Assembly: GCA_029258835.1 (NCBI GenBank)
Contig: JAPDJY010000035.1
Coordinates: forward strand, 77,302-141,301
Length of the DNA: 64,000 nucleotides
Source of the DNA: Thermoproteota archaeon
Lineage (GTDB): Archaea; Asgardarchaeota; Jordiarchaeia; Jordiarchaeales; Freyrarchaeaceae
Direction of reading: 5' to 3'
The position numbers were made by a program, and so were the translations under genes. Under the pieces are notes generated by a model, which made no database searches, was not told the origin of the DNA, and saw nothing but the letters and a program-made list of their open reading frames with translations. Below are positions 1 through 64,000 of the stretch, one piece after another (position 1 is the first letter of the stretch; the number at the start of each line of letters is the position of its first letter).

Positions 1-93
1 ATTTAAAATATAAATTCTCAATTTTTCTTGGCAAAGTAAAACTTTAAGACAGGTTTTGCAGGGAATTCCTCAAGGGAATTAGGTGGCTTTAAC

Positions 94-1713
94 TTGAAAA
101 AGCTCCTAGAAGTTAATACCATTAGAAAAGATAGACGGAAGGTAAAGCTTAGATTTGCATTATGCTACCCGAATACGTATATGGTAGGCATGTCATCTTT
201 AGGCATACGTCTATTATATGCCCTTATAAATTTAAGAGAAGATGTAGCTTGTGAAAGATTTTTTTACGAGCCGGGGAAGGTGCCTCGAAGCGTTGAGTCA
301 GGGTTTAAGTTATCTGAGTTTGAGGTAATAGGGGTTTCCCTTCAATTTGAGGAGGACTATGTAAGGTTCATCGAAATGATCCTCAATTCAGGGGTTCCAT
401 TGAAAAGGTGGGAACGGGGAGAGAGGGACCCTATAGTCGTCGCTGGGGGGATCTGTGCTGTGGAAAACCCACAGCCATTATCAGATTTCGTTGACGTCTT
501 CGTAATTGGAGATGGAGAAGCACTCATAGACCGGATATTGGACATTTGCATCGAAGAACGAGATAGAGAAACACGTATCGAAGCACTCTCAAACTTGGAA
601 GGATTTTATGTTCCAGCTTATACGGAGGGGAAGGTTAAGAGAGTTTGGTGTAAAAACATTAATGAAATCTTTCATCCAACCAGTCAGGTGCTACCAGCAC
701 GCGACAGTTCACCTGTTATGCCTGTTTTTGGTAGGTCTATTCTTCTTGAAGTTGCTAGAGGATGTGAAAAGGGCTGTAGATTTTGCTTAATAGGATTCTG
801 TAATAGACCTAAACGCATTAGAAGCGGAAGAGTCCTTGAGGAAATTGTAGAGAGGGGAGTGAAGGAGAGTGCCACTAAGAAGGTAACTCTTATAGCGCCA
901 TCCCTTTCAGAACACCCAAACATAACGGAATTGTGCTGGAACATGGTAAATTCCGGATTAGAAATATCGTTGCCTTCATTAAGCATAGACGTTATATCTG
1001 ATGAGCTACTTAACGCATTGGTCAAAGGAGGACAAAGAACCGTAACCATAGCCCCCGAAACGGGAACAGAGGAGCTGCGAAAAAAGATTAATAAGCCATT
1101 TTCCGATGATGAAATAATTTCTGCAGCTGACACCATATTAGAACAAAAATTGAATTTAAAAATGTATTTTATAGTTGGTTTGCCGTTTGAGAAGGAGGAG
1201 GACGTCGAAGGAATAGTGAAGATTGTTAGTAGGATTTCTAAATTAAGAAGGGGGACAAGTGTAAAAGTAAGTGTAAATCCGTTCGTGCCTAAACCTCATA
1301 CGCCATTTGCATGGGCGCCTCAGCAGCCTCAAATGGTCCTTAAAGAAAAAATGAAGAAAGTACGTTCATTCTTAAGAAAAGAATCCGTTGTTTTTGAGGG
1401 AATGGACCCGCGGAAGGCAGCTATTGAGGCGATTTTATCCTTAGGAGGAAGAGAGTTAGGGGAAATAATAGAATTAGCAACGCTTTATGGAGGAGGATTC
1501 GGTGCATGGAGGCGGGCTTTAAGAGAAAAAACTACTAATTTAGAGGACTTGAGCAAGTTTAGGTCTATGGATGCAGAACAACCATGGGAAGTAATCGACG
1601 TAGGAGTTAGCAGAAAATTTTTAATTAAGGAGTGGTATAAGGCGGTTGATGGTGTTCAAACATCGCCTTATAGTTGCTGTGATCAATGCGGGGTATGTTA
1701 CACTATAGACTGA
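94..1713 (+). CDS. B12-binding-domain radical SAM protein
   Basis: CEKGCRFC (CxxxCxxC); N-terminal YPNTYMVGMSSLG and GDGE motifs; C-terminal FVPKPHTPF and CDQCGVC. Confidence 0.8.
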   Translation: MKKLLEVNTIRKDRRKVKLRFALCYPNTYMVGMSSLGIRLLYALINLREDVACERFFYEPGKVPRSVESGFKLSEFEVIGVSLQFEEDYVRFIEMILNSGVPLKRWERGERDPIVVAGGICAVENPQPLSDFVDVFVIGDGEALIDRILDICIEERDRETRIEALSNLEGFYVPAYTEGKVKRVWCKNINEIFHPTSQVLPARDSSPVMPVFGRSILLEVARGCEKGCRFCLIGFCNRPKRIRSGRVLEEIVERGVKESATKKVTLIAPSLSEHPNITELCWNMVNSGLEISLPSLSIDVISDELLNALVKGGQRTVTIAPETGTEELRKKINKPFSDDEIISAADTILEQKLNLKMYFIVGLPFEKEEDVEGIVKIVSRISKLRRGTSVKVSVNPFVPKPHTPFAWAPQQPQMVLKEKMKKVRSFLRKESVVFEGMDPRKAAIEAILSLGGRELGEIIELATLYGGGFGAWRRALREKTTNLEDLSKFRSMDAEQPWEVIDVGVSRKFLIKEWYKAVDGVQTSPYSCCDQCGVCYTID

Positions 1714-1823
1714 AGAAGCCACCCCTTCCTTTTTAAAAATCGAAACGAACGAGGGCTTTAAGCAAGTAAACATAATCTTTTTATTGTATTTCACAGAAAG
1801 TCTTTTGGGTAAGGGGAAGGTGA

Positions 1824-2162
1824 ATGAGGATTTGGGGGAGAGGAATGGAGTATAACATGAAGAAGTTAAGAGAGGAATTTCCTAATATCGCAAGGGAGCT
1901 TGAGAACAGAGAGGATATTAGAATACGAATAACAGGGGTTAGAACTTGCGAAATAAAGGACATAGATGTTGTAAGACTGATGAGAAGGTGCGACAAAGAG
2001 GAAGAGGCTATAGAGATCATCGAATACCTTACGAAGAGGGGAGAAATATCGAAAGAACATGCTGTCCGCATTCTTAAGCAACTTAAGGAAAAAGGATTAC
2101 GATCATTTGGAAGCAAAATAACTTGGGGTTTTTTCGAAAGAGAATATAGAAGAAATTTCTGA
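1824..2162 (+). CDS. DUF2095 family protein (start may be ATG 1845)
   Basis: EEFPNIARELE, RRCDKEEEAIEIIEYLTKRGEIS and KGLRSFG match this archaeal family. Confidence 0.75.
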   Translation: MRIWGRGMEYNMKKLREEFPNIARELENREDIRIRITGVRTCEIKDIDVVRLMRRCDKEEEAIEIIEYLTKRGEISKEHAVRILKQLKEKGLRSFGSKITWGFFEREYRRNF

Positions 2163-2329
2163 AAAATAGTAGAAGAAGGAACCTACTTAAGTTACTTTCA
2201 TTTTAATTAATTAAGTTGAATGAGAAGTTAGCTATCTAAAAAATAAATCAAGTTTTTAGGCCGTTTTTAATTAAATTTAGGAGGACTTTCTAGAGAATCT
2301 CTTTTAGAACGTAAAAGAGAGATGGGATA

Positions 2330-3541
2330 ATGGACATATTAATAGGGATTGTTGGGAAGCCAAATTCAGGCAAAACAACGTTCCTAAATGCTGCGAGCTT
2401 GACATCTTACAAGGTAGCGGACTACCCTTTCACAACGATAGATGCACAACAAGGAGTAGGCTACGTAAGGGTAAAATGTGTATGTGAGGAGTTAGGTGTG
2501 AAAGACAACCCACAAAACTCGATGTGCATAGAGGGCAATAGGTTTATACCAGTAAAGCTTTTGGACGTTGCAGGACTTGTCCCTGATGCATGGAAAGGAA
2601 GAGGACTTGGAAATCAGTTTCTTGACAGCCTTAGGAGAGCAGACGTCCTAATTCACGTTGTAGATGCATCTGGGTCATGTGACGCTGAAGGAAGGCCCGT
2701 AGAACCAGGATCGTGGAACCCTATGGATGACATTAAGTTTTTAGAGAGAGAAGTAGCAATGTGGTTTAAGCAGATAATAAGTAAAGACTGGCAGAGAATT
2801 GTAAGACAGGTTGAGTCAGGTACTAAATCATTAGAAGAGATTCTTACAGAGAAACTGTCAGGTCTTGCAGTAAGACGCTACCATGTTAGAATGGCTGTTA
2901 AGTCTACTGGTTTTGACCCAACTAAGCCGAGCCGGTGGGGTGATGATGACCTTTACACGTTTTCCCACGAGCTCAGAAAAGTATCAAAGCCCATTTTGAT
3001 CTGTCTGAATAAAATAGACAGAAAGACAGCCAAAAAGAACATTGAAGCTTTTAAAAAAGAAAACATAAAATTTGTAGCAGCCAGCGCCCTCGCGGAGTAC
3101 TTCTTAAGAGTGCTAGCAAGAGACGATGTAATAAACTACCTTCCTGGCGATAACGATTTCGAAGTATTAAAGCCGCAAAAACTAACTGAAAAACAGAAAG
3201 AGGCGTTGGAGAAAATAAAAGAGGAAATACTTGACGTTTATGGTTCAACAGGCGTTCAAGACGCAATAAACAGAGCAGTTTTCGACGTTCTAGGCATGAT
3301 AACTGTTTATCCTGTAGAGGACATGAATAAATTTACAGATCATAAAGGAAATGTATTGCCAGATGCATTACTGGTCCCCAAGGGAACCACGGTAAGAGAG
3401 TTAGCGTATATGATACACACAGAGTTAGGAGAAACATTTATCTACGCTTTAGACGCCCGAACAAAACAGCGCCTTTCAGAGGAGCATAAATTAGAGGATA
3501 AAAGCGTAATTAAAATCGTTTCAGCCAAAGCGTTAAGGTGA
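2330..3541 (+). CDS. ychF: Obg-family YchF-type ATPase/GTPase with C-terminal TGS domain
   Basis: GKPNSGKTT, YPFTT, DVAG, NKID; TGS-like LAYMIHTELGETFIYA. Confidence 0.9.
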   Translation: MDILIGIVGKPNSGKTTFLNAASLTSYKVADYPFTTIDAQQGVGYVRVKCVCEELGVKDNPQNSMCIEGNRFIPVKLLDVAGLVPDAWKGRGLGNQFLDSLRRADVLIHVVDASGSCDAEGRPVEPGSWNPMDDIKFLEREVAMWFKQIISKDWQRIVRQVESGTKSLEEILTEKLSGLAVRRYHVRMAVKSTGFDPTKPSRWGDDDLYTFSHELRKVSKPILICLNKIDRKTAKKNIEAFKKENIKFVAASALAEYFLRVLARDDVINYLPGDNDFEVLKPQKLTEKQKEALEKIKEEILDVYGSTGVQDAINRAVFDVLGMITVYPVEDMNKFTDHKGNVLPDALLVPKGTTVRELAYMIHTELGETFIYALDARTKQRLSEEHKLEDKSVIKIVSAKALR

Positions 3542-3568
3542 AGAGGAAAAGTAGTTAGGTGGTGAAGG

Positions 3569-3736
3569 ATGCGGAGAAAATGTCCTAAATGCGGAGGGGC
3601 AGGAAGGATCAAGTGTCCTGAATGCGGAGGGAGAGGAAACCTTGATCCATATAGTGGGCTAATTTGCAAGACTTGCTGGGGGACTGGACGGGTTTTATGC
3701 GATATGTGTAATGGAGAAGGAGTAATAATAGAATGA
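3569..3736 (+). CDS. Small stand-alone DnaJ-type zinc-finger protein (55 aa; not in ORF track)
   Basis: Manual translation MRRKCPKCGGAGRIKCPECGGRGNLDPYSGLICKTCWGTGRVLCDMCNGEGVIIE has four CxxCxGxG repeats; GGTGGTGA RBS upstream. Confidence 0.85.
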   Translation: MRRKCPKCGGAGRIKCPECGGRGNLDPYSGLICKTCWGTGRVLCDMCNGEGVIIE

Positions 3737-3941
3737 AAAGGAGAGTTTATCAGCTAATTTAGTTTAGCCACTCGATCCAATCTTAAGTGAAGCTTATCAC
3801 GTTTTACCATAGTTACAATCTGGATGGAATGAGAGAGCAGCTAAAATAACTACAGCCTCTTTTTATATCAGCCTTTAACTCGATTAAGAAACCGAGAAAC
3901 TTTTTAAATAAAATACTGCTCAATGAGTTAAGAAGTGCGAG

Positions 3942-5327
3942 GTGATGGAAGTGGTTAAGATAGTTATCATTGGGGCAGGTGCCGCAGGAACTACGGCGGG
4001 AATATGGGCTAGGAAAACTGACAGGAAAGCAGAGATAACATTAATAACTAGAGAGCCTTACCCAGAGTATTCCCGGTGCGGCCTTCCATACACGATCTCA
4101 AGGCGGATTCCAGAGTTCACGAACCTTATAACTCATGATGCAGGATGGTATTCACGTTTCGGAAAAATGAACCTGCTTCTTGAAACAGAGGCTGTCGACG
4201 TGAACACCAGCGATAGGATGGTAACTATAAGAGACCTGAAAAGCGGACAGGAAAAAGAGCTTGAATATGATGCATTAGTGCTAGCCACAGGGTCAAAACC
4301 TGCCTTTCCGCCTATAAAGGGTGTAGAGGGGAAAAACAACGTTTACTCGTTAAGGACAATAGACGATGCGAGGGCAATTCATGAAGCAGCAAAGAAAGGG
4401 AAAAACTGCGTCATAGTAGGGGCAGGGCTTATAGGAGTGGAAACTACGGAGGCATTAGTTGAGCTTGGAGTAAACGTAACGATCGTGGAATTCCTTCCGA
4501 GCGTTCTACCGTTAATGATCGACCAAGACGTGTCGGACATGATTCAGGGAGCGCTTGAAGAACATGGGGTGAGCGTTTATGTTAACACGGCAGTGACTGA
4601 ACTTATAGGAGAGGAAAAAGCGGAAAAAGTTGTGATGAAAAACAGGGAGACAGGTGAAGAAACATCTGTTCCTGTAGACTTTGTCGTTATCTCTGCAGGT
4701 GTTAGACCTAATACAGAGCTAGCTGTGAAGGCAGGAGTTAAACTGGGCGATACGAAATACATAAAGGTGGATTCACGGGCAAGGACTAGCGTTGAGGGGA
4801 TATACGCTGCAGGAGACTGCACGGAGTATGTTGACTTCGTAACGGGACAACCTGTACCAATAGGAATGGGAACCATAGCGGTTAGGCAGGGTAAAGTAGC
4901 AGGTATTAATGCTGCTGGCGGAGACGCGACCATGCCTAAAGGAGTATTATTAACAAGGATAACAAAGGTGTTTGGTGTGGAAGTGGCGGCTGTTGGACCA
5001 ATTACACGAAACTTAGAGCGTGCAGGTATAAAACCTGTAATAGGCAAAATGACGTACTCAAGCAAGCCGGAGTACATGCCAGGAGGTAAACCAATAAGGA
5101 TGAAGCTAATGGCGGACCAAGAGGGGCGAATATTAGGAGCTCAGATTGTCGGGTATGAAGATGTGCATCAGAAAATTAACGTTATAGCAGCAGCCATGCA
5201 GGCAGACATGAACGTGGAGGAATTAGAATGGCTTGAGACATGCTACGCACCTATAAGTTGCCCAACATGGGACATAATAACCCTGACCGCAGAACCCATA
5301 GTAAAAAAATTACGGAGAAAGAAGTGA
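3942..5327 (+). CDS. NADH oxidase / CoA-disulfide reductase family flavoprotein
   Basis: GAGAAG, YSRCGLPY redox Cys, ATGS, GAGLIG, AAGDC, C-terminal CYAP dimerisation motif. Confidence 0.85.
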   Translation: MMEVVKIVIIGAGAAGTTAGIWARKTDRKAEITLITREPYPEYSRCGLPYTISRRIPEFTNLITHDAGWYSRFGKMNLLLETEAVDVNTSDRMVTIRDLKSGQEKELEYDALVLATGSKPAFPPIKGVEGKNNVYSLRTIDDARAIHEAAKKGKNCVIVGAGLIGVETTEALVELGVNVTIVEFLPSVLPLMIDQDVSDMIQGALEEHGVSVYVNTAVTELIGEEKAEKVVMKNRETGEETSVPVDFVVISAGVRPNTELAVKAGVKLGDTKYIKVDSRARTSVEGIYAAGDCTEYVDFVTGQPVPIGMGTIAVRQGKVAGINAAGGDATMPKGVLLTRITKVFGVEVAAVGPITRNLERAGIKPVIGKMTYSSKPEYMPGGKPIRMKLMADQEGRILGAQIVGYEDVHQKINVIAAAMQADMNVEELEWLETCYAPISCPTWDIITLTAEPIVKKLRRKK

Positions 5328-5394
5328 GAGCAGGTGGCTTGAACCCTCTAATTTGATTTCTCTAATTTTTACGGTGTGCCATTTCAGCGTTGCG

Positions 5395-6486
5395 TTAAGT
5401 ATCTTTAAGGTACGAGTTGACTTCTCTAGGGTTAAATACCTCGCATTCTAAAACGTTTCTTATGAAGTTTAGCAGTTTCCTCCTTGTTTTGGGTGTTAGA
5501 GTTGGATACCATTGAGGGTGCGATATTACAGCTCCTCTCCAAGCGTAAAATGGTTGAACAACTTTAAGGAGTTCTTCGTCTCCTGTCTTGTCGAGGTAAT
5601 TTTCGTAAAACAACTCAAATAATTGCTTAAATGGCCCTGTAAGCTCGCCGAACGTGATAACACTGAAGAAGAAGTAGTTTATTGACATAGATGTTACGTC
5701 GTCCGCCGGCTCACCCCACTCTCCCCTACTTCTATCTAGAAGAGTGAAGTCTGTTCCTTCCCTGAAAAGTACATTCCAAGGGTGGTAGTCGCCATGTACA
5801 ACACTTAACCTGTGTGTGAACTTTTTTAGTTTCCACCGCCACTCAACACACTTTTTCTCTATTTTAATGAGGTCCTCCGTGGTGGCGTATTCTGGACTTG
5901 GCATATAGGTGTCAAGCAGGCCCATGAGCCCTTCCCCATGCCCTACAAGGTCTCTAACCCTTCTTATGTAAAGGTTCGGCTCGTTTCTTTTAACCTTATG
6001 AATTTCAACTAAGTAGTCTGAAAGGGCTCGTGCTCTTTCAATGTCTATTTGCTTCAGTTTTTTTTCCTCAGAAATCCTGTCGAGGTCTATTTTGTAAAGT
6101 GTTCCCTCAGCGTATTCCATAAGAACGAAGAATTCCTCAACATCGCCAACTGATATTAAGCGTCCATCGCTTGTTACTCCTCCACAGTCGAAGGATTTCA
6201 CATGTTTGGGAAGTTTATTATATGTTTTATGGGCAAGAAGTACTACCTGAGCGCGGTCAGGCATGTATTCGTGGCCATAAGGCCCAGGTGCAACAAAATT
6301 CATGACAAACTTTCTCAGGCGTCCTCCAATCTCTGCCTCTATAAGCTGAGGAGTCCCGTATCCAACCTCCTTAATGTCCTCTCCCTCTCCACCAATCCGG
6401 CGTACATCCTTAACTCTAACTGCTTCTTTAAAAACGCCCTTTAGGTAACGTTCAAGCTCTTCCATCGCCAAAGACAAGAAAACCAC
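5395..6486 (-). CDS. APH/choline-kinase-like phosphotransferase
   Basis: HGDYHPWNV Brenner motif, then LLD and GEPADD. Confidence 0.75.
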   Translation of the reverse strand: MVFLSLAMEELERYLKGVFKEAVRVKDVRRIGGEGEDIKEVGYGTPQLIEAEIGGRLRKFVMNFVAPGPYGHEYMPDRAQVVLLAHKTYNKLPKHVKSFDCGGVTSDGRLISVGDVEEFFVLMEYAEGTLYKIDLDRISEEKKLKQIDIERARALSDYLVEIHKVKRNEPNLYIRRVRDLVGHGEGLMGLLDTYMPSPEYATTEDLIKIEKKCVEWRWKLKKFTHRLSVVHGDYHPWNVLFREGTDFTLLDRSRGEWGEPADDVTSMSINYFFFSVITFGELTGPFKQLFELFYENYLDKTGDEELLKVVQPFYAWRGAVISHPQWYPTLTPKTRRKLLNFIRNVLECEVFNPREVNSYLKDT

Positions 6487-6643
6487 CTCCCACAGAGAAT
6501 TTACACGGCAACCATGCTTTAAGTCAAGAGGGACAGTTTAAGTTTTCGCTTCCTAAACTTCAAAAGAAAGTAAAAGTTAATAATTAAACTTAGGTGGTTT
6601 TTCGGTTCCTCGCTTGAGCAAGCAGAGAAGGGGATGATTACAT

Positions 6644-7705
6644 ATGAAAGTTAGAGTGAATGGTTCATTGAAAGAGTACTATACTGTATGGATGGAGGGT
6701 GATGTAGTTTGCATGATAGACCAAGCAATGCTTCCCTTTGAATTTTCTGTTTATAGGGCAAGTACGCCGGAACAGGTAGCTGACGCTATAAGAAATATGC
6801 GAGTGCGGGGGGCACCTGCTATAGGCGTCGCAGCTTGCTATGGATTAGCTCAAGCAGCAATCCAGAACGCTAATCTTCCGGCTGACGAACTCAAATCTCT
6901 TCTTAGAGAGAAAGCGTCTCTTTTCCTCTCGACAAGGCCGACGGCTGTAGACATGAAAAACATGGTTGAACGGGTGCTGAGAACGCTGAATAAGCGAAGC
7001 AACTCCCAGCAAATAGTTCAGGCAGTTCTTGAGGAAGCCCGTAGGATAGCTTGGGAGAACGCCGAGGCTTGCCGAAAAATAGGGGAGTTCGGAAGTCAAC
7101 TAATAACGAAGAATGCCAGGCTTTTAGTTCACTGCAATCCCGGAGCTTTAGGAACAGTGGATTACGGAACTGCTCTCAGCATAGTGCGTTTCGCCCATGC
7201 TCAAGGGAAGAACGTGTATGTCTACGTTACCGAGACGCGACCTTGGTTGCAGGGTAGACTTACCAGCTGGGAACTAGATCAGGAAGGTATACCCTACTGC
7301 CTAATCGCGGACTCTGCGGCGGGATACTATATCTTCAAAAAAGAAGTGAATGCTGTTCTTGTCGGAGCAGACCGCATACTCCCTGACGGAACAGTCATAA
7401 ATAAGATTGGGACATACATGCTTGCAGTGGCGGCATATGAAAACGACGTTCCATTTATAGTCGCAGCGCCTACGACTACGTTCGACGCGGCAATCACTTG
7501 CCCAAAAATTGAAGAGCGAGCTCCGAGGGAAGTTACGCATGTAAAAGGTTATGATGATAGAGCTAAAAGGCACGTCCATGTTAGAATTCATCCCGATGTA
7601 CCAGCGAAGAACCCCGCATTCGACGTAACCCCGGCAAAATATGTTACAGCCATAGTAACAGAGAAGGGAATCTTGAAGCCAAACGAGTTAAAGCGCATCC
7701 TCTAA
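6644..7705 (+). CDS. mtnA: Methylthioribose-1-phosphate isomerase (eIF2B-alpha family)
   Basis: MRVRGAPAIG, TRPTAV, HCNPGAL, ETRPWLQG, GADR, NKIGTY, NPAFDVTP. Confidence 0.85.
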   Translation: MKVRVNGSLKEYYTVWMEGDVVCMIDQAMLPFEFSVYRASTPEQVADAIRNMRVRGAPAIGVAACYGLAQAAIQNANLPADELKSLLREKASLFLSTRPTAVDMKNMVERVLRTLNKRSNSQQIVQAVLEEARRIAWENAEACRKIGEFGSQLITKNARLLVHCNPGALGTVDYGTALSIVRFAHAQGKNVYVYVTETRPWLQGRLTSWELDQEGIPYCLIADSAAGYYIFKKEVNAVLVGADRILPDGTVINKIGTYMLAVAAYENDVPFIVAAPTTTFDAAITCPKIEERAPREVTHVKGYDDRAKRHVHVRIHPDVPAKNPAFDVTPAKYVTAIVTEKGILKPNELKRIL

Positions 7706-7739
7706 AGTCATTCTCTCTAAAACTTTTTGGGGGTTCTAA

Positions 7740-8537
7740 TTGGGAGAGCTTTTATTTGTCGGCTTAGGATTATGGGATGCTAGGGATATAACCCTTAAGG
7801 GTTTAGAAGCTGCTAGGTCTGCGGACGAGGTTTACATGGACGCTTACACAAGCTTAATGGGCGGCTTGAGAATCGAAGAGTTAGAAGATTTGATAGGTAA
7901 GAAAGTTCTTCCGTTAAGCAGGAAAGACGTTGAGGAGGAAGCGAGGAAGCTCGTACTTCGCGCTAAGAAGCGGCGCATCGCATTCTTAGTTCCTGGCGAC
8001 CCTATGGTGGCTACAACGCATATTGCCCTTAGGTTAGAGGCTGAAAAAAACGGGGTAAAAACCCGCGTGATTCACGGTGTTTCAATATACTCTGCAGCTC
8101 CAAGCATATGTGGACTGGAAAGCTATAAGTTTGGAAGGTCGGTGACAATACCTTTCCCTGAGGGAAACTACTTTCCAGAAACACCGTACTTGGTTATTAA
8201 AGAGAATTTTGAAAGAGGACTCCATACGTTAATTTTCCTTGATATTAAGAAAGAGAAGAAACGTTTCATGACGATTAATGAAGGATTGAAGGTTCTCGCA
8301 AAGTTAGAAGCTAAAATATCACCGTCAGAACCCATTTTAGAAAGAATACTTATGGTTGGAATGGCAAGGGTAGGATCAGAGGATCCCGCTGTTAAAGCAG
8401 GATACTTTCAACACCTGTTAAGTTACGATTTTGGACCGCCCCCTCACATCCTGATCGCCACAGGGAAGCTTCACTTTAAGGAGGCAAAGGCACTCTACCA
8501 CCTAGCTAATGCGCCAAGATCAGTTCTCTCGATCTAA
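7740..8537 (+). CDS. dph5: Diphthine synthase
   Basis: FVGLGL, AYTS, GDPMVATTH, YKFGRSVT, GLHTLIFLDI. Confidence 0.95.
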   Translation: MGELLFVGLGLWDARDITLKGLEAARSADEVYMDAYTSLMGGLRIEELEDLIGKKVLPLSRKDVEEEARKLVLRAKKRRIAFLVPGDPMVATTHIALRLEAEKNGVKTRVIHGVSIYSAAPSICGLESYKFGRSVTIPFPEGNYFPETPYLVIKENFERGLHTLIFLDIKKEKKRFMTINEGLKVLAKLEAKISPSEPILERILMVGMARVGSEDPAVKAGYFQHLLSYDFGPPPHILIATGKLHFKEAKALYHLANAPRSVLSI

Positions 8538-8561
8538 AAGCGGTTATATTAAGTCTAAGAG

Positions 8562-9029
8562 CTACGCTTGATCCAGTAATCCCCACTCTCTAGCCTTCTC
8601 TATTATTCTTTTGACAATGATGCTTGAACTATTTAATTCGCCATACTTTGGAAGACGATGAACTTCTGCATGAATCCCTCTTCTTCTCAGTTCTTCTAGG
8701 AATTTTTCCATATCCTTTCTCTGGTCATATCCTAATACGATTATATCCGGCTTTTTTTCTTCAACGATCTTAAGCATGTCCTCTCCCTCGTACCCGAGGA
8801 CTGCCTCATCGACAGGCTTTAACCCTTCTATTAATCTTTTCCTTTCTCCCTCATTGAAAATTGGGGATCGGCCTCTTAGCCTGCGCACGGTTGAATCCCT
8901 AGAAATGACTACAGTGAGCTTAGCGTTTTCCCCTCCAAGCTTCTTTGCTTCCTCAAGGAACCTTAGGTGCCCCACGTGTAATATATCAAAAGTTCCGAAA
9001 ACCATTACTTTCTTCATAACACCCACCAT
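8562..9029 (-). CDS. ribL: FAD synthase (cytidylyltransferase family)
   Basis: GTFDILHVGH, KPDIIVLGYDQ; downstream of riboflavin kinase. Confidence 0.85.
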   Translation of the reverse strand: MVGVMKKVMVFGTFDILHVGHLRFLEEAKKLGGENAKLTVVISRDSTVRRLRGRSPIFNEGERKRLIEGLKPVDEAVLGYEGEDMLKIVEEKKPDIIVLGYDQRKDMEKFLEELRRRGIHAEVHRLPKYGELNSSSIIVKRIIEKAREWGLLDQA

Positions 9030-9044
9030 TTTTTAGCTTTCCAT

Positions 9045-9722
9045 TTAGCTCTCAAGAACTACGTCAACGGTTACCACGTCCCCGTCTTTTAGGGAAAGAG
9101 CTTCTCTTAGGTAAACGGGTGCGATCACCTCTATTACGTCTTCTCCATAATGAGTTCTATTAATAAGTAACACGCTTCCTTCGGTGCCTTCCACTATCGC
9201 TTTAAAGCACTTAACTCTGCCAAAGGTTCGCCCCCCTTCTTCAAATTCTTCTATTACTATGCCAGGGTAGGCCTTCAACATTCTCCGCGCCTGCATGTCC
9301 TGATATGTTCTTAACCTTAAGTTTAAAGTCCCAGGATACGGGGTGAAACCTAATTTTTCTTCGAACCTTTTCATGTACCCTTCAATAGAGACATAATATT
9401 TCCCTTCACCCATCCCGCTAAAGACTTCTCCGCTTATCCTGAGGTGGCGAGGCTTCTCTTCGAAAACTTCTTTAAGTCCAAGATAAACTCTTAGAAGTTC
9501 ATCCATCCCTTTACCATTCACTCTGATATATTGAGCTTTAGGAGTCATTTCCCTAGTAATTAAGCCTTCTCTTTCTAATTCCTGCAATCTCCTTGATGCT
9601 GTCTGCTGGCTGATACCTAAACGATTAGCGAGTTGAGTCGAAGACAACTTAACGGTTTCTCTGCATCCACCCATTTTAGCTATTTCAAACAAGGTGAACC
9701 ACAATTCCTCATTCACGACCAC
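9045..9722 (-). CDS. ribK: CTP-dependent riboflavin kinase with N-terminal HTH (RbkR-type)
   Basis: HTH SQQTASRRL; SGMGEGKYY, PYPGTLN, RTHY, LREALSLKDGD. Confidence 0.9.
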   Translation of the reverse strand: MVVNEELWFTLFEIAKMGGCRETVKLSSTQLANRLGISQQTASRRLQELEREGLITREMTPKAQYIRVNGKGMDELLRVYLGLKEVFEEKPRHLRISGEVFSGMGEGKYYVSIEGYMKRFEEKLGFTPYPGTLNLRLRTYQDMQARRMLKAYPGIVIEEFEEGGRTFGRVKCFKAIVEGTEGSVLLINRTHYGEDVIEVIAPVYLREALSLKDGDVVTVDVVLES

Positions 9723-9748
9723 ACCCCCGCCGAGGAGAGAACACGCCT

Positions 9749-11305
9749 TTACCTGTTCAACCTAGCTGAAAAACCTATGAATACGGGCCCTCTAACATCA
9801 ATTTTCTTGTTCTTTGAAGTTAAGTAAAACCTTATGTTATCCCTCACTAAGAGGTTAATGTCAGCTGCACTTTTAACCATTTTAACTCTCATGGAAAGTT
9901 CCATTTTTTCTCCGTTTAAAATCTCTTTCTCCACTTTTCTGGCGAATAAAGCAGCTAGCCCGTCTAAGTATCTTAACTTCGCCCTTACACCTTTTGCTTT
10001 CTCTAGGGGTAACCCAAGTATGTTTCCGTTTTCAACGCATATTACATTTAACGCCGCTGGACCAAGGAGCTTGACCCCCTTCTCGGTCTCGAAGACGGAG
10101 ACTGTAAGTTCACCCTTACTAGTGTTTCCTTTCCAAGCAGTAAACTCGCATGGTGCATCTGCATCCTTATTGGCTTCAGCAGTGTTAATCAACGCGTTCA
10201 TTATTTCACGTCCTAACCCGGTTTCAGGATATTCCGCGTAGGAGAGGCTTTCAGCTATTTCCTCGTCAAGGTAAAATTCTCTCTTGTAAAAGTAGGGGTA
10301 AGTTAGCCTTCTTATGTCCGTTTCACCTGTTCTTATCATAACAAACCTTTCTAAACCGAATCCAGCGTTGAATACAGGGACGCCTATTCCATACTTTGCT
10401 AGACTCACAGGCGAGTAAAAGCCACAGTCACCAACTTCAATCCACTCCTTGGTTTCTGGATGCTGGATGAAAACTTCAAACTCTGTACGTGGCGCATAAT
10501 ACTTTGATGTGGCATCCTTAATTCTAAATTCCGCTTTTGAAAAACCTATTTTCCTGAGGAATTCACGTACTACTTCTTTTCCGTCGTCTAACGTGATTTC
10601 ATCGGTCATGATAACCAGCGAGGCCGTGAAGGAGCTGTAAAGGTGCACCGCATCAAGCCTCTGCTCCCGCCTAAACTTTTGTCCAACAGTGAATAACTGA
10701 ACTGGAAGATCACGCCACCTATAAATTTCACTTAGTACGGGAAACCAGAGAGCAGTCATGTGTGATCTAAGAGTAAGCGATGATGGGATGGGTTTAAGCT
10801 CCTTGAACTCTTGGAAAACACCGTCGATTATTTTTGTGGCATCGCTTTCAGTTAGCTCTAATTCTTTAACCATGGCTTCAACCAGATCGTCAGCCTCGAT
10901 TTCTCCTTTTTTGTACCTTCTAAAGAGCCTCTGCAGCTCCCTAAACCTGTTAAAGGACGGAGTCATCTCCTTGATTTGCCTGATCTTATCCTTGCTAAGG
11001 CCTATGTCAGGTCGAGGCAATCCTGCCAAATAGAAAACCCTGTCTAAAATTATGGGCGCTTCAGGCCCATATTCCTTATAAACCTCACTTTCATTGACAA
11101 TCACCGGCAAGATCACTTCTTCAAAGCCCATTTCCACCAAAGTTCTTCTTACTTCTTCTATGAAATCCATTATTTCATTACTCTTGCCCAACGGCTTAAG
11201 TCTAAAGCACCGCCCTTCTATCCTGAGAAATCTGCGAGACTCCATCCAAGCGGACTCATAATCCTTCTTAGCCTTCTCCAGAAGTGCTTTAATGTTGAAC
11301 CTCAT
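9749..11305 (-). CDS. sepS: O-phosphoseryl-tRNA(Cys) synthetase
   Basis: LDRVFYLAGLPRPDIG, TLRSHMTA, FRREQRLD, SKYY, GFYSPVSLAKYGI, GFGLER, KLLGPAALN. Confidence 0.92.
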   Translation of the reverse strand: MRFNIKALLEKAKKDYESAWMESRRFLRIEGRCFRLKPLGKSNEIMDFIEEVRRTLVEMGFEEVILPVIVNESEVYKEYGPEAPIILDRVFYLAGLPRPDIGLSKDKIRQIKEMTPSFNRFRELQRLFRRYKKGEIEADDLVEAMVKELELTESDATKIIDGVFQEFKELKPIPSSLTLRSHMTALWFPVLSEIYRWRDLPVQLFTVGQKFRREQRLDAVHLYSSFTASLVIMTDEITLDDGKEVVREFLRKIGFSKAEFRIKDATSKYYAPRTEFEVFIQHPETKEWIEVGDCGFYSPVSLAKYGIGVPVFNAGFGLERFVMIRTGETDIRRLTYPYFYKREFYLDEEIAESLSYAEYPETGLGREIMNALINTAEANKDADAPCEFTAWKGNTSKGELTVSVFETEKGVKLLGPAALNVICVENGNILGLPLEKAKGVRAKLRYLDGLAALFARKVEKEILNGEKMELSMRVKMVKSAADINLLVRDNIRFYLTSKNKKIDVRGPVFIGFSARLNR

Positions 11306-11942
11306 TCTTTTTCCACCCTAACTGCTTCATGAACTCTTCAAGTTTTCTTGTCAACCTTTCTTCTTGTAACACAAGGAGAAATTCTGCCCTAGTTTTCTCT
11401 AAGAGGCTACGGGCAACATCGCACTTATGCTTAAAGCCTAAAGCAATAACCTCAGGGTGGTCGATGAGCATCATGCTCAGGTATATTTCCTCCATTAGGT
11501 TCACCGCCCGCTCTGCATCACCAAACCTTTTTTCTTTCATGCTTATTAGGACGCTGCGGCGTAACTCCCCTACGAAGTCACCTAACGCCATTAGGTAAGA
11601 AACATTCGGCACATTCAATTCCTTAGGGGAAGGCATCCTTTCACCTTTCATGAAGGAGTGTAAAAGGCAAGCTTCCGCATACTCTTGAAACGCTGTGGAC
11701 GCAAAGCCCTTGAAAATGAAGTCTACGTATCTCTCCGCTACAGAAACCATTTCCTCTAAACACTTCTTCGCCTTCCTCAAGTTTTCCTCGGCGTCATCCA
11801 TTTTTCCTCTCTGCATGGACCTAATAGCAAAACCCGAATACCTGACAACATCCCTTGAAAGCGATAAAACCCTCTCTCTAACTTTATCACGTTCATCGAG
11901 CTCCCTTATTATCTCAAGGACTATGTCTCTCATGTTAAACAT
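11289..11942 (-). CDS. Translin-family protein
   Basis: All-helical; QEYAEA, YLMALGDFVGELRR, KCDVARSLLEKT. Confidence 0.8.
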   Translation of the reverse strand: MFNMRDIVLEIIRELDERDKVRERVLSLSRDVVRYSGFAIRSMQRGKMDDAEENLRKAKKCLEEMVSVAERYVDFIFKGFASTAFQEYAEACLLHSFMKGERMPSPKELNVPNVSYLMALGDFVGELRRSVLISMKEKRFGDAERAVNLMEEIYLSMMLIDHPEVIALGFKHKCDVARSLLEKTRAEFLLVLQEERLTRKLEEFMKQLGWKKNEVQH

Positions 11943-12011
11943 AACATCACCTAGAAGGAAACGTTTTTACCCTTTTTCTTCTATCGATTGCATGGAAGCA
12001 CACGTTTCTTA

Positions 12012-12983
12012 TTACGCCACTTTCACGGGTTTATCAAGTTTGCTTAAGAGCACAACCCTACTTGCAATGGACGAGCCTATTACTTTATATCCTATCAATT
12101 CCCCTATTTTCTCTGCGAAGGGCATCAACTCCTTAACCGATAACATGTTACCACTATTCAACCCTCGCCTAGTGGACATTCCAACAGAAACATAACTTTT
12201 ACACTCTACATAGGTCGGTTCGGCTAAGTTTATTAGCTTTGCGTACCCTTCCGGGTCCATGAAATTTAATCCTTTAACTAGGGTAAGCCGGACGACTGTG
12301 GGACAGCTGAATCCCCTCATAAGGCTGAGGCTCTCCTTGACACGCTCCCAAGCATCCTTCAGGAGAGGCCTGCAGACCCTTCTATAAGTTTCCTCATCTG
12401 GAGCGTAGAGTGTAAGGTACAATTGAGTAGGATTCCTAATCTCCGCTAACCTTTCGGGCATGGTGCCATTGGTAACTAGAAACGTGGTCATGCCTTTCCT
12501 GTGGAATACTTCTATCAGCTCGCCTAGCTTAGGGTATAGGGTTGGTTCCCCCGCCAAACTTATAGCGGCGTGCTTCGGCTCGAGCGCCTCCTCCCACCTT
12601 TCCCGGCTGACTAATGGATGATGTACTGGATTAAAGCCGGTGAGGATCCTGCGTTGCGCCTCTATGCAGCCTTCAACTATCTCTTCAGGATCATCTACTT
12701 CTGCCCGCATTATCGCTAATTGGTCCCATTCAATACCAGCATCCCCTGGCTCTATGCGCCAACACGGAAGACACCTATTTGTACAGAAAACGGCACAAGG
12801 CGTCATCTGTAAGCATCTATGAGATTTGATATTATACCACTCCTGCTTGTAACAGTGCCCTCTTCCAGTTAGACCCTTATAAAACCAATGGCAGCGCTTC
12901 ACCGCAGAGTGCCTTCCAACTAGCTGATACTTTTGCTTCCTCAAAATAGTTGAAAGGTCCTTCGGAATCAGGGTTTCCTGCAT
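12012..12983 (-). CDS. taw1: 4-demethylwyosine synthase (radical SAM)
   Basis: HSAVKRCHW, CYK, SHRCLQMTP, CTNRCLPCWR, HAAISLAGEPTLY, FLVTNG. Confidence 0.92.
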   Translation of the reverse strand: MQETLIPKDLSTILRKQKYQLVGRHSAVKRCHWFYKGLTGRGHCYKQEWYNIKSHRCLQMTPCAVFCTNRCLPCWRIEPGDAGIEWDQLAIMRAEVDDPEEIVEGCIEAQRRILTGFNPVHHPLVSRERWEEALEPKHAAISLAGEPTLYPKLGELIEVFHRKGMTTFLVTNGTMPERLAEIRNPTQLYLTLYAPDEETYRRVCRPLLKDAWERVKESLSLMRGFSCPTVVRLTLVKGLNFMDPEGYAKLINLAEPTYVECKSYVSVGMSTRRGLNSGNMLSVKELMPFAEKIGELIGYKVIGSSIASRVVLLSKLDKPVKVA

Positions 12984-13032
12984 TTTTCAACCACCAATTT
13001 ACGAGTGAAACATAAGTTAGAACTAAGCGACT

Positions 13033-14211
13033 CTAAATCACTTTTTCCTCTCTCAGCCTTTTAATCTCTTCCTCACTATAGCCTAGTTCTTTAAGGATCT
13101 CTTCCGTGTGTTCCCCTAGAAGAGGTGGATACCGCCTGATTACACTCCATTTCTCTGAAAATTTTAATGGGAATCCAACCTGCTTAATTTTTCCCGCCTT
13201 TGGATGTTCAACTTCCATTAGCATCTCACGGTGCAAAACCTGAGGATCAGAGAAGACTTCTTCTATCTCGTTAACAGGTCCGCAGGGCACGTCTGCATCC
13301 CCGAAAATCTTCAACCATTCATCTCTCGTCTTACTTCTGATTATTTGACGGATGATCCCGGATAGCTCTTCTCGTTTCTCAGGTGAAAGGTACGGATAAT
13401 TTTCAAGATCCAGCCTACCCACTGCCCTACAGAAGTTCCTCCAGAACGCCTCCTCCAGCATTCCCAAGGTGATGTACTTTCCATCACTCGTCTCGTAAAC
13501 GCCATAGCTACCCAGGCCCCCCGCTAAAATATTCTCCCCTCGCCTTGTAGCGACGCCACCTATAAGGTACATGCCAGCGTAGATTGAAAGCCATGAAACC
13601 ACTCCATCCAGCATCGAGACATCAACATATTGGCCTTTTCCAGTCTTCTCCCTCATAAGGAGGGCTGCCAGTATGCCTACGACCCCCATCATTCCCCCTC
13701 CACCTAAATCTGCTATGGGGACTCCTGGGATGATCGGAGGCTTACCCTTCTCTCCCGTTAAAGCGAGTATGCCGCCGATTCCTATGTAATTAATGTCGTG
13801 GCCGCTTTTTCTAGCATATGGCCCGTTTTGACCAAAGCCAGAAATAGAGCAGTATATTATACGTGGGTTCAACTTGCTAACAGTTTCATAATCTATCTTA
13901 AGCCTCTTTGCAACGCCGGGCCTAAACCCTTCAAGGACGACGTCGCTTTTCCTAATGAGCTTATAGAAGATTTCCCGTCCTTTCTCGCTCTTCAAGTTCA
14001 ACGTGACACTTTTCTTGTTACGATTAACTGACATGAAGATTGCGCTTTCTCCATTAATGAAGGGCGGATTCCAGCGAGTCCAGTCTCCGCTCCCTGGTTC
14101 CTCGATCTTTATCACCTCTGCCCCTAGGTCGCCGAGAAACATGGAGCAGAAGGGGCCGGGAAGTAGCCGCGTTAAATCCAAGACGATGATCCCTTCCAGT
14201 GGAGCAACCAT
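13033..14211 (-). CDS. CaiB/BaiF (family III) CoA-transferase
   Basis: LDLTRLLPGP, DLGAEVIKIE, NRNKKS, SGFGQNGP, GHD, PPLLGEHT. Confidence 0.92.
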   Translation of the reverse strand: MVAPLEGIIVLDLTRLLPGPFCSMFLGDLGAEVIKIEEPGSGDWTRWNPPFINGESAIFMSVNRNKKSVTLNLKSEKGREIFYKLIRKSDVVLEGFRPGVAKRLKIDYETVSKLNPRIIYCSISGFGQNGPYARKSGHDINYIGIGGILALTGEKGKPPIIPGVPIADLGGGGMMGVVGILAALLMREKTGKGQYVDVSMLDGVVSWLSIYAGMYLIGGVATRRGENILAGGLGSYGVYETSDGKYITLGMLEEAFWRNFCRAVGRLDLENYPYLSPEKREELSGIIRQIIRSKTRDEWLKIFGDADVPCGPVNEIEEVFSDPQVLHREMLMEVEHPKAGKIKQVGFPLKFSEKWSVIRRYPPLLGEHTEEILKELGYSEEEIKRLREEKVI

Positions 14212-14260
14212 AAGGGTTCACCTCAATTTTTTCAAGTACTTGAAAAATAATGTAACCATT

Positions 14261-15793
14261 TTAATGTTTAAAGTGACGTTTACCAGTATGTATCATGACC
14301 ATGTCATACTCGTTGGCTGCCTCTGTGACTTCTTGGTCACGCTTAGATCCTCCCGGCTGTATAATGCACGTGATTCCTGCCTCCGCTGCTGCGTCTACCG
14401 TGTCCCTAAACGGTATGAAGCCGTCTGATGCTAGGGCGCCTCCTTTTGCCCGGTCGCCTGCTTTCTCTAAGGCAAGCTTTGCGGAATCAACTCTGCTCAT
14501 TTGCCCTGCTCCCACTCCTACAATCCAGTCTGGCGTAGAAACCACTATAGCATTCGACTTAACATGCTTCACTATCTTCCAGCCGAAAAGTGCTGCTTGA
14601 AGCTCCTTCTCCGTCGGCTTTCTCAGGCTTACAACCTTAAAACCTTCTACTTGCTCGTCTACCACATCCTCTGTTTGAACTAGTAATCCACCAGTCACCC
14701 TCCTGAAGTCTATTCCAGCACTACGCGGATTAAGGCGTGGAAGTCTGAGTACCCTTAGGTTTTCTTTTCTCCTAAGCTCGTTTAACGCAGCCGGCGTGTA
14801 GCCGGGTGCGACAACCGCCTCGACGAATGTGGAGGTAATCTCCTTAGCGACTTCTAAGTCAGCTTCTCTGTTCAGCCCGACTATACTGCCGTAAGCAGAC
14901 AGTGGGTCGCTTTCCCTAGCCTTAACGTATGCTTCACGTATGGTTTCCCCTATTGCTGCGCCACAGGGGTTCGTATGCTTAATTACAACAGCCATTGGAG
15001 ACGTAAACTCTCTGACTATCTCTATGGCTGCATTTAAATCCAACATATTATTGAAGGATAATTCTCTTCCGTGAAGCTGCTCGGCGTCAACTACCGTTGC
15101 GTCCTCACTGGGATACGCCTCTCTATACAACGCTGCTACCTGATGCGGATTCTCACCATATCTTAAATTTTGAACCTTAACGAATTTGAGCGTTAAAAAT
15201 TCAGGTAATACTTCTTCCTCGAAAAACCTCTTGGAAAGAGTATATGCTATGAAGTCATCGTACTCTGAAGTGTATGCAAACGCTTTCACTGCAAGACGCC
15301 TTCTCGTTTCCTCCTTAACTTCTCCGTGTTGCTTCAGTTCGTCTATGACTATCTTGTAATCTTTAGGATCTACGACAACCGTGACGCGTTCAAAGTTCTT
15401 TGCTGCAGCCCTAACAAGGCTTGGTCCACCAATGTCGATGTAATCAACGAGCTTCTCTAATCCTTCTCTCACGGCAGCCTCCTTGAAAGGGTACAGGTTG
15501 ACGGCGACCAGGTCTATTGGCTTTACGCCTAGTTTTTCAAGTTGCTCTAAGTGATCTTTTCTATCTCTAGCCAAGACCGCACTGTAAATATACGGATGTA
15601 AGCTTTTAACTCTGCCATCTAGAAGCTCTGCGAACCCTGTTAGCTCAGACACCCTCTTGACGGGCAACCCCTTAAGCGCTTTAGCAGTTCCATCCGTTGC
15701 AATTATTTCAACGCCCATCTCATGGAGGGCGGCTGCAAACTCGTAAACTCCCTTCTTGTCCCAGACGCTTATTAGGGCCCGCTTAACCTTCAC
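14261..15793 (-). CDS. purH: Bifunctional AICAR transformylase / IMP cyclohydrolase
   Basis: ALISVWDK, GRVKSLHP, IDIGG, LRYGENPHQ, KHTNPCG, KSNAI, GAGQMSRVD, IIQPGGS, RHFKH. Confidence 0.95.
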   Translation of the reverse strand: MKVKRALISVWDKKGVYEFAAALHEMGVEIIATDGTAKALKGLPVKRVSELTGFAELLDGRVKSLHPYIYSAVLARDRKDHLEQLEKLGVKPIDLVAVNLYPFKEAAVREGLEKLVDYIDIGGPSLVRAAAKNFERVTVVVDPKDYKIVIDELKQHGEVKEETRRRLAVKAFAYTSEYDDFIAYTLSKRFFEEEVLPEFLTLKFVKVQNLRYGENPHQVAALYREAYPSEDATVVDAEQLHGRELSFNNMLDLNAAIEIVREFTSPMAVVIKHTNPCGAAIGETIREAYVKARESDPLSAYGSIVGLNREADLEVAKEITSTFVEAVVAPGYTPAALNELRRKENLRVLRLPRLNPRSAGIDFRRVTGGLLVQTEDVVDEQVEGFKVVSLRKPTEKELQAALFGWKIVKHVKSNAIVVSTPDWIVGVGAGQMSRVDSAKLALEKAGDRAKGGALASDGFIPFRDTVDAAAEAGITCIIQPGGSKRDQEVTEAANEYDMVMIHTGKRHFKH

Positions 15794-15804
15794 CAGACAC
15801 CCTC

Positions 15805-16680
15805 CTAGGCCTCTCTTCTTAAACTTTTTTTGGCTGCGTCTAAAACATTTTTCAGTAACATTGCCACCGTCATGGGACCTACTCCTCCAGGTACAGGCGT
15901 GATAGCAGAGGCTTTCTCTTTCACCCTTTCAAAGTCGACGTCGCCCACTATCCGCCCCTCAACCCTGTTAATTCCAACATCTACCACCACAGCTCCATCC
16001 TTTACCATGTCTTCGGTGATGAACATCGGCTTCCCAACGGCAACAACCAGAATGTCTGCCGACCTTGTATGGTCCGTGAGGTTAACAGTCTTTGAGTGGC
16101 ACACCGTTACGGTTGCGTCCCTATTAGTCATCATAACCATTAAGGGGCGCCCGACAATTTTGCTCCTGTTAATTATAACTACATGTTTGCCTCTGAGTGA
16201 AATTCCCTCCTTGCTAAGAAGGGTTATTATACCAGTAGGTGTACATGGGGTGATTGCTTCATCACCAAGCAGCAAGCGACCCATGTTAACAGGGTGAAGG
16301 CCATCAACATCCTTCTCAGGGGGGATTGAAGTGATTATCCTATTTTCATCTAGGTGAGGCGGTAATGGAAGTTGAACAATTATACCGTGAATGCTACTCT
16401 CACCATTAAGTTTCTGTAAAAGTTCGATTACGTCTTCTTCACCTACGTTTTCTGGTAACGAGTACTTTCTGAACTCGAACGACGCTTCTTCACATGCCTT
16501 CCTCTTTATCCTCAGGTAAACTTCAGAGGCAGGATCACTGCCGACGAGAATAGCCGCTAGTCCTGGACGCACACCGTGCTCTTCCCATAGCAGTTTAGCT
16601 TCCTCGGCAAGCTGCTTTCTAATCTCTGCCGCAATTCTCCTTCCATCAATCACCCGTGCGCCCATCCCCCTAACCTCCAA
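15805..16680 (-). CDS. folD: Methylene-THF dehydrogenase/cyclohydrolase
   Basis: IVQLPLP, KDVDGLHP, PCTP, RSKIVGRP, DVGINR, TPVPGGVGPMT. Confidence 0.95.
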   Translation of the reverse strand: MEVRGMGARVIDGRRIAAEIRKQLAEEAKLLWEEHGVRPGLAAILVGSDPASEVYLRIKRKACEEASFEFRKYSLPENVGEEDVIELLQKLNGESSIHGIIVQLPLPPHLDENRIITSIPPEKDVDGLHPVNMGRLLLGDEAITPCTPTGIITLLSKEGISLRGKHVVIINRSKIVGRPLMVMMTNRDATVTVCHSKTVNLTDHTRSADILVVAVGKPMFITEDMVKDGAVVVDVGINRVEGRIVGDVDFERVKEKASAITPVPGGVGPMTVAMLLKNVLDAAKKSLRREA

Positions 16681-16830
16681 AGCACTCTTATGTAAGCGTG
16701 ATTTATAAGAGTGTGCGTAATCATCTTGCTTCCACGGAGATTTTACATGTTAACTTTCTCTACACGACGCAAGCCTTTTTAAATAGGTGCGTTTCCACTT
16801 CAACTCGAACACACCCGAAAAGGAGTGTGA

Positions 16831-17679
16831 GTTAGAACGTACGTTGCCTTAACCATAGACCTTGACAGGGACTACCCACTTCCGGTTAGGGGTAAGCTTG
16901 AAGCCTCCAGCTATATTCCAGACGGAAGACCAAACTTTACCTGTACAAAGACTGGATTAAGGGAAGTGATCCGCCTCTTGGAGGAAAACGGCATAAAAGC
17001 TTCCTTCTTCGTAGAAGCCGTAACTTTGCAGCACCTACAACTCCAAGAAGAAGAATCAATTAGACCAATCGCGGAGAACGAGGTTGGATGCCATGGACTA
17101 AACCATGAAGACCTCACCGGAAAACACACAGGTCTTCAACTCACGCCAACACAGCAACTTGAAAGTATTAAAAAAGCAACAGAAATTATAGCCCGTATAA
17201 CTGGCGTTAAACCGTTAGGGTTTAGGGCGCCTTACTTATCTATTAACCGTAGCATAGAAAGAATCCTTGCAGACTTAAATTACATGTATGATTCATCGAA
17301 GTATCTGGAAGTATTTAAGCCACCTCACCCATATTTTCTTGGGTGTAAGCTTATCGAGGTCCCTTTACCACTATATCCTATCGGCAAAAGGAAGGCAACA
17401 CTTTACACTTGGACGCTGCTGGAGGGAAAAAGAACGCTTGAGGAATACAAGAATATTCTAACCACATATATAGAAAACGATGACGGAGGCATACTAATGG
17501 TTTCAACACATACGTGGCATCTAGCGTATAATATATCAAAATGTAAGAAGCTGCCTCCTAAACAAGTAAGAGAAAACATCTATAAGATACATGATCTTCT
17601 GGCGTACCTTGAATCCAAAGGAGCGCGCATAACCCCGATAGCAGAATATTTAAAGCAGAAGGGATTTTCCAAAGGATAG
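16831..17679 (+). CDS. Polysaccharide deacetylase (NodB/CE4-like); true start uncertain, upstream of the called 16966
   Basis: In-frame upstream extension VRTYVALTIDLDRD carries the first catalytic motif; also SFFVE, EVGCHGLNHE, GFRAPY, YDSS. Confidence 0.75.
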   Translation, partial: VRTYVALTIDLDRDYPLPVRGKLEASSYIPDGRPNFTCTKTGLREVIRLLEENGIKASFFVEAVTLQHLQLQEEESIRPIAENEVGCHGLNHEDLTGKHTGLQLTPTQQLESIKKATEIIARITGVKPLGFRAPYLSINRSIERILADLNYMYDSSKYLEVFKPPHPYFLGCKLIEVPLPLYPIGKRKATLYTWTLLEGKRTLEEYKNILTTYIENDDGGILMVSTHTWHLAYNISKCKKLPPKQVRENIYKIHDLLAYLESKGARITPIAEYLKQKGFSKG

Positions 17680-17767
17680 GTTCTAACAGTCTAATTCTTT
17701 AAATTGAGTTTAAGTTTTATTTTTTAGAACGTGAAGGTTTCGCATAGGCGATTAATGAGGTGGTCTA

Positions 17768-18253
17768 GTGACCGTTTACTCATTTAGAGGGAAAACGCCT
17801 CAAATAGATCCTTCAGCCTTTATCGCCCCTAACGCCACGATAATAGGAAACGTTAGAGTTCTGAGAGATGCGAGCATATGGTTTAGCGCTGTGCTAAGAG
17901 GAGATCTTGAACTAATAGAGATCGGCGAACGAACAAACATTCAGGATAACGTGACTATACACGCTGATCCTGGATGCCCTTGCCGTATAGGCAACGATGT
18001 CATAGTAGGACATAACTCTGTTCTGCACGGTTGCACAATAGGAAATAACGTAGTGGTCGGTATGGGAAGTGTCATCCTTAACGGCGCGAAGATCGGGGAT
18101 GGAAGTATAGTTGGCGCGGGAACGGTAATAACCGAAAGAAAAGAATTTCCTCCAAATAGTCTTATAGTAGGAAACCCTGCCATACTTAAAAAGCAACTTT
18201 CTCCAGAGGTAATAGCTAGAATAAAAATGGTGCTGAGATCTACGTTCAATTAG
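17768..18253 (+). CDS. Gamma-carbonic-anhydrase/YrdA-like hexapeptide-repeat protein (apparent 3' frameshift)
   Basis: PQIDPSAFIAPNATIIGNV, LRGD, NIQDN, VGHNSVLHGC; family-like tail continues in another frame to 18288. Confidence 0.85.
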   Translation: MTVYSFRGKTPQIDPSAFIAPNATIIGNVRVLRDASIWFSAVLRGDLELIEIGERTNIQDNVTIHADPGCPCRIGNDVIVGHNSVLHGCTIGNNVVVGMGSVILNGAKIGDGSIVGAGTVITERKEFPPNSLIVGNPAILKKQLSPEVIARIKMVLRSTFN

Positions 18254-18386
18254 CTCGAGATTACATAAAAATTCTCTCGGAAAAATAGAAGGTCCTTATT
18301 AGAGCCGCCCATAAGAAAAACCCGAATATACAAGTAATTAAGAGGGCATTCGGCTACTAGCCTATAGTTTTAGAGGGCGCTTTAAG

Positions 18387-18950
18387 TTGGCATGTTATGA
18401 TATTGTGAGACGCGTCATAGAGGAGTTAGACGCTTTCGCTTCATTCAAACCTCCCTTATTTTCAAGTGTCCTGTTCAGTAACTCTACATATCTTTTTTTA
18501 AGAAAGAATGTGTTAAACGGGAGCATTTTCTCTCTTTTGAAGGGATTAAAGGAAATGCAGAAATTTTACAGGCGAACTCTACACTTTCGTGCTTTCATTT
18601 TCTCTTTACTCGCTTGCTTTATCACCTCCTTTTTTGCTCCCATCTTGGGATTAAACGAAGCTTTTACAATATTTCCTGTCACAGCATGCTTCTTAGCAAT
18701 CACCTTCATCTTCTTAGGTGACTACGTTATTTATAGGGCTCACATGCCGGTAGCTACTCGGCTATTTGCCCTGCAAGCAAAGGAGGCCAGAGCAGTAGCT
18801 CAACTTTTAATTTCTCTTCACTCGGGAAGTTTAAAAACACTGAAAGTTTTTTACCCAAGATACTATGATGTGACCGTGGTGGGAAGAGCCATCACATTTA
18901 ACCCTTTCCTAATGGTGAAGCTGCTAGTAGCTACTAAGAGCCGCTCCTGA
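18387..18950 (+). CDS. Hypothetical membrane protein
   Basis: 187-aa ORF with GAGGG RBS and two hydrophobic segments; no family recognised. Confidence 0.45.
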   Translation: MACYDIVRRVIEELDAFASFKPPLFSSVLFSNSTYLFLRKNVLNGSIFSLLKGLKEMQKFYRRTLHFRAFIFSLLACFITSFFAPILGLNEAFTIFPVTACFLAITFIFLGDYVIYRAHMPVATRLFALQAKEARAVAQLLISLHSGSLKTLKVFYPRYYDVTVVGRAITFNPFLMVKLLVATKSRS

Positions 18951-20232
18951 CCTTCTCCAGTAGGAGCTTGATTATTTCTGCGTCGCTAAGTACGCCTTCA
19001 GGTGGTTTTAAAAAGTCCTTCAATATTATTGGAATGGAATCCATCCTGTAGGCGATTCCTCCAGCTTCTATTCCTGTAATTGCTGCGGGGATAGCAACTT
19101 GTGCGTGCTCCACCGTAGCAGTCCTAAAGCAATCTATAACAATTAATGGTTTCCGGACGAGTTTTCTAACTAGTTCTATTGGAAAGCTGAATACAGGATT
19201 GGAACCTATGATAAGTGCTGCGTCAAACTCGTCTCTTCCAAGCATTTCAGCAAACGTCGTCTCTCCGGGATTTGAATATGGTGCCCCTCGACTGAAATCG
19301 ATTCCAAAGGGAAAGCCAACAGTCTGTGTTGCAACATGATTAAAGCCAATCATGTTGTAATGCCCTGCCATTGGTAAAACTACAAAACGTGTGTACTCGT
19401 TTAACTCCCAGACCAGTTTGATGAGCGCTGCCAAGTTACGATATTTCCCTTTACTAGCTAAAAGCCCCATCCCGTAAAAGACAGCTCCAAAATCCCTGCT
19501 TTTCCATTCATCAATAATTCTTCTTAACGTTTTAAGGGGTACACCTGCAATTTTATCTGACCGGACGTCTTTACCTTTTAAGAGCAATCTCATAGCAGAG
19601 ATCAATTCGTAATCCCTGTTTGGCTCGACTTCAACCAAAAAATTAGCAACCTTCCCAACTCTAGTTTTCCTTATATCAAAAACGTAAACTTGCCTTTGCT
19701 CATAACCGCTCTGCGTATACGCCCCCCTAGGAAGAACACTATACCTGCCAAGATGGCGAGGATGAGAGTGTCCTGGATCACTTCCCCAGTAAACGATAAC
19801 ATCCGCCTTGTTCAACACTTCACCCAGTGTAGCCGTCGGAAAACCACTCTCTGAGCCGGCGATCCAAGTAGCACTATGGCAAATGGAGCCGGTTCCATCG
19901 ATGACGCCTCTTACTTCACGTGCTAATTCTATACCTAACAGTTGAGCCTCAACAGAGGAAGAGCTCCATCCCCAAAGCACGGGTCTCTCAGCATTAAGTA
20001 GAATCTCAGCAGCCTTCTCGATCGCTTCATCAATGGTTGCCTCTCTTTTTCCTCCATCCCTTATAAATGGTTTTAGAAGCCTTTCCTCGCTCTTTGCCTT
20101 TAAAAATTTCTCCTCACCATGGCCGCATAAGTTGAAAGTAGAAGTAATTTTCCCATCTTCGACCTCAACTATAACATCATCACATAACAAACCGCATCCG
20201 GTACAAACAGTTTTAACCTTCAACCATGCCAC
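18934..20232 (-). CDS. fwdB: Formylmethanofuran dehydrogenase subunit B
   Basis: CTGCGLLCDD, SICH (Cys ligand), TLGEVLNKAD, HPRH, GHYNM, AYRMD. Confidence 0.9.
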   Translation of the reverse strand: MAWLKVKTVCTGCGLLCDDVIVEVEDGKITSTFNLCGHGEEKFLKAKSEERLLKPFIRDGGKREATIDEAIEKAAEILLNAERPVLWGWSSSSVEAQLLGIELAREVRGVIDGTGSICHSATWIAGSESGFPTATLGEVLNKADVIVYWGSDPGHSHPRHLGRYSVLPRGAYTQSGYEQRQVYVFDIRKTRVGKVANFLVEVEPNRDYELISAMRLLLKGKDVRSDKIAGVPLKTLRRIIDEWKSRDFGAVFYGMGLLASKGKYRNLAALIKLVWELNEYTRFVVLPMAGHYNMIGFNHVATQTVGFPFGIDFSRGAPYSNPGETTFAEMLGRDEFDAALIIGSNPVFSFPIELVRKLVRKPLIVIDCFRTATVEHAQVAIPAAITGIEAGGIAYRMDSIPIILKDFLKPPEGVLSDAEIIKLLLEKVRSGS

Positions 20233-20373
20233 CCTTCATTAGCATTTAACTTAGGATGTGAAAACTTCTCATTTACCTATATTTAGGTTTTTATTTGATG
20301 GCTCATAGGAGTTAAAGTAAACTTTAATTTGGTACGCCTTAGAAGCACTCTTCCCGTGAACTAGCGATTGTAA

Positions 20374-20937
20374 AAGACGAAGGGGTTAATAGCGATAGCT
20401 GATAGGTTAAAAGAGCATTCCATTGAGGCCGTGCATGAACTGAAAGAGATGAACTTAGAGGTCATCATGTTGACCGGAGACAATTGGAGGACTGCTAAAG
20501 CAATAGCGGACCAAGTAGGTGTGGACCATATACTAGCTGAGGTCCTACCTGAGGATAAGGCGCATGTGATAAAAAGGCTTCAAACGGAGGGAAAGACCGT
20601 GGCTATGGTTGGCGATGGAATAAATGACGCGCCGGCTCTTGCGCAGGCAGACGTAGGAATCGCTATAGGGTCGGGGACAGACATAGCAATCGAAGCGGGA
20701 GATATAATTCTCATTAAGGATGATTTAAGAGACATCGCCTTATCTATAAAGTTAAGTAGAAAAACTGTAAGTAAGATAAAGCAAAACTTGTTTTGGGCTT
20801 TCATATACAACGCAGCAGTCATCCCTATAGCCGCCGGCATCCTTTACCCCTTACTTTTACATCCTGCAATAGCAGCAGCTGCAATGGCTATGAGCTCTGT
20901 TAGCGTCGTAACAAACTCTCTTCTACTTAAAAGGTGA
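20374..20937 (+). pseudogene. copA: C-terminal remnant of a CopA-type P1B ATPase
   Basis: [44 protein letters not shown] present; in-frame TAA at 20371; no CPC, DKTGT or actuator region and no room for them. Confidence 0.85.
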
Positions 20938-20976
20938 ATATAGAGAAACTGAGAAGAGGAAGGGGGAGGCGATATA

Positions 20977-21138
20977 GTGGAAGATATAGGAAAGGTTATA
21001 GACCCTGTATGCAAAATGGAGGTTGACAAGAGGACTGCTAAATGGAAAAGCGAGTATAAAGGTAGAACATATTACTTCTGCGCTCCCGGATGCAAACAAG
21101 CATTTGAAGAAGAACCTGAAAGATACTTAAAAAATTAG
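20977..21138 (+). CDS. YHS-domain small metal-binding protein (53 aa; not in ORF track)
   Basis: Manual translation includes DPVCKMEV, YKGRTYYFCAPGCKQAFEEEPERY; GGAGG RBS. Confidence 0.85.
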   Translation: MEDIGKVIDPVCKMEVDKRTAKWKSEYKGRTYYFCAPGCKQAFEEEPERYLKN

Positions 21139-21149
21139 GGAGTATAGGA

Positions 21150-21182
21150 AGTTTTATTCTTTCTTTTTTTTATTATACTTTT
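21150..21182 (+). terminator. T-rich archaeal terminator after the YHS gene
   Basis: gttttattctttcttttttttatt follows the stop codon, between convergent genes. Confidence 0.5.
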
Positions 21183-21183
21183 A

Positions 21184-21660
21184 TTATACTGTTCTTAGTT
21201 CGATAGCCCCGCTGAAGCAGTATAGTTCACACACCCTACACGTTTTAATGGGACCATATCGCCTGCACTTTGTAAGGTCTATCACCTTAATTTTCCCGTC
21301 TTCCACCCTGAAAACTACGTCGTCTTTTATTTCTCCTTTTCCGCTCCCTATAAGAGGGTGTTCCGCCGCTATAGCTGGGCAGCCAACCACACAATTGCCG
21401 CACCCGGTGCACTTTTCTGGATGTATTATAAGTCCCGTCTCCGCAACAGCGTCCTTAGGTGCAAATAACTCTCTAAGTTGTTGAAGCTTGTCTTTATACT
21501 TTGGGTCTTCAACTAGTGGAGGGCAATCCTCTGGTTTCTTCTCTCCTTTAAGAAGTTGGACGGCAAAAACCATGCAGTTTGGCAGGCCACACTTTTTACA
21601 GTTGGTTCCTGGGAGAAGCTTATAAATTTGATAGGCATTAAGTTTTGACATCTTTCCCAC
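21184..21660 (-). CDS. Fwd-associated ferredoxin: N-terminal FeS domain plus 4Fe-4S dicluster
   Basis: LPGTNCKKCGLPNC...CP; CTGCGNCVVGCP; CRVCELYC; directly downstream of fwdA. Confidence 0.8.
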   Translation of the reverse strand: MGKMSKLNAYQIYKLLPGTNCKKCGLPNCMVFAVQLLKGEKKPEDCPPLVEDPKYKDKLQQLRELFAPKDAVAETGLIIHPEKCTGCGNCVVGCPAIAAEHPLIGSGKGEIKDDVVFRVEDGKIKVIDLTKCRRYGPIKTCRVCELYCFSGAIELRTV

Positions 21661-21666
21661 CTTCTG

Positions 21667-23193
21667 TTACACGGAAGAAAGCGCGACTTTCAGTACTTTT
21701 TCCATTTCGCTTAGTTCTAAGTCGAAGGAGTAAAAACGCTCCATCAAAGCAAAGACATCGTCTGGGGGTTCTCCTTCCCTCTTAGCCCAGAGCGTTTTCC
21801 CCGCAGTTGAACGCATTACCTCCCCATTTTTGACTATAATTTCCCCGCCTTTTATAGTGTATGCTGTTTTGGATAGGGCTTTAACCAGGGCCTCATAGTC
21901 TTTACTTGGATCCGTACTCTCTGGGTTGAAGTCATACACTGCCACATCTGCTTCCGCGCCACGTGAGAGGTTTCCTTTCCCATTTAACCCTAAGGCCGCG
22001 GCTGGACTACACCTAGTTACCATGAACAATTCTTGTAAGGTGAGCTCTTGGTCTAACTGTGAGAGTTGCCCGTTCTTATCCATTTTTTCTCTTGCTTTTT
22101 TACTTACAAGCCACGCTGCTACAAGGGGGTAATCTGATGCTAACCCACAGTTTGGATGATTCACTGTTAATTGCACTTTTGAGAGATCTTTCACGTTGAG
22201 AAGTAGTTTAAGTCCTACTGCCCAAAGCTCACCCAGTTTTTCTCCTACTTTAATTAGGGTTGAAACGCCCTCTATTTCGATTTGATCCAGAAAACTTAGT
22301 CTTCCAAGATGAGCGTAGGCGAGATACGGGTCAGAAGACGTCATGATTTTTCCTGTTAACGTAGTCTGCCCTATCTCGGCCTCTATGTTCGAAGCTGAAT
22401 TTATGTACTTGGCGAGTTCCTCAGCTTTTTCTTCTTCCTCTCCGAACGTGTAGAGCTGTGCATGCGCCAAGTGTACTTTTCCAACTTCCCTTAACTTTTC
22501 TAACGTTCTAACTGCTTTTTCGTATCCTCCCTTCTGTAAGGCGCCATCTGGATGGATGTGGAGAGGGGACGGTAGGTTAAGGATTTGCGAGGCTTTCAAA
22601 ATGAACTCGGCATATTCCAAGGGACTTACTCCTAAATGTCTTATTTTTTCTTCCATTCCTTTCCACTCTCTTTTCCATGTCCAAGCCTCGGCGCTCAGCG
22701 GATTAACAAGTTTAATTCCATACGTTTTTGTTGTTCTTAGAAGCCATGCTATAGTGTCAGCGGCGGCTTTAACGTCTCCCTGCTGGGCGAGCGTTAACAG
22801 AAACCAGTTGGAGTCGAGGAGGAGTAGGCATGCTTTATCTAGTGAGTGGGCTTCTTGAAGCCAAAGGTGTGTGTGGAGAGCTCTTGAAAAGAATGTCCCG
22901 GACTCCACTATGAAGGTGTAACCATTCTTGAGGTATACTTCACCTGTTTCTCTTGGAAGAGGTACTTTTAAATTGATCATTTTAGCGAAACTTAACGTTT
23001 GCGCCGCTAAGTGGGTGTGGCAGTCTATCCCTCCAGGAACGACCATTTTCCCCTTTACATCTAAAACCTTGCTTTCCCTTTCGTCCACTTGATCCACGAT
23101 GAAGCCGTCCTTAATCATAATATCCATTTTTTCTCCTTCTATTCCGTTAAGCGGGTCAAAAACGAACCCGTTCTTCAATATTATTCCGCTCAT
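21667..23193 (-). CDS. fwdA: Formylmethanofuran dehydrogenase subunit A-like amidohydrolase (divergent)
   Basis: IILKNGFVFDPLNG, PGGIDCHTH, YGIKLVNP, HIH, HPN, GAEADVAVYD, YTIKGG. Confidence 0.8.
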   Translation of the reverse strand: MSGIILKNGFVFDPLNGIEGEKMDIMIKDGFIVDQVDERESKVLDVKGKMVVPGGIDCHTHLAAQTLSFAKMINLKVPLPRETGEVYLKNGYTFIVESGTFFSRALHTHLWLQEAHSLDKACLLLLDSNWFLLTLAQQGDVKAAADTIAWLLRTTKTYGIKLVNPLSAEAWTWKREWKGMEEKIRHLGVSPLEYAEFILKASQILNLPSPLHIHPDGALQKGGYEKAVRTLEKLREVGKVHLAHAQLYTFGEEEEKAEELAKYINSASNIEAEIGQTTLTGKIMTSSDPYLAYAHLGRLSFLDQIEIEGVSTLIKVGEKLGELWAVGLKLLLNVKDLSKVQLTVNHPNCGLASDYPLVAAWLVSKKAREKMDKNGQLSQLDQELTLQELFMVTRCSPAAALGLNGKGNLSRGAEADVAVYDFNPESTDPSKDYEALVKALSKTAYTIKGGEIIVKNGEVMRSTAGKTLWAKREGEPPDDVFALMERFYSFDLELSEMEKVLKVALSSV

Positions 23194-23612
23194 TCTCTAT
23201 TCCCTTCTACCTCTTCAATCATTTTCTTGATTTCTTCTAACGTAGTTACTTCACTACTGGTAACTTCCAACGTTGCCTTTACAAGATAGTAATGTTCTCC
23301 CCATGTAACCTGAATGTCCTTTTCGGAGATGGCATTAAACCATGGACCATTCGGCATAAGTGCTAATCCAGGTTTGGTTTCATCGCTTTCATATGCCTTA
23401 ACTACAACGTTCCCATGATCGGTTGTGACCTTAACCTTATCCCCATTTTTCACTCCATTCTTTCCCATGTCTTCCTTGCTTAGAAGGATAACTGCCGTGG
23501 TTTCAACATATCCTTCCATGCCTTTCTCTGCTTTCTCGATCGATTGCTCGACAGAGCGAACTCCACAAATGGTGACCTCAAATTTAGGAGCTAAAAGCCT
23601 GAGTAGCGACAT
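23190..23612 (-). CDS. fwdD: Formylmethanofuran dehydrogenase subunit D (molybdopterin dinucleotide-binding domain)
   Basis: RSVEQ, GDKVKVTTDHGNVVV, PGLALMPNGPWFN; overlaps the fwdA start. Confidence 0.8.
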   Translation of the reverse strand: MSLLRLLAPKFEVTICGVRSVEQSIEKAEKGMEGYVETTAVILLSKEDMGKNGVKNGDKVKVTTDHGNVVVKAYESDETKPGLALMPNGPWFNAISEKDIQVTWGEHYYLVKATLEVTSSEVTTLEEIKKMIEEVEGNRE

Positions 23613-23726
23613 TCTAAGACGCTCCTTTCATTCAGGCTATTTTAGGCAAGCTTAAAATAAAACTTTTACCGCTTTTAATCCTCGATAGTTAAAAGGGCCA
23701 TAATGTTTGCTGGAGGCGGGAGCATT

Positions 23727-24581
23727 GTGAAGGGATGGCTATTCGAAATCTTCTCCTCCTACCAATCCTTACTAAAATAAGGGGTGAAGGGGAGGGTGGA
23801 AGCGTAAAGGGGTCAAATTACGGGAAGCGGACGATATAGGCCATCCGAGGGGCCGTCGACTTATCCGCTTCTCGGGGTGTAACATATGGTTAGGAGAGTT
23901 TGGTAGGCGAGGGTGTGGGTGGTGCGACACCTTAAACGGCGCCAGACGCCCCACGCCGCTCAGCCTAAATCTGAATATTTGAAGATATCAACAGTTGAAG
24001 AAGGCATGTTTCAAGTGAAAAATCCCGTGGAGCCAGGACTAGTTGTAGAATACGTTAAACGTGTCCACTCACCAGATGTTCACGCGATTTCCCTGACAGG
24101 AGGGGAACCATTATTTCAACTAGAGTTCCTCGCTTCAATAATGAAAGCCCTTAAAGGGGAAGGATACAAAACATACTTGGAAACCAACGGTTCAATGCCG
24201 GAACGAATGGATAAAATAGCATTCTTAACAGACTATTGTTGCTGTGATATTAAAGATGAAACGGCAGGTGCAGCAGAAAACTGGAGACGGCTCGTTGAGC
24301 TGGAGCTAAAAACAATAAGTATACTTATAGATAATGGTGTCAGCGTCTTCGCTAAGGTTGTCGTTACTTCGGAGACGAAGCCTGAAAACGTTGAATGGTA
24401 TGCATCAAAGCTTTCAAGGATGGACTGCCCGCTATGTATTCAACCGGTAACGCCTATAAGGAATTATAGGCCGCCTTCACAACGCCAACTCTTCAGCTTC
24501 ACGGAGGCGGCAGCAAAACATCTTGGGAGCGATAATGTGGCCATATCTGTTCAAGTACACAAGTTTTTGGGTATACCTTAA
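23727..24581 (+). CDS. queE: 7-carboxy-7-deazaguanine synthase split by three BHB micro-introns; join(23727..23765,23789..23837,23861..23928,23946..24581), 263 aa
   Basis: GGAGG RBS at 23712-23716 and GTG at 23727. Spliced product MKGWLFEIFSSYQGEGGSVKGSNYGKRTIFIRFSGCNIWLGEFGRRGCGWCDTPHAAQ..., then SLTGGEPL, YLETNG, CDIK, CIQP, VQVHK. Operon with DUF366 and queD. Confidence 0.9.
23766..23788 (+). other. queE intron 1 (23 nt, BHB)
   Basis: Central helix TACC(23760-63)/GGTG(23783-86); bulges AA^T and AA^G; intron stem CCTTA/TAAGG; contains in-frame TAA; splice gives CAA|GGG = Q|G of SYQGEG. Confidence 0.88.
23838..23860 (+). other. queE intron 2 (23 nt, bulge-helix-loop variant)
   Basis: 11-bp exon helix CGGGAAGCGGA/TCCGCTTCTCG; central helix CGAT/GTCG; 5' bulge AT^A; 3' loop AC^TTA; intron stem GGCC/GGCC; splice gives T|TT = Phe of TIFIRFSGCN and removes a TAG. 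Confidence 0.88.
23929..23945 (+). other. queE intron 3 (17 nt, relaxed BHB)
   Basis: Exon helix GGTGTGGG/CCCACGCC; central helix TGCG/CGCC (3 of 4 pairs); bulges AC^A and AG^A; intron stem CC/GG; splice gives GAC|ACG = D|T of CGWCDT and restores frame. Junction could shift by 1-2 nt. Confidence 0.78.
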
Positions 24582-24595
24582 GGGGAGGCACCCAC

Positions 24596-25231
24596 TTGAA
24601 CTTGAAAAACTTGGAAGTAGTGGAACAGGCTCCTTTAACTGTGGCATTAGTTCCCTTTACTCATCATTTTCCATATACCGGAAGGGAAATAGCGCCGCTG
24701 TGGGCTCTGAAGACATTCGGCATACAGGGGGATTCCATAATCGTTTTCCGTGGTCCCCTTAGCGTTTTAGAGTCCGAACTCGTAGACGTGAAAGACCTTG
24801 TCTTTGAAGGAGGAAAAGGACGCCCTGTTATTTCGTCTAAGGATGCCATAAGCTTTATCATAGAACATTTTGATCAGCAACCACCATCTCTACGGCTAAT
24901 GTATCATAGACTTAGGATCATAGCGTTCCTTTTTAAGGAGCTTGCCGAGGAAAAATGCGGCTTAAGGCTTCAACGTGACGGTACAGACACATACTTTAAT
25001 GGAGGAAAACTTAACGTTGGGGTGGCAACAGTTTCCTCGGGATCCGGAAAAATCCATTTTGCAATAAACATTTCCGTTGAGGGAGCGCCTCCCGGAATCA
25101 AAGTAGCAAGCCTCCTAGACTTAGGCGTTAGCGAAGGTGAAGTCGAGTCGTTTGCTGTTTCCCTCGCTAAACGTTACAGGCGTGAGATACTAGACGTTGA
25201 GAGTGACGTTGCGAAATCTAAAACCTTCTAA
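24596..25231 (+). CDS. DUF366 family protein (lipoate-ligase-like; clusters with que genes)
   Basis: FGIQGDSIIVFRG, FIIEHFD, KLNVGVAT, KIHFAINI; lies between queE and queD. Confidence 0.8.
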   Translation: MNLKNLEVVEQAPLTVALVPFTHHFPYTGREIAPLWALKTFGIQGDSIIVFRGPLSVLESELVDVKDLVFEGGKGRPVISSKDAISFIIEHFDQQPPSLRLMYHRLRIIAFLFKELAEEKCGLRLQRDGTDTYFNGGKLNVGVATVSSGSGKIHFAINISVEGAPPGIKVASLLDLGVSEGEVESFAVSLAKRYRREILDVESDVAKSKTF

Positions 25232-25241
25232 GGGTGATAAG

Positions 25242-25703
25242 TTGCCCTACAGGCTTACGGTTGAAAGAGCAGACTTAACGTTTTCAGCTGCCCATTTCCT
25301 CCTCAAACATGAGAAGTGTGCCCGTTTACACGGTCATAACTATAAGGTTAGGGTGGAAGTTGCTTCCGACCTTTTAGATGGAAAACACATGGTGATCGAC
25401 TTCTTTTCCATAAGAGAGCTGGCTAGAAAGGCGTGCGAACCGTTGGATCATCGCGTTTTAATACCAGCTAAGTCTAATGAAATCTCGATTAAAGAATGTG
25501 AAAACGAGGTTGAAGTTGTTCTCACCGACCGGAGGTACGTTTTCCCCAGAAGCGATGTAGCGTTACTACCTTTAGAAGCCACAACTGTAGAAAAAATTGC
25601 TGAATATCTCTATGCGAAGATTAGGGAGAAGCTCCCGGAAGGTTTTAATCTTAAGGTCTCAGTAGAGGAAGCTGAAGGAGCTATAGCAACGTTTGAACTA
25701 TAA
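25242..25703 (+). CDS. queD: 6-carboxy-5,6,7,8-tetrahydropterin synthase (TTG start after GGGTGA RBS)
   Basis: FSAAHF, CARLHGHNY, MVIDF, LDH, TTVEKIA. Confidence 0.88.
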   Translation: MPYRLTVERADLTFSAAHFLLKHEKCARLHGHNYKVRVEVASDLLDGKHMVIDFFSIRELARKACEPLDHRVLIPAKSNEISIKECENEVEVVLTDRRYVFPRSDVALLPLEATTVEKIAEYLYAKIREKLPEGFNLKVSVEEAEGAIATFEL

Positions 25704-26531
25704 CTCCTCCAGAAAGACGAGTTTTAACTCCTGTATGCTTATCCTTTCTCCCCGCTTTAGCTTCTCCCTTATAGCTGCCGCTCTTTCCTTCATCATTTTC
25801 TTCTTTTTTCTCTCCTCTTCTTCTTTTCTTTTCTTCAATGCTTTATTATACAGCCGTCTATAAACGGCCTCCTCGTCTTCAAGCTTCACTAGCTCATTTT
25901 CTTTCTCAACGATCTTCCCAAAAACCTTTAAGAAGTTCTTATGTGCTTGCTCTGCCTGAGCCCTAAACTCCATCATTTTCTCCTGTAGCTCGAAGATTTT
26001 TTCATCAAGAAGCGCGATCCCCTCGCTTTTTTGCCTGATCTCGTCAAGAATCCTCTGTCTTCTCTTTTTAAGTTCTCCGATCTCTTCTCTCATCTTTTTT
26101 AACTTCTCCCAGATCTCGATTTCTCCCTCGAGCCTAGCGATTTCTTTTACTAGCATGTTTTCCTTTTCAAGAGGAAGCGGATTTGTCTGAATAACCCATT
26201 CTAACTCTTCGATCCTTTCTCTAACCCGCTTCTCCCGAATGGCAGATTCCTTTCTTGACTTATTCTTAATCTCCTCCGACAGAACTCTTATCCTTTCCTT
26301 AACCTTTTTCAGCTCTTCTTTAATTTCTTTAATTTCCTCAACCTTTCTTTGCCTTTTCTTTCTGAGCTCTCTTATCTCTTGGAGTAGCTTTTTAGCCTTC
26401 ATATTGCTTTTTTTTCTCGCTTCTTTATGTTTCTCAGCGTACTCCCGTAATCTTTTTAGTTCTTCCTGAACCTTTAGACGGTGCTTTTCGATCTCTGACA
26501 TTTTCGCCCTGTAAAATTCTTCAGTCTGCAT
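25698..26531 (-). CDS. Archaeal long coiled-coil protein
   Basis: K/E-rich heptads; IEELEWVIQTNPLPLEKE; C-terminal EKLKRGERISIQEL; ATG 26531 preceded by GGAGG. Confidence 0.7.
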   Translation of the reverse strand: MQTEEFYRAKMSEIEKHRLKVQEELKRLREYAEKHKEARKKSNMKAKKLLQEIRELRKKRQRKVEEIKEIKEELKKVKERIRVLSEEIKNKSRKESAIREKRVRERIEELEWVIQTNPLPLEKENMLVKEIARLEGEIEIWEKLKKMREEIGELKKRRQRILDEIRQKSEGIALLDEKIFELQEKMMEFRAQAEQAHKNFLKVFGKIVEKENELVKLEDEEAVYRRLYNKALKKRKEEEERKKKKMMKERAAAIREKLKRGERISIQELKLVFLEEL

Positions 26532-26649
26532 GTAATACTGGCCTCCATAGACAACTTTAATTACAACTTTAATTCTCAACTATATTAAAAAATCCTTGGT
26601 ACTCCAACTTGCCTTTCAACGAGATGTAGTTAAGACACTGGGGGGAATA

Positions 26650-27231
26650 ATGTTACGTCGAAAAGACTATTACTACGTTAAAGCCCGCAGAGAAGGGTAT
26701 AGGTCTAGGGCAGCCTACAAGTTAAAACAGATCGCTGTCAAGTTTAAAATCTTTCAGGACGTAAAGAAAGTGATAGATTTATGTTGTGCCCCTGGAGGAT
26801 GGCTTCAGGTGGCACGAGAGTTCGTGGGGGAAGAAGGGCAGATAATAGGGGTCGACTTAGTGGACATACGAAGTATTCCAAGCGTCACCTTTATCAAAGG
26901 CGACATACAAAAGGAGGAGACACTCCAAAGGATTTTAGAAGTTGCCGGTGAAGTTGATTTAGTACTAAGTGACTGCTCCCCCAAAGTGAGTGGGGTATGG
27001 TGTCTGGATCATGAACGGCAGATACAATTGGCTAGGGCTAGTTTAAACATTGCTAAGCACACGCTGAGAAAAGGAGGAACACTCGTTTTGAAGGTGTTCC
27101 AAGGATCAGAGTATACAACGATCCTCGAAGAAATACGTAAAAGTTTTCGGAAAGTCTACACCACTAAGCCCGCTGCTTCTAGAAGGCGAAGCGCTGAAAT
27201 GTACGTGATAGCGAAGTACTTTATGAAGTAA
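26650..27231 (+). CDS. rlmE: 23S rRNA Um2552 methyltransferase (RrmJ/FtsJ)
   Basis: YRSRAAYKL, DLCCAPGGW, LSD, KVFQG, KPAASRRRSAEMY. Confidence 0.92.
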   Translation: MLRRKDYYYVKARREGYRSRAAYKLKQIAVKFKIFQDVKKVIDLCCAPGGWLQVAREFVGEEGQIIGVDLVDIRSIPSVTFIKGDIQKEETLQRILEVAGEVDLVLSDCSPKVSGVWCLDHERQIQLARASLNIAKHTLRKGGTLVLKVFQGSEYTTILEEIRKSFRKVYTTKPAASRRRSAEMYVIAKYFMK

Positions 27232-27291
27232 ATTTTATGGTTTAGAGAGAGGTAGCTTGAAAAGAATGATAAAAAGTGGAGAGCAACATTG

Positions 27292-27639
27292 TTAGATCTT
27301 ACTAGCTTCCATGTTTATCCATTCCGTTAGTTTCCAGCACCGGATCGGAGAGATAGGTTGCCCTATGCCGCAGCGTGATATTTGTTTGCAGGTGAAGCAA
27401 GGACATCCGCCAAGTGTGTTCCATTTAACTTCCACATTTTCTTTTTCATTTGCGAAGATCCGGTAAGTCCATCTTCCCTTGTAGAGCTCTCTAAGCCTCC
27501 TTATAAGCCCTTTTTTCTCGAGCCTCATGGCAACCCTAGATCCTTCCCTACTATTTACGCCAAGCTTCCTCCACAGGTCGCTTTGAAGAAGTCCTTTTTC
27601 TCCTGCTTCCCGAATGATTTCGTAGGCCTTTTCTTCCAT
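27292..27639 (-). CDS. TFE-beta (archaeal RPC34/C39 homologue): wHTH plus C-terminal FeS cluster
   Basis: GLLQSDLWRKLG, GSRVAMRLEKKGLIRR, GRWTY, then CPCFTC..RC..ISPIRCWKLTEW. Confidence 0.8.
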   Translation of the reverse strand: MEEKAYEIIREAGEKGLLQSDLWRKLGVNSREGSRVAMRLEKKGLIRRLRELYKGRWTYRIFANEKENVEVKWNTLGGCPCFTCKQISRCGIGQPISPIRCWKLTEWINMEASKI

Positions 27640-27765
27640 TGGACTCCCTCACGGACAACATGGATAGAAAGCAATTAAAAAGATTTAGTTTTTAGTTTTC
27701 AGCTAACATTATAAAAAATAAAGAACCTTGTTTTTTCTTTCTAAAATTACTATTTTACTATTAAT

Positions 27766-29145
27766 TCAAAACGCTGCCAGCATTAGGATATCGTTAACGT
27801 TGGTTCCGGTTGGCCCAGTTACTATAAGTCCGTCACCTAACAATTCAAAGAAGCTTGTTGAGTCATGGCGTTTTAAAAAATCCTTAGCATTTAAACCCTT
27901 CCTTTCCCCCTTCCAAATCGTTCTTCCATCCACGAGTGCTCCTGCAGCATGGGAGAATCCGTCTATTCCGTCCGTGTCAAAGCTGGTTACAATCGCGTTT
28001 TTGATTCCAGACATTCTAAGCGCCGCACTTAAAGCAAGCTCTTGATTTCTTCCGCCTTTTCCTCCTTCCTTCTCGACGGTGACTGTTGTCTCCCCTCCCA
28101 TGATCATCAATGCAGGCTTTCGAAGCGGTTTTCCATAATATGCTAGGTCTTTCAGGATGCTTGCAGCTAAGCAGCCAACCTCCCTAGCTTCCCCTTCCAT
28201 ATGAGTTGTTAAAACCATCGAGTGCACCCCTCTCCTAGCAGCTTCACGAGCAACTTCATTACAAGCAATCCTGTTGGTTGCTATGAGGATATTGCTCACT
28301 CTCCGAAAGACGGGGTTTCCAGGCTTAGGGGTATCTGCAATTTTTCCTTCCTTACCCCTCTTAAGCAACGCTCTGACTTTACCGCTACACTTTTCCCATA
28401 TTCCATATTTCCTCAGGATTATTATAGCGTCGGAGAAGGATGTTGGGTCTGGAGCCGTCGGACCCGAAGAGACGTCTTCCAGCGCATCACCTACAACATC
28501 TGAGATTATTAAGCTTATAACCTTGGCTGGATGTGCATATTCGGCTAGCCGCCCACCTTTAATCTTAGAAAGATGTCTCCTTACAGTATTGACTTCTCCT
28601 ATTGTTGCCCCGCTTCTGAGAAGCAGCAGCGTGATTTCCTGCATTTCTTCTAACCCTAAACCATCGGCGGGCATGGCCATCAGAGCCGAGCCGCCTCCAG
28701 ATATCAAGCAGAATATGATGTCATTTTCTCCTGCTTTCTCGACTACCTTAAGTATTTCCCGTGCACAGTTAACACTCGCTTCGTCCGGAACAGGATGCTC
28801 CCCTTCGAGGAGCCTTACTCTCTTAACCCTGAATGTTCCGGCTGTACCGCGTTGAACACACACGACACCGCCACTTATGACATCCTTCAGGAGTTCCTCT
28901 AGGGCTTCAGCCATTGCTCCGCTAGCTTTACCCGCCCCAACAACGTAAACGTGCCCTACGTTCCTTAAAGACACACGTATATTTTTAACCCGGATAACTT
29001 CTCCGCTTAGTGAGACTGCGCGTCTAACGGCAACTCTAGGATCTGAAACTTTTATCGCTTTTTCAACCAGGTCTAAAATAAGACCTCGTGCTCTTCTTTC
29101 CTCACCATTAGCGGCATCTAAGAGGGATTCCCTGTTTTTTATCAA
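27766..29145 (-). CDS. Glycerate 2-kinase (MOFRL family)
   Basis: GAGKAS, HPVPD, LISGGGSAL, SKIKGG, SDVVGD, SGPT, GGETTV, GGRNQE, TDGIDG, TGTNVND. Confidence 0.92.
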   Translation of the reverse strand: MIKNRESLLDAANGEERRARGLILDLVEKAIKVSDPRVAVRRAVSLSGEVIRVKNIRVSLRNVGHVYVVGAGKASGAMAEALEELLKDVISGGVVCVQRGTAGTFRVKRVRLLEGEHPVPDEASVNCAREILKVVEKAGENDIIFCLISGGGSALMAMPADGLGLEEMQEITLLLLRSGATIGEVNTVRRHLSKIKGGRLAEYAHPAKVISLIISDVVGDALEDVSSGPTAPDPTSFSDAIIILRKYGIWEKCSGKVRALLKRGKEGKIADTPKPGNPVFRRVSNILIATNRIACNEVAREAARRGVHSMVLTTHMEGEAREVGCLAASILKDLAYYGKPLRKPALMIMGGETTVTVEKEGGKGGRNQELALSAALRMSGIKNAIVTSFDTDGIDGFSHAAGALVDGRTIWKGERKGLNAKDFLKRHDSTSFFELLGDGLIVTGPTGTNVNDILMLAAF

Positions 29146-29159
29146 AGCAAACCACCACT

Positions 29160-30563
29160 TTATAGGAGAAGCGATAATTCTTCTAAAGCCCGAAGGATCC
29201 TTTCTCCCTTCCGTGTCAACTTGAAGTATTTTCTACGTTTCCCAGTTATCTCTTCGATCAACCCTCTTGCTAAAAGATCCTCTAAGTGCTGATAGACTGC
29301 TTGAATGGAGAGGCGCTTTCCTAAAGCTTTCCATATTTCATAACCATAAGATTCTTCAACCTCGAGGAACCTTAATATTTCAAGCTTTGTTTTAAAGCCT
29401 CCCCTTGACCTCACCCCTCTCTTAGCGCCATTGGCCAAAGCGTCTATAACATATGGGTCCTTTAGCCCGCTGGCGGTAATCAGGCAAACAACGGTTTCAG
29501 AGGGATTTATTTCGCCATAATCTAAAAGCTTCTTGAAGCATGCTACTGATGCCGCACTGGCGGGCTCCGAGAAGATGCCTTCAGCCTTAGCTAGGATTCT
29601 TTCAGCAGTAATAATCTCCTCATCGGTAACTGTGACAACCTTCCCACCGCTCTCTCTTACAGCCTGCACCGCTAGCCCCCCATAAGCAGGGCTTGCAACT
29701 AAAAGACCTAAAGCTATGGTTTTAGGATTCTTAACCTTTCTCACTTCTATTTTTCCTTCCTCGCTGATCAGGGTGGCACATCCCTCCGCCTGAGCGAGCA
29801 CCATTCCCGGAGGGTCTTCGATTAAACTTAAAGCTAAGCATTCCTTCACGCCTTTCCAAATGGAATATGCTGTGTTTCCGGTTCCTGTGGGAACAATAAC
29901 CCAATCCACACCTTTCACTTTTTCAAAAATTTCATGGGAAATCGTTTTCTGCGCCTCAACTGAAAGCGGGTTAAGCTCAGGCGTGGCTTGATAAGACTTA
30001 GCGCCCATTTTCTCTGCTTCAACTATTGCTTCATCGATTGTGTCGCCATTTCTTAGAATTTTCCCACCGTAAATGTGCATCTGAGCTAGTTTTCCGACGT
30101 TAACCTCTTTTGGGGTTACGATGGTGCAACCCATCTTCACTTTAGCACAGTATGCAGCGGCGGCGGCTCCGAAATTACCGTGTGAAGCACACACAATGGT
30201 TTTAGCTCCGAGATCCAAGGCGTTAGATACTATTAATGAAGCCGCCCTATCTCTATATGAGCTAGTTGGATTAACAGACTCGTCTTTAAGGTAGATATGT
30301 CTTCCGCCGATCCTATGTGCAAGCTCCCGGGCTTCTCTAAGGGGAGTACCTCCTTCACCCATACTTACAATACATTTATCGCTTACAGGGGGGAAAATGC
30401 GGCGATACCTCCAAAGCCCCTTTCCCTTATCATACGGAGAAGGCAATTCCTCGTAATTGTAAGTGTAATCTAGAATTCCTCCGCATATATCGCATCTAGC
30501 CACGGGGGGAAACATATTTTTCCTTCTACCACAAGTGGTACACTGTAGCGAGACAGACGCCAA
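29160..30563 (-). CDS. Threonine-synthase-like fold-II PLP protein fused to a PadR-like wHTH; PLP Lys replaced by Arg
   Basis: N-terminal Zn ribbon, SMGEGGTPL, NPTSSYRDR, VPTGTG, EPASA; tail KLEILRFL..SYGYEIWK..VYQHLEDL..RRKYFKLT. Confidence 0.8.
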   Translation of the reverse strand: MASVSLQCTTCGRRKNMFPPVARCDICGGILDYTYNYEELPSPYDKGKGLWRYRRIFPPVSDKCIVSMGEGGTPLREARELAHRIGGRHIYLKDESVNPTSSYRDRAASLIVSNALDLGAKTIVCASHGNFGAAAAAYCAKVKMGCTIVTPKEVNVGKLAQMHIYGGKILRNGDTIDEAIVEAEKMGAKSYQATPELNPLSVEAQKTISHEIFEKVKGVDWVIVPTGTGNTAYSIWKGVKECLALSLIEDPPGMVLAQAEGCATLISEEGKIEVRKVKNPKTIALGLLVASPAYGGLAVQAVRESGGKVVTVTDEEIITAERILAKAEGIFSEPASAASVACFKKLLDYGEINPSETVVCLITASGLKDPYVIDALANGAKRGVRSRGGFKTKLEILRFLEVEESYGYEIWKALGKRLSIQAVYQHLEDLLARGLIEEITGKRRKYFKLTRKGERILRALEELSLLL

Positions 30564-30644
30564 CAGCGAACCCTCCTTCGCTTAAATCTTTATTTAGGAA
30601 GGAATGCAACAAAAAAATTACTTTAATAACTTGGAGGGACGAAA

Positions 30645-31175
30645 GTGCAAGGTGCACTGGGCAGCCTTCTCCTGCGCTCCCTTTTCCGTCTAGAGGAGCG
30701 TGAAGTACAAGTTATAGTAACGAAGAATATGCCTCAAATAGCATTGGATGACAGGGAAATAGGCCCCCTAATGGAGGGACAAACGGTATCCCTTCCGGTG
30801 TGGCAGGTGGCCCCCTTCATAAAAGCGAATGTAGTGCAGTGTAAACACGAGGAAGCCATTAACCTAGCGGAATTATATAATTACTTATGGAATGAAGAGC
30901 AGCAACCCCCCCTGCAGCCTCTCCCAGATGACTTTTACATACGACTAAAAATATTCATTGAATCCTCCTCCGAGGGTGACAGACGAAAAATAATCCCGGT
31001 CGTAAAAGACCTTCTCCTCAAAAGAGCTGAAAAGATCGTTAAAGCCGCCTTGAAAGCAGGACACACTAAAAAAGTATCAGAAAACATGCTCGGCGAAGAA
31101 AGGATACTTTACCAGCAACTAAGCAAGATGATAAGCCAGTGGCTAGCAACATTACATAACTTTTTAAATGTTTAA
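30645..31175 (+). CDS. GINS subunit (Gins23/Psf2-type)
   Basis: LPVWQ B-domain, LQPLPDDFY, KRAEKI, EERILY; immediately upstream of MCM. Confidence 0.75.
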   Translation: MQGALGSLLLRSLFRLEEREVQVIVTKNMPQIALDDREIGPLMEGQTVSLPVWQVAPFIKANVVQCKHEEAINLAELYNYLWNEEQQPPLQPLPDDFYIRLKIFIESSSEGDRRKIIPVVKDLLLKRAEKIVKAALKAGHTKKVSENMLGEERILYQQLSKMISQWLATLHNFLNV

Positions 31176-31214
31176 TGATAGAGCTATCATGAAGCTTCTA
31201 AAGGTGCCTTAACG

Positions 31215-33269
31215 ATGCTAATGGATCCACAGGAACGTTTTGAAACATTCCTGAAAGAGTATCGTTCAGAAGCTGGAACCCCCATTTACAGGGAGAAAAT
31301 AAACCAGTTAACAGTTACCGGGGACAGAAGCCTAATAGTTAACTTTAACCATCTTGTAGCGTTCGACCCAGAACTAGCAAGACGGACAATCCAGCATCCA
31401 GACCGCTTCCTCGCAGCAGCCAACCAAGCCCTAAGGAATATTCTTAAGCAAACAGATCCAGATTATTCGAGCAAAGTGGAGCGGCTCCACGTTAGACTCT
31501 CAAATTTCCCTGAAGAATACCATGTATCGCTAAGACGGCTAAGATCAGAACACATAGGCCGCTTAATAGTAATAAGTGGAATCCTGACACGTGCCACAGA
31601 AGTGAAACCCCGCCTTATCAAGGCAGTGTTTAAATGCCGTAGATGTGGAGAGCTAATAGCCATCCACCAAGAAGACCGAACCATAGTAACCCCTACAGAG
31701 TGCACGAACCCTAACTGTAGGCGTAGAGGCCCATTCGACCTTCAAATAGAAGAGTCGGACTTCATGGACTGGCAAAAAATAAGGATCCAAGAAAAACCTG
31801 AAGACCTTCCTCCAGGCCAATTGCCACGAAGCATTGATGCCACACTTACAGACGACATAGTAGATTTAGCCCGGCCAGGGGATCGCGTGACGATAACAGG
31901 GATCCTCAGGGCTGTTCCCGAAACGAGTACGAGAAAGGCAAAATTAACCACCTTCAGCACTATAGTGGAAGTCAATAACATAGAAACAGTGGGAGCGGAA
32001 TCTGAAAAACTCGAAATAAGCGAGGAGGACGAGGAGAAAATAACACAGTTAGCCCAAGACCCCTACATAATTCAAAAAATTATCCGTTCAATAGCTCCTA
32101 GCATTTACGGATATGAAACAATTAAAGAGGCGATAGCACTTCTTCTCTTCGGTGGAGTGCCCAAAGAGATGCCTGACAAGGTCAGGATCCGCGGAGACAT
32201 AAACGTGTTACTCCTTGGAGATCCAGGGGTGGGTAAGTCGCAAATCTTACAGTACGTTGCCAGAATAGCTCCACGAGGGTTATATACCTCAGGGAGAGGC
32301 GCTACAGCAGCTGGTTTAACCGCAGCTGTAATGAGAGATCCAGAAAGCGGGACAATGCTGCTCGAAGCAGGAGCACTAGTACTGGCTGACCAAGGTGTTG
32401 CATGTATTGACGAAATGGACAAAATGCGTGAGCAGGACCGGGTTGCCCTTCACGAGGCGATGGAAAGCGGGATGCTATCCATAGCTAAAGGAGGCATTGT
32501 AGCAACGCTTAACGCAAGAACATCTATTCTAGCAGCTGCAAACCCGGCTCTGGGACGTTACAACCCCTATAGGCCACCCTCTGAAAACTTTAGTCTTCCC
32601 CCAACGATTCTCTCTCGGTTTGACCTAATTTTCGTTTTAATCGATAAGCCTGCTAAAGAGCACGATGAACGAATGGCCAACCACATCCTTCACCTTCATC
32701 GCGAGTATTCCAGTGAGGAGCCTCCACCGATACCACCGGATCTACTAAGGAAGTACATTGCATATGCTCGGAGGAACATTAAACCAAAGCTTTCGTCGGA
32801 GGCCGTGGAGAAGCTGCGTGATTTCTACCTTGAGATGAGAAGCAAAGGTGAGCAACCTGACGCTCCAGTCCCCATCACAGCAAGACAGCTTGAGGCTCTA
32901 GTCCGGCTTGCAGAAGCAAGGGCGAAAATGGCGTTAAGGAGTGAAGTAACTGTTGAAGACGCTGAAGCGGCTATACGTTTAATGAAGGCATCTTTACAGC
33001 AAGTTGGACGTGATGTGGAGTCGGGGCTTTTCGACATCGATACAATTTACCTTGGTAGCCCTAAGAGTCAACGGGACAAAATGCAAGTTATCCTAGATAT
33101 TATTAGCGGTTTGGAAGCTGAGCTTGGTGGCCCAGTACCGGTTGAACGAATAATAAGTGAAGCGGCATCGGAGAATATTGACAGGAAATTTGTGGAGAGA
33201 GCTTTAAGCCGCTTCCTGAACGATGGTTTACTCTTTGAACCCAAGCAGGGGCATGTAAAACGCGTGTAA
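31215..33269 (+). CDS. mcm: MCM replicative helicase
   Basis: Zn finger CRRC..C..C, QEKPEDLPPGQLPR, GDPGVGKS, CIDEMDKM, AAANP, SRFD, TARQLE. Confidence 0.97.
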   Translation: MLMDPQERFETFLKEYRSEAGTPIYREKINQLTVTGDRSLIVNFNHLVAFDPELARRTIQHPDRFLAAANQALRNILKQTDPDYSSKVERLHVRLSNFPEEYHVSLRRLRSEHIGRLIVISGILTRATEVKPRLIKAVFKCRRCGELIAIHQEDRTIVTPTECTNPNCRRRGPFDLQIEESDFMDWQKIRIQEKPEDLPPGQLPRSIDATLTDDIVDLARPGDRVTITGILRAVPETSTRKAKLTTFSTIVEVNNIETVGAESEKLEISEEDEEKITQLAQDPYIIQKIIRSIAPSIYGYETIKEAIALLLFGGVPKEMPDKVRIRGDINVLLLGDPGVGKSQILQYVARIAPRGLYTSGRGATAAGLTAAVMRDPESGTMLLEAGALVLADQGVACIDEMDKMREQDRVALHEAMESGMLSIAKGGIVATLNARTSILAAANPALGRYNPYRPPSENFSLPPTILSRFDLIFVLIDKPAKEHDERMANHILHLHREYSSEEPPPIPPDLLRKYIAYARRNIKPKLSSEAVEKLRDFYLEMRSKGEQPDAPVPITARQLEALVRLAEARAKMALRSEVTVEDAEAAIRLMKASLQQVGRDVESGLFDIDTIYLGSPKSQRDKMQVILDIISGLEAELGGPVPVERIISEAASENIDRKFVERALSRFLNDGLLFEPKQGHVKRV

Positions 33270-33424
33270 CAGTGCGCTCTTTAATTCATTAATGGGATAT
33301 TTATTTAGTATGTAAACTCGTACTTTTCTCATTTTCCTCTTTGAATGGATAAAAGGGCGTCTAGTTTTCTGAAAAATAAAAAGGCTGAAGTTTTATATAA
33401 GGGAACTTAGGCATCTTTTCTGAG

Positions 33425-34609
33425 GTGATTAATTTGAGTTCGCCTGTCAGCATTAATTTTGAAGCAAGGCTTAGAAGAATTAGAGGGAAGATGGAGGAGG
33501 AAGGAATCGATGTCATTGTAGGTACCCGTCTTCGGACGCTGGGCTACGTAACAGGCGCCTTTATTCCTTGGAGAAGTGCTGTGGTAATACCTTTAGAAGG
33601 CGAACCGGAGATATTCACCATTCTGCTTGATGTTGAGAGGGTTAAGGATGACAGTTGGATCAAGAACGTTAAGGGATGGGGGCCGGCGGAGGGAATGTAT
33701 CTGGAACCATTAATTGCTGAGGCCATTAGAAATTTTGGATATGAAAAGGGTAGAATAGGTGTGGAGTATGGACAGGAGTGGATCCTGGCTTCCGGACACA
33801 TTCTTGCTTCTGAATATGACAACTTGAAGAAGCTTCTGCCTGATGCTGAGTTTAAGAACGCTACGCCGATAATAGACCATTTAACTCTTTACAAAGAGCC
33901 CGAGGAAATAAAACTTCTCAGGAGGGCGTCGGAAATTACTGACGTCGGACAGCAAGCTGTTAAAGAAGCCCTCGAGGTTGGAATGACGGAGACGGAGGTT
34001 GCTGGGGTGGCGGAGTACGCCATGCGAAAGGCAGGAAGCGATTGGGCTTGGACGCTAACCGGGGGGCAAGAAATTGCATCTGGATATAGAACTGCTTATG
34101 CTTGGGGCGGATGTACTCCTGCGACAGATAAAATAATTCAGCCGGGAGATAATGTACTGGTTGATCTTCATGCCATGTATCGCCTCTACTATGGAGACCT
34201 TTCCCATAATTATATTATGGGGCGTCCATCCAAGGAACAAAAGAAGTTGTCTGACGCCTTCGTTGAAATTTCTTACGCTCTTATAGATGAAATGCAGCCG
34301 GGGGCAAAGATCGGTGATGTTGCAAAGAAAGCCATGAAGGTAGCTGAAAAACACGGATACGGAAATAATGTCCTTTTTGGTTTTGGCCATGGGATAGGGG
34401 GCGTAGGAAACGAGTCGTATCCCCTTATCTTAGACATGCCTCCTTGGGGTGACATGGAGCTGGAGGCTAACATGGTCGAAGTAGCAGCTGTTGTCTTAAA
34501 TAAACCTGGTGTCGGAGGGATGAGGCTGGAGGCGCCAGTCTGGATAAAAGAAAATGGGAATGAGGTGCTTCCGAAAACGCCGATAGAGCCGGACATAATC
34601 GAAATTTAA
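33425..34609 (+). CDS. M24 (Xaa-Pro peptidase / creatinase-like) protein
   Basis: Creatinase-like N-terminus; KEPEEI, VLVD, YYGDLS, GHGIG, GGMRLE. Confidence 0.8.
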   Translation: MINLSSPVSINFEARLRRIRGKMEEEGIDVIVGTRLRTLGYVTGAFIPWRSAVVIPLEGEPEIFTILLDVERVKDDSWIKNVKGWGPAEGMYLEPLIAEAIRNFGYEKGRIGVEYGQEWILASGHILASEYDNLKKLLPDAEFKNATPIIDHLTLYKEPEEIKLLRRASEITDVGQQAVKEALEVGMTETEVAGVAEYAMRKAGSDWAWTLTGGQEIASGYRTAYAWGGCTPATDKIIQPGDNVLVDLHAMYRLYYGDLSHNYIMGRPSKEQKKLSDAFVEISYALIDEMQPGAKIGDVAKKAMKVAEKHGYGNNVLFGFGHGIGGVGNESYPLILDMPPWGDMELEANMVEVAAVVLNKPGVGGMRLEAPVWIKENGNEVLPKTPIEPDIIEI

Positions 34610-34840
34610 AAAAGTATGGTACCACTTTTCTCCTTCTGATTTATTACGCTAAAATCTAAGCTAATAGCTAGAAGAACATTTCACTTTTGACCGTCTTAAG
34701 TTCCATGAAACATGACCTCGCCTCCAGCTTCAATGAATTTTTATTTTTATTAAGGTTAAGGGTGAATTAAAGGGAAAACCACATGCTTTATATTTTACTA
34801 TTTTTTAAGTTTTAGTAGACTTTATGTTGGTGGCCTAATA

Positions 34841-35626
34841 ATGAGCGGGCAGACTTTCATTGTAGACTTCTGGAGGACTGGAATTCACAGGGAGGAATTT
34901 GGCATCCGGCAAAAGGAATTTTTAATGTCTAAGTCTCGGCAGTTTACGCGTGACCTAGACTTATGTGGGCGCCTGAAACGTGGTTCAGAGGAGATTGGAT
35001 ACATAGGTTATCGGAGGGGAGTGTGGGATCTCAAGGAGGCAGGGAGATTGGATAAACAGAGACTCGTTATCAAGGCTTTTTCGAATTCCTTCTCGTGGAT
35101 GGGTAGTATTGAGGAAGTTGTTAACCGAACCGTTTCAAAGTCTATTGGTGTAGGCGAAGTAATGCCTGTTTTCGCAGCGGTTTTGCCGGATAATAAGTTA
35201 GTTTATAACATTGAGAGAGTCTATAGGGGGCCGCTAAGAACCGTTACGTATGTTTTTTCCTTTATCGACGAGAAAAGTAAAACGTTTCAGCCGGTTAAGA
35301 TTGTGGGTAAACGTGTTTCCCTCGGAGCAGACTTCGACGTTTTCTACGGTGCTGATGAGCAACGTATAGGCCGCATTGATGGCAAGATAGCAGACTTAGG
35401 AGGAAGGTTTGAAGTAAAAATTTTAGATGAGACCTTGGTTAGGAATGAAGAGCTAATGCGTGTATTATTACTTTTCACGTCAACTCTAAAGTTTCATAGT
35501 GAGTTGGAGGAACGTGTGAAGAGGCTCTTAGAGGCTATGCGTAAAGGCGACTTGATTCCTGAGGTTCAGAGCGAGGAGCTGGGGCTTTTGGTTAATCCAC
35601 GCGTGCTTAGGAGCGCTGTATTTTGA
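34841..35626 (+). CDS. Hypothetical protein, possibly Tubby/LURP-one/scramblase-like
   Basis: Beta-strand-rich repeats (KRVSLGADFDVF, IGRIDGKIADLGGRFEV) and a terminal hydrophobic helix. Confidence 0.45.
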   Translation: MSGQTFIVDFWRTGIHREEFGIRQKEFLMSKSRQFTRDLDLCGRLKRGSEEIGYIGYRRGVWDLKEAGRLDKQRLVIKAFSNSFSWMGSIEEVVNRTVSKSIGVGEVMPVFAAVLPDNKLVYNIERVYRGPLRTVTYVFSFIDEKSKTFQPVKIVGKRVSLGADFDVFYGADEQRIGRIDGKIADLGGRFEVKILDETLVRNEELMRVLLLFTSTLKFHSELEERVKRLLEAMRKGDLIPEVQSEELGLLVNPRVLRSAVF

Positions 35627-35842
35627 TTAAATATGAGTATTGCTCATTTTCCCCTTAATTTTTTAACACGTTTATGTTAATTTACCACCTGATTAATAAT
35701 CCTTATTTGTTTTTTAAGCATATATTCTTGTAAACCCTTACTTTAACTAACCGCTACTTTTTTAACCCTTCAGTTTTTAGGATAGTAGGAATATTGGCCT
35801 CCTTCAGTTTAAAAATAAAACCAGTCTGAAGAGGTAACTTGA

Positions 35843-37132
35843 ATGTATGCCCTCTTCCTAGGATGCATAATACCTTTCCGCCTTCCTTTTATAGAGAAAA
35901 CAGCTAGGACAATATTTGACCTTCTAGACGTTGAAGTTTGTGACATACCCCAATTTTCATGCTGCCCAAACACAAATCTCAAGCCCTTAGGAGAGATCAC
36001 GTGGCACACTATAGCTGCTAGGAACCTTGCCTTAGCCGAAAAGGAAAACCTAGACATAATATGCCTCTGCAGTGGATGTTCTAAAAACCTGAAAACCGCC
36101 AACGTTCACTTAAAAAACAATCCTGAACTTCTAGAAGAAGTTAACTCTCGCCTTTCAAGAATCAACCTTGAATACAATGGAACAGTAAAGGTTAGGCATT
36201 TTGTAGAAGTTCTCCTCTCACTCGGACTTGAAGATTTAGAGCAAAAAGTGGTTTACCCGCTTACTGGAATAAGAGTTGCGCCTCATTACGGATGCCACCT
36301 TCTCAGGCCGAGCGAGGAGGTACTATTCGATGACCCGCTAAACCCTAAATCTCTTGACAAACTAGTAGAAATCTTAGGGGCTACAAGCGTTAACTATGAA
36401 ACGAAAATGCTGTGCTGTGGAGGCGAGCTAAGCCCCGTTGATCCAGAGGAGTCGTTTAACATGGCGAGAAGAAAGCTTAAAGAAGTAAGGGATGTTGCAG
36501 ACTGCTTAACGGTGGTTTGCCCGTTCTGCTTCACACAGTATGATTCTGGGCAGGTGAGGATGAAGTTCTCCCCAGGCGTCCCAATAATTCATTACTTAGA
36601 ATTGTTAGCTTTAGCTATGGGTGTTCCCCTCTCTGAAATAGGTTTCAGCCATCATAGAGTTAAACCAGAAAACTTGATTGAGGAAGCGGTTAGAAGAAGG
36701 CAAGCCATAGACTACCTTTCCAATTTCTTTGATGTGGAATTGCTGAAGAGCTGCGTGTCTTGCGGTGCTTGCAGTGAGGTCTGCCCTATAGCAGGTCAAG
36801 ATTACAATCCGCACTCGGTGGTTTCAGCGTTGCTCGAGGGACGGCTTGACGATGTGATCGAACAAGGAAATTATTGGAAGTGCGCTGAGTGCTACACGTG
36901 CCATGAAATGTGCCCTCAACGAATGGGACTCGTGGAAATTTTCTCTACTCTTAAAAGAATCGCCGTTGAAAGGCGGAAGCTCCCCCCTCATGTCGTAGAA
37001 CAAAGAAATGCTGTGATTAAGAACGGATTTGCCATTCCGCCAAGCATGGCTCTTAGAAAACGTTTTGGGCTTCCTGCCCCTCCCTCCCCGAACGTTGAAG
37101 AATTAAAGATACTGGTGAAGGAAGATGGGTAA
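35843..37132 (+). CDS. HdrB-HdrC fusion (heterodisulfide-reductase-like)
   Basis: FLGC, SCCP, CSGC, HYGCH, CCGG, CPFC (two CCG domains); CVSCGACSEVCP and WKCAECYTCHEMCP. Confidence 0.88.
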   Translation: MYALFLGCIIPFRLPFIEKTARTIFDLLDVEVCDIPQFSCCPNTNLKPLGEITWHTIAARNLALAEKENLDIICLCSGCSKNLKTANVHLKNNPELLEEVNSRLSRINLEYNGTVKVRHFVEVLLSLGLEDLEQKVVYPLTGIRVAPHYGCHLLRPSEEVLFDDPLNPKSLDKLVEILGATSVNYETKMLCCGGELSPVDPEESFNMARRKLKEVRDVADCLTVVCPFCFTQYDSGQVRMKFSPGVPIIHYLELLALAMGVPLSEIGFSHHRVKPENLIEEAVRRRQAIDYLSNFFDVELLKSCVSCGACSEVCPIAGQDYNPHSVVSALLEGRLDDVIEQGNYWKCAECYTCHEMCPQRMGLVEIFSTLKRIAVERRKLPPHVVEQRNAVIKNGFAIPPSMALRKRFGLPAPPSPNVEELKILVKEDG

Positions 37133-38183
37133 AGACATTTCTGGATGTGGCATATTTGGTATGATGGATGTTACCGGGCGCCTAATATCTGGCGAAGAGG
37201 TTATTAAAGCGATAGATACGATGAACTACAGGTATAATGGTCTAGGCGGCGGCTTTGCGGGATACGGAATATATCCGAAATATGCTGACTGTTATGCCCT
37301 CCACGTTCACATAATGAACCCAGAGGCTAAACTTGCTGTTGAGAATTTCCTTTACGAACGCTTAACGGTAGTGAAAGATGAGGAGATACCCCATAGAAAA
37401 GTCGCTGAAATAGACGATAACGGCATAATAAACTGGAGGTACTTTGTTAAACCTCCTGAGGAGGAAGGTAACCCAGATGATTACATAGTGAAAATAGTTA
37501 TGCACATAAATATAAGCATACCTGACGCGTATGTTTTCTCTAGCGGTAAAAATATGGGAGTCTTCAAGGCCGTGGGATACCCGGCGAAGGTTGCAGAGTA
37601 TTATAAAATAGAATCTTACAATGCGTACACATGGATCGCTCATGGAAGATATCCGACGAACACTCCTGGATGGTGGGGGGGTGCTCATCCTTTTAATATT
37701 TTAGACTGGAGCGTGGTTCACAATGGAGAAATAAGCTCTTATGGCACTAACAAAAACTTCTTGGAAATGTGGGGGTATAAGTGTACGTTGTTAACCGATA
37801 CTGAAGTGGTCGCGTATCTCTTCGACCTTCTAGTAAGAAGGCATGGACTTCCTCTTGAACTTGCATGCAAGGCGATGGCGCCTCCTTTCTGGGCGCAGAT
37901 TAATAACAACTATGATAAGCAGGCTAAGGTGTTAAGAGCAATAAGAATGACATACCCCGGAGCACTTCTTAATGGTCCCTTCAGCATAATAGTTGCTACC
38001 AATCGATTTATGCTAGGCTTAGGGGACAGGATAAAATTACGTCCTCTAATAGCCGCGCAGAAAGACAACGTATATTATATTTCAAGTGAGGAATGTGCTA
38101 TTAAAACGGTATGTCAAAACCCTGATAGAGTATGGGCGCCTAGGGCAGGAGAGCCGGTCATAATATACATGCAGCCATCATAA
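37125..38183 (+). CDS. Glutamate synthase amidotransferase subunit (GltB1)
   Basis: N-terminal CGIFG, SSGKNMGVFK, HGRYPTNT, AHPF, HNGEI, DTE, DRIKLRP. Confidence 0.9.
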   Translation: MGKDISGCGIFGMMDVTGRLISGEEVIKAIDTMNYRYNGLGGGFAGYGIYPKYADCYALHVHIMNPEAKLAVENFLYERLTVVKDEEIPHRKVAEIDDNGIINWRYFVKPPEEEGNPDDYIVKIVMHINISIPDAYVFSSGKNMGVFKAVGYPAKVAEYYKIESYNAYTWIAHGRYPTNTPGWWGGAHPFNILDWSVVHNGEISSYGTNKNFLEMWGYKCTLLTDTEVVAYLFDLLVRRHGLPLELACKAMAPPFWAQINNNYDKQAKVLRAIRMTYPGALLNGPFSIIVATNRFMLGLGDRIKLRPLIAAQKDNVYYISSEECAIKTVCQNPDRVWAPRAGEPVIIYMQPS

Positions 38184-38203
38184 AAGGAGGAACGGATGGC
38201 GTC

Positions 38204-39697
38204 ATGTTCCCTCCAAGATTTAAAGTTGAAATAGATCAGGAGAAATGTATCAGATGCAAGCGATGTACGGTGAATTGCACCTATGACGCCCTTTCATACG
38301 ACCCAGAATTAGACCGTATAGTTCCTAATGATGAGAACTGTGTTGCCTGCCTCCGATGTGCAATGATGTGCCCTCAGAAAGCAATAACCATAACTAAGCA
38401 TCCAATGACCTTTGCGCCTCATGCTCATTGGAGTGAGCGTGTAAGACGTGATATAATCCAGCAAGCATCTACAGGAAGTGCACTTATATCTGGAATGGGA
38501 AACGACTTAGAGTACCCTACAATATTTGACCATTTGGTGATCGATGCTTGCCAAGTGACGAACCCAGCAATAGACCCTCTAAGAGAACCTATAGAGGTTA
38601 CAACTTTTCTGGGAAAAAAGCCAAAACAGTTGAGATTTGACGCAGACCTAAACTTAGAAACGGAAATAGCACCAAACCTGGTTCTGGAAACCCCTATTAT
38701 AATAGGGCATATTTCATATGGCGCCATAAACCTTAACGCCCATAAGGCGCTTGCCATGGCTGTGAAAGAAGCTGGAACCATACTTGGTTCAGGGGAGGGT
38801 GGGCTTCACCCCGAACTCTACCCTTACGCAGACCATATCATGGTACAGGTAGCTTCAGGAAGGTTTGGAGTACACCAGCAGTATCTTGAAGTTGCCGCTG
38901 CAGTAGAGATAAAAATAGGGCAGGGTGCTAAGCCAGGGCATGGCGGCACCCTGCCTGGAAGCAAGGTTCTCCCTCCCATAGCAGCTACACGTATGATTCC
39001 GCCTTTTACCGACGCCTTTTCCCCTGCCCCCCAAGAGGACATCTACAGTATAGAGGATCTCTCCCAGCTGGTTTACGCCCTCAAGGAAGCGACAGAATAC
39101 ACTAAGCCGGTATCAGTAAAGATAGCTGCTGTTCATAATGTCGCATCTATAGCTAGTGGGATAGCGAGGTCAGGAGCAGACATAATAACGATAGATGGAT
39201 TTAGAGGGGGGACGGGGGCTGCACCAAGAATTCTGAGGGATCACGTTGGCATTCCTATAGAAGTCGCTATAGCAGCCGTTGATGAGCGTTTACGCAAAGA
39301 GGGAATAAGAAATGAAGTTAGCCTTATCGCCAGTGGAGGAGTAAGATCTGCTGCGGATGTGGTGAAAGCAATATGCTTAGGGGCGGATGCGGTGGCAATA
39401 GTGACGCCGGCTATGATTGCTATGGGATGTACGGTTTGTCAGCAGTGTCACCGTGGATTATGCGCCCATGGAATAGCTACTACAAGACCGGAGCTTGCTA
39501 AGCGCCTTAACCCTGAAACTGCTTCGAAACGTGTTGTGAACCTTCTCTCAGCATGGACTAAGGAAATCAAAGAAGTTTTAGGTGCCCTAGGCGTTAACTC
39601 TATTGACTCAATTAGAGGCAATAGAGAGAAGCTGAGAGCTGTAGAACTACATGAAAGCACTATGAAGATTTTAGGCGTCAAACCTGCAGGAGAGTAG
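38204..39697 (+). CDS. Glutamate synthase FMN subunit (GltB2) with N-terminal 2x[4Fe-4S]
   Basis: CIRCKRC, CVACLRC, SYGA, GEGG, QVASGRFG, EIKIGQGAKPGHGG, DG..GGTGA, CTVCQQCHRGLC. Confidence 0.92.
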   Translation: MFPPRFKVEIDQEKCIRCKRCTVNCTYDALSYDPELDRIVPNDENCVACLRCAMMCPQKAITITKHPMTFAPHAHWSERVRRDIIQQASTGSALISGMGNDLEYPTIFDHLVIDACQVTNPAIDPLREPIEVTTFLGKKPKQLRFDADLNLETEIAPNLVLETPIIIGHISYGAINLNAHKALAMAVKEAGTILGSGEGGLHPELYPYADHIMVQVASGRFGVHQQYLEVAAAVEIKIGQGAKPGHGGTLPGSKVLPPIAATRMIPPFTDAFSPAPQEDIYSIEDLSQLVYALKEATEYTKPVSVKIAAVHNVASIASGIARSGADIITIDGFRGGTGAAPRILRDHVGIPIEVAIAAVDERLRKEGIRNEVSLIASGGVRSAADVVKAICLGADAVAIVTPAMIAMGCTVCQQCHRGLCAHGIATTRPELAKRLNPETASKRVVNLLSAWTKEIKEVLGALGVNSIDSIRGNREKLRAVELHESTMKILGVKPAGE

Positions 39698-39763
39698 CAT
39701 GGAAAAGTTTTTTAAAAAGAAGCTTGCGTCAGAACTATTCTAGAATTAGTTGGTGATGAGGGC

Positions 39764-40495
39764 TTGGCGCGTATTGATGCATCTAAGCTTTCCTTTAGGG
39801 AGCTTAACCAGCGGATTAGAGCACTTGCAATGGATGGAGCCAGCGAAATCGAAGTTGTTAACGTTAATGGTCAAAGATATATTGGAGCAGGATTGAGAGG
39901 AAACTTAACTATAAAAATATATGGTACCCCGGGGAACGACCTAGCAGTTTTCATGGATGGCCCCACAATTTTAGTTTATGGGAACGGTCAAGACGGTGTT
40001 TGCAACACCATGAATAATGGATTAGTAGTCGTTCATGGTGACGTACGTGATATTCCCGGGTATTCCATGAGAGGTGGAACCCTTCTGGTTAAGGGTAATG
40101 CCGGTTACAGGGTTGGAATACACATGAAGGCGTATGGTGAAAGCGTCCCTAAGATCGTCATCGGAGGCGTCGGCAGCGATTTTCTAGGTGAATATATGGC
40201 TGGCGGAGTGATAGTCGTTTTAAACTTAAACGACGAGGAAAGCCCTGTTGGATTTTACACGGGAACTGGAATGCATGGAGGCGCAATATATATTAGAGGA
40301 AAAGTTAGAGAATCAGATCTCGGCGTGGGAGCGCGCATAGCTCCAATTAAAAAAAGCGAAATTGGAATGATCAACGAATTAGTGAAACTATATTCAGCTA
40401 GCTTTAACACTCCCTTGGAGATTTCTCCAACAGAATTCATGAAAGTCACCTTTAAAACCAGGAGGCCGTTCGGAAGCCTTTATGTTTTGGAGTGA
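39764..40495 (+). CDS. Glutamate synthase GXGXG subunit (GltB3)
   Basis: GQRYIG, GTPGNDL, GNAGYRVG, GEYMAGG, GMHGG. Confidence 0.88.
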   Translation: MARIDASKLSFRELNQRIRALAMDGASEIEVVNVNGQRYIGAGLRGNLTIKIYGTPGNDLAVFMDGPTILVYGNGQDGVCNTMNNGLVVVHGDVRDIPGYSMRGGTLLVKGNAGYRVGIHMKAYGESVPKIVIGGVGSDFLGEYMAGGVIVVLNLNDEESPVGFYTGTGMHGGAIYIRGKVRESDLGVGARIAPIKKSEIGMINELVKLYSASFNTPLEISPTEFMKVTFKTRRPFGSLYVLE

Positions 40496-40539
40496 TAATG
40501 AAGAGCCGCACTAAGGAAGAATAGTATTAATGTTTCTTT

Positions 40540-40791
40540 TCATTTTCCTTTGCTACTCATGTCTATTACAATGTAGCTTTTGATGTGTTCTACTCCCTGC
40601 ACTCTTCTCGTTTCTAGAAGCCAGTTGTATAAGGAATCATAGTCCGGGAAATCCACTATTGAGATGAGGTCATGCTCACCCGCTATGACGTAGATTCTCT
40701 TTACGTTTCTGTCCTTTTTAAGTACGCTTATCACCCATTCTTCGAATCCTGGCCTCACATCGAAGATCATAAAGGATCTCATTTCCCCCAC
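40540..40791 (-). CDS. Stand-alone Lrp/AsnC ligand-binding (RAM) domain
   Basis: 83 aa; YVIAGEHDLI, VQGVEHIKSYIV; no HTH. Confidence 0.75.
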   Translation of the reverse strand: MGEMRSFMIFDVRPGFEEWVISVLKKDRNVKRIYVIAGEHDLISIVDFPDYDSLYNWLLETRRVQGVEHIKSYIVIDMSSKGK

Positions 40792-40794
40792 CTT

Positions 40795-41034
40795 TCATGA
40801 TTTACAAACTTTAACTACAGGTAGTGTTTTTGTTTTAACTACTTCCTTAAGCCTCCTGACATTCATAACCACCTCAAAAACTCTTTCCATACTCTCAGTC
40901 TCAACTATCGCTATTATATCATGCCCTCCAGTAACCAAGTAACTTTCAACGATTTCAGGAAACGCGGCAAGTTTCTCAAAAACGATTTTTTCAGTTCCAG
41001 GGGTAACATCTATCTCAAGCAAAAGTACGAACAT
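40795..41034 (-). CDS. Stand-alone Lrp/AsnC ligand-binding (RAM) domain
   Basis: 79 aa; YLVTGGHDIIA, VVKTKTLPV; no HTH. Confidence 0.8.
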   Translation of the reverse strand: MFVLLLEIDVTPGTEKIVFEKLAAFPEIVESYLVTGGHDIIAIVETESMERVFEVVMNVRRLKEVVKTKTLPVVKVCKS

Positions 41035-41118
41035 CCATTCACCCCCATAGTTAGCGGAAAATTTTTAGCCTTAAAAACTTAAAAACCTCTTGCCATTAAG
41101 CTATAAGAGGGGCGTTCG

Positions 41119-41370
41119 ATGATCTCTGCATTCGTAATGATTAAAATCGAACGTGGTGAGGACATTAATTGGATTAGTATGGTTAAAGAGGTCCTCCAGA
41201 AGGCTCCCGGAGTTAAAGAGGTGCACGCAGTCTTTGGGTCCTGTGACTTCATAGTCAAAGTTGAGGCGGAAAACTTCCAGCAACTAAGCAACATTATAAT
41301 CGAAAAAATAAGAGGTGCACCAGGAGTAACATCAACCGAGACGTTTATAACACTTCCCTTCGACGAATGA
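41119..41370 (+). CDS. Stand-alone Lrp/AsnC ligand-binding (RAM) domain
   Basis: 83 aa; AFVMIK, HAVFGSCDFIVKVE, PGVTSTETFI. Confidence 0.8.
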   Translation: MISAFVMIKIERGEDINWISMVKEVLQKAPGVKEVHAVFGSCDFIVKVEAENFQQLSNIIIEKIRGAPGVTSTETFITLPFDE

Positions 41371-41421
41371 AATTTTCCATTCAAAATGAATTTTTAGCGC
41401 TATAAAAGAAAATGTGTTAAT

Positions 41422-42768
41422 TTATAAGATCGGAAGGTACCTCTTTATTTCCCACTCTGTGACGGTGATTCTAAACTCGTCCCACTCTCTGCGTTTTGCC
41501 TCTAAGTATTTATTGTAAACGTGGTCCCCCAGTGCCTCCCTTAACAAAGAGCTCTTAGATGCGTATTCGAGGGCTTCTCCCAAAGATCCCGGGAGCATGT
41601 CGATGTATAGCTCTTTAAGTTTTGCATCATCGAAGTGGTATATATCTTCCTCAACTGGTTCGGGTGGCTCTATCTTCTGCTTGATTCCTTCGAGGCCGGC
41701 TTTGAGCATCGCGGAGAAAGCAAGGTATGGGTTGCATGAAGGGTCAGGGCATCTTAACTCGGCTCTCATTGATTTTCCGCGGCCAATGAAGTATTCCGGC
41801 ACACGGATCAGAGCAGACCTGTTACGGCGAGCCCAGCTAATGTATACTGGCGCCTCGTATCCTGGCACAAGCCTTTTATACGAGTTAACTGTTGGAGCAA
41901 GAGCGATTAAGATTTCTTTAATGTATTTAAGCTGCCCTCCTATGAAGTAATATGCTATATCAGAGAGGTTATACTTATCGTCGGGATCGAAGAAGGCGTT
42001 TTCTCCGTCCTTCCATAAGCTTTGATGGACATGCATTCCTGAGCCGTTCTGTCCAAAGATCGGTTTTGGCATAAAGGATGCGTGTAATCCATGCCTTCTT
42101 GCCACAGACTTGACGATAAACCTATACGTTATAACAGCATCCGCTATGGTCAATGCATCACTGTATTTAAAGTCTATTTCATGTTGTCCCGGCGCTACTT
42201 CATGATGACCCATCTCGACCGGTATTCCCATTTCCTGAAGTGCTTGTGTGGCTTCTGCCCGCACGTTAAATGCTTGGTCTAAAGGTGCTAGGTCAAAGTA
42301 GCCGCCATAGTCTTGAGGCTCCGGTGCAATTCCGTTTTCCATTTTGAAAAGGAAAAATTCAAGCTCTGGGCCTACATTGTAGGAGAACCCCATTTTGCGT
42401 GCTTCTTCCAAATTTCTCTTTAAGACGTACCTAGGGTCTCCTTCGAACGGTTTACCTTCCGGCCTGTAAACGTCACAGTACACGAGGGCTACTCCTCTTC
42501 CCATGGTTAACCCTGAGAGTACTCGGAAAGACGTTGGATCGGGTATTAGTCTCATGTCGCTTTCATAAATTCTAACGAACCCCTCTATGGACGAGCCGTC
42601 GAAGCCCACGCCCTCATTTAAGGTGTCTTCGAAGCGTTCAATTGGTATCGTGCATGCTTTTGGCGTGCCAAGAATGTCAACGAACTTTAGTAAAATTAGG
42701 CGGATATCCTTCTCCCTTGCTTCTCTAAGAACTTTTTCTTTAATTTCTTCTAGCTCCTGCTCCTTCAA
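41422..42768 (-). CDS. glnA: Glutamine synthetase type I
   Basis: FDGSSIEGF, GPELEFF, HHEVAPGQHE, FMPKP, NGSGMHVH, NSYKRLVPGYEAP, RNRSALIR, ELRCPDPSCNPYL. Confidence 0.97.
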   Translation of the reverse strand: MKEQELEEIKEKVLREAREKDIRLILLKFVDILGTPKACTIPIERFEDTLNEGVGFDGSSIEGFVRIYESDMRLIPDPTSFRVLSGLTMGRGVALVYCDVYRPEGKPFEGDPRYVLKRNLEEARKMGFSYNVGPELEFFLFKMENGIAPEPQDYGGYFDLAPLDQAFNVRAEATQALQEMGIPVEMGHHEVAPGQHEIDFKYSDALTIADAVITYRFIVKSVARRHGLHASFMPKPIFGQNGSGMHVHQSLWKDGENAFFDPDDKYNLSDIAYYFIGGQLKYIKEILIALAPTVNSYKRLVPGYEAPVYISWARRNRSALIRVPEYFIGRGKSMRAELRCPDPSCNPYLAFSAMLKAGLEGIKQKIEPPEPVEEDIYHFDDAKLKELYIDMLPGSLGEALEYASKSSLLREALGDHVYNKYLEAKRREWDEFRITVTEWEIKRYLPIL

Positions 42769-42875
42769 ACCTCCAACCTGCCTCTTATTTGTTACATCTC
42801 GTAGTTCTTACATACATGAATATATTAATTCTGTTATGTTATCTGGTTAATCATCCTTATAATATTAATTAAAGC

Positions 42876-43071
42876 GAACATTTGTCTAGAAAAACCTAAT
42901 CTATTTCCTATATAGTGGACATTTGTCCATGTCCTTTTGTTTGAAACAACATGCCCCTTAGAAACCATATTTTTACGCATATACAAGTTTATTTTTGCGC
43001 ATGCCATCATGTAAGTTTTTTAAATAATCTTTTATAATTTACTCTGGCTTTCCTTTAATAGACAAATGTTT
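42876..43071. promoter_or_regulatory. Repeated palindromic operator-like boxes between divergent glnA and the Lrp gene
   Basis: GAACATTTGTCTA (42876-42888), TGGACATTTGTCCA (42916-42929), TAGACAAATGTTT (43059-43071, reverse complement of the first). Confidence 0.6.
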
Positions 43072-43135
43072 TTCATTAAAAACATTTAAGTAACATTTAT
43101 CTTATTTATTAAGTAAAAGGAAAATGTTAGCATAG

Positions 43136-43606
43136 GTGGTGCTTAACTTGTCGGCCACATTAGACGAGATTGACGTGCGAATTCTTGAAGAGTATTTAAA
43201 GGATGCTAGACGTTCATCGAGAGAAATAGCTAGGCGGGTGGGCGTTTCTACAACTACCGTTATAGCACGAACTAAGCGTTTAGAGCGTGAGGGAATAATA
43301 AAGGGATATACTGTTATGGTTGACTATGAAAAACTAGGTTATGAAATTACAGCCATAACAGAAATTACTGTTTCTAAGGGAAAGCTTTTGGATGTAGAAA
43401 AAGAGGTTGCAAAGATCCCGTCTACCTGCGCGGTCTACGACGTGACGGGGGCGATTGACTGCATAGTCATCGCTAAATTTAGGAGCAGGAAGGAGCTAAG
43501 CGATTACACAAAACATCTTCTCTCGATACCATATGTTGAAAGAACGAACACACACGTCGTTCTAACCGTAGTTAAGGAAGATTTTAGAATGATGATCTCT
43601 AAGTAA
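43136..43606 (+). CDS. Lrp/AsnC family transcriptional regulator
   Basis: LDEIDVRIL..DAR..REIARRVG..RLEREGIIKGY; YDVTG; VERTNTHVVL. Confidence 0.92.
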   Translation: MVLNLSATLDEIDVRILEEYLKDARRSSREIARRVGVSTTTVIARTKRLEREGIIKGYTVMVDYEKLGYEITAITEITVSKGKLLDVEKEVAKIPSTCAVYDVTGAIDCIVIAKFRSRKELSDYTKHLLSIPYVERTNTHVVLTVVKEDFRMMISK

Positions 43607-43649
43607 GAGCGGAAAGTAGGAAAGTTAAAGGCTGATAGGCTGCTGGATA

Positions 43650-43715
43650 GGCTCCGATGAGGAGGACTCGGGATTCTGAGTTGCAAGTGATGAGCTCGCG
43701 CAGGCCTGAGGAGCC
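43650..43715 (+). ncRNA. C/D-box methylation guide sRNA
   Basis: Terminal stem GGCTCC/GGAGCC; C-like CCGATGA (43654-60), D' CTGA (43676-79), C' GTGATGA (43687-93), D CTGA (43706-09); 15- and 12-nt guides. Confidence 0.85.
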
Positions 43716-43764
43716 CTGCTCCTAATCTCCGGCCCTTCTGCATTTTTGCTTAATTTTTTTCTCT

Positions 43765-44109
43765 TTAGAGGATCTCGTAGTCTAAGTCTCTGATTTTTTT
43801 AAGAGACTTCGGTTTTACTTTTGCCCTGCTCAAAATGGCTCCTTCCTCAAAAACGTCTTCTTTCTCTTCTTTTTTAGGCATATGCTTCTGACTTTTTTGA
43901 GTGGACATTCCACATGTTAGGTCTTTTTGCAGTTGCCCTCGGATGCATACTGCATATCTACATGAGGGGCCCTGACACGGGTCTTCGGCCCATTGACACC
44001 AAATAATTTTCTTATTTCCTGAGTGTATTATTTTCATGCTTCTATTAGCGCATCTGAAAAACTTGCATAGGGGTGTACAACGTTTCTGGCTCAAGCCTAA
44101 TAGCCCCAA
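43765..44109 (-). CDS. Cys-rich hypothetical protein
   Basis: CTPLCKFFRC, WCQWAEDPCQGPSCRYAVC, TC; charged tail. Confidence 0.6.
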   Translation of the reverse strand: MGLLGLSQKRCTPLCKFFRCANRSMKIIHSGNKKIIWCQWAEDPCQGPSCRYAVCIRGQLQKDLTCGMSTQKSQKHMPKKEEKEDVFEEGAILSRAKVKPKSLKKIRDLDYEIL

Positions 44110-44184
44110 AACAAGCTTTCAAATTGAAAAAGTTAATTAAAACATAATAAACATTGCGATTGAAAGATGCTTACTGAACCATGT

Positions 44185-44754
44185 TTAACTTTTCCTCTCC
44201 TCATTCTCTCCCCATCTTCTGTAAAGGGTGTGCGTGATCCCTAACATATCAAGTATTTTTCCCACTATGAAATTAACAAGATCCTCTATTTTCTTAGGGG
44301 AATGGTAGAAGGCCGGCATTGCTGGCAGGATTATTGCACCCGCTTTCTTTGCACGGGCCATGTTTTCTATGTGTGTCAGGTTTAAGGGTGTTTCCCTTGG
44401 TACAAGTATTAGGCGACGCCCTTCTGCAAGGGCGCAGTCGGCAGCCCTCCTTATTAGCGTATCTGCACATCCCGTGGCCACGGCAGCGAGGGTAGACATT
44501 GAACATGGAACTATGACTACCGCATCTACAGGGTAGGAGCCGCTGGCCACAGGTGCTGTTAGGTCATTGTTGTCGAATACTTCCGAAGCCAGCCTGCAAA
44601 GTTCATCTATACTTCCTAGTTCAAGGTTAACTATCTTTTTTGCGGCCTCGGATACTATGAGAATCACCTCTTTACCCTTCTTTTTCAATTCTTCTAATAG
44701 CTTATACGCGTAAACTACACCGCTTGCCCCTGTTACGCCTACAACGATCCTCAA
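44185..44754 (-). CDS. ubiX: Flavin prenyltransferase
   Basis: GVTGASG, ASGS, PCSMSTL, RAAD, PRETP, PAFY. Confidence 0.93.
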   Translation of the reverse strand: MRIVVGVTGASGVVYAYKLLEELKKKGKEVILIVSEAAKKIVNLELGSIDELCRLASEVFDNNDLTAPVASGSYPVDAVVIVPCSMSTLAAVATGCADTLIRRAADCALAEGRRLILVPRETPLNLTHIENMARAKKAGAIILPAMPAFYHSPKKIEDLVNFIVGKILDMLGITHTLYRRWGENEERKS

Positions 44755-46034
44755 GGTTTCCTCTCGCCTCCACCCTCTAATTCGTTGACGGGTTTAAGTA
44801 ATGTTACGGTGACTTCCTCCCCTTCTTCGATGAAGCTTTGTCCAACTTTTATTTCTACGTATCCATGGGTGGATGAAAGGGTTGTTATGGCCTCTGAGCC
44901 TGTAGCTGTAGGGTACGCCTTCAGCTCTCCGTCCTCTAAAATGATTTTTACGGGTTTAAACTCGTGTCGCCCCTCCTCTGAGAACATTTTAACTGCAGCT
45001 TTGGCTTTAACTTTCCTCAGCTCTCTTCTGGGGAGCTGGGACCACTTTCTTATGAAGGGGTCAACGATAATGTAATAAACTAGAAGGGCTGAAGTAGGAT
45101 ATCCTGGAAGCATGAAAACAGGCTTACCATGATAGGCGGCTATGACAGTCGGCTTCCCGGGCTTCATTGCTACTCCATGAATTAAGAAATCAGGCGTGAA
45201 TACTTCTCTAAGAGCGGAAGGAACAGCGTCTCCAGGACCTTTAGACGTTCCTCCAGAGAAGACTACTACATCACATGTTGCAAGAGCCTTCTTGAGTGCC
45301 TCTATAAGTTCTTCCCTATCATCTCTTATTATTCCCATATAAACTGGGTTTCCTCCCGAGTCCCGAACCGCGTTGATGAGGGTAACAGAGTTTACATCGT
45401 ATATTTTCCCGGGTTTCAACTTTTCCCCTAGCCTGACTAATTCGTCTCCAGTACTTGCCACAGCGACCTTAAGCTTAGAGTAAACTTTGACTTTTTCAGC
45501 TCCTGTAGCGGCTATTGCACCTAAATCTTGAGGGGTTAACACTACCCCTTTTTTCAGGATGAGGGAGCCACGCTTTATGTCTCTTCCCTCATCGATTATA
45601 TGTTCTCTTGGGGCTACTGCCCTGTAAACTTCCACTTCCCCCCCTTTCTCGATGGTGTACTCTACCATTACTACGGCGTCAGCTCCACTTGGAATTAAAC
45701 CCCCCGTGGCAACCCTTACACATTGACCTGGTGAAACATGAGGGGCCTCTTCCTGCCCTGCCCTTACTTCCCCGATAAGCCTCAAAACAACGGGATTTTC
45801 CTCCCCTGCTCCAAAAGTGTCCTTTGAGATTATGGCGTAGCCGTCCCGTGCAGCCCTTCTAAAATGCGGTACATTTATAGGTGATCTGAGGTCTTCAGCT
45901 AAAACTCTGCCTGAAGCTTGCTGGATAGGCACTTCCTCAACACCAGGTTTAACATTTAAACTATCGAGTTTAGCGAAAACCTCTTCTAGGGATGAAACGG
46001 AATAAAATAGCTCCTTCAAATCAATTACCTCCAA
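44751..46034 (-). CDS. moeA: Molybdopterin molybdotransferase
   Basis: GRVLAED, ARDGYA, ATGG..PSGADAVVMVE, STGDEL, SGGTS, KPGKP, LPGYP. Confidence 0.9.
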   Translation of the reverse strand: MEVIDLKELFYSVSSLEEVFAKLDSLNVKPGVEEVPIQQASGRVLAEDLRSPINVPHFRRAARDGYAIISKDTFGAGEENPVVLRLIGEVRAGQEEAPHVSPGQCVRVATGGLIPSGADAVVMVEYTIEKGGEVEVYRAVAPREHIIDEGRDIKRGSLILKKGVVLTPQDLGAIAATGAEKVKVYSKLKVAVASTGDELVRLGEKLKPGKIYDVNSVTLINAVRDSGGNPVYMGIIRDDREELIEALKKALATCDVVVFSGGTSKGPGDAVPSALREVFTPDFLIHGVAMKPGKPTVIAAYHGKPVFMLPGYPTSALLVYYIIVDPFIRKWSQLPRRELRKVKAKAAVKMFSEEGRHEFKPVKIILEDGELKAYPTATGSEAITTLSSTHGYVEIKVGQSFIEEGEEVTVTLLKPVNELEGGGERKP

Positions 46035-46037
46035 AGT

Positions 46038-47330
46038 TCAGAAAACATGGAGGAAAAGCTTAACCTTAACCCTTTCTCCCTCTTCGATTCCCTCAGCCTC
46101 TTCAGGGACTTCAAGCACTCCATCAGCTTTAGTCATGCTGCTAAGTATGCCCGAGCCAGCCACCCTTAGTGGAATTGCGATCAGTTTTCCATCTCTCTCT
46201 TCAAGTTTAACCCTAACAAAGTCCCTTCTACCGAGAGACGAGGGGACACGCCTAGCCAAAACTGCTTCTACAACTGGTCTGGGGTCTATGTTTTTCGCCC
46301 CAAGCATCGACCTTATCGTAGGGGCCACAATGCTTTCAAAAGAGATCATGGCAGCTACCGGAAAACCTGGAAGGCAGAAAACAGGTTTCTGGTCAACTAT
46401 GAACACAGCTGTTGGCCCACCCGGCCTAATGGTTATCCCGTGTGCAATGCATTCTCCCCCCATTTCTGCTATGACCTCAGGCATGTAATCGTACTTACCC
46501 ACGGAGGTTCCACCCGAGAAAACTGCTATGTCAAATTTTAGAGCTTCCTCCACTGTCCTCCTCAGCTTTCCCGGTTCGTCTGGTGTGACGCCTAGATATG
46601 TGGGCTCGCCGCCGTAGATTCTAGTTAGACCGGCTAACACGTATTCGTTAGAAGCTACTATCTGGCCCACCTTTGGCTCTTCATCAGTCTCAACAAGCTC
46701 ACTTCCGGTTGAAGATATTGCCACCTTTGGCTTCATAGAGACATTTACTTCGTTAATTCCGCATTGCAGAAGTAATCCTACTTCTTGGGGTCTTATCGTG
46801 GCGCCATCAGGCAACACGATGTCTCCTATCTTAACATCCTCGCCTTTACGCGAGACGTTTTGGTATGGTGTCACCGGCCTATAAACATGCACGTATCCTT
46901 CATGCACTGACGTGTACTCCACCATAACAACCGCGTCGGCGCCTTGCGGCATGGCTGCACCTGTAGATATGTGGACGGCCTCCCCTCGCTTAACCCTATG
47001 TTTCACTGGTTCTCCAGCGAGTGCTTCACCTACAATCTTTAGCTTTGCAGGGTTCTCCTGACTGCACCCGAAGGTGTCTTCTGCCACCACGGCGTATCCA
47101 TCCATAGCAGCCCTATCAAAATGAGGTACGTCTCTTTTGGCTTCTACGCTGCCATAGGCTATTCGGCCTAGAGCTGAAATGGTGGGTATCTTCTCAGGGG
47201 GCATACGCGCCACTTTCTTAAGGAGAGCCTTTAAGACGTCGTCTAGCCTTCTTCTTTCTTGGAAGCCCTTCATCCTAACGTGTTTAGGCTTCAACCAGCT
47301 ACCTCCAAATCGCTTTAGCTCACTCAACAT
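46038..47330 (-). CDS. moeA: Molybdopterin molybdotransferase (second paralogue)
   Basis: AAMDGYAV, STGAAMPQGADAVVMVE, STGSEL, SGGTSVG, RPG, LPGFP. Confidence 0.9.
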   Translation of the reverse strand: MLSELKRFGGSWLKPKHVRMKGFQERRRLDDVLKALLKKVARMPPEKIPTISALGRIAYGSVEAKRDVPHFDRAAMDGYAVVAEDTFGCSQENPAKLKIVGEALAGEPVKHRVKRGEAVHISTGAAMPQGADAVVMVEYTSVHEGYVHVYRPVTPYQNVSRKGEDVKIGDIVLPDGATIRPQEVGLLLQCGINEVNVSMKPKVAISSTGSELVETDEEPKVGQIVASNEYVLAGLTRIYGGEPTYLGVTPDEPGKLRRTVEEALKFDIAVFSGGTSVGKYDYMPEVIAEMGGECIAHGITIRPGGPTAVFIVDQKPVFCLPGFPVAAMISFESIVAPTIRSMLGAKNIDPRPVVEAVLARRVPSSLGRRDFVRVKLEERDGKLIAIPLRVAGSGILSSMTKADGVLEVPEEAEGIEEGERVKVKLFLHVF

Positions 47331-47877
47331 GGTATATTATATGGTTAATCTCTGGGAGGATAAGCTTGGTCAACGCTATGTGAGCCGCGTTAGGTGAGCC
47401 GGGGAGGCAAAAAACCGGGACGCCACGGTATATTCCTGCCTCGGCGCGCGTAAGCATGGCTGCAGGACCTATTTCCTTGTAGCTTTCAAACCTTAAAAGT
47501 TCACCAAACCCAGGTATTTTCTTCTCGAGTAAGGGTAAAACCGCCTCTACCGTTACATCGCGTTTAGCGAGGCCCGTCCCCCCTGAAGCAACCACGACAT
47601 CTACTCCCTTGCTAATTGCGGTGTTAATGGCTTTAACTATGGCTTTTTTCTCGTCTGGAACTACTATTCTGAACTTAACGCGGTGTCCTGCTCTTTCAAC
47701 TAGTTCCTTTACGATTGGGGTGGTCTCGTCTGTGCTTTCTCCTCCTTGTTTCTCTTCCTTATAGCGTGTATCACTAACTATTATGAGAGCAAAGTCTAGT
47801 TTTTTCTTTATTCTATGTTTGTGGTGGGTTGGTTCAGCTTTCAATTTATCCACCAGCTTTAGATTTACTGATGACAC
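47320..47877 (-). CDS. moaB: MoaB/MogA molybdopterin adenylyltransferase
   Basis: IVSD, VVPDE, GGTG..RDVTVEA, PGFGE, AMLTRA, LPGSP. Confidence 0.88.
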   Translation of the reverse strand: MSSVNLKLVDKLKAEPTHHKHRIKKKLDFALIIVSDTRYKEEKQGGESTDETTPIVKELVERAGHRVKFRIVVPDEKKAIVKAINTAISKGVDVVVASGGTGLAKRDVTVEAVLPLLEKKIPGFGELLRFESYKEIGPAAMLTRAEAGIYRGVPVFCLPGSPNAAHIALTKLILPEINHIIYHVE

Positions 47878-48289
47878 GTATTTCCTCTATCATTGTTTCA
47901 GGATACTGCCCCCTCTCGTCTTTTTCGTACTGTTTACACATATCCCAGACTGCTAACAGAGACGCAGATACGGCGGTTAACGCCTCCATCTCCACTCCTG
48001 TTTTTCCTATAGACTTAACAACAGCTTTCACCTTGACGAAGCTTCCACCTACATCCACATTTATGCTAATGCTGGTTATAGGTATTGGATGGCAAAGGGG
48101 AACTAATTCTGGAGTTTTCTTAGCGGCTAGGATCCCTGCTATCTGTGCAACTGCAATTACATCTCCCTTCTCGATCCTTCCTTCCTTTATTAGCTTAGCA
48201 GTTTCTGGTTTAAGCCTTATTTTTCCTTCTGCCTCCGCCATCCTGAAGACATCCTTTTTCTTTCCTATGTCGACCATACTCACATGCAA
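47846..48289 (-). CDS. moaC: Cyclic pyranopterin monophosphate synthase
   Basis: MVDI, KGDV, AAKKT..LVPLCH, TGVEMEAL, WDMCK. Confidence 0.95.
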   Translation of the reverse strand: MHVSMVDIGKKKDVFRMAEAEGKIRLKPETAKLIKEGRIEKGDVIAVAQIAGILAAKKTPELVPLCHPIPITSISINVDVGGSFVKVKAVVKSIGKTGVEMEALTAVSASLLAVWDMCKQYEKDERGQYPETMIEEIRVISKSKAGG

Positions 48290-48403
48290 TTTCCCAAACC
48301 TCTTTAGTTGTCAGGTGAGAAACAGTTAATGGTTAGATTTAAACTGTTTTTCCATAGGATTTAACTAAGGGAACATTTTACAGGATCCGTCGAGAGTAGA
48401 CTA

Positions 48404-49207
48404 ATGGAGGGAAGGTGCTTAAAAGTGTTCATTTTCCAGTTTGTAGGGGTAGAACGGCATACAGGTAAAACGTGGAATATAGTTCAATTGATACGTGCAT
48501 TTAGAAGTAAGGGATTGAGGGTTGGAGTGGTTAAGCATGCCCACGGTTACGATCCATCCTTTGATCTTAAAAGCGAGACGGCTGGTAAGGACACTTTACG
48601 GTTTATGGACGCTGGAGCGGTAGCTGCAGTTGCTGTAACTGAGCAGCTGACTGCAACGCTCACCGACGCTAAATCTTTAGATGAAGTAGTAAGGTCGTTA
48701 ATGCCGCTGGTGGATGTGGTTTTCTTGGAGGGTTTCAGGGAAATCGGCGGCTACCCGCGGGTTATCGTTGCTAACAGCGTCGAGGAAGTAACCAGCCTTA
48801 TCTCAGATAAGGTCTTAGCTGTGACGGGAAGCGTCGCTGAAACCAGTTTTGACGAGATTAAAGAATTATATCCTACGGTTACTGTGGCTAGAAATGTAAA
48901 TGAGCTAGTAACCGTACTTTACGAGTTCATGGTTGAAGAGGTGGCACGAAGGGTTGGAGGGAAAGGATGTGGAGTTTGTGGATACCATAACTGTGAAGAG
49001 TTTATTAGGGCTCTTAGAGCAGGGGGGGCTAAACCAACAATGTGCCCTCAAATATCGCCAAGAGTTATGATCTACCTTGACGGAGAAAGGCTTTCCATAA
49101 ACCCGTTTGTACAAAGCATCTTTGAAAACGTTTTGAAGGGTGTGTTAAAGACACTTAAAGGCGTAGGAAATCCTAAACGTATAGAGATAATAATAAATTC
49201 ATTTTAA
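48404..49207 (+). CDS. mobB: MobB with C-terminal FeS domain
   Basis: TGKT, VVKHAH, GKDT, LEGF; CGVCGYHNC..CP; NPFV. Confidence 0.8.
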   Translation: MEGRCLKVFIFQFVGVERHTGKTWNIVQLIRAFRSKGLRVGVVKHAHGYDPSFDLKSETAGKDTLRFMDAGAVAAVAVTEQLTATLTDAKSLDEVVRSLMPLVDVVFLEGFREIGGYPRVIVANSVEEVTSLISDKVLAVTGSVAETSFDEIKELYPTVTVARNVNELVTVLYEFMVEEVARRVGGKGCGVCGYHNCEEFIRALRAGGAKPTMCPQISPRVMIYLDGERLSINPFVQSIFENVLKGVLKTLKGVGNPKRIEIIINSF

Positions 49208-49218
49208 TTTTTTGAGAT

Positions 49219-50067
49219 ATGTTCATGTTCTTGGTGATTTTGTTGCGTTACGCTGTTAAATTAGCTTATCTTGGGACGAACTATTTCGGTTTTCAACGTC
49301 AGCCTTCTAAGGTTACTGTAGAGTCTGTTCTGTTAGAAGGGTTACGTAGGGCGGGGATGATAGGATCGGTTAGAGAGGCAAAGTATGCTTCAGCAGGAAG
49401 AACGGATAGAGGCGTTCATGCCGTTAGCCAAGTTATTGCGTTCAACACGGACAAGGAACCATGTCTTCCCGTGCTAAATGCGTTCCTTCCAAGGGATGTA
49501 TGTTGCTGGGCTTACGCTGAGGTGCCAGAAGAGTTTAACCCTAGAAGAGACGCCCTAGTGAAAACTTACAGGTACTACGCTGTTTGGAGAGGAGAGAATT
49601 TAAAAAGTATGAGGAAAGCAGCGTCCTTTTTAATCGGGACACACGACTTTAAGAACCTATGTAAGCCACGGGGAGGGGAGTCAACTGTTAGAACTCTTAA
49701 GGAAGTCAAGGTTGAAAAAGTCGGCATCTTTCTTTGCTTTACTCTTTCAGCTAGGAGCTTCCTGTGGAAAATGGCTAGGAAGATAGTTTCAGCTCTTCTC
49801 ATGGTTGGCAGAGGCTCAAAACCTCCCGAATTTATTACTCGTCTCCTAGACCCTAATTTTAAAGTCCAGGAAGGAGTGGAGCCGGCTAAACCTGAAGGCT
49901 TAATCCTATATGATATAATGTACCCTTTCGAGTTTAAGGTTTGTGAGAAAAGCAAGAGAACTTTCCTAAAATACTTGAATGAAATGCTTTATAGCACACT
50001 CACATTATCTGCCGTTTATGACACGTTACGGGAAAAGCTGTGCGGTTCTCCTCTTATTCTCCCATGA
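49219..50067 (+). CDS. truA: tRNA pseudouridine(38-40) synthase
   Basis: AYLGTNYFGFQRQP, AGRTDRGVHA, GTHDF, FLWKMAR, PEGL. Confidence 0.92.
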   Translation: MFMFLVILLRYAVKLAYLGTNYFGFQRQPSKVTVESVLLEGLRRAGMIGSVREAKYASAGRTDRGVHAVSQVIAFNTDKEPCLPVLNAFLPRDVCCWAYAEVPEEFNPRRDALVKTYRYYAVWRGENLKSMRKAASFLIGTHDFKNLCKPRGGESTVRTLKEVKVEKVGIFLCFTLSARSFLWKMARKIVSALLMVGRGSKPPEFITRLLDPNFKVQEGVEPAKPEGLILYDIMYPFEFKVCEKSKRTFLKYLNEMLYSTLTLSAVYDTLREKLCGSPLILP

Positions 50068-51313
50068 TTTCAAGGATCTCCTTAGCTCGTTCTTTTGACA
50101 CAATCCTCTCGATCATTTTTGCGTCTAAGTTAAGCCATTTTGCTATGGCAGCAGCGATTTGAGGGTTACATTCAAAGATGAACTTAAGATATGGGAGGTA
50201 GGAGGCGAGAGCTTCCTTGGTGGAAACATGACACTTTTCACCTATTTTTCCTGCTATGGATGCAAGAGCTTCCCGGTTAGCCTTTGCTACACTCATACTT
50301 TTAACCCAGCTTGGAAACTGATACTTCACGAACTTACCTTTAGAGAACTCCCTAGATAATGATACACCAGCAGACATTAAGGTGAAAACGTACGTTAATA
50401 ACCCCCAATGCTGCCTGTTTCTAATTCTTCCAAGAAAAACGTCAGCCCTAGACAGCATATCATACGCGTTAGCCAACTCTGCAGGATGCTGCATGTGTTG
50501 CCATGTGTTTTCACATATCCACTGCATGAGCAAACTATAATCCACGTCGGCAGCAGACACGGCTGAAATTATGGCTTTCGCGGTTTTACCGTGAAAAATG
50601 GCTCCAAGAACATCGAAGACACTTCTCTCTTGATCTCTTAAAGAAAGAATTTCCAAGTCTTCTATGGTGATTTTTCTTTTTCCTTCCGCTACTGCTTGAA
50701 GGTCGTTAATTGCAGCTCTCAAATCACCCCTAGCATTTTCAGCTATCCTTTTTAGGACTTGAGGCTCAGCTTCTACCCCCTCTTTCTCGCAGATTCCAGC
50801 TAAAACGCTAACCATGACATTCGACTTAACTTTGTTATACCTGACAAGCTCACAGTACTCCCTTAAGGCGGCAAGCCTCGGATCCCACGGGTCATTAGCA
50901 GTTAAAATCGTTGGGTAAGTCGTGTTCTTGAGTATCTTTACTAGTTCACTTATACCTCCTCGGTCTTCACTTCCACTTATCCCATCAACTTCATCAACCA
51001 GAATAATTCTTTTTTCTCCACCTAAGATTGATGAAAGAGAGGCGGCGGACCCAACCGTTTTCTGAAGTGCTTCGACGTTTCTCTTATCACTAGCATTAAC
51101 CTCGATTAAGTCGTAACCTAGCTCGTGAGCGACAGCGTAAACCGAAGCGGTTTTACCCACGCCAGCGGGACCCCAAAGAAGCAAGGCCCTAGGCTTCTGG
51201 TCTGGACGCCATTCCTTAACAAACTCCACGAGCCTTCTAACCGCTTTCTTATTTTCTACAACATCTTCTGATCTTCGAGGCGCATACTTCTCGCTCCACA
51301 GAATCCTCGCCAT
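50054..51313 (-). CDS. rfcL: Replication factor C large subunit
   Basis: WSEKYAP, GPAGVGKT, EVNASD, DEVDG, GDLRAAINDLQ. Confidence 0.93.
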   Translation of the reverse strand: MARILWSEKYAPRRSEDVVENKKAVRRLVEFVKEWRPDQKPRALLLWGPAGVGKTASVYAVAHELGYDLIEVNASDKRNVEALQKTVGSAASLSSILGGEKRIILVDEVDGISGSEDRGGISELVKILKNTTYPTILTANDPWDPRLAALREYCELVRYNKVKSNVMVSVLAGICEKEGVEAEPQVLKRIAENARGDLRAAINDLQAVAEGKRKITIEDLEILSLRDQERSVFDVLGAIFHGKTAKAIISAVSAADVDYSLLMQWICENTWQHMQHPAELANAYDMLSRADVFLGRIRNRQHWGLLTYVFTLMSAGVSLSREFSKGKFVKYQFPSWVKSMSVAKANREALASIAGKIGEKCHVSTKEALASYLPYLKFIFECNPQIAAAIAKWLNLDAKMIERIVSKERAKEILEIMGE

Positions 51314-51316
51314 CCT

Positions 51317-52288
51317 TTACCCACCAATTTGCGACCCTATATAGGAAAACTTTGCTAAGAGCGCACTAAGCTGGATTTCCTCGTTTGCACCTTCGCTCAT
51401 CCTAAAGTCTATTTCGCCCACTGTATCAGCCAGCTGAACCTTCCATTTTTCAGGAATATCTAAGTTAAATAGTTCCCTATGAATTTGCCTGACAACGTCT
51501 ATTCCAGAAAGACCGTATGAAATCAAAAGTTCATGAAGCCTTCTTCTTGCTTGAACAAAATTGCCCTTAAGGGCAAGCCCCAGCATCTCACGCACTTCTT
51601 CAGGACGTGCCTTACCGGTAACCATGAACACGGAATCCGAAGTGACAGGACCCCCCATAGCTGCTGCCGCCTGAAGCGTATTTATTGCCCGCCTCAAGTC
51701 GCCCTCGCACACGTAAAGGATCGCCTCAACGCCACCATCGTCGAGCTCAACCCCCTCCATCTCTGCTATGTAAACTAGTCGCCCTATGATGTCCTCCCTG
51801 CTAAGGGGTGAGAACCTGAATAGAGCACATCTAGACTGAATCGGTTCGATTATCTTACTTGAATAATTAACTACAAGTATAAACCTGCATGTTCTAGTAA
51901 ACCGCTCCATCGTCCTTCTTAATGCTTGCTGTGCTTCCTGAGTTAATGCATCAGCTTCATCTAAAACGAGAATTTTAAATGGCACATCACCAAGAGGCAT
52001 CGTTCTAGCGAAATCTTTCACGACTCCTCTAATAACATCGATGCCCCGCGCATCACTTGCATTTAACTCGAGAAAGTTCCCCTGGAAATGCTCCCCGAAC
52101 AGATCATGTGCCAAACATAGTGCAGCAGTCGTTTTTCCTGTTCCTGGAGGCCCCGCAAAGAGACAGTGTGGCATATCTCCTTTATCAACAAACATCTTAA
52201 GCCTTGAAACTATCTCTTTTTGATTAACCATGTCACTGAGAGTTCTCGGACGGTATTTTTCAGTCCACATTAACGCCTCCTCACTCAA
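51317..52288 (-). CDS. rfcS: Replication factor C small subunit
   Basis: [44 protein letters not shown]. Confidence 0.95.
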
Positions 52289-52405
52289 ATGATATCACCC
52301 CGGTTCAAAAGTTAACATTTGTAAGGCGCTCCCTCCACCTTACACTCATCATCCCATTCTTCCCTTTAAACTCTAAAGGTCCTAGGCTTTTAAGGTTAAA
52401 GCTCC

Positions 52406-53338
52406 TTAAGTGAAAAAACTATCAATCTTGCTTTTGTCATTATATCTTACGATGGTAAGATCACCACGTAAAAAGTCTAAGAGCTTTAATGCTTCCTGTA
52501 TTCTTCCCTCGATTCCCCCCTCCACCCTCGCCTCGCAAAAAATAGCGACTTTGTGGAGGTACCTCTGCTCTCTTAAAACCGACAGGAAAAGCTTCCAAGG
52601 AACCCCGCCACTCTTAAGAGCTGTATGCTCCTTTTCCCCCCTCCTTGTAACCACAATACCTGATAGATGAATAGGTAATTTATATTTGCTTAGGTCTATG
52701 TAAGCATCTATCAATTCAAGGCGACGTAAGATTCCCTCCTTTAATGTTACAAGACCTCCACGGGCGTAGTCATGAGCAACATCCCAGCAAAAAAGGCAGC
52801 CGACTTCCCCTGCAAGTTTAACCAAAGTCTCGAATCCTGCAAAATTTCCTTTCTTACCTGCAACTTCAGGAGCCGGCATGGTAACATATCCTTCCTCCTC
52901 TTTTTCTTTCATGACATTTCTCAGGAAATTCTTGACCCTCTCCTCGGCTTGCTTCCTTATAGGACCACAGTGAAACGTTAAATGGTTTGCAGATAAAATG
53001 TTACCTAACTTAAAGCATACTGTGAAATGTGCTTTGGATAAACGCTCCCTCTTCCTGTTACCAGAAGTTAATACGACCGTATATGGGGCGTGAAGCCCTA
53101 CTAGCAATCCCTCGAAAAGGTCACGCACAGCTTTTACCTGGTTGACTGAAGGATAGGTTACTTCCTGACTGCCAGGTTTGACGTAGAGTCTACATTTCGA
53201 GAAAGAAAGCTCGACAACCGTTAATCCACTATTCCTTAAACATTTAGAAAGGGTCTCTAAGGAGGCTTTCTCGGTAAACCTTGTAAAAGGATAGCCTGCA
53301 ACTCCTACAAAAAGCAAAAGCACCAGCTCCACGTTCAC
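52406..53338 (-). CDS. Endonuclease IV-like TIM-barrel protein
   Basis: GVAGYP, LHAPY, FHCG, PEVAGK, WDVAHDYAR, HLSG, GEKEH. Confidence 0.7.
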   Translation of the reverse strand: MNVELVLLLFVGVAGYPFTRFTEKASLETLSKCLRNSGLTVVELSFSKCRLYVKPGSQEVTYPSVNQVKAVRDLFEGLLVGLHAPYTVVLTSGNRKRERLSKAHFTVCFKLGNILSANHLTFHCGPIRKQAEERVKNFLRNVMKEKEEEGYVTMPAPEVAGKKGNFAGFETLVKLAGEVGCLFCWDVAHDYARGGLVTLKEGILRRLELIDAYIDLSKYKLPIHLSGIVVTRRGEKEHTALKSGGVPWKLFLSVLREQRYLHKVAIFCEARVEGGIEGRIQEALKLLDFLRGDLTIVRYNDKSKIDSFFT

Positions 53339-53477
53339 AGTAACCGTTATTAACGAGGAAGAAGGCGTTAAATATAAAAGAATCGTTATGCTTTCAACAT
53401 TAGAAACATCGAAGCATAGTTTTTAAATGTTTTTATACGTGAAGTCGTAATTGCTTAACCGTCTACTCACTAAGTTA

Positions 53478-53492
53478 GAGAAAACTTATATC
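53478..53492 (+). promoter_or_regulatory. BRE/TATA of the SRP RNA gene
   Basis: GAGAAAACTTATATC lies about 27 nt upstream of the SRP RNA 5' end. Confidence 0.6.
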
Positions 53493-53517
53493 TTGTTTTT
53501 TAACTACTTTATTACTT

Positions 53518-53873
53518 GGGCGGTGGGTCTAGGCGGGCTGCTAGGGGTAGCCTGACGGAGGGTTTATCCCTCCTGACCGCAAATCCTCTATATGGCGGGC
53601 CGAAAGCCGGCGTGAGGCACCTCCAACCCGCTGTTTTGCCCTTCACGTTAAGGCGATGAAAACTCGTCCCGGAGGGCTGGCGGTGGCCGTCCACTCTCCG
53701 TAGGGAGGGTGTGTTCGGCCTTTACCAGGGGAACCGGCTAGGCCCGGGAGAGCGGTGGATGCCTCGATGGAGCACCCTAACCCTGGACGTTCAGTGCTTC
53801 CGGGAGCGCGGGTTTGAGACCAAACGTGAAGGGGGTAGTGGGAAGGAGTGTCGAGCGCCGGGACCCACCGCCC
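53518..53873 (+). ncRNA. ffs: Archaeal SRP (7S) RNA, intron-containing
   Basis: GC-rich; helix 1 GGGCGGTGGGTC/GACCCACCGCCC; Alu loops TAGGGG/CCTCTA; CGATGA..CTCGTCCC; helix 6 with GTAG tetraloop; helix 8 AGGCCC...GGAGCA. Confidence 0.93.
53751..53768 (+). other. BHB intron (18 nt) in SRP RNA helix 8
   Basis: Central helix CGGG(53745-48)/CTCG(53763-66); bulges AG^A and AT^G; intron stem GCG/TGC; splice yields AGGCCC-GGGA-GGGAGCA. Confidence 0.82.
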
Positions 53874-53915
53874 TCTAATTTCTGAAAAAATACTCTTTAA
53901 TTTGAAAAAGTGAAG

Positions 53916-54854
53916 TTAGCTGCTCTCTCCTAGAAGTTCGCCTAAAAGCTGACATGTTTTGCATATTTCCTCTGATGACGGCTCCCCACACCTAATACAC
54001 GTTTTAAGGTACGCTTCTTCTTCAGGTATTTTCTCAAGTATTTTAGTATATATTCTTAAGATGCTGTATTTTGTTCCGGGGTGATCTCTTTCAAGCCTGT
54101 TAAGGAAGTTTCTCACATCTTCTCTATACGCTTCCTGATGGTAGGGGCATGGTGTTTGATGATGATCGATCTGGTTGAAGTGCACGTAGAGGGCGATTTC
54201 TTCCTCAGGTATTTCTTTGAAAGGCTTAACGCGAGGCACCAATCCTTCTATTGTTAATTTTTTTCTTGGTCTATTTCTGAGGAAACGTACAATGTCTCCC
54301 CTTAAGATATTCATAAGGATAGTTTGGGTTTCGTCGTCTAAATTGTGAGCTGTCGCTACCACGTCCGCACCAACCTGCCTTGCAAGCATGTTTATGGCTT
54401 TTCTTCTCAGAACGCCGCAATAAGTACATGCTTTAAGCCGTTTTTCACCGAACTTTTCTTGAGCTATTGAAACTAGCTCATCTAAAGTGTAGCTAAAGAG
54501 TTCTTTAAATGAGGACTTTCTCCATTCAACCCCAAGTTTCTTAGTTGCCTTTTTTATTATTCTCAGGGCGTCCTCCCTGTAACCAAGTATCCCTTCATCA
54601 ACTGTTATTACCACTAATTCGCTTTCCGGATATTTCTGCTCTATTTTGTTAAGGATGTAAAGCAGCGCCATGCTGTCTTTTCCTCCGGAAACGGCAATGG
54701 CTACCCTGCTGTCCGGTTGTAGCATTTTGTATCGAGAAATGGTTCTTCTAACTTTTTTCTCAAGGGATTCCGTAAAACATTTTTTACATAATTTTTCGCC
54801 TGAGTATGGACGGTAAATTACTGCTTCACGGTGACAGTACATGCATGTGCTCAA
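53916..54854 (-). CDS. tRNA 2-thiolation protein (TtuA/NcsA/Ctu1 family)
   Basis: CMYC..LCKKC, SGGKDS PP-loop, CTYCGVLRR, TAHNLDDE, CPY, CIRC..CKTC. Confidence 0.9.
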   Translation of the reverse strand: MSTCMYCHREAVIYRPYSGEKLCKKCFTESLEKKVRRTISRYKMLQPDSRVAIAVSGGKDSMALLYILNKIEQKYPESELVVITVDEGILGYREDALRIIKKATKKLGVEWRKSSFKELFSYTLDELVSIAQEKFGEKRLKACTYCGVLRRKAINMLARQVGADVVATAHNLDDETQTILMNILRGDIVRFLRNRPRKKLTIEGLVPRVKPFKEIPEEEIALYVHFNQIDHHQTPCPYHQEAYREDVRNFLNRLERDHPGTKYSILRIYTKILEKIPEEEAYLKTCIRCGEPSSEEICKTCQLLGELLGESS

Positions 54855-54901
54855 TCAGGCGGCCTCCAACTTAAACATTTTTACTTGTGAGCCTTGTGTG
54901 C

Positions 54902-56104
54902 TTAGAGAGGGGTGAAGCCAACTTTTAGAATAGGAAGTAGTATGTTTAATGATAAGAAGCAAATAGCAGACACTCTCAATATGTTCAGGAGTAGCTTTCT
55001 GGTTGGATATTCTTTTTCGAGGATCTTTGTTTTTTTCCCCTCGGGAATCAAGTAATTTATTACTTCTTCAAACATTCTGTCCCCATCGAATGCCGGTATT
55101 GGCATCATGTTTATTATGGCAACACTAAACGCCACTATAAACATCCACTGTATGACCAGATAAATTTGGCTTGGAAGAGTGTAGCTTAACCACCATGCAT
55201 TTGGATAGGGAATGTAGAATGGTTGAGGGTAAAGGATTCCTATATATCCCCTATAAGGTGCTCGAGGGTTTATTCCCGTTATCGTTTCTATTTCTCCTAT
55301 GTTGGTCGTCAACTTGAGGATTTCAAATGGTTTAACATTTAAAAGGTAAACGTCGAGGGCCGATGGAGACCATATTGGAGTTCCATTTATTGCAAATATG
55401 ATTGTTGAGGGAGGAAGGCGGCCATAGGCGAAGGAGTTTTGATCGACGTTTGTTACGACCACCCCTACTGATGGACCGTACCATGGAGAAATTACTGTCT
55501 GAAAGTTTAGCAGTAGTAGCAATGCTATCAACGCCGTAACAAGGTTTACTGCCGAGCCGGCACTTAAAACCCTTAGCCTTGTTTTAGGGTGAGCTGCCAC
55601 CATTGCGTCTTCTTCTATTTCAACGAAGCCCCCCGGAAGGAAAAGGAGAAAAAGGAGGCCTGAGGATTTTACCGGGAGATTTTCTGCTCTAGCCATTATT
55701 CCGTGGGCGAGCTCGTGGAAAGCGAGAGTGACCATTATTCCCAAAAGGGCGTAGAGGAAGCTTAGCCCAGTGATTGTTACTCCAGGTATTAAGGGTACAA
55801 TTGGGGATGCTTGTTGAGGTTGAACGAATACGTTAAGTAAGTTTAAAGTTAGGAGGTAGACACCGTATCCTAAAGCAGTATAACTTAAAGGGATGCCTAT
55901 GTTTCCCAAGGCAATCCATAATCGAGGTGATTTAAAAGCAACTTTCGATATGAACTTATTGAATTTCTCGGTCCTATAGATAATTAGGAATGGAAATACG
56001 TCTAATCCATATTTTTTAAGATTAAATATTCTATCTACAATTAAAATTCCAGACCAGAAAGCTAGGAGCAAGATGATTACAAGCTGAGCTTCACTAATCA
56101 TCAC
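54902..56104 (-). CDS. Site-2 protease (M50) with PDZ-like insert
   Basis: HELAH, GGFVE, SAGS, NMMPIPAFDG, multiple TM segments. Confidence 0.9.
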   Translation of the reverse strand: MMISEAQLVIILLLAFWSGILIVDRIFNLKKYGLDVFPFLIIYRTEKFNKFISKVAFKSPRLWIALGNIGIPLSYTALGYGVYLLTLNLLNVFVQPQQASPIVPLIPGVTITGLSFLYALLGIMVTLAFHELAHGIMARAENLPVKSSGLLFLLFLPGGFVEIEEDAMVAAHPKTRLRVLSAGSAVNLVTALIALLLLLNFQTVISPWYGPSVGVVVTNVDQNSFAYGRLPPSTIIFAINGTPIWSPSALDVYLLNVKPFEILKLTTNIGEIETITGINPRAPYRGYIGILYPQPFYIPYPNAWWLSYTLPSQIYLVIQWMFIVAFSVAIINMMPIPAFDGDRMFEEVINYLIPEGKKTKILEKEYPTRKLLLNILRVSAICFLSLNILLPILKVGFTPL

Positions 56105-56339
56105 ATGACCTCCAAAGAACTAACAACGAAATGTGAAAGGAGAACATTCTCGTCTTCTCTTGAAATTTTCTGCATGACGGCATTAAAAAGGCTGCGCTTC
56201 CCCCTTTTAATTCTTAAGGAGAAGTGAAATGATAACGAGGCGCAAACGAACGCTAAAGAACCAAATTACGTTTAAAAGTAGAGGTAGAGGTTTCAGTGGG
56301 AGAAGTGAATTTTAATTGTAAGTAGCAAAAGAAGAGAGC

Positions 56340-58799
56340 CTATCTAAGATTACGAAATAAACAGAGGATATTATGGAGATAACCTATGATTAGATTATCG
56401 TTTCCTTTAAAGAGAGATCTTAATCTTGACGCTATTTTTGCGTCTCGTTCGTCCATAAAAAGCACAATTATCCGCCCATATTTTTCAAGGGATCTGTTAA
56501 TTTGAAACAGTAATTCAGGCAGTTCGCTTTCAGTTTTTAAGGCAGATATGTTCAACGGGTAACTTTCTATAAAGCAGTCTATTCCTAGTTTTGGATCTTT
56601 CCTTTGAGTCAATTTTAGTCCTAAATCGATGCATATTTGCTCAATTAGGTCTTGAACATATGATTTGATTGCCTCTCTTTCTGATTCTTCATTCTTTTTT
56701 AGGAAAAAAATGGAGGTTCTTTTACCGTTAGGTAAGGAAACATAAAGTTTTCGGATGTGAGGGAACTCCCTTTTTAAAGAGTTTAAGGTGGATGTAATTT
56801 CTCCTTTGTTAACACGTAGTTGTGAAGAAAGAAATTCTTCGGTAACGTACGTGAAGCGCTCTAACAGTTGAAGAAGCTTCGTTTTGAGGGCGGAGGCAAA
56901 CATAATATGTTGGTCATTAGACTTGGAGGGGGCTGAGAGGGGGGAAAACGAAGGGAGGTAAAAAGTTAGGGGCGCAGTGTTCATCCTCATCAAAACGAAG
57001 GAGGGAGTAGAGGGAGAGAGCACGCCTTCACTACTTTGCTCCTCAATTAATACTTTAAAGGGATCTTTCAGGACGGGAGAGGATGGGGGGATTCCTAGGA
57101 ATAGGAAAAGAGTAGTGTTAAAGGAGCTTAGTAGGGAAGTAAATGACCCCGTCGTGGTCATATAATTGAACAGGGACTTGTTTAGAAGTACTATGAGAGA
57201 ACATTTAATTCTCGAAAGAAGCGTTAAAAAAAGTGTAAGCGTAAGAGCAAGGGTGGGCGGTTTAACGATTTTGGACAGATTGCTGAGGTCCAGGATAACG
57301 TTTGAATTGGAGTTAGCAATTATGTCCCTAAGGTCCGATCGTGTTTTCCTGAAGATTTTATCTAGAGCGCCCTGTTTTAGATCCGAAAAAAGGTGCTGAA
57401 GAGGACGTTGAGGATTCTTTTTTGAATGGTTTTGTGATAGCGCCATGTTGATTATCTTGAATAACGTTAATGACTGGCTAGGACACCCTTCAAGCTTATC
57501 TTTAATTAACATTTGGAAAACGATATCCTTTGAAGGCTTCAAGCCGGATAAGGCAAAGACGGCTGTTGAAAGCATGCTTACATGGTCGTAAAATGGGATG
57601 CTGTGGGGATATAAGAGATCTATTTGAATGTCTCCTTTTTCGCTGGATAAGAATAACAGGGAATCCTTGATGTCACCCGAGGAAAGGGCTCCTATAAAAT
57701 CTAGGAGTACCCATTTATGAGCTACTTGGGGAAGAAAGCGGTTAAGAAAGTTTAGGAGGGAGCTCTTCCTTTTGAAGATGGCTAAAGCGGGGCTGAACGC
57801 CCTTTCGTCTAATTTGAGGGGAATTCTAAGGTTTTTAACTATAAGTTCGCCAATGAAGAAGTTATGGGGGGTGAAAAACGATTCGTATGAACTCTCACTT
57901 CTATTCTCGGTAAGATGCCTGATAAAACAATCGACCTCACTTAAGGAAACAAGAGAAAAGTTGGCAGGTTTAATGGGTAACCTGCATAGTACATTTAGTC
58001 TATTTTTTGCTAATTGCTTCCAGTTTAAAAGCGTTACTTTTTGTATTAAGGGTGATAGGGAGGAAACGGCATCGTCTAAAGCCTCCTTCAAATTATACAG
58101 GTCTTTACTTATGAAGAGTGCGTATGATGCAATTAGCACCTTAAACGAATTGTGAGGAGGATATGTGCCTACTCTCCGAGCTTTTAAAAAACCTATTTTT
58201 TTCTTTAACACGATTGGACTTATAAGGAAAATTTCAACCTCGAAACATTTTGAGAGAGAGGCAAGTTTCTCAGCTACATTAAGCATTTTTTGATGTGAAG
58301 CTAGATTTAGCAGCATAAGGGATATAAAAAACCGGTTTTCGCCTTTCTCTACGAGGAGAATATGCTTGCCTGATGAGGTGAACTGATGGCTTCTTCCTTC
58401 AAGAATTGTGAAAAGATTTAACTTGGGAGCATTCGTTGCCATATTACAAATATAAGGATTGCTAAAAAACGATTCAACAAACTTTGAAATAGGGTTTGAT
58501 GGAGAATAATAAACATAAAGAGTGCCGTTTCTCTTCCCGTGAGAGAAAAGAAGTTCTAATGATAAAATCAGCGGGGTTCTTCCTTTCAAAATGCTAAAGT
58601 TGGAAAAGTAACTTAGCATGTTTTTACCCTGTTTAAGTGGAAGAAAGAAACCAACCCTAACTTTTTTACCATTCTTTAAGAGCGTTATTCTTCCATTCCT
58701 CCGGATAAGAAGAGTAATACGGCTCTTGAGAATTCTTGAGAGAAGCATGGCGGCAAAGAACATCGAAAGCATAACTGTAAGGGCGGGGAGAAGCATCAT
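56340..58799 (-). CDS. Large hypothetical protein with N-terminal membrane anchor; possibly a degenerate HerA/VirB4-like fold
   Basis: 819-aa intact ORF, L/S/F-rich; faint echoes (FFIGEL, VLLDFIG, VILDLSNL) but no Walker A. Confidence 0.45.
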   Translation of the reverse strand: MMLLPALTVMLSMFFAAMLLSRILKSRITLLIRRNGRITLLKNGKKVRVGFFLPLKQGKNMLSYFSNFSILKGRTPLILSLELLFSHGKRNGTLYVYYSPSNPISKFVESFFSNPYICNMATNAPKLNLFTILEGRSHQFTSSGKHILLVEKGENRFFISLMLLNLASHQKMLNVAEKLASLSKCFEVEIFLISPIVLKKKIGFLKARRVGTYPPHNSFKVLIASYALFISKDLYNLKEALDDAVSSLSPLIQKVTLLNWKQLAKNRLNVLCRLPIKPANFSLVSLSEVDCFIRHLTENRSESSYESFFTPHNFFIGELIVKNLRIPLKLDERAFSPALAIFKRKSSLLNFLNRFLPQVAHKWVLLDFIGALSSGDIKDSLLFLSSEKGDIQIDLLYPHSIPFYDHVSMLSTAVFALSGLKPSKDIVFQMLIKDKLEGCPSQSLTLFKIINMALSQNHSKKNPQRPLQHLFSDLKQGALDKIFRKTRSDLRDIIANSNSNVILDLSNLSKIVKPPTLALTLTLFLTLLSRIKCSLIVLLNKSLFNYMTTTGSFTSLLSSFNTTLFLFLGIPPSSPVLKDPFKVLIEEQSSEGVLSPSTPSFVLMRMNTAPLTFYLPSFSPLSAPSKSNDQHIMFASALKTKLLQLLERFTYVTEEFLSSQLRVNKGEITSTLNSLKREFPHIRKLYVSLPNGKRTSIFFLKKNEESEREAIKSYVQDLIEQICIDLGLKLTQRKDPKLGIDCFIESYPLNISALKTESELPELLFQINRSLEKYGRIIVLFMDERDAKIASRLRSLFKGNDNLIIGYLHNILCLFRNLR

Positions 58800-58929
58800 G
58801 GTAAACCACCCTTAGCCGAGAGTAATTAGGTGTTTCACTTCACTGAAGCGCATAAAAGAATTTAAACTACACACCAATCATTATCGAGGAGAAGCGGACG
58901 TTTTCAGGGAAAACAGGCACTTCTGCTAT

Positions 58930-60171
58930 TTGGAGGGTGTCGATTTGAAGGAAGCGGAAGTTGAGCTTAAGGGGCATATAATAGACTCGTTTATCCTTCC
59001 AAAAGTTTTTGCCACTATTTACGACCTAGAAGGCGAATTTGAAGTTTTAGAATTTAACATTGGAAAGACAAAAACTGAACATTCATATGCTAAACTTTTG
59101 ATAATGGGAAAGAACGAAAAACATCTTAGAATGATCCTTGCGGAACTCCAGAAGCTTGGAGCAAACGTCTTAGAGAGAGTTAAGAGTGTTAAGCTAGCTC
59201 CGGCACCAGCCGATGGGGTTTTACCAGACAATTTTTACTCAACGACGAATCATCCAACCTACATTTTACTTGACGAAGAATGGGTTAAATGTGAAAATAT
59301 AGAGATGGATAAGGTCATAGTTGTAAGAGACGGGAAACCCATCTGCGTGCCTATGCGAAAAGTTAGGAAGGGAGATCTAGTAGTGCTAAACGACCCGGGA
59401 ATCAAAGTAGTTCCTCCAGAAAGGTCTAGGAAAAAGGAGATATTCGGGTTTATGACCAGCGAGGTCTCCCCTGAGAAGCCTACCTCGGCCTTAATTAGGA
59501 AAATAGCGGAAGAGATGTGGCGTATAAAAAGGGAGAAAGGGAAAATAGTTGTGGTGGCGGGGCCAGCAGTGGTGCATTCGGGCGCTGCGGATGCGCTAGC
59601 CGCGCTCATAAGGAAAAGATACGTAAACGCGCTGCTTTCAGGCAATGCACTAGCAGTTCATGACATAGAAAACAGCTTATATGGCACGTCTCTTGGAATG
59701 GACCTTAAAACCCTTGAAAACTATGAGGGGGGACACAGGCACCATCTCATGGCGATAAACGAAGTCAGAAAGCGTGGTTCAATAAGAAATGCAGTGAAAA
59801 CCGGGGTTTTAAGGAGGGGAATAATGTACGAGTGTATAATTAATAACGTACCGTTCGTCTTAGCGGGGTCTATAAGAGACGATGGACCGCTGCCAGAAGT
59901 TATAACGGATGTTCTAGAAGCTCAGGATGCAATGCGGGAGCAGTTAAAAAATGCAAGATTAGTTTTGATGCTTGCGTCAATGCTCCACTCCATAGCAGCA
60001 GGAAACATGCTACCTTCGACCGTTAAAATAGTATGTGTGGACATAAACCCTGCCGCAGTAATGAAGTTAACGGATAGAGGCACATACGCTTTAGGGGTAA
60101 TAAGTGATGTAGGCGCATTTCTCCCGCAACTAGTTCAAGAGATAGAGAGAGTAGAAGCTAACATAGAGTAA
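58930..60171 (+). CDS. TIGR00300 family (LOR/SDH-like; putative ornithine cyclodeaminase)
   Basis: GHIIDS, FYSTTNH, FGFM.SEVSPEK, GPAVVH, GNALAVHDIE, LAGSIRDDGP, LHSIAAGN, KLTDRG. Confidence 0.88.
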   Translation: MEGVDLKEAEVELKGHIIDSFILPKVFATIYDLEGEFEVLEFNIGKTKTEHSYAKLLIMGKNEKHLRMILAELQKLGANVLERVKSVKLAPAPADGVLPDNFYSTTNHPTYILLDEEWVKCENIEMDKVIVVRDGKPICVPMRKVRKGDLVVLNDPGIKVVPPERSRKKEIFGFMTSEVSPEKPTSALIRKIAEEMWRIKREKGKIVVVAGPAVVHSGAADALAALIRKRYVNALLSGNALAVHDIENSLYGTSLGMDLKTLENYEGGHRHHLMAINEVRKRGSIRNAVKTGVLRRGIMYECIINNVPFVLAGSIRDDGPLPEVITDVLEAQDAMREQLKNARLVLMLASMLHSIAAGNMLPSTVKIVCVDINPAAVMKLTDRGTYALGVISDVGAFLPQLVQEIERVEANIE

Positions 60172-60234
60172 TCTTTTATTAATGTAAGGAATTGACGGGA
60201 TAAAGTAGTTAAAAGAAGAAGGGAGGTTACTCAT

Positions 60235-61779
60235 TTGGAGTATCTTGTAGCCATAGATGCTGGGACGATAGGCTGTCGAACGATAATATTCAATGAGAAA
60301 GGAGAGGAAGTTAGCAGGGCATACGAAGAATATCAAAGCATATATCCATCTCCCACATGGGTTGAACAGAGAGCCGATGACTGGTGGAAGGCTACATGTA
60401 ACACGTTAAGGGTGGCTCTTTCACGCGCCAAAATTAACGTTAAAAAGGTGGCGGGAGTAAGCGTTACAAATCAGAGGGAAACAATAGTTCCAGTTAATGA
60501 AGAAGGAAAACCTCTAAGGAACGCAATAGTATGGCAAGATCGTAGAACAATTGAAGAGTGTCGGCAAATAGAGGCCACCATAGGTAGAGAGAAAATATAT
60601 CATATAACCGGATTGACTATAGACCCGTATTTCTCAGCTCCGAAAATTCTCTGGATAAAAAACAATGAGAAAGAAGTGTTCGATGAGACTTACAAGTTCA
60701 TGCTGGTTCACGATTTTATTCTTATGAAGTTAACAGGAGAGTTCGTGACGGATTGGTCTAACGCTTCGAGGACCATGCTATTTGATATAAACGCTTTCAA
60801 GTGGTCTCAGGAGATATGTGATAAACTAGAAATACCCTTAGACAAGTTGCCGACAGCCGAACCTCCAGCAAAGAAGATCGGTGAAGTAACAAGAAAAGCC
60901 TCCGAGGAAACAGGGTTAGCGGAGGGGACACCGGTCATAACGGGAGGAGGCGATCAACAGTGTGGCGCTATAGGAATAGGAGTAGTAAAAGAAGGAAGAA
61001 TAAAGGCTACAACAGGCACAGGGACGTTCATACTGGCATACTCCAATAAGCCAGTATGGGATCCAAAAATGAGGGTGCTATGCAGCTGCCACGCAGACCC
61101 GGGAAGGTGGGTAATAGAGGCAAGCATATTTACCACAGGAGCAATATACAGGTGGTTTAGAGATCAGTTAGGACATGTTGAGAAAGCTCTAGCAGAAATA
61201 TTAAGAGAGGATCCGTATGACATTCTTAATAAGGAGGCCGAGAAAGCCCCACCAGGAGCTGGCGGAATACTAGTCCTCCCACATTTTGTTGGAGCAGGAG
61301 CGCCACACTGGAACCCGGATGCTAGGGGAGTGATAATCGGGCTTGCCCTAGGACATACTAAGAGCCATATGGTAAGAGCCCTGATGGAGGGCGTCTGCTT
61401 TGAAATAAGGAAAAACGTGGAGGTTATGAGGCAGCTAGGCCTCAAGGTTGACGAGATGAGGATTACAGGAGGGGCAACGCGGAGTAAGCTTTGGAACCAG
61501 ATCCAAGCAGACATATATAACCTGCCAGTGATGACGGGCGTTATTGAAGAAGCAACTGCATTGGGTGCGGCAATACTTGCAGGGGTAGGGTCAGGAGTGT
61601 ACAAGTCTGTCTCGGAGGCAGCTGAAGAAGTAGTTAATGTCAAAGAAAGAATAGAGCCTAACCAAGCTAACCGAGAAATCTATGATGAACTTTACAAAAT
61701 ATACGGGGAGATATACGAGGTAATAGAAGAGAGAAAAATTTATTCTAAATTAGCAAGTCTTCAAAGTGAAGTAAGTTGA
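60235..61779 (+). CDS. FGGY carbohydrate kinase (xylulokinase/glycerol kinase family)
   Basis: IDAGT, TNQRET, AIVWQDRR, TDWSNASRT, GDQQ, TGTGTF, GAPHW, GGAT. Confidence 0.88.
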   Translation: MEYLVAIDAGTIGCRTIIFNEKGEEVSRAYEEYQSIYPSPTWVEQRADDWWKATCNTLRVALSRAKINVKKVAGVSVTNQRETIVPVNEEGKPLRNAIVWQDRRTIEECRQIEATIGREKIYHITGLTIDPYFSAPKILWIKNNEKEVFDETYKFMLVHDFILMKLTGEFVTDWSNASRTMLFDINAFKWSQEICDKLEIPLDKLPTAEPPAKKIGEVTRKASEETGLAEGTPVITGGGDQQCGAIGIGVVKEGRIKATTGTGTFILAYSNKPVWDPKMRVLCSCHADPGRWVIEASIFTTGAIYRWFRDQLGHVEKALAEILREDPYDILNKEAEKAPPGAGGILVLPHFVGAGAPHWNPDARGVIIGLALGHTKSHMVRALMEGVCFEIRKNVEVMRQLGLKVDEMRITGGATRSKLWNQIQADIYNLPVMTGVIEEATALGAAILAGVGSGVYKSVSEAAEEVVNVKERIEPNQANREIYDELYKIYGEIYEVIEERKIYSKLASLQSEVS

Positions 61780-63263
61780 GGGTTGATGCAGTAATCATAG
61801 GAGGCGGCGTAACTGGTTTAGGTATAGCTAGGGATTTAGCTCAAAGGGGACTGCGTGTCGCTCTCTTTGAGAGAAGAGACATAGCCTCTGGGACGACGGG
61901 AAGATCACATGGGCTACTACATAGTGGGGCAAGGTACGTGGTGAGGGACCCGGTTTCAGCCAGCGAATGCGCGAAAGAGAACAGGGTCTTAAGGAGAATT
62001 GCACCCAACGTTATAGAGGAAACAGGCGGTATGTTCGTAGCCGTAGAGGAGGACGACTTGGACTATGAGAGGAAATTCTTAGAAGGCTGTAAGAAAGCAA
62101 GTGTGCGGGTGGAGGAGCTTAGTGTTAGGGAGAGCAGAAAAATTGAGCCATACCTAAACCCAAGCGCTTACACGGTGTTCCTTGTAGATGATGCAGTTGT
62201 GGATCCATTTAGATTGGCCATTGCAAACTTTCTCGCGGCAAAGGAACATAACGCGGAAATATATACATATGAGCCGGTAAGGTTGATCGTTCACGAAGGC
62301 ACCGTGGTCGGCGTAGAAACGGTAAATACGAAGCAAAAGATCTATTCTGATGTCGTGATTAATGCAACCGGGCCATGGGCGGATTTTATATGTCGCCAGG
62401 CAGGATTAGAGATTGGAGTTAAACCCAATAAGGGAACACTGGTAGTAATGGGTAAGAGAGTCGTTAACGCGGTGTTAAACAGGCTGAGGCCTCCTTCTGA
62501 TGGAGATATAATAGTCCCACACCAGACAACGATGATCCTCGGAACAACCTCAACATACATTAAAGACCCCGACGAAGTAATGCCAACCATAGAGGAAGTA
62601 AATCTTATCTTAAGGGAATGTGGTAAGATGCTACCATGCCTTAGGGAACTTAGAGTTATCAGAGCCTTTTCAGGTGCACGACCTCTTCTTGAGGGGACGT
62701 CAGGAAGGGAGGCGGGAAGAACGTTTACTGTAGTGGACCATGAAAAACAAGGAGTGGAGGGGTTAGTCACTGTAACCGGAGGGAAGCTCACAACGTACAG
62801 GCTTATGGCTGAAAGAACATCTGATCTTGTTTGCAGGAAACTTGGTGTGCGCGCTACTTGCAGAACGAGCAAGGAGGAACTACCCAAAATCCCCGTTAGA
62901 ACGTGTAAGGAACGCTACGAGGCGTCTCTTTTAGAGGCGAAATGGGAAAAGGAAGTAGTTTGCGAGTGCGAACTTGTAACACGCAGAGAGGTGGAAGAAT
63001 CCTTTAAAGTGCTGGGTGCAAAAACATTAGAGGATATTAAAAGGAGGACAAGAGCTGGTATGGGAGAGTGCCAAGGACAATTTTGCGCCTACAAAGTAGC
63101 GGACATAATGGTTGAGCTAGGCACCTCCTTTCATGATGCATTAAGAAGCTTAAACGAATTTTTGAGGAACCAGTGGAAGACGGAGCAAATCTTAGAGGGC
63201 ACACAGAGAGCGCAGCTAGAATTTTTTAAGGCGATGTATAAGCTGGTGGGAGGCCTTGAATAG
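61776..63263 (+). CDS. glpA: Anaerobic glycerol-3-phosphate dehydrogenase subunit A
   Basis: GGGVTG, GTTGRSHGLLHSGARY, NATGPW, GGKLTTYRLMAE, C-terminal CECE..RTRAGMGECQG. Confidence 0.9.
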   Translation: MRVDAVIIGGGVTGLGIARDLAQRGLRVALFERRDIASGTTGRSHGLLHSGARYVVRDPVSASECAKENRVLRRIAPNVIEETGGMFVAVEEDDLDYERKFLEGCKKASVRVEELSVRESRKIEPYLNPSAYTVFLVDDAVVDPFRLAIANFLAAKEHNAEIYTYEPVRLIVHEGTVVGVETVNTKQKIYSDVVINATGPWADFICRQAGLEIGVKPNKGTLVVMGKRVVNAVLNRLRPPSDGDIIVPHQTTMILGTTSTYIKDPDEVMPTIEEVNLILRECGKMLPCLRELRVIRAFSGARPLLEGTSGREAGRTFTVVDHEKQGVEGLVTVTGGKLTTYRLMAERTSDLVCRKLGVRATCRTSKEELPKIPVRTCKERYEASLLEAKWEKEVVCECELVTRREVEESFKVLGAKTLEDIKRRTRAGMGECQGQFCAYKVADIMVELGTSFHDALRSLNEFLRNQWKTEQILEGTQRAQLEFFKAMYKLVGGLE

Positions 63264-64000
63264 GCAGAAGAAGCACGTTGACGCTTTAGTGATAGGGTGC
63301 GGCGTAGCAGGAATGACCGCAGCGGAGATTATAGGCAAAGAGGGGTATAGTGTGCACGTTTTAGCATCTGGGTATGGGTGCACTCAAATGTCTTCCGGGA
63401 CGATTGACGTTCTAGGACGCTACCAAGGAGAAGAAGTAGTGGATCTTGAGGCTAAACTGGATGGGTTCATACGTGAAAATCCTAGGCACATTTATGCGTT
63501 GGCTGGTAAGGAAAAGGTAATTCAAGCACTGACAGAGTTCGCAGTCGAGAGTGCATCTCATATAGTAGAATATAAGGGAGAACCCAGAAGGAACACGCGT
63601 ATATTTACACCATTAGGAACGGTGAAGAACACTTGCTTAGTTCAATACACGATGAGTTTAAATAATCCAAGCGAGCTTACAGGGAAAAAGGTCCTTGTTG
63701 TGGCAATACCGGGATTGTCGGGATACGCGCCTAACTTGTTTACGGAGGGGCTTCGGAGAAGAAACGTTAAGGCAAGAATGGTGAGGGTCAATGTACCCGT
63801 TAAGACGACCTTCCAATTAGCTCGCTTTTTTGATTTGGAAGCAGAAGGCATAATTACCCATTTAAAGGAGGCAGGTGCAACCGGCTTTGACTATGTTGCA
63901 ATGCCCCCCGTCTTAGGGTTAAGGAGGACAAGGAGCATATTGAAAATGCTAGAGGAGGATTTTGAAGCACATTTCTTTGAGATCCCATCGTTCCCTCCCT
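63256..64000 (+). CDS. glpB: Anaerobic glycerol-3-phosphate dehydrogenase subunit B (partial, runs off window; not in ORF track)
   Basis: TTG start overlapping the glpA stop; DALVIGCGVAG, SSGTIDVLG, TPLGT, PPVLG, FEIPSFP. Confidence 0.85.
   Translation, partial: MNRQKKHVDALVIGCGVAGMTAAEIIGKEGYSVHVLASGYGCTQMSSGTIDVLGRYQGEEVVDLEAKLDGFIRENPRHIYALAGKEKVIQALTEFAVESASHIVEYKGEPRRNTRIFTPLGTVKNTCLVQYTMSLNNPSELTGKKVLVVAIPGLSGYAPNLFTEGLRRRNVKARMVRVNVPVKTTFQLARFFDLEAEGIITHLKEAGATGFDYVAMPPVLGLRRTRSILKMLEEDFEAHFFEIPSFPP

What the first reader, a model, noticed from the sequence alone, without database searches (positions are those of the whole stretch)
23727..24581. queE mRNA is split by three tRNA-type (bulge-helix-bulge) micro-introns
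Seen: the called ORF (23913-24581) lacks the QueE N-terminus, but the missing motifs lie just upstream in three pieces separated by 23-, 23- and 17-nt inserts. Each insert shifts frame, and the first two create TAA/TAG stops. Each folds as exon helix / 4-bp central helix / bulges / intron hairpin. Cutting after nt 2 of each bulge gives MKGWLFEIFSSYQ|GEGGSVKGSNYGKRTIF(split codon)IRFSGCNIWLGEFGRRGCGWCD|TPHAAQ..., 792 nt, 263 aa. Known: archaeal EndA/RtcB splice BHB introns in tRNA and rRNA; the established mRNA case is the single cbf5 intron of crenarchaea. Inference: this is a multi-intron archaeal protein gene that an ORF caller would truncate or call a pseudogene. Three junctions all obeying BHB geometry are unlikely to be random decay.
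Basis: partly seen in the sequence, partly recalled or inferred. Interest (0 to 1): 0.96.

Follow-up and report, generated by a model that had tools for sequence, protein, structure and literature searches.

The report
Three tRNA-type micro-introns split queE
The queE gene of this Asgard archaeon is broken by three tiny inserts of the kind normally cut out of tRNAs; ten related species keep all three, so the message is almost certainly spliced, something published so far for only one archaeal protein gene.

Summary
Removing 23766-23788, 23838-23860 and 23929-23945 gives a 792-nt, 263-aa ORF. Its N-terminus aligns without gaps to intron-less QueE proteins.

- All nine related species genomes retrieved (Jordarchaeia/Freyarchaeia, Asgard) carry inserts at the same three codon positions.
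- Exon lengths are fixed (39/42, 49, 68 nt). Insert lengths vary (20-26, 18-30, 15-30 nt).
- Exon variation is mostly at third codon positions of the spliced frame (16/11/39 variable columns).
- The insert hairpins covary.
- The homology-defined junctions fall after the second base of two 3-nt bulges flanking a 4-bp helix. Of 30 introns, 22 have 4/4 central pairs and 8 have 3/4.
- 23 genomes of other archaeal lineages have no inserts.
- The genome has two EndA paralogues and RtcB, and queE is single-copy.
- Elsewhere in this genome, EF-1alpha, aIF2gamma, PCMT and AhcY carry inserts of the same geometry, and so, less securely, do GatE, a PflX-like radical-SAM gene and the SRP RNA. A close relative lacks exactly the 43-nt EF-1alpha insert.

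No RNA run was listed, so splicing itself is inferred. This scan has noted the same kind of intron on other Jordarchaeia/Freyarchaeia DNA. Three introns in one gene is the new element here. The papers I searched report only cbf5.

The parts
23712..23716 (+). GGAGG, a likely ribosome-binding site 10 nt before the GTG start
   Evidence: Read. Its role is inferred and was not tested.
23727..23765 (+). queE exon 1 (GTG start, 13 codons, ends ...SSYQ)
   Evidence: The start is ATG, GTG or TTG at the same place in 9 relatives, and the exon length is 39/42 nt in all of them.
23766..23788 (+). Intron 1, 23 nt. Central helix 23760-23763 (UACC) with 23783-23786 (GGUG). Bulges 23764-23766 (AAU) and 23787-23789 (AAG). 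Inner hairpin 23767-23771 with 23778-23782. In-frame TAA at 23778-23780.
   Evidence: Covariation: the inner stem has compensatory changes at 5 of 5 pairs and is 100% paired; the central helix is 100% paired in 10 genomes.
23789..23837 (+). queE exon 2 (49 nt, GEGGSVKGSNYGKRTI plus the first base of the Phe codon)
   Evidence: The length is 49 nt in all 10 genomes.
23838..23860 (+). Intron 2, 23 nt, phase 1. Central helix 23832-23835 (CGAU) with 23855-23858 (GUCG). Bulges 23836-23838 (AUA) and 23859-23861 (ACU). Inner hairpin GGCC/GGCC. The exon-exon helix AAGCGGA/UCCGCUU is offset by 2 extra unpaired bases on the 3' side. Retention creates TAG at 23837-23839.
   Evidence: Covariation: the inner stem is 98% paired with 3 pairs changed on both sides. 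The junction is fixed without ambiguity by the conserved Phe codon.
23861..23928 (+). queE exon 3 (68 nt; carries the radical-SAM cysteines as CX11CX2C, ending ...GCGWCD)
   Evidence: The length is 68 nt in all 10 genomes.
23929..23945 (+). Intron 3, 17 nt, relaxed BHB. Central helix 23923-23926 (UGCG) with 23940-23943 (CGCC), 3 of 4 pairs. Bulges 23927-23929 (ACA) and 23944-23946 (AGA). Inner stem only 2 bp. Outer exon helix GUGGG.../...CCCAC. The cut can slide 1-2 nt to the right without changing the product.
   Evidence: Eight of 10 genomes have 4/4 central pairs here. The length is 15-30 nt across genomes.
23946..24581 (+). queE exon 4 (211 codons plus stop), radical-SAM core
   Evidence: Pfam Radical_SAM 35.1 bits against a cut-off of 29.5. 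525 homologues, the closest ones named QueE by NCBI.
24596..25231 (+). DUF366 gene directly downstream, uninterrupted
   Evidence: Pfam PF04017, E = 2.6e-51.
25197..25703 (+). queD (6-carboxytetrahydropterin synthase, PTPS family), uninterrupted and overlapping the end of DUF366
   Evidence: Pfam PF01242, E = 3e-24.

Best explanation
queE, the single gene here for 7-carboxy-7-deazaguanine synthase (the preQ0/archaeosine pathway), is transcribed with three micro-introns of 23, 23 and 17 nt in its first 220 nt.

Proposed mechanism:
1. At each site the last six exon bases supply one strand of a 4-bp helix plus two bulge bases.
2. The intron supplies the third bulge base, usually a small hairpin, the complementary 4 bases and two more bulge bases.
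3. The next exon starts with the third base of the second bulge. This is the bulge-helix-bulge shape.
4. The two-subunit splicing endonuclease (EndA) cuts after the second base of each bulge.
5. RtcB joins the exons.
6. The mature mRNA encodes a normal 263-aa QueE.

Shown here: the inserts, their geometry, their conservation and covariation in ten species, selection on the exons in the spliced frame, and the presence of the enzymes. Inferred: that EndA and RtcB do the cutting and joining, and that splicing precedes translation.
For: 1. Excision restores a 263-aa ORF. Its N-terminus aligns without gaps across all three junctions to intron-less QueE from Helarchaeota, Heimdallarchaeum, Thermococcus and Hydrothermarchaeales. 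The spliced 75-aa N-terminus of relative L008 hits 66 full-length QueE proteins, with E down to 1e-25 and mostly 92-99% coverage.
2. All 9 Jordarchaeia/Freyarchaeia species genomes found carry inserts at the same three codon positions. Exon lengths are invariant and insert lengths are 20-26, 18-30 and 15-30 nt.
3. Variable columns in exons 1-3 fall 16/11/39 by codon position of the spliced frame. Between the window and L005, 21 differing codons are synonymous and 13 are not.
4. Covariation: the intron 1 hairpin has compensatory changes at 5 of 5 pairs and is 100% paired. The intron 2 hairpin is 98% paired with 3 pairs changed on both sides. Sliding the partners by 1-3 columns drops pairing to 25-68%.
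5. The cut rule holds in all 30 introns: 22 have 4/4 and 8 have 3/4 central pairs, and 60 of 60 bulges begin with A.
6. The N-terminus is contiguous in 23 other archaeal genomes.
7. There are two EndA paralogues, one matching the N-terminal half and one the C-terminal half of the two-repeat enzyme profile, plus an intact RtcB. [quoted passage not shown]
8. queE is single-copy. QueC, ArcTGT and QueD are intact.
9. The same geometry interrupts EF-1alpha and aIF2gamma inside the P-loop.
10. It also interrupts PCMT, where Pfam positions 2-59 and 61-208 lie on either side of a 25-nt insert, and AhcY, where the upstream piece matches the AdoHcyase profile to position 216 and the downstream piece starts the NAD-binding domain at position 1. 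For GatE and a PflX-like radical-SAM gene the Pfam support is partial.
11. A relative with 89% identical EF-1alpha lacks exactly the predicted 43 nt.
12. The insert-bearing DNA is identical in contigs of four public runs.
Against: - No RNA evidence. No RNA run holding this stretch was listed, so spliced transcripts, circular introns and the order of splicing are unobserved.
- Intron 3 of this genome deviates from the strict motif (U-C mismatch, 2-bp inner stem), and its MFE fold prefers another register.
- Intron 2 has a 5-nt rather than 3-nt unpaired stretch on the 3' side if the long exon helix forms.
- In some relatives intron 3 is a multiple of three without a stop (15 nt in L003, 27 nt in L005). 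Those genes could in principle be read through at that site.
- How tiny exons (13-23 codons) escape translation of the unspliced message is unexplained, given that transcription and translation are thought to be coupled in archaea.
Confidence: 0.85

Rival explanations
1. The inserts are removed from the RNA, but by something other than EndA/RtcB. Candidates are another endonuclease-ligase pair, or a guide-dependent process that merely shares the helix-bulge look.
For: EndA action is inferred from geometry only. Intron 3 is relaxed. All 60 bulges start with A, a sequence preference that I do not know to be a general EndA requirement.
Against: The cut positions follow the EndA rule in 30 of 30 introns. 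The same rule fits the SRP RNA insert in this window. tRNA genes of this genome are heavily interrupted, and this is published for the group (PMC11291895). EndA x2 and RtcB are present and intact.
Confidence: 0.07
2. Recoding at the ribosome: translational bypassing (hopping, as in T4 gene 60) or serial frameshifts carry the ribosome over unspliced inserts.
For: The inserts are short, two carry a stop right after the 'take-off' point, and each has a hairpin. These features are also seen at the gene 60 gap (from my own knowledge).
Against: There are no matching take-off and landing codons: CAA vs GAA at insert 1, GAC vs CAG at insert 3, and insert 2 splits a codon. Three consecutive events within 220 nt would be very inefficient. 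Bypassing does not explain the 4-bp helix placed exactly 2 nt before both junctions or its covariation. It also does not explain the same geometry in a non-coding SRP RNA.
Confidence: 0.03
3. queE is a decaying pseudogene, or the short pieces are no longer used and only the 222-aa C-terminal ORF is made.
For: Gene callers report only the truncated ORF. On its own the gene looks broken.
Against: The three exons keep exact lengths and a 16/11/39 codon-position pattern across ten species whose exon-4 protein is only 47-66% identical to the window's. Decay would not keep three indels at identical codons with compensatory hairpin changes. The truncated ORF lacks all three radical-SAM cysteines and the QGEG motif. 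The gene is single-copy while QueC, QueD and ArcTGT are intact.
Confidence: 0.03
4. Assembly or sequencing artefact.
For: The source is a metagenome-assembled genome of 91 contigs with 6% estimated contamination.
Against: The sequence is identical in contigs of four runs. Homologous inserts occur in nine independently assembled species genomes, including a closed chromosome, CP147778.1.
Confidence: 0.01

Closest known systems
BHB intron in the cbf5 pre-mRNA of Crenarchaeota (Watanabe 2002; Yoshinari 2006; Yokobori 2009, PMC2738675)
   Same: A short intron inside a protein-coding sequence, folding as bulge-helix-bulge. It is removed by the splicing endonuclease of a lineage with a two-subunit enzyme. 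The gene is mis-called by ORF finders.
   Different: cbf5 carries one intron and is an RNA-modification gene of Desulfurococcales and Sulfolobales. Here there are three introns within 220 nt of one metabolic gene, in an Asgard lineage. PMC2738675 states that splicing had not been confirmed for any archaeal gene other than cbf5.
Non-canonical and multiple tRNA introns of Freyarchaeia/Atabeyarchaeia and Thermoproteales (PMC11291895; bioRxiv 10.64898/2026.10.13.758758)
   Same: Same lineage, same motif and same enzymes. Several introns occur per gene at varied positions. In this genome ARAGORN finds only 8 uninterrupted tRNA genes.
   Different: Those reports concern tRNA genes only, and neither mentions mRNA. 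In an mRNA there is no tRNA body to help recognition, and the junction must also keep the reading frame.
HAC1/XBP1 unconventional mRNA splicing in eukaryotes (Ire1 endonuclease plus tRNA ligase/RtcB); from my own knowledge
   Same: Protein-only cutting of an mRNA at paired stem-loop sites, followed by joining with the tRNA ligase. Removal changes the reading frame.
   Different: The endonuclease (Ire1) and the recognition motif differ. That event is regulated by stress and is a single event. No regulation is shown here.
Translational bypassing of the 50-nt gap in phage T4 gene 60; from my own knowledge
   Same: A short non-coding gap inside a coding sequence, with a stop and a hairpin at its start.
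   Different: Bypassing needs matching take-off and landing codons. These are absent here, and one insert splits a codon.

Membership tests
Archaeal BHB (splicing-endonuclease) intron | [quoted passage not shown] | tested here: met
   Introns 1 and 2 have 4/4 central pairs and 3-nt bulges. Intron 3 has 3/4 pairs (U-C) in this genome but 4/4 in 8 of 10 genomes. Overall 22 of 30 introns have 4/4 pairs and the rest 3/4.
Archaeal BHB (splicing-endonuclease) intron | Cuts after the second base of each bulge give the functional junction | tested here: met
   Junctions defined independently by protein homology coincide with the rule at all three sites in all 10 genomes. Intron 2 is fixed without ambiguity by the conserved Phe codon. 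Introns 1 and 3 allow a 2-nt slide that gives the same product.
Archaeal BHB (splicing-endonuclease) intron | Flanking helices: an exon-exon outer helix and an intron inner hairpin (hBHBh') | tested here: inconclusive
   Intron 1 has both (outer 3 bp, inner 5 bp). Intron 2 has an inner stem of 4 bp and an outer helix of 7 bp, but the outer helix is offset by 2 extra unpaired bases. Intron 3 has an outer helix with mismatches and an inner stem of 2 bp. These are relaxed forms.
Archaeal BHB (splicing-endonuclease) intron | Structure maintained by compensatory change in relatives | tested here: met
   Intron 1 inner stem: 5 of 5 pairs changed on both sides, 100% paired. Intron 2 inner stem: 3 pairs changed on both sides, 98% paired. 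No shuffle of 500 reached the observed percentage paired, and slid controls reached 25-68%.
Archaeal BHB (splicing-endonuclease) intron | The genome encodes EndA and the RtcB ligase | tested here: met
   EndA paralogues lie at G000:C1:12233-12481 (190-aa ORF) and C6:39796-40056 (308-aa ORF). They match the C-terminal and N-terminal halves of the two-repeat EndA profile. RtcB scores 606.9 bits and has no stops.
Archaeal BHB (splicing-endonuclease) intron | Spliced RNA, excised or circular intron, or in vitro cleavage observed | not testable with these tools
   No RNA run was listed for this stretch. No spliced-form protein was found in the protein collection.
QueE (7-carboxy-7-deazaguanine synthase, radical SAM) | Three-cysteine cluster motif and the N-terminal E-I/V-F-x-S-x-Q-G-E-G motif | tested here: met
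   Both are present only in the spliced product: EIFSSYQGEGG spans the intron 1 junction, and CX11CX2C lies in exon 3. The same spacing occurs in the Heimdallarchaeum and Hydrothermarchaeales homologues.
QueE (7-carboxy-7-deazaguanine synthase, radical SAM) | Match to curated family models | tested here: inconclusive
   Exon 4 alone passes Pfam Radical_SAM (35.1 against 29.5). It stays far below every NCBIfam QueE cut-off, the best being 32 bits against 260. The whole spliced protein could not be submitted. The closest homologues are named QueE by NCBI.
QueE (7-carboxy-7-deazaguanine synthase, radical SAM) | Pathway context | tested here: met
   queD lies 600 nt downstream in the same direction. 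QueC (181.6 bits) and archaeal TGT (274.4 bits) are intact elsewhere in the genome.
Translational bypass (T4 gene 60 type) | Identical take-off and landing codons flanking the gap | tested here: not met
   CAA vs GAA at insert 1, a split codon at insert 2, and GAC vs CAG at insert 3.

The most novel reading that the evidence does not exclude
In Jordarchaeia/Freyarchaeia, tRNA-type introns are a routine feature of protein-coding genes, including essential single-copy ones (EF-1alpha and aIF2gamma in the P-loop, GatE, AhcY, PCMT, queE with three). A prokaryotic relative of the eukaryotic ancestor would then have to splice many mRNAs before translating them. Introns would be gained and lost between close relatives, and possibly targeted to similar exon sequences: EF-1alpha and aIF2gamma are hit at the same site with the same CGGC/GCCG helix.
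Probability: 0.7. Interest if true: 0.92.

Novelty: new variant of a known kind. Interest (0 to 1): 0.86.

Why it matters
Endonuclease-type splicing of an archaeal mRNA is published for one gene (cbf5), with one intron, in Crenarchaeota. This case has three such introns in one ordinary metabolic gene, kept across a whole Asgard class. Other genes of the same genome, including core translation factors, carry the same kind of insert.

If RNA data confirm it, three things follow:
- Messages in this lineage must be processed before ribosomes read them. That makes the old question of how intron-bearing genes coexist with coupled transcription and translation testable in a relative of eukaryotes.
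- The exon half of the motif constrains codon choice. EF-1alpha uses CAC GGC in the intron-bearing allele and CAT GGG in the intron-less one.
- Gene calls and metabolic reconstructions for these MAGs are systematically wrong. Public records list truncated, 'partial' or wrong-frame proteins for queE and EF-1alpha.

Tried and rejected
- RNA evidence: no RNA holder was listed for 23300-25300 or 23700-24600. Reads were laid on DNA contigs.
- Spliced or intron-less queE of this clade in the protein collection: none was found. The best full-length hit to the spliced N-terminus is 74% identical and comes from other lineages.
- ORF-only genome census of BHB-interrupted genes: it had no power. Chance motifs that span ordinary gene boundaries pass the 'open on both sides' test as often with wrong boundaries as with right ones (for example 743 against 649-721). 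Requiring an exon-exon helix also lost true cases such as EF-1alpha and aIF2gamma. Only the class with A-first bulges, an inner stem of at least 4 bp and at least 60 open codons on each side showed an excess (49 against 36-38). I give no genome-wide count.
- Two candidates from that scan (C12:30699-30722 and C3:53470-53491, a TIP49-like gene) were left unresolved.
- NCBIfam on exon 4 alone is uninformative for QueE subfamily assignment.
- The MAFFT alignment of the intron 3 region (A4) misaligned the two clades, so intron 3 was tabulated by script instead.
- ARAGORN on the window found no tRNA.
- Another first-stage note suggested that all three introns being 3n+2 forms an 'AND gate'. This does not generalise: relatives have introns of 15, 18, 21, 24, 27 and 30 nt.

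Full report
**What is in the sequence.**
The only long ORF at the site is 23913-24581 (222 aa). Its first residues are out-of-frame readings of upstream coding sequence. Joining 23727-23765, 23789-23837, 23861-23928 and 23946-24581 gives 792 nt in one frame and a 263-aa protein. The three removed pieces are 23, 23 and 17 nt.

Retaining intron 1 gives an in-frame TAA at 23778-23780. Retaining intron 2 creates TAG at 23837-23839. Retaining intron 3 shifts the frame to a TGA 18 codons later.

**Geometry.**
Write C for the 4 exon bases that end 2 nt before the 5' junction, and C' for the 4 intron bases that end 2 nt before the 3' junction.

| Intron | C / C' | Bulges | Inner stem |
|---|---|---|---|
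| 1 | UACC / GGUG | AAU, AAG | 5 bp |
| 2 | CGAU / GUCG | AUA, ACU | 4 bp |
| 3 | UGCG / CGCC (U-C mismatch) | ACA, AGA | 2 bp |

This is the bulge-helix-bulge arrangement, with cuts after the second base of each bulge. Introns 1 and 2 are canonical in the core. Intron 2 has two extra unpaired bases before its 7-bp exon helix. Intron 3 is relaxed, and its MFE fold prefers a shifted 6-bp helix. In this genome, a fixed position and length meets '4 central pairs plus an inner stem of at least 3 bp' at about 5e-4.

**Who it is.**
The closest homologues of exon 4 (61-67% identity) are from Jordarchaeales, Jordarchaeum and 'Freyarchaeota' MAGs. The closest EF-1alpha (89-91%) is from the same groups. 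The genome held for the window has 2.72 Mb in 91 contigs and is 94.7% complete.

**Comparative test.**
A scan of one genome per species returned nine Jordarchaeia/Freyarchaeia loci, L002-L010.
- All nine carry inserts at the same three codon positions.
- Exon lengths are invariant (39 or 42, 49, 68 nt). Intron lengths are 20-26, 18-30 and 15-30 nt.
- After rule-based excision, all ten proteins align without gaps across the three junctions to intron-less QueE of Helarchaeota, Heimdallarchaeum, Thermococcus and Hydrothermarchaeales.
- In 23 other archaeal genomes the same N-terminus is encoded contiguously.
- The spliced 75-aa N-terminus of L008 finds 66 full-length QueE proteins at E down to 1e-25, mostly with 92-99% coverage.

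**Selection.**
Across the ten genomes, variable columns in exons 1-3 number 16, 11 and 39 at codon positions 1, 2 and 3 of the spliced frame. Synonymous codon differences outnumber non-synonymous ones, for example 21 against 13 between the window and L005. The 13-, 16- and 23-codon pieces are therefore translated in the frame that only splicing creates. This excludes a pseudogene.

**Covariation.**
The intron 1 inner stem reads CCUUA/UAAGG, CUUCC/GGAAG, UCCCCC/GGGGGA or UCCC/GGGA in different genomes. All five pairs change on both sides and 100% of cells pair, and the central helix is 100% paired. The intron 2 inner stem is 98% paired, with three pairs changed on both sides. Sliding the partners by 1-3 columns drops pairing to 25-68%. 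Of 30 introns, 22 have 4/4 central pairs and 8 have 3/4. All 60 bulges begin with A.

**Machinery and need.**
The genome has two EndA paralogues.
- The 190-aa one aligns to the C-terminal half of the two-repeat EndA profile.
- The 308-aa one aligns to the N-terminal half.

This fits a two-subunit enzyme. [quoted passage not shown] RtcB is intact. queE is single-copy. queD lies just downstream, and QueC and archaeal TGT are intact.

**The same thing elsewhere in this genome.**
- EF-1alpha reads ...GHVDHGK|ST... with a 43-nt insert: CGGC AA|U, a 10-bp hairpin, then GCCG AA|G.
- aIF2gamma has a 30-nt insert, carrying a TGA, at the same P-loop position with the same central helix.
- My own motif scan, made independently of earlier notes, turned up four more cases:
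  - PCMT: 25 nt, with Pfam positions 2-59 and 61-208 on either side.
  - AhcY: 23 nt, with the AdoHcyase match ending at profile position 216 just before the insert and the NAD-binding domain starting at position 1 just after it.
  - GatE: 30 nt. Support is partial: only profile positions 2-24 match upstream, about 54 residues before the junction, and 47-275 match downstream.
  - A PflX-like radical-SAM gene: 27 nt. Only the downstream piece has a Pfam match; the restored SGT-I-FF motif is recognised from my own knowledge.
- A relative with 89% identical EF-1alpha, on an 11,977-bp metagenome contig, lacks exactly the predicted 43 nt. It uses CAT GGG where the intron-bearing allele has CAC GGC.
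- The SRP RNA in this window (53521-53870) has an 18-nt insert of the same geometry in the helix-8 loop.
- ARAGORN finds only 8 uninterrupted tRNA genes in the whole genome. This agrees with the published 92-95% intron-bearing tRNA genes of Freyarchaeia and Atabeyarchaeia (PMC11291895).

**Artefact check.**
Contigs from four public DNA runs carry the insert-bearing sequence with no differences and no joined form. X1 and X2 cover the whole stretch, X4 reaches 23994, and X3 stops at 23940, inside insert 3.

**What is not shown.**
No RNA library holding this stretch was listed, so splicing, its enzymes and its timing are inferred. Earlier notes of this scan describe the same kind of intron in other Jordarchaeia/Freyarchaeia genomes, and one reports an RNA contig lacking the intron. 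I did not check those and do not count them as evidence.

**Literature.**
In the library searched, endonuclease-type splicing of an archaeal coding sequence is reported only for cbf5. PMC2738675 states that no other gene was confirmed. The two papers on Asgard tRNA introns do not mention mRNA.

**Verdict.**
The mechanism is the known BHB one. The new elements are three introns in one metabolic gene, conservation across a class of Asgard archaea, and membership in what looks like a genome-wide set.

Noticed in passing
window 53521-53870 (insert 53751-53768): The SRP RNA (Rfam RF01857, 145.6 bits) has an 18-nt insert in the helix-8 loop with BHB geometry (CGGG AG|A ... CUCG AU|G). Excision restores the consensus length of the loop. 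A further insert of about 20 nt sits in the 5' domain.
   Followed up: partly
G000:C27:28832-28874 and about C27:26100 (minus strand), outside the window: EF-1alpha (43 nt) and aIF2gamma (30 nt, with a TGA) are both interrupted at the same P-loop position (GHVDHGK|S/T), with the same CGGC/GCCG central helix. This could be parallel insertion at similar exon sequence or an old shared site.
   Followed up: partly
L099:1501-1600 compared with G000:C27: A relative with 89% identical EF-1alpha lacks exactly the 43-nt insert. The intron-less allele reads CAT GGG where the intron-bearing one reads CAC GGC, so the exon strand of the central helix is kept by synonymous codon choice.
   Followed up: yes
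G000:C8:8772-8796; C4:24354-24376; C8:63575-63604; C1:136638-136664: Four more protein genes (PCMT, AhcY, GatE, a PflX-like radical-SAM gene) carry 23-30-nt inserts of the same geometry. For PCMT and AhcY, Pfam matches run contiguously across the junction. For GatE and the radical-SAM gene the Pfam support is only partial.
   Followed up: partly
queE introns in the window and L002-L010, plus the other introns above: Every bulge begins with A: 60 of 60 in the queE set, and also in the seven other inserts inspected. This may be a sequence preference of this lineage's endonuclease.
   Followed up: no
whole genome G000: ARAGORN finds only 8 uninterrupted tRNA genes, and 23 when introns are allowed, in a 95%-complete genome. 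Most tRNA genes are presumably too interrupted for the caller.
   Followed up: no
public protein records for relatives (P0002, P0003, P0016, P0171, P0173, P0189): Database entries for queE and EF-1alpha of this clade are truncated, marked 'partial', or carry wrong-frame N-termini. In one case a 15-nt intron is read through as SKKRK.
   Followed up: partly

What the first reader, a model, noticed from the sequence alone, without database searches (positions are those of the whole stretch)
23751..23800. queE intron 1: near-canonical BHB placed inside the Q-G-E-G motif
TACC/GGTG central helix, AAT and AAG 3-nt bulges, CCTTA-CTAAAA-TAAGG intron hairpin, and pyrimidine/purine exon arms (CTCCTCC / GGGAGGG). 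Unspliced mRNA stops at TAA 23778 after 17 codons, so this intron alone blocks expression. It sits between Gln and Gly of the conserved SxQGEG motif.
Basis: seen in the sequence. Interest (0 to 1): 0.75.

Follow-up and report, generated by a model that had tools for sequence, protein, structure and literature searches.

The report
tRNA-type mini-intron in Asgard queE
A 23-base hairpin that breaks the start of a tRNA-modification gene (queE) in an uncultured Asgard archaeon has the shape cut by the tRNA-splicing enzyme, and related genomes show it is almost certainly spliced out of the mRNA, which papers report for only two other archaeal mRNAs.

Summary
Window 23753-23796 folds as exon arm / TACC:GGTG helix / AAT and AAG bulges / CCTTA-CTAAAA-TAAGG hairpin. 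Canonical cuts remove 23766-23788 (23 nt) and join TACCAA|GGGGAG, restoring SSYQ|GEGG.

One fold is not significant (z -1.35), and BHB-like shapes occur about once per 29 nt in this genome. The comparative data decide it:
- All 11 species genomes held for the class (Jordarchaeia/Freyarchaeia), plus 7 further contigs, carry an insert at this codon boundary.
- Insert length is 20-31 nt.
- The central helix pairs in 100% of cells.
- All five hairpin pairs show compensatory changes.
- More distant homologs read QGEG without a break.

Two more BHB introns follow, at 23838-23860 and 23929-23945. Removing all three gives a 263-266 aa QueE-like ORF in every one of the 11 genomes. Substitutions in the small exons fall mainly on third codon positions.

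The genome has two EndA paralogs and RtcB. I also confirmed similar inserts in rpl44e and cbf5.

No RNA data could be checked, so splicing is inferred. Earlier notes of this scan describe the same gene and other split genes in this genome. Verdict: a real mRNA BHB intron and a new member of a known but very rare kind.

The parts
23712..23716 (+). GGAGG Shine-Dalgarno-like site 10 nt before the start codon
   Evidence: Read directly from the sequence.
23727..23765 (+). Exon 1 (39 nt): GTG start, VKGWLFEIFSSYQ
   Evidence: It aligns with [MV]KGW..FSSYQ in all relatives. Two relatives have ATG at this codon.
23753..23759 (+). 5' strand of the outer (exon) helix, CTCCTCC
   Evidence: It pairs with 23790-23796 through G-U pairs and one C-A mismatch. 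Across 18 sequences 72% of cells are paired.
23760..23763 (+). Central 4-bp helix, exon strand TACC
   Evidence: It pairs with GGTG 23783-23786. All cells pair in 18 of 18 sequences, with U-A/U-G variation at one pair.
23764..23766 (+). 5' bulge AA|T; predicted cut after 23765
   Evidence: The three-base bulge appears in the single fold and in the RNAalifold consensus.
23766..23788 (+). Intron 1 (23 nt): hairpin CCTTA-CTAAAA-TAAGG, then GGTG and AA; it contains the in-frame TAA at 23778-23780
   Evidence: Removing it restores YQ|GEG. Homologous inserts are 20-31 nt in 18 sequences. All five hairpin pairs show changes on both sides.
23787..23789 (+). 3' bulge AA|G; predicted cut after 23788
   Evidence: The position follows from the BHB symmetry rule. 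Thermodynamic folds prefer another register for the exon arm.
23789..23837 (+). Exon 2 (49 nt): GEGGSVKGSNYGKRTI plus the first base of a Phe codon
   Evidence: It matches GEGSALKGSCYGKRQIF of intron-free homologs.
23838..23860 (+). Intron 2 (23 nt): central helix CGAT/GTCG, bulges AT|A and AC|T, hairpin GGCC/GGCC
   Evidence: Removing it gives GKRTIFIRFSGCN. Across relatives 88.5% of cells are paired and three pairs show changes on both sides.
23861..23928 (+). Exon 3 (68 nt): last two bases of the Phe codon, then IRFSGCNIWLGEFGRRGCGWCD (Cx11CxxC radical-SAM motif)
   Evidence: The same motif is contiguous in homologs.
23929..23945 (+). Intron 3 (17 nt): relaxed BHB with TGCG/CGCC, bulges AC|A and AG|A, and a 2-bp inner stem
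   Evidence: Removing it gives WCD|TPHA, matching WCD[ST]P.A in intron-free homologs. In the sister family the same site carries a canonical BHB of 27-30 nt.
23946..24581 (+). Exon 4 (636 nt including the stop): the rest of the QueE-like radical-SAM protein
   Evidence: Pfam Radical_SAM, E 1.7e-8. The spliced ORF is 263 aa.
24596..25228 (+). DUF366 gene (context)
   Evidence: Pfam PF04017, E 2.6e-51. The same neighbour is present in relatives.
25230..25700 (+). queD / PTPS-family gene (context)
   Evidence: TIGR03367, E 6e-23; PF01242.

Best explanation
Window 23766-23788 is a 23-nt archaeal bulge-helix-bulge intron in the pre-mRNA of the genome's only QueE-like gene. QueE is 7-carboxy-7-deazaguanine synthase, a step in the preQ0/archaeosine pathway.

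Proposed mechanism:
- The transcript folds so that exon bases TACC pair with intron bases GGTG.
- This helix is flanked by two 3-nt bulges and an intron hairpin.
- The tRNA-splicing endonuclease EndA cuts after the second base of each bulge.
- RtcB joins the exons, giving ...SSYQ|GEGG....
- Two further BHB introns, at 23838-23860 and 23929-23945, are removed in the same way.
- Only the triply spliced mRNA encodes the 263-aa enzyme.

What is shown: the motif, its exact placement, its conservation and covariation, ORF restoration, selection on the spliced frame, and the presence of EndA and RtcB genes.

What is inferred: that cleavage and ligation actually take place.

I think the intron is most likely a tolerated insertion in a lineage whose tRNA genes are crowded with such introns, rather than a queE-specific switch.
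For: 1. Anatomy. All BHB elements are at the stated coordinates. The central helix, 5' bulge and hairpin are also the minimum-energy fold and the RNAalifold consensus.

2. Junction. The canonical cuts restore FSSYQGEGG, as found in intron-free homologs.

3. Conservation. All 11 species genomes of the class have an insert at this codon boundary, as do 7 further contigs from public assemblies. Lengths are 20-31 nt and not multiples of three.

4. Covariation in 18 distinct sequences. The central helix is 100% paired. The hairpin is 98.9% paired and all 5 of its pairs change on both sides. None of 500 shuffles reaches the observed score, and slid registers fall to 54-69% paired (the 11-sequence set is).

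5. ORF restoration. Removing all three predicted introns gives open frames of 263-266 aa in all 11 genomes and 263 aa in the window.

6. Selection on the spliced frame. In the three small exons, between-family differences fall 345/271/883 on codon positions 1/2/3.

7. Outgroups. More distant homologs in other Asgard families, Hydrothermarchaeales and many metagenome contigs are uninterrupted.

8. Machinery. The genome has two EndA catalytic-domain paralogs and RtcB. Asgard EndA is reported as the broad-specificity (alpha-beta)2 type (PMC5829648).

9. Lineage. Close relatives are named Jordarchaeales or Freyarchaeota. In this group 92-95% of tRNA genes carry introns (PMC11291895; bioRxiv 10.64898/2026.10.13.758758).

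10. Same phenomenon elsewhere in this genome. rpl44e has a 29-nt insert and cbf5 a 27-nt insert, both BHB-shaped.
Against: - No transcript, junction read or cleavage assay was available.
- The single-sequence fold is not better than shuffles (z -1.35).
- BHB-like shapes are frequent by chance.
- The outer exon helix is weak: 72% of cells pair, and 3 of its 7 pairs are unpaired in most sequences.
- Thermodynamic folds put the 3' cut site in a 1x2 loop rather than a 3-nt bulge.
- The 11 genomes come from only two families, so the shuffle statistics overstate independence.
- My ORF-restoration scan of the genome showed no excess of BHB sites over random sites (3875 against 3790). It therefore gives no independent support.
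Confidence: 0.88

Rival explanations
1. The gene is a decaying pseudogene, or the inserts are assembly errors, and the BHB shape is coincidental.
For: The gene as written has stops and frameshifts. Public gene calls in relatives are N-terminally truncated, at 175-251 aa against 253-267 aa in intron-free homologs. BHB-like shapes are common by chance.
Against: - The same three sites are interrupted in 18 independent assemblies from two families.
- The small exons show a third-position excess of substitutions in the spliced frame.
- Stems keep pairing through compensatory changes.
- No other QueE candidate was found in the genome, while QueC, QueD and TGT are present.
Confidence: 0.03
2. The ribosome passes the inserts by translational bypassing or programmed frameshifting (as in T4 gene 60), and the RNA is never cut.
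For: A hairpin with a stop codon inside a coding gap resembles the gene 60 hop. Intron 3 is in frame and free of stops in two relatives (15 nt and 27 nt), so it could be read through there.
Against: - Take-off and landing codons do not match: CAA is followed by TCC, and GAA by GGG.
- Three successive hops of 15-31 nt, with lengths that vary between species, would be needed.
- What is conserved is the BHB geometry of a 4-bp helix and 3-nt bulges with the cuts at the exact junction, which bypassing does not require.
Confidence: 0.03
3. EndA cuts the BHB but the pieces are not rejoined, so the motif destroys or limits queE mRNA and no full-length protein is made from this locus.
For: Eukaryotic TSEN cleaves some mRNAs without ligation (PMC10485636). 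Three cuts within 180 nt would be an efficient kill switch.
Against: - Exact restoration of conserved motifs and of a 263-266 aa frame in all 11 genomes would be pointless without ligation.
- Purifying selection acts on the small exons in the spliced frame.
- RtcB is present.
Confidence: 0.04

Closest known systems
BHB intron in cbf5 pre-mRNA of Crenarchaeota (Desulfurococcales, Sulfolobales; PMC2738675, PMC10485636)
   Same: A short intron inside the coding region of an RNA-modification enzyme gene. It has a BHB-like, somewhat relaxed motif and interrupts an essential motif. [quoted passage not shown]
   Different: A different gene (queE), a different phylum (Asgard) and three introns in one gene with exons of 39, 49 and 68 nt. 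Splicing of cbf5 was shown experimentally; here it is inferred.
HVO_1309 mRNA of Haloferax volcanii (PMC7714728, summarised in PMC10485636)
   Same: [quoted passage not shown]
   Different: The review (PMC10485636) counts it as the second archaeal gene whose mRNA the endonuclease splices. I did not check where its BHB lies or whether removing it restores a reading frame.
Multiple non-canonical BHB introns in tRNA genes of Freyarchaeia/Jordarchaeia and Atabeyarchaeia (PMC11291895; bioRxiv 10.64898/2026.10.13.758758)
   Same: The same lineage, the same motif, the same size class, several introns per gene, and presumably the same enzymes.
   Different: The host RNA here is a protein-coding mRNA. 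Neither paper mentions mRNA introns.
HAC1/XBP1 unconventional mRNA splicing in eukaryotes (IRE1 cut, tRNA ligase/RtcB joining; PMC8718801 for XBP-1 and RtcB, PMC2965688 for HAC1 and tRNA ligase, otherwise own knowledge)
   Same: Spliceosome-independent removal of a short frame-shifting intron from an mRNA, with the exons joined by a tRNA ligase.
   Different: The nuclease is IRE1 rather than the tRNA endonuclease, the cut sites are stem-loops rather than a BHB, and the event is a regulated stress response.

Membership tests
Archaeal BHB (EndA-type) intron | Central helix of 4 base pairs | tested here: met
   TACC/GGTG. Four of four pairs in all 18 sequences, 100% of cells.
Archaeal BHB (EndA-type) intron | Two 3-nt bulges on opposite strands flanking the central helix | tested here: inconclusive
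   The 5' bulge (AAT) is predicted by every fold. The 3' bulge (AAG) needs the weaker register of the exon arm. The MFE and RNAalifold folds give a 1x2 loop instead.
Archaeal BHB (EndA-type) intron | Flanking helices h (exon) and h' (intron) | tested here: met
   h' has 5-9 bp, is 98.9% paired, and all 5 of its pairs covary. h is weak at 72% paired, though the pair next to the bulge is C-G in 18 of 18 sequences. This is at least an HBh' motif.
Archaeal BHB (EndA-type) intron | Cuts after the second bulge base give a functional product | tested here: met
   The junction restores SSYQGEGG. With introns 2 and 3 also removed, a 263-266 aa ORF results in all 11 genomes.
Archaeal BHB (EndA-type) intron | Host encodes the splicing endonuclease and RtcB ligase | tested here: met
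   Two PF01974 paralogs (105.7 and 82 bits) and one RtcB (606.9 bits).
Archaeal BHB (EndA-type) intron | Cleavage and ligation demonstrated on RNA | not testable with these tools
   No transcriptome or assay was available.
QueE (7-carboxy-7-deazaguanine synthase) | Score above a curated QueE family cut-off | tested here: not met
   For a full-length intron-free homolog the four best NCBIfam hits are QueE models, but they score 48-57 bits against cut-offs of 206-300. The window's exon 4 alone scores 21-32 bits.
QueE (7-carboxy-7-deazaguanine synthase) | Radical-SAM cysteine motif and N-terminal QGEG motif | tested here: met
   After splicing the protein has SSYQGEGG and Cx11CxxC. The best solved relative is the 7-carboxy-7-deazaguanine synthase of PDB entry 4NJG, E 7.5e-8.
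QueE (7-carboxy-7-deazaguanine synthase) | Pathway context | tested here: met
   queD lies two genes downstream. QueC and two TGT-family genes are elsewhere in the genome. No better QueE candidate was found. NCBI names homologs of 41-70% identity QueE.
Self-splicing group I/II intron or other known RNA family | Match to a curated RNA family | tested here: not met
   No Rfam match at E up to 1 in 23600-24100. At 23 nt the insert is far too small for a ribozyme.

The most novel reading that the evidence does not exclude
Jordarchaeia/Freyarchaeia may splice mRNAs routinely with the protein-only tRNA machinery (EndA plus RtcB). On this reading many ordinary genes, including multi-intron genes with exons under 70 nt, need splicing before translation. 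For queE, whose product feeds a tRNA modification, the three introns would also tie enzyme output to the cell's tRNA-splicing capacity.
Probability: 0.4. Interest if true: 0.9.

Novelty: new member of a known kind. Interest (0 to 1): 0.75.

Why it matters
A 2023 review counts two archaeal genes whose mRNA is spliced by the tRNA endonuclease, cbf5 and HVO_1309 (PMC10485636). The queE case adds several things:
- a new host gene;
- a new phylum, the Asgard archaea, the closest prokaryotic relatives of eukaryotes;
- the first case I could find of three such introns in one gene, with very small exons.

It has a practical consequence too. Gene callers annotate this QueE as a truncated protein of 175-251 aa that lacks the QGEG motif and often the radical-SAM cysteines. 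Metabolic reconstructions of these lineages can therefore miss or misjudge genes.

Together with the split rpl44e and cbf5 in the same genome, it makes testable the question of whether a protein-only mRNA splicing system operates widely in an Asgard lineage. Existing wetland metatranscriptomes of Freyarchaeia could answer it.

Tried and rejected
- **Genome-wide scan.** I looked for strict BHB shapes whose removal joins two open frames of at least 60 codons that are otherwise broken. This gave 3875 BHB sites against 3790 random control sites, with no excess in any length class. Background from gene junctions and chance open frames swamps the signal. The scan could not have found queE anyway, because its exons are too short. 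It says nothing either way.
- **Public genome search.** The related-loci scan of genome contigs did not return the close relatives (best hit 48% identity, Hydrothermarchaeales). It served only to supply intron-free outgroups.
- **Metagenome scan.** It added one close relative, whose queE 5' region translates identically to G002's in all three frames.
- **Intron 3 alignment.** The MAFFT alignment was not structurally consistent between the two families, so I counted its pairs by script instead.
- **An interrupted cysteine motif.** I first thought CNIWLGEFGRRGCGWC might itself be interrupted. Homologs show it is a native long-spacer radical-SAM motif.
- **A 2-nt frameshift after WCDT.** I first read site 3 this way. 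The BHB rule places a 17-nt intron there instead, which gives WCD|TPHA, and homologs agree.
- **The idea that all three introns are 3n+2.** This holds only in this genome. Lengths in relatives are 15-31 nt, and intron 3 is in frame and free of stops in two species.
- **Rfam.** No match.

Full report
**What is in the sequence**

The plus strand between 23712 and 24581 carries a QueE-like radical-SAM gene. It begins with a GGAGG site at 23712-23716 and a GTG start at 23727.

Read straight through, the frame gives VKGWLFEIFSSYQSLLK and stops at TAA 23778.

- CTCCTCC at 23753-23759
- TACC at 23760-23763
- AAT at 23764-23766
- CCTTA-CTAAAA-TAAGG at 23767-23782
- GGTG at 23783-23786
- AAG at 23787-23789
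- GGGAGGG at 23790-23796

The order is outer arm, central helix, bulge, intron hairpin, central helix, bulge, outer arm. This is the order found in pre-tRNAs, where the exon supplies the 5' strand of the central helix.

**Is it more than chance?**

A single fold does not show it. The minimum-energy structure contains the TACC/GGTG helix, the 3-nt AAU bulge and the hairpin. Its energy, however, is only 1.35 sd below shuffles.

A strict BHB shape is also common. It occurs 190,402 times in this 2.72 Mb genome, about once per 29 nt per strand, or 4.7e-4 per position and length. The motif alone therefore proves nothing.

**Comparative evidence**

The class that holds this genome has 11 species genomes in the collection, in two families. 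All 11 have the orthologous gene.

In every one the reading frame is broken at the same three places. More distant homologs are uninterrupted: three other Asgard families, a Hydrothermarchaeales MAG and about 20 metagenome contigs. They read EIFSS[YF]QGEG...GKRQIFIRF.GCN...C.WCD[ST]P.

I applied the tRNA rule, a cut after the second base of each bulge. At site 1 this removes 20-26 nt in the 11 genomes and joins CA[AG] to GGN, which restores YQ|GEG everywhere.

Seven more contigs from NCBI, Logan, JGI and ENA assemblies show the same insert, 20-31 nt long.

On 18 distinct sequences:
- The central helix is paired in 100% of cells.
- The intron hairpin is paired in 98.9% of cells, and all five of its pairs change on both sides. 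Examples are CCTTA/TAAGG, CTTCC/GGAAG, TCCCCC/GGGGGA and TCCCT/AGGGA.
- None of 500 shuffles reaches the observed covariation score.
- Sliding the partner by 1-3 columns drops pairing from 87.5% to 54-69%.

RNAalifold, given no structure, predicts the same central helix, 5' bulge and hairpin.

The weak part is the exon arm. It is constrained by coding, pairs in only 72% of cells, and thermodynamic folds prefer a shifted register. The 3' cut site is therefore canonical only in the weaker register. 'Near-canonical' is a fair description: a strong H-B-h' half and a relaxed other half.

**The rest of the gene**

Two more inserts follow.

| Feature | Intron 2 | Intron 3 |
|---|---|---|
| Window coordinates | 23838-23860 | 23929-23945 |
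| Length | 23 nt | 17 nt |
| Central helix | CGAT/GTCG | TGCG/CGCC |
| Bulges | AT\|A and AC\|T | AC\|A and AG\|A |
| Inner stem | GGCC/GGCC | 2 bp |
| Result of removal | GKRTI-F-IRFSGCN (splits a Phe codon) | WCD\|TPHA |
| In the sister family | hairpin of 6-10 bp | canonical BHB of 27-30 nt |

With all three removed, the window gives a 792-nt, 263-aa ORF. Each of the 11 genomes gives 263-266 aa.

In the 156 nt of exons 1-3, differences between the two families fall 345/271/883 on codon positions 1/2/3. The peak moves as expected when the frame is shifted. The spliced frame is therefore under purifying selection.

Intron lengths vary from 15 to 31 nt and are not multiples of three. Where intron 3 happens to be in frame and free of stops (two species), gene callers read through it.

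**What the gene is**

- Exon 4 alone hits Radical_SAM.
- A full-length intron-free homolog has QueE models as its four best NCBIfam hits, but far below their cut-offs (57 against 240 bits).
- Its best solved relative is the 7-carboxy-7-deazaguanine synthase of PDB entry 4NJG (E 7.5e-8).
- NCBI names homologs of 41-70% identity QueE.
- A DUF366 gene and queD follow it here and in relatives.
- QueC and two TGT-family genes are elsewhere in the genome.
- No better QueE candidate exists in the genome.

I call it the genome's QueE-like enzyme, probably the preQ0-pathway QueE. Membership in a curated QueE family by score is not met.

**Organism and machinery**

The closest database proteins are labelled Candidatus Jordarchaeales and Freyarchaeota/Freyrarchaeum. 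The only closed genome of the sister family is 3.6 Mb, matching the published 3.58 Mbp Freyarchaeia genome.

In this group 92-95% of tRNA genes carry introns, often several and at non-canonical positions (PMC11291895). A 2026 preprint ranks its two families first in intron load among Asgard archaea (10.64898/2026.10.13.758758). Neither paper mentions mRNA introns.

The genome has two EndA catalytic-domain paralogs, in ORFs of 190 and 308 aa, and RtcB. Asgard EndA is described as the (alpha-beta)2 type with the loop that confers broad specificity (PMC5829648).

**Not an isolated case**

Following leads from earlier notes of this scan, I checked two other genes in this genome myself.

- rpl44e matches its Pfam profile in two pieces, 26 nt apart. 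A 29-nt BHB (GCCC/GGGC, bulges AA|T and AA|A) joins them as QPK|PIQ.
- cbf5 carries a 27-nt BHB (CACT/GGTG, 8-bp hairpin) with two stops inside GTLEP..PKVTG. Removing it gives GTLDPKVTG, and the cut falls between the first and second base of the catalytic Asp codon. That is the same position reported for the crenarchaeal cbf5 intron (PMC2738675).

**Mechanism and rivals**

The best explanation is EndA cleavage at the two bulges followed by RtcB ligation (confidence 0.88). Cleavage and ligation are inferred; the rest is shown.

- A pseudogene is contradicted by conservation, selection and covariation.
- Ribosomal bypassing lacks matched take-off and landing codons. It would need three hops of variable length, and it does not explain the conserved BHB geometry.
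- Cleavage without ligation does not explain the exact restoration of the frame.

A queE-specific regulatory role, coupling archaeosine-precursor synthesis to splicing capacity, is possible. Nothing I tested supports it, and similar introns in unrelated genes argue for tolerated insertions.

**Novelty**

The searchable literature reports endonuclease-dependent splicing for two archaeal mRNAs, cbf5 and HVO_1309 (PMC10485636, PMC2738675, PMC7714728). My searches for queE, Asgard, Freyarchaeia or Jordarchaeia together with introns found nothing on mRNA introns.

This is a new member of a known kind. It stands out for its phylum, for three introns in one gene, and for exons of 39-68 nt.

Earlier notes of this scan had already described this gene and other split genes in the same genome.

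Noticed in passing
G000 contig C27:11929-11955 (outside the window): cbf5 carries a 27-nt BHB-shaped insert (CACT/GGTG, 8-bp hairpin, TAA and TGA inside). Removing it gives GTLDPKVTG. The cut lies between bases 1 and 2 of the catalytic Asp codon, the same position reported for the crenarchaeal cbf5 intron (PMC2738675).
   Followed up: partly
G000 contig C27:13051-13079 (outside the window): rpl44e (eL42) is split by a 29-nt BHB (GCCC/GGGC, bulges AA|T and AA|A). The Pfam profile matches in two pieces, positions 1-37 and 37-75.
   Followed up: partly
window 23907-24581 and relatives (P0002-P0018): Public gene calls for this QueE in Jordarchaeales and Freyarchaeota are 175-251 aa. They lack the QGEG motif and often the radical-SAM cysteines. 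Intron-free homologs are 253-267 aa.
   Followed up: partly
L003 (G002) and L008 (G009), intron 3: In two species intron 3 is in frame and has no stop (15 nt and 27 nt). An unspliced message there would only add 5-9 residues after the CxxC motif. Whether that protein would work is unknown.
   Followed up: no
window 24596-25228: A DUF366 gene sits between the QueE-like gene and queD here and in the Jordarchaeales relatives. In the Freyarchaeota-type contigs fetched (L188-L191), PTPS follows directly without DUF366. A link of DUF366 to 7-deazaguanine metabolism may be worth testing.
   Followed up: no
window 21667-23627, minus strand: FwdA-like (amidohydrolase) and FwdD-like (Molydop_binding) genes lie head to head with queE. 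This neighbour is conserved in all relatives fetched.
   Followed up: no
G000 contig C6:39796-40056: The second EndA paralog lies in a 308-aa ORF, longer than a typical alpha or beta subunit. I did not examine its extra region.
   Followed up: no

Follow-up and report, generated by a model that had tools for sequence, protein, structure and literature searches.

Interrupted genes in the window

The stretch of Asgard archaeal DNA analysed here (64 kb; the window) raises the question of how two genes that are broken within highly conserved motifs can yield complete products. The original prediction was that they contain four BHB introns of 17-23 nt at two loci. This was matched exactly: there are three inserts in the QueE gene (23, 23 and 17 nt) and one in the SRP RNA gene (18 nt), and the anatomy of BHB introns is found at all four sites, in relaxed form at QueE site 3. 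The affected motifs are conserved ones, as had been noted: QGEG, the residues preceding FIRFSGCN, the position after CxWCD, and the stem of the helix-8 tetraloop. The inserts are too short to contain an ORF, and their mutual sequence similarity is not above chance, as had been claimed. On the comparisons described below, they are very probably archaeal BHB introns that are removed by EndA and RtcB.

The QueE gene (23727-24581, + strand) is the sole copy in the genome, and QueD is found 600 nt downstream. Its reading frame switches three times, from frame 1 to frame 3, then to frame 2 and back to frame 1. All of its parts are on the + strand. Exon 1 (23727..23765) has a GTG start and reads VKGWLFEIFSSYQ in frame 1 translation; relatives have the same beginning. 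Intron 1 (23766..23788; 23 nt) interrupts the QGEG motif. Exon 2 (23789..23837) consists of GEGGSVKGSNYGKRTI and the first base of a Phe codon, and intron 2 (23838..23860; 23 nt) is located just ahead of FIRFSGCN. Exon 3 (23861..23928), which reads FIRFSGCNIWLGEFGRRGCGWCD, contributes the radical-SAM cluster cysteines; intron 3 (23929..23945; 17 nt, relaxed BHB) follows immediately after CxWCD. Exon 4 (23946..24581) begins with TPHAAQPK and continues to the stop codon.

Deletion of the three inserts (23766-23788, 23838-23860 and 23929-23945) gives an open CDS of 792 nt encoding 263 aa. Residues 1-262 align, gap-free at every junction, with the uninterrupted QueE of other Asgard archaea and of Thermococcus (43-49% identity; E 1e-74 to 1e-90). 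The spliced product is identified as QueE by this full-length similarity (1-262) to proteins of that name, which covers both the QGEG box at the N-terminus and the cluster cysteines; the exon-4 ORF taken alone scores below the NCBIfam cut-offs.

The SRP RNA gene (53521..53870, + strand) matches Rfam RF01857 over the full-length model (1-317) with 145.6 bits against a cut-off of 96.5. It is the one match in this genome (G000) and the sole copy found. The intron (53751..53768, + strand; 18 nt) interrupts the apical stem of helix 8 on its 3' strand, directly behind the GGGA tetraloop. Its removal gives AGGCCCGGGAGGGAGCA, the same sequence as in G014, G016 and G030, whose genes are uninterrupted; the spliced helix-8 sequence is that of seven other Asgard families. 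The Alu domain of the same RNA has an extra hairpin between helices 3 and 4 (53557..53573, + strand), which is also present, with covarying stems, in the related families (f1 and f2) and in G018. It was considered as a fifth intron and rejected, as no BHB register is common to 10 sequences; it is probably a structural expansion.

Geometry of the four inserts

A strict BHB motif was defined as a 4-bp central helix between two 3-nt bulges, and a relaxed one as one bulge, a helix and a loop. The splice rule is to cut after the second bulge base (marked ^ below) and then join. QueE intron 1 (H4/h3/h'5) has the central helix TACC/GGTG, bulges AA^T and AA^G, an inner hairpin CCTTA/TAAGG and an outer helix of 3 bp. 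QueE intron 2 (H4/h1/h'4) has the central helix CGAT/GTCG, the 5' bulge AT^A and an inner hairpin GGCC/GGCC; the structure is recovered by a minimum-energy fold. An 8-bp outer helix is offset by 2 nt, and the 3' bulge would be 5 nt if that helix forms. The SRP intron (H4/h1/h'3) has the central helix CGGG/CTCG and bulges AG^A and AT^G.

QueE intron 3 is relaxed (H3/h1/h'2) and is a weak BHB in this genome, with a 2-bp inner helix and three of four pairs in the central helix TGCG/CGCC (four of four in most relatives); the other three sites have all four central pairs. Its 5' site is within a loop, and shifting the boundary by as much as 2 nt leaves the mRNA unchanged. Its boundaries are based mainly on protein alignment and on relatives. 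A is the first base in all eight bulges of the four introns, and at all but one site the exon-exon outer helix is a single base pair.

Other excisions from QueE were considered. A 41-nt alternative (23874-23914) has a good BHB score, yet it deletes the radical-SAM cysteine motif and was rejected. Alternatives to intron 3 with lengths of 20, 32 and 35 were excluded; relatives and intron-less homologs fix this junction at WCD^(S/T)P.

Conservation among relatives

The same three QueE sites are interrupted in 10 of 10 recovered relatives belonging to two families of one order (f1 and f2), and the helix-8 insert is present in 8 of 8 recovered SRP RNA genes of these families; the predicted lineage-wide spread thus applies to all four sites. 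Uninterrupted QueE is found in four other Asgard families and uninterrupted helix 8 in seven; at QueE site 3, other families have WCDSPxAQ without interruption. Since the same sites are interrupted in every recovered relative, chance is excluded for the four sites by comparison, not by motif counts.

Insert lengths across relatives range from 15 to 32 nt, and some are not multiples of three. QueE inserts are 20-26 nt at site 1, with covarying hairpins; 18-30 nt at site 2, where several are in frame with a TAG; and 15-30 nt at site 3. Structure was compared with drift using tables of 11 QueE genes and 9 SRP genes, and likewise for Cbf5 and PCMT. The hairpin stems covary (CCTTA/TAAGG, CTTCC/GGAAG, TCCCCC/GGGGGA), and the exon-side helix and bulges are kept. 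In QueE, SRP, Cbf5 and PCMT, structure is retained by compensatory change despite drift in sequence and length.

The four introns are old, because they are common to both families. The suggestion of an "active" gain process by reverse splicing is not borne out for them; turnover is seen only at other loci, with a DnaG intron restricted to f1 and an AhcY intron that is absent in genus g2.

Other interrupted genes and motif counts

More apparently frameshifted genes had been expected throughout the genome, and BHB introns were found in at least 10 further protein genes and in RNase P RNA, which has a 19-nt BHB insert. The protein genes include PCMT, AhcY, a SelD-like gene, a Rab-like GTPase, a FAD oxidase, an HdrD-like ferredoxin, an aconitase-like gene, GatE, DnaG and Cbf5. 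Pfam positions continue across the predicted junction in most of them: PCMT 2-59 and 61-208 in PCMT, AIRS 2-48 and 49-100 in the SelD-like gene, Ras 1-31 and 33-161 in the GTPase, AdoHcyase 1-216 and NAD domain 1-161 in AhcY, and FAD_binding_4 1-80 and 93-139 in the FAD oxidase. The splice rule restores GTLDP in Cbf5 and GAIFGQ^LEGLLG in DnaG. ARAGORN identified no tRNA in the window.

A genome-wide BHB scan had been proposed as a check, and its outcome was divided. Loose BHB matches were not above the mirrored-sequence control (110,521 vs 110,948), and neither an ORF-joining filter nor a first codon-usage filter gave an excess over it. A stricter filter kept only sites whose bulges start with A, whose inner helix has 4 bp or more and which have coding potential on either side. 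The ORF-joining sites that passed it exceeded the control (91 vs 57 and 98 vs 59), a count which is a lower bound only, since five of five independently known introns were missed. The total motif excess is about 590 and is spread across all lengths; only the 24-35 nt bins stand out, and most of the excess is read as a composition effect. BHB motifs by themselves are common in this genome, so the argument is built on comparison and on the restored products.

Alternative explanations

The introns of QueE and Cbf5 might be a regulatory device which ties the capacity for tRNA modification to how active the tRNA-splicing enzymes are, as the original prediction proposed. Both proteins act on RNA, and both genes are interrupted in every genome examined of the order. 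However, introns of the same type are present in PCMT, AhcY, DnaG, GatE, the Rab-like GTPase, the FAD oxidase and the ferredoxin-like protein, and individual introns have been gained or lost among relatives. The regulatory link is not needed, because unrelated housekeeping genes have the same introns, and it is considered very unlikely.

A smaller chance still is given to retention of the inserts in the mature RNAs. In that case helix 8 would tolerate the SRP insert as an expansion, and QueE would come from ribosomal frameshifting or bypassing, or consist of fragments. The Alu-domain hairpin does resemble a retained expansion, and some relatives have inserts which are in frame and stop-free (e.g. 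QueE site 3 in G002 and G009), so that translation there is conceivable. In the present genome, however, QueE would require three consecutive +2 shifts in 200 nt. Among relatives, the inserts differ freely in length whereas the BHB helix and bulges are conserved, and the SRP insert disrupts a stem by the SRP54-binding tetraloop that is invariant in other families. That the genes are decaying pseudogenes or products of assembly errors is scarcely credible. Gene callers do truncate them, and the QueE homologs deposited for relatives (200-251 aa) have no N-terminus. However, the same interruptions recur in 10 independently assembled genomes, the protein sequence of the exons is conserved, each gene has one copy only, and a cell cannot do without SRP RNA.

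Splicing enzymes and proposed mechanism

Removal of the four inserts as BHB introns would require a splicing endonuclease and a ligase. The genome encodes two EndA paralogs which are 32% identical; one (190 aa) has Tyr/His/Lys, and the other (308 aa) has Ala at the His position. The pair is a catalytic and a non-catalytic paralog of the broad-specificity (alpha-beta)2 kind. RtcB is also present (606.9 bits).

In the proposed mechanism, the primary transcripts of QueE and SRP RNA would fold locally and place each exon-intron boundary in a bulge beside a 4-bp helix, in which the last bases of exon 1 (-6 to -3) pair with the 3' end of the intron. EndA would cut after the second bulge base on either side, and RtcB would ligate the exons. 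A complete radical-SAM 7-carboxy-7-deazaguanine synthase would be encoded only by the spliced QueE mRNA, and the canonical SRP54-binding tip of helix 8 would be present only in the spliced SRP RNA. The introns would be part of a genome-wide population in tRNAs, RNase P RNA and dozens of protein genes of this Asgard order. The analysis showed the anatomy, an exact restoration of the products, covariation at conserved positions, genes for the enzymes and a genome-wide spread; that cleavage and ligation take place, and by which enzymes, we infer. With QueE, SRP RNA, at least ten other protein genes and RNase P RNA all split in this way, cut-and-rejoin RNA splicing seems to be routine in this archaeon of the Jordarchaeia type.

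Relation to known systems

In the searchable literature, archaeal mRNA splicing at BHB motifs is described for crenarchaeal cbf5 only (Watanabe 2002; Yokobori 2009, PMC2738675). The cases are alike in that a short BHB intron interrupts a protein gene at a catalytic motif, its removal must use the tRNA-splicing machinery, and it differs in length between species, in some cases staying in frame (PMC2738675). The Cbf5 intron of this genome is between bases 1 and 2 of the catalytic Asp codon, which is the position given in PMC2738675. This intron also shows similarity to QueE intron 1. Differences are the lineage (Asgard), the smaller size of the introns (17-23 nt), the QueE host, the presence of three introns in one mRNA, and the many unrelated genes that are hit. 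EndA/RtcB mRNA splicing has been published as a one-gene curiosity; here, one mRNA would need three splices, and the essential SRP RNA and RNase P RNA would each need one. Present gene calls for these genomes are systematically wrong, with genes truncated, "frameshifted" or missing, and metabolic reconstructions are therefore affected. How introns colonise protein genes, why they are found in conserved motifs, and whether transcription-translation coupling must relax for mRNA splicing can now be tested.

It is possible, if rather doubtful, that EndA/RtcB splicing is a general step of expression across the Jordarchaeia/Freyarchaeia order. There would then probably be at least 100 BHB introns in mRNAs, SRP RNA, RNase P RNA and tRNAs; gain and loss would be ongoing, and introns would settle wherever constrained exons can supply the central helix. 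If this is true, the cbf5 intron, at the same base as in Crenarchaeota, is either older than the Asgard/TACK split or marks a hot spot that has been hit repeatedly, and a prokaryotic relative of eukaryotes already had pervasive introns in protein genes and obligatory mRNA splicing.

A literature search for mRNA or SRP introns in Asgard archaea found only work on tRNA. In Freyarchaeia, the sister lineage, 92-95% of tRNA genes have introns (PMC11291895). The multi-intron tRNA genes of Freyarchaeia and Atabeyarchaeia (Valentin-Alvarado 2024, PMC11291895; bioRxiv 10.64898/2026.10.13.758758) are from the same or a sister lineage and resemble the present genes: the BHB anatomy is the same, positions are non-canonical, a gene may have several introns, and introns have been gained repeatedly. 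Those studies, in contrast, are limited to tRNA; in a text search of both, introns in mRNA or SRP RNA are unmentioned.

Another SRP RNA, the circularly permuted one of Thermoproteus (Plagens 2015, PMC4731332), becomes functional only through BHB cleavage and RtcB ligation. For the permuted genes, that work proposed an ancestor in which the BHB introns were simple. Unlike in Thermoproteus, the gene described here is collinear and not permuted, with a plain 18-nt intron in helix 8, and circularisation is not needed. It would supply the "simple BHB intron" stage postulated by Plagens et al.

Probable BHB introns in QueE and SRP RNA

The QueE reading frame of this 2.72-Mb Asgard MAG (91 contigs) opens with a GTG at 23727; three frameshifts fall inside a span of 220 nt and take it from frame 1 to 3 to 2 and back to 1. 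The homologs of this ORF carry the names Jordarchaeales or Freyarchaeota. Bulge-helix-bulge (BHB) introns were sought under a rule that pairs positions -6 to -3 of exon 1 with the same positions of the intron and cuts each 3-nt bulge after its second base. Intron 1 (23766-23788) has the helix TACC/GGTG, bulges AA|T and AA|G (bars mark cuts or junctions), and an inner stem of 5 bp. Intron 2 (23838-23860) has the helix CGAT/GTCG and an outer helix of 8 bp; its motif is reproduced by the minimum-energy fold. Intron 3 (23929-23945) is a relaxed form: three of the four central pairs are present, and a loop holds its 5' site. Once its four exons are joined, QueE is an ORF of 792 nt, whose product of 263 aa has the junctions SSYQ|GEGG, RTI|FIRFSGCN and WCD|TPHAAQ. 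Residues 1-262 align to uninterrupted QueE from Helarchaeota, Heimdallarchaeota, other Asgard archaea and Thermococcus at 43-49% identity.

The fourth intron lies in the archaeal SRP RNA at 53521-53870 (Rfam, 145.6 bits), where the model treats two stretches as insertions. One, at 53751-53768 in helix 8, is found by the BHB scan (helix CGGG/CTCG), and its removal gives AGGCCCGGGAGGGAGCA, identical to several uninterrupted Asgard SRP RNAs. The original count of four introns of 17-23 nt is thus correct in number and size: three lie in QueE and one in SRP RNA, and the predicted splicing would restore both the 263-aa QueE and an SRP sequence of the uninterrupted type. An extra hairpin is present in the Alu domain (53557-53573), between helices 3 and 4, with CCTGAC repeats on its flanks. 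It is common to the genome's own family, its sister family and one further genome (G018), and its stems covary; it was rejected as a BHB intron as it has no shared BHB register.

Conservation among relatives

QueE loci were recovered from ten relatives; four belong to the genome's own family (f1) and six to its sister family (f2). The same three sites are interrupted in all ten, by inserts of 20-26, 18-30 and 15-30 nt respectively; several of these are in frame and contain a stop codon. QueE is uninterrupted in four genomes from three other Asgard families (f4, f5 and f9). The helix-8 insert is found in all nine SRP genes of the two families (18-32 nt) and is absent from the seven other families with a readable helix-8 motif. 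At the QueE sites, neither the exon-side helix nor the A-first bulges vary, and the inner stems differ in sequence but keep their pairing. Assembly error and pseudogenes are ruled out by the common sites, the kept pairing and the single-copy state of both QueE and SRP RNA in this genome. The comparison also shows selection acting on RNA structure and not on insert sequence. Jordarchaeales and Freyarchaeota QueE records (P0002-P0016) are 175-251 aa long and start within or past the interrupted region; the genes are therefore truncated in public annotation.

Probable introns elsewhere in the genome

By itself the motif is uninformative, since a mirrored control yields loose BHB matches as often as the genome does. 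A stricter filter called for A as the first base of the bulge and for 4 bp or more of inner helix; the flanks had to be open and codon-biased, and the unspliced frame had to be interrupted. It gives 91 genome sites against 57 in the mirrored control (98 against 59 at another setting). None of the five introns known independently passed this filter, so the genome probably holds several times as many as the surplus of about 35.

Candidates were checked by scanning their two halves separately against Pfam. Profile positions continue across the junction in PCMT (2-59 and 61-208), a SelD-like AIRS protein (2-48 and 49-100), a Rab-like GTPase (1-31 and 33-161), AdoHcy hydrolase (1-216, then NAD domain 1-161) and an FAD oxidase (1-80 and 93-139). 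Interruption by BHB introns would also fit an HdrD-like ferredoxin, an aconitase-like protein and GatE. DnaG has a 31-nt intron within GAIFGQ|LEGLLG. In cbf5, a 27-nt in-frame BHB intron (contig C27:11929-11955, locus L072) lies in the catalytic GTLDP motif and splits the Asp codon after its first base (GTL|D|P). The excess over the control, the Pfam continuity, DnaG and Cbf5 bear out the expectation of further frameshifted genes genome-wide. It had also been proposed that splicing could couple QueE or Cbf5 to tRNA splicing; the sole argument for such regulation is the identity of the genes.

RNase P RNA (contig C25:33524-33911, minus strand, locus L146; 176.9 bits) contains a canonical BHB insert of 19 nt with the geometry GCAG aa|...CTGC aa|; it occupies positions 115-133 of the RNA and is flanked by GCAGAA and ACGAC. 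A 25-nt insert ahead of CUCAACAGAAGG in the same RNA does not fit the BHB rule. Most tRNA genes are also interrupted (ARAGORN, Rfam), as is described for Freyarchaeia (PMC11291895). On the minus strand of contig C51, a small Cys-rich ORF has a candidate 20-nt BHB insert (strand positions 4745-4764; GGCC ac|...GGCCAC|t) after CASCEGP; splicing it out would lengthen the ORF.

The known archaeal case of BHB splicing in mRNA is crenarchaeal cbf5, the only one described in the literature searched (PMC2738675). Its intron position equals that of the cbf5 intron here, between bases 1 and 2 of the Asp codon. In the same literature, studies of Asgard introns deal with tRNA alone (PMC11291895; 10.64898/2026.10.13.758758), and BHB-dependent SRP RNA is represented only by the permuted Thermoproteus gene (PMC4731332).

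Age and turnover

The three QueE introns and those of SRP RNA, PCMT and Cbf5 are common to both families and are therefore older than their split. The cbf5 intron is in all genomes of the two families and in G021 (family f13) and G028 (f16); it is absent from G014, G018, G020 and G024. The DnaG intron (loci L133-L145) is confined to the genome's own family; the DnaG match in the sister family ends at query residue 250, where there may be another interruption. The AhcY intron (loci L119-L132; TKWE|FDN) is present in this genome and the sister family and absent from three genomes of the sister genus. The patchy occurrence of these two introns indicates that introns are both gained and lost.

CCTTACT...TAAGGG..GGTGAA occurs both in QueE intron 1 and in the cbf5 intron of this genome. 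The pair scores 13, against a maximum of 12 in 200 shuffles; as the shuffles do not preserve hairpins, the likeness is no more than a pointer to intron copying. One may have been copied from the other, or both may reflect a shared structural constraint.

Splicing enzymes

Every bulge in the window's introns starts with A; among the 15 verified introns, A is the first base in 13 and AA the last two bases in 8. These A-rich boundaries may reflect a recognition preference of the lineage's endonuclease. There are two paralogs of the splicing endonuclease EndA, 32% identical; both consist of an N-terminal domain and a domain of the catalytic type. The Tyr/His/Lys pattern is present in one, and in the other the His position is Ala. 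The pair fits a putative heterotetramer of the (alpha-beta)2 type, which is known to be relaxed in its recognition of BHB motifs (PMC4731332, PMC5829648). The ligase RtcB is also encoded in the genome.

Follow-up and report, generated by a model that had tools for sequence, protein, structure and literature searches.

Circularly permuted SRP RNA genes have been described in Thermoproteus tenax and T. uzoniensis (Plagens et al. 2015, eLife, PMC4731332), and they resemble the locus examined here in that the SRP RNA matures via a BHB motif that is cut by the tRNA-splicing endonuclease, as found there in vitro, with joining by RtcB proposed (PMC4731332). The host archaeon is likewise rich in tRNA introns and has a heterotetrameric EndA (PMC4731332), and ancestors with simple BHB introns were postulated (PMC4731332). 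Introns of tRNAs are paired with bases of the anticodon loop, and their splice sites fall in the bulges; the rule implied by this geometry is that each 3-nt bulge is cut by EndA behind its second base (PMC4090602). Nearly all tRNA genes of Jordiarchaeia and Atabeyarchaeia have introns (Valentin-Alvarado et al. 2024, PMC11291895; Goswami et al. 2026 preprint, 10.64898/2026.10.13.758758), and the EndA enzymes of Asgard and TACK archaea have the (alpha-beta)2 form with a broad-specificity L1 loop (PMC5829648).

The stretch of DNA analysed here (the window; 64,000 nt) includes an SRP RNA gene that is very probably interrupted, in the GNRA tetraloop of helix 8, by an 18-nt archaeal BHB intron that is excised by EndA, with the exons joined by RtcB. 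To our knowledge, tRNA-type introns had been seen almost exclusively in tRNA and rRNA, a single mRNA case aside, and use of the tRNA-splicing machinery by SRP RNA is known only from the permuted Thermoproteus genes.

The SRP RNA gene and the insert in helix 8

The SRP RNA gene exceeded the gathering score of Rfam family RF01857 over the full model (145.6 bits against 96.5 bits) and was the sole match to this family in the 2.72 Mb genome, a MAG that is 94.7% complete. A second, intact SRP RNA gene, whose expression would according to the original prediction have spoken against the intron, was not detected at this completeness of the genome. The SRP54 and SRP19 genes are intact in the genome. 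The genes neighbouring the SRP RNA gene, on the opposite strand, encode an RFC small subunit, a TIM-barrel protein, a TtuA-like PP-loop ATPase and an M50 peptidase, and are ordinary chromosomal genes. A TATA-like sequence, CTTATATC, was found ~30 nt upstream of the probable 5' end of the SRP RNA (53518), preceded by a purine-rich GAAAA, and is a candidate promoter element of the gene. Elsewhere in the window (23679-24581, + strand), the N-terminal motifs of QueE (radical SAM), namely ...FEIFSSYQ, GEGEGG, LIRFSGCNI and C-x-WCDT, were seen in three different reading frames upstream of a long ORF at 23907-24581.

In the alignment to RF01857 the gene has two insertions, one of 20 nt in the Alu domain and one of 21 nt in place of the model's 3 nt in the helix-8 loop. 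The features of the gene are as follows (positions in the window).

53485-53492, + strand: TATA-like element CTTATATC, a candidate read from the letters
53518-53873, + strand: possible extension of the terminal helix of the SRP RNA (GGG/CCC)
53521-53870, + strand: SRP RNA gene (Archaea_SRP; Rfam RF01857, 145.6 bits, E 2e-33, model positions 1-317)
53521-53750, + strand: 5' exon, ending in AGGCCCGGGAG; RNA contigs reach 53750 and resume at 53769
53557-53573, + strand: extra hairpin GGAGGG-UUUA-UCCCUCC between Alu-domain helices 3 and 4, the 20-nt RF01857 insertion; unspliced
53745-53748, + strand: 5' strand (CGGG) of the central 4-bp BHB helix, exon sequence
53749-53751, + strand: bulge 1 (AG^A), with the 5' splice site after 53750, as in the RNA junction
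53751-53768, + strand: BHB intron of 18 nt, AGCGGTGGATGCCTCGAT; left out in RNA run X6, kept in DNA runs X8 and X9
53752-53762, + strand: intron hairpin (inner helix h'; pairs G52-C62, C53-G61 and G54-U60, loop 53755-53759)
53763-53766, + strand: 3' strand (CUCG) of the central helix, intron sequence
53767-53769, + strand: bulge 2 (AU^G), with the 3' splice site after 53768, as in the RNA junction
53769-53870, + strand: 3' exon, starting GGAGCA; GGAGCACC follows 53750 in X10, and the X6 contig continues to 53859

The letters run in the order AGGCCCGGGAG (53740-53750), AGCGGTGGATGCCTCGAT (53751-53768) and GGAGCA (53769-53774), and the BHB insert is present at the helix-8 loop just as originally predicted, with the CGGG/CTCG pairing, the AG^A and AT^G bulges and the short stem. 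CGGG and CUCG form four pairs (C-G, G-C, G-U and G-C), and this central 4-bp helix lies between two 3-nt bulges on opposite strands. The same CGGG (53745-53748) doubles as the closing C and the GGG of the mature GGGA loop. Both cut sites, after 53750 and after 53768, obey the EndA bulge rule, and the order of helix, bulge, hairpin, helix and bulge known from tRNA introns (PMC4090602) is also that of the insert in the SRP RNA.

Removal of the 18 nt gives AGGCCC-GGGA-GGGAGCA, a helix-8 tip with a GNRA loop that is identical to that of intron-less relatives, which read AGGCCCGGGAGGGAGCA. The GNRA loop, its CCC/GGG closure and the AGG/AGCA symmetric loop were all found only when 53751-53768 was left out. 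The outer exon-exon helix h is weak, with one or two standard pairs (C44-G70, or C44-G69 and C43-G70 with a 2-nt bulge), and beyond it lies the non-canonical symmetric loop of helix 8. Because this outer helix has only one or two standard pairs, the 3' splice site would fit a relaxed BHB half of the HBh' kind rather than the strict hBHBh' form.

Nearest-neighbour folding of the local region did not favour the BHB (-1.2 to -4.7 kcal/mol), the minimum free energy (MFE) structure being a different fold, a continuous extended hairpin at -11.9 kcal/mol, and the MFE of the region was no better than that of shuffles (z +1.41). Thermodynamic folding was rejected as a test of the BHB, as BHB bulges and the non-canonical pairs of helix 8 are poorly modelled, and the result is a caveat and not a refutation.

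RNA and DNA contigs across the insert

The stretch was contained in 17 public runs from 14 studies of sediment, marine-sediment and hydrothermal-vent metagenomes, including two metatranscriptomes from one marine-sediment sample for which there are DNA runs too. Logan contigs from the two RNA runs (X6 and X10) and from two DNA runs of the same sample (X8 and X9) were aligned to positions 53451-53940, within which the RNA contigs cover 53527-53859. A 309-nt contig from X6 extends over 53533-53859 with 0 mismatches and with exactly 18 letters missing at 53751, and a contig from X10 stops at 53750 and then reads GGAGCACC, which corresponds to 53769-53776. GGGAG is thus joined to GGAGCA in both metatranscriptome runs. 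The DNA contigs of X8 (53530-53779) and X9 (53622-53916) span the site without a gap and keep the 18 nt.

The position of the deletion is unambiguous, as a shift by one base alters the product, and with only 4 nt in common between the flanks a de Bruijn assembler would not pass over the segment. The 18-nt intron is excised in vivo at exactly the predicted bases. The check for RNA junction reads that had been proposed with the prediction gave contigs lacking exactly 53751-53768 in RNA and retaining the 18 nt in DNA, and the predicted product of cleavage and ligation, CCC-GGGA-GGG, was recovered as a junction in two metatranscriptome runs and matches the intron-less relatives. This RNA evidence consists of contigs at a depth of about 3-4 from one sample in one study, which are silent on the efficiency of splicing and on the fraction of unspliced RNA, and RNA libraries may contain DNA.

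The Alu-domain insertion of the same transcript served as an internal control. The hairpin at 53557-53573 is flanked by a repeated UGAC and was kept in both RNA contigs, and the 20-nt insertion was for this reason rejected as a second intron. At the same place in the Alu domain, families f1 and f2 have a hairpin whose stems covary. Being kept in the RNA contigs, the hairpin of the window gene is an expansion rather than an intron, and not every insertion relative to the Rfam model is removed.

Introns at the helix-8 site in other archaea

Among 40 relatives, the same bond was found to be interrupted in three genomes of the same family (G001-G003), in five of the sister family in the same order (G005-G008 and G010) and in one of another family (G036). 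The intron is present in 4/4 genomes of the family with an SRP RNA hit, that of the window (G000) included, and in 5/5 hits of the sister family.

Two pattern scans were run over one genome per GTDB species. The first pattern specified only the exons and the initial A of the intron, and its hits showed the same geometry as those of the second, which required C-N-N-G-A-N and was therefore subject to ascertainment. Matches in Asgard archaea came from Jordarchaeum/Jordarchaeia, Freyarchaeota (including the closed genome CP147778), Baldrarchaeota and two 'Promethearchaeota' MAGs, and further matches came from MAGs whose record titles place them outside Asgard (Bathyarchaeia/Bathyarchaeota, Thermoprotei, Methanomethylicia and Nezhaarchaeales). 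Most matches were confirmed by Rfam as lying within SRP RNA genes. MAGs labelled Bathyarchaeia, Thermoprotei, Methanomethylicia or uncultured archaeon carry BHB introns of 17-39 nt at the helix-8 site (L097, L098, L100, L101, L060/L061 and L088). With its DNA scoring below the Rfam SRP threshold, the Nezhaarchaeales match (L103, 15 nt) was left out of the confirmed set.

The helix-8 intron is therefore not specific to Asgard archaea, the taxonomy of the non-Asgard MAGs being that of their record titles only; two of them (G041 and G042) were placed outside Asgard by record titles and by a disjoint set of relatives. When 30 relatives of one Bathyarchaeia-labelled MAG were searched, the intron was found in three more genomes (G042, G171 and G183), and 20 of 24 full-length SRP RNAs read without it. 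The intron is not peculiar to the genome of the window: several lineages of Asgard archaea and of Thermoproteota-labelled MAGs have one at this site too, a wider distribution than was visible to the original prediction.

Three bacterial pattern matches (L099, L102 and L104) gave no hit to an SRP RNA family and were treated as chance. Two of these, from Eubacteriales and Thermotaleaceae MAGs (L099:2943-3040 and L102:3146-3243, both on the - strand), share a stretch …GTTGTTATTTTAGGCTCGGGAGACAT…GGAGCA…GGTAA. This shared Firmicutes stretch had no hit to any Rfam family, despite matching the degenerate pattern, and probably represents conserved coding or leader sequence that has nothing to do with SRP.

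In a sample of 151 genomes from the Asgard phylum, the intron was found in four families (f1, f2, f15 and f20) and was absent from every genome read, one to a few each, of 17 families (f3, f4, f6-f10, f12-f14, f16, f19, f21-f23, f25 and f27). Family f18 has an empty loop site and a different, putative helix-8 intron instead. Here, a 31-nt insert (L029:1702-1732 in G033) separates CCAG from GCCC nine bases upstream of the window-type site, and its MFE fold is a BHB with a GGCC/GGCU helix, AG^U and AA^G bulges and a long inner hairpin. Removal of this insert restores AACCAGGCCAGGCCCGGAAGGGAGCA, and the position is a candidate second intron site in helix 8 of the SRP RNA.

In total, 21 distinct introns of 15-39 nt were found at the helix-8 site of the window gene. 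The AG^A and A-N^G bulges are invariant across all introns found; in the 21, the first base of the intron is A and the last two are A and any base. All four pairs of the central helix with the exon CGGG form in 19/21 introns (with CUCG, CCCG, CUUG or CCUG), and a stem directly inside the bulges is present in 20/21, with 3 bp in the window gene and up to 10 bp in relatives. These inner stems sum to 90 contiguous bp against 14.4 +/- 4.7 in shuffles, none of 5000 of which reached 90, and their sequences are unrelated between lineages (GCC/GGC, UGGA/UCCA, AGGAGUU/AACUCCU, CAAU/AUUG and others). The BHB geometry of the insert is more than chance. Interrupted genes score 98-169 bits with RF01857, whereas most uninterrupted relatives score about 160-195 bits, and the intron explains why SRP RNA genes score low with Rfam in the genomes that carry it, and possibly why some are missed.

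Splicing enzymes, alternative explanations and known systems

The genome encodes two EndA homologues and one RtcB (607 bits), and so has both a splicing endonuclease and a ligase. The catalytic EndA alpha subunit (190 aa) aligns over its full length with its counterpart in the heterotetrameric enzyme of Aeropyrum pernix, the catalytic chain 3P1Z_B, with an E value of 4e-46. Its catalytic His is kept in the motif GPGIDHAP, where it aligns with that of the H-to-A mutant 3AJV, and a Lys is kept that aligns to position 44 of the A. pernix chain and is presumably the Lys of the Crenarchaea-specific loop. The second EndA paralogue has both EndA domains and an Ala at the position of the catalytic His, and it would be, as expected, the structural beta subunit. 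The groups with (alpha-beta)2 EndA, Asgard and TACK, are the two groups in which the SRP RNA intron was found.

The genome was also examined using ARAGORN in intron mode, and no more than 23 tRNA candidates were called, of which 18 have dubious 'introns' and 5 have none. The output was noisy, and it suggests that most tRNA genes of this genome are too interrupted for calling, as published for Jordiarchaeaceae. It is consistent with heavily interrupted tRNA genes, but was rejected as evidence as too noisy to count.

The anatomy of the insert, its conservation and the spliced product in RNA were observed directly and, taken with the genes above, point to EndA and RtcB as the enzymes that would act on the SRP RNA intron. 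In the primary transcript, exon CGGG would pair with intron CUCG, with a 3-nt bulge after each strand and the short intron hairpin closing the motif. The (alpha-beta)2 EndA would cleave after 53750 and after 53768, RtcB would ligate the exons to give CCC-GGGA-GGG and with it a normal helix-8 tip, and RtcB would probably circularise the excised 18-mer. The mature SRP RNA would be linear and about 332-338 nt in length, with the GGGA tetraloop exposed.

Helix 8 binds the SRP54 M domain, and its GNRA tetraloop promotes formation of the complex between SRP and its receptor. For this reason the unspliced form is expected to be defective, and the SRP54-binding helix, and its tetraloop in FtsY activation, would likely work normally in the spliced RNA only. 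SRP assembly would then very probably depend on the tRNA-splicing machinery, and protein targeting would do so with it. Of this part of the original prediction, the spliced product, the cut rule and the EndA and RtcB genes are borne out; the dependence itself is what we infer from them.

It is very unlikely that the RNA contigs derive from a co-occurring strain with an SRP RNA gene that lacks the 18 nt in its DNA, the copy in the window being unspliced or not the expressed one. Metagenomic samples hold mixtures of strains, the depth of the RNA contigs is low, and a third X6 contig, from a relative, runs straight from 53750 into GGAGCA. However, the 309 nt of the X6 contig match the window gene with 0 mismatches, both DNA runs of the sample show only the form with the insert, and the intron was found in 4/4 and 5/5 SRP-hit genomes of the family and sister family. 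Loss from DNA at exactly the BHB cut sites would itself imply reverse transcription of spliced RNA. Retention of the 18 nt in the mature SRP RNA as a lineage-specific extension of the helix-8 tip is highly improbable, given that they are gone in two RNA runs. SRP RNAs do carry such expansions, including the one retained in the Alu domain of this gene, and the MFE fold is a continuous extended hairpin, but an extension would replace the conserved GNRA loop, and in inserts of 15-39 nt it would have no need to keep the 3-nt bulges unchanged and the 4-bp helix at a constant spacing.

Removal of the insert by a route other than EndA and RtcB, such as other RNases with a ligase or self-cleavage, is hardly conceivable. 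At 18 nt the insert falls far short of the length of a group I or group II intron. Its two cut sites follow the EndA rule, 21 introns share the geometry, and the genome encodes EndA alpha and beta as well as RtcB; on the other side, the outer helix is weak.

A BHB intron processed by EndA and RtcB is most simply seen as one of the numerous short introns of this type that lineages can tolerate when their EndA is permissive. One strand of the central helix and two of the bulge bases come from the exon itself. A hairpin inserted there would therefore be spliceable as long as it ended in C-N-N-G-A-N, and this may be why introns recur at the helix-8 site. That the intron is no neutral passenger but old and maintained by selection, either predating the split between Asgard and Thermoproteota or fixed repeatedly at a single site, with SRP assembly gated by splicing, appears unlikely. 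If it were so, SRP54 could not use the RNA before EndA and RtcB had acted, and protein targeting would be coupled to tRNA maturation in close relatives of eukaryotes.

The original prediction knew of no internal intron in helix 8, and this agrees with full-text literature searches, in which no paper describing an internal SRP RNA intron was found and whose coverage left out most subscription journals. The kind of intron is known, but SRP RNA is new as its host, and within the reach of these searches the case is unpublished. A plain internal intron is thereby found in the RNA core of a universal protein-targeting particle, at the tetraloop that activates the SRP receptor, and the picture of Asgard archaea would be extended to one in which cut-and-rejoin RNA splicing is routine for non-tRNA genes.

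Watanabe in 2002 and Yokobori in 2009 reportedly described BHB introns outside tRNA in Crenarchaeota, in rRNA and in the cbf5 pre-mRNA. These are likewise EndA-type introns in non-tRNA transcripts, but the host gene is another one, and in the SRP RNA it is a functional tetraloop that is interrupted, at the same site in two phyla. The non-canonical and multiple tRNA BHB introns of Asgard archaea and Thermoproteales share with the SRP RNA intron the motif, the size range and the presumed enzymes, and the SRP RNA intron is also found in the lineages richest in tRNA introns (Jordiarchaeaceae and Freyrarchaeaceae, and DXJG01, where their load is elevated); the Asgard tRNA introns differ in their host RNA, which is tRNA there and SRP RNA here. 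SRP is not mentioned in either of the two reports on these tRNA introns (PMC11291895; 10.64898/2026.10.13.758758).

Thermoproteus has a permuted SRP RNA gene, in which leader and trailer form the BHB and from which a circular product results (PMC4731332), whereas the window gene is colinear, its BHB is internal at the helix-8 tetraloop, and the spliced RNA would be linear. The helix-8 intron thus supplies the 'simple BHB intron' intermediate that was postulated by Plagens et al. (PMC4731332).
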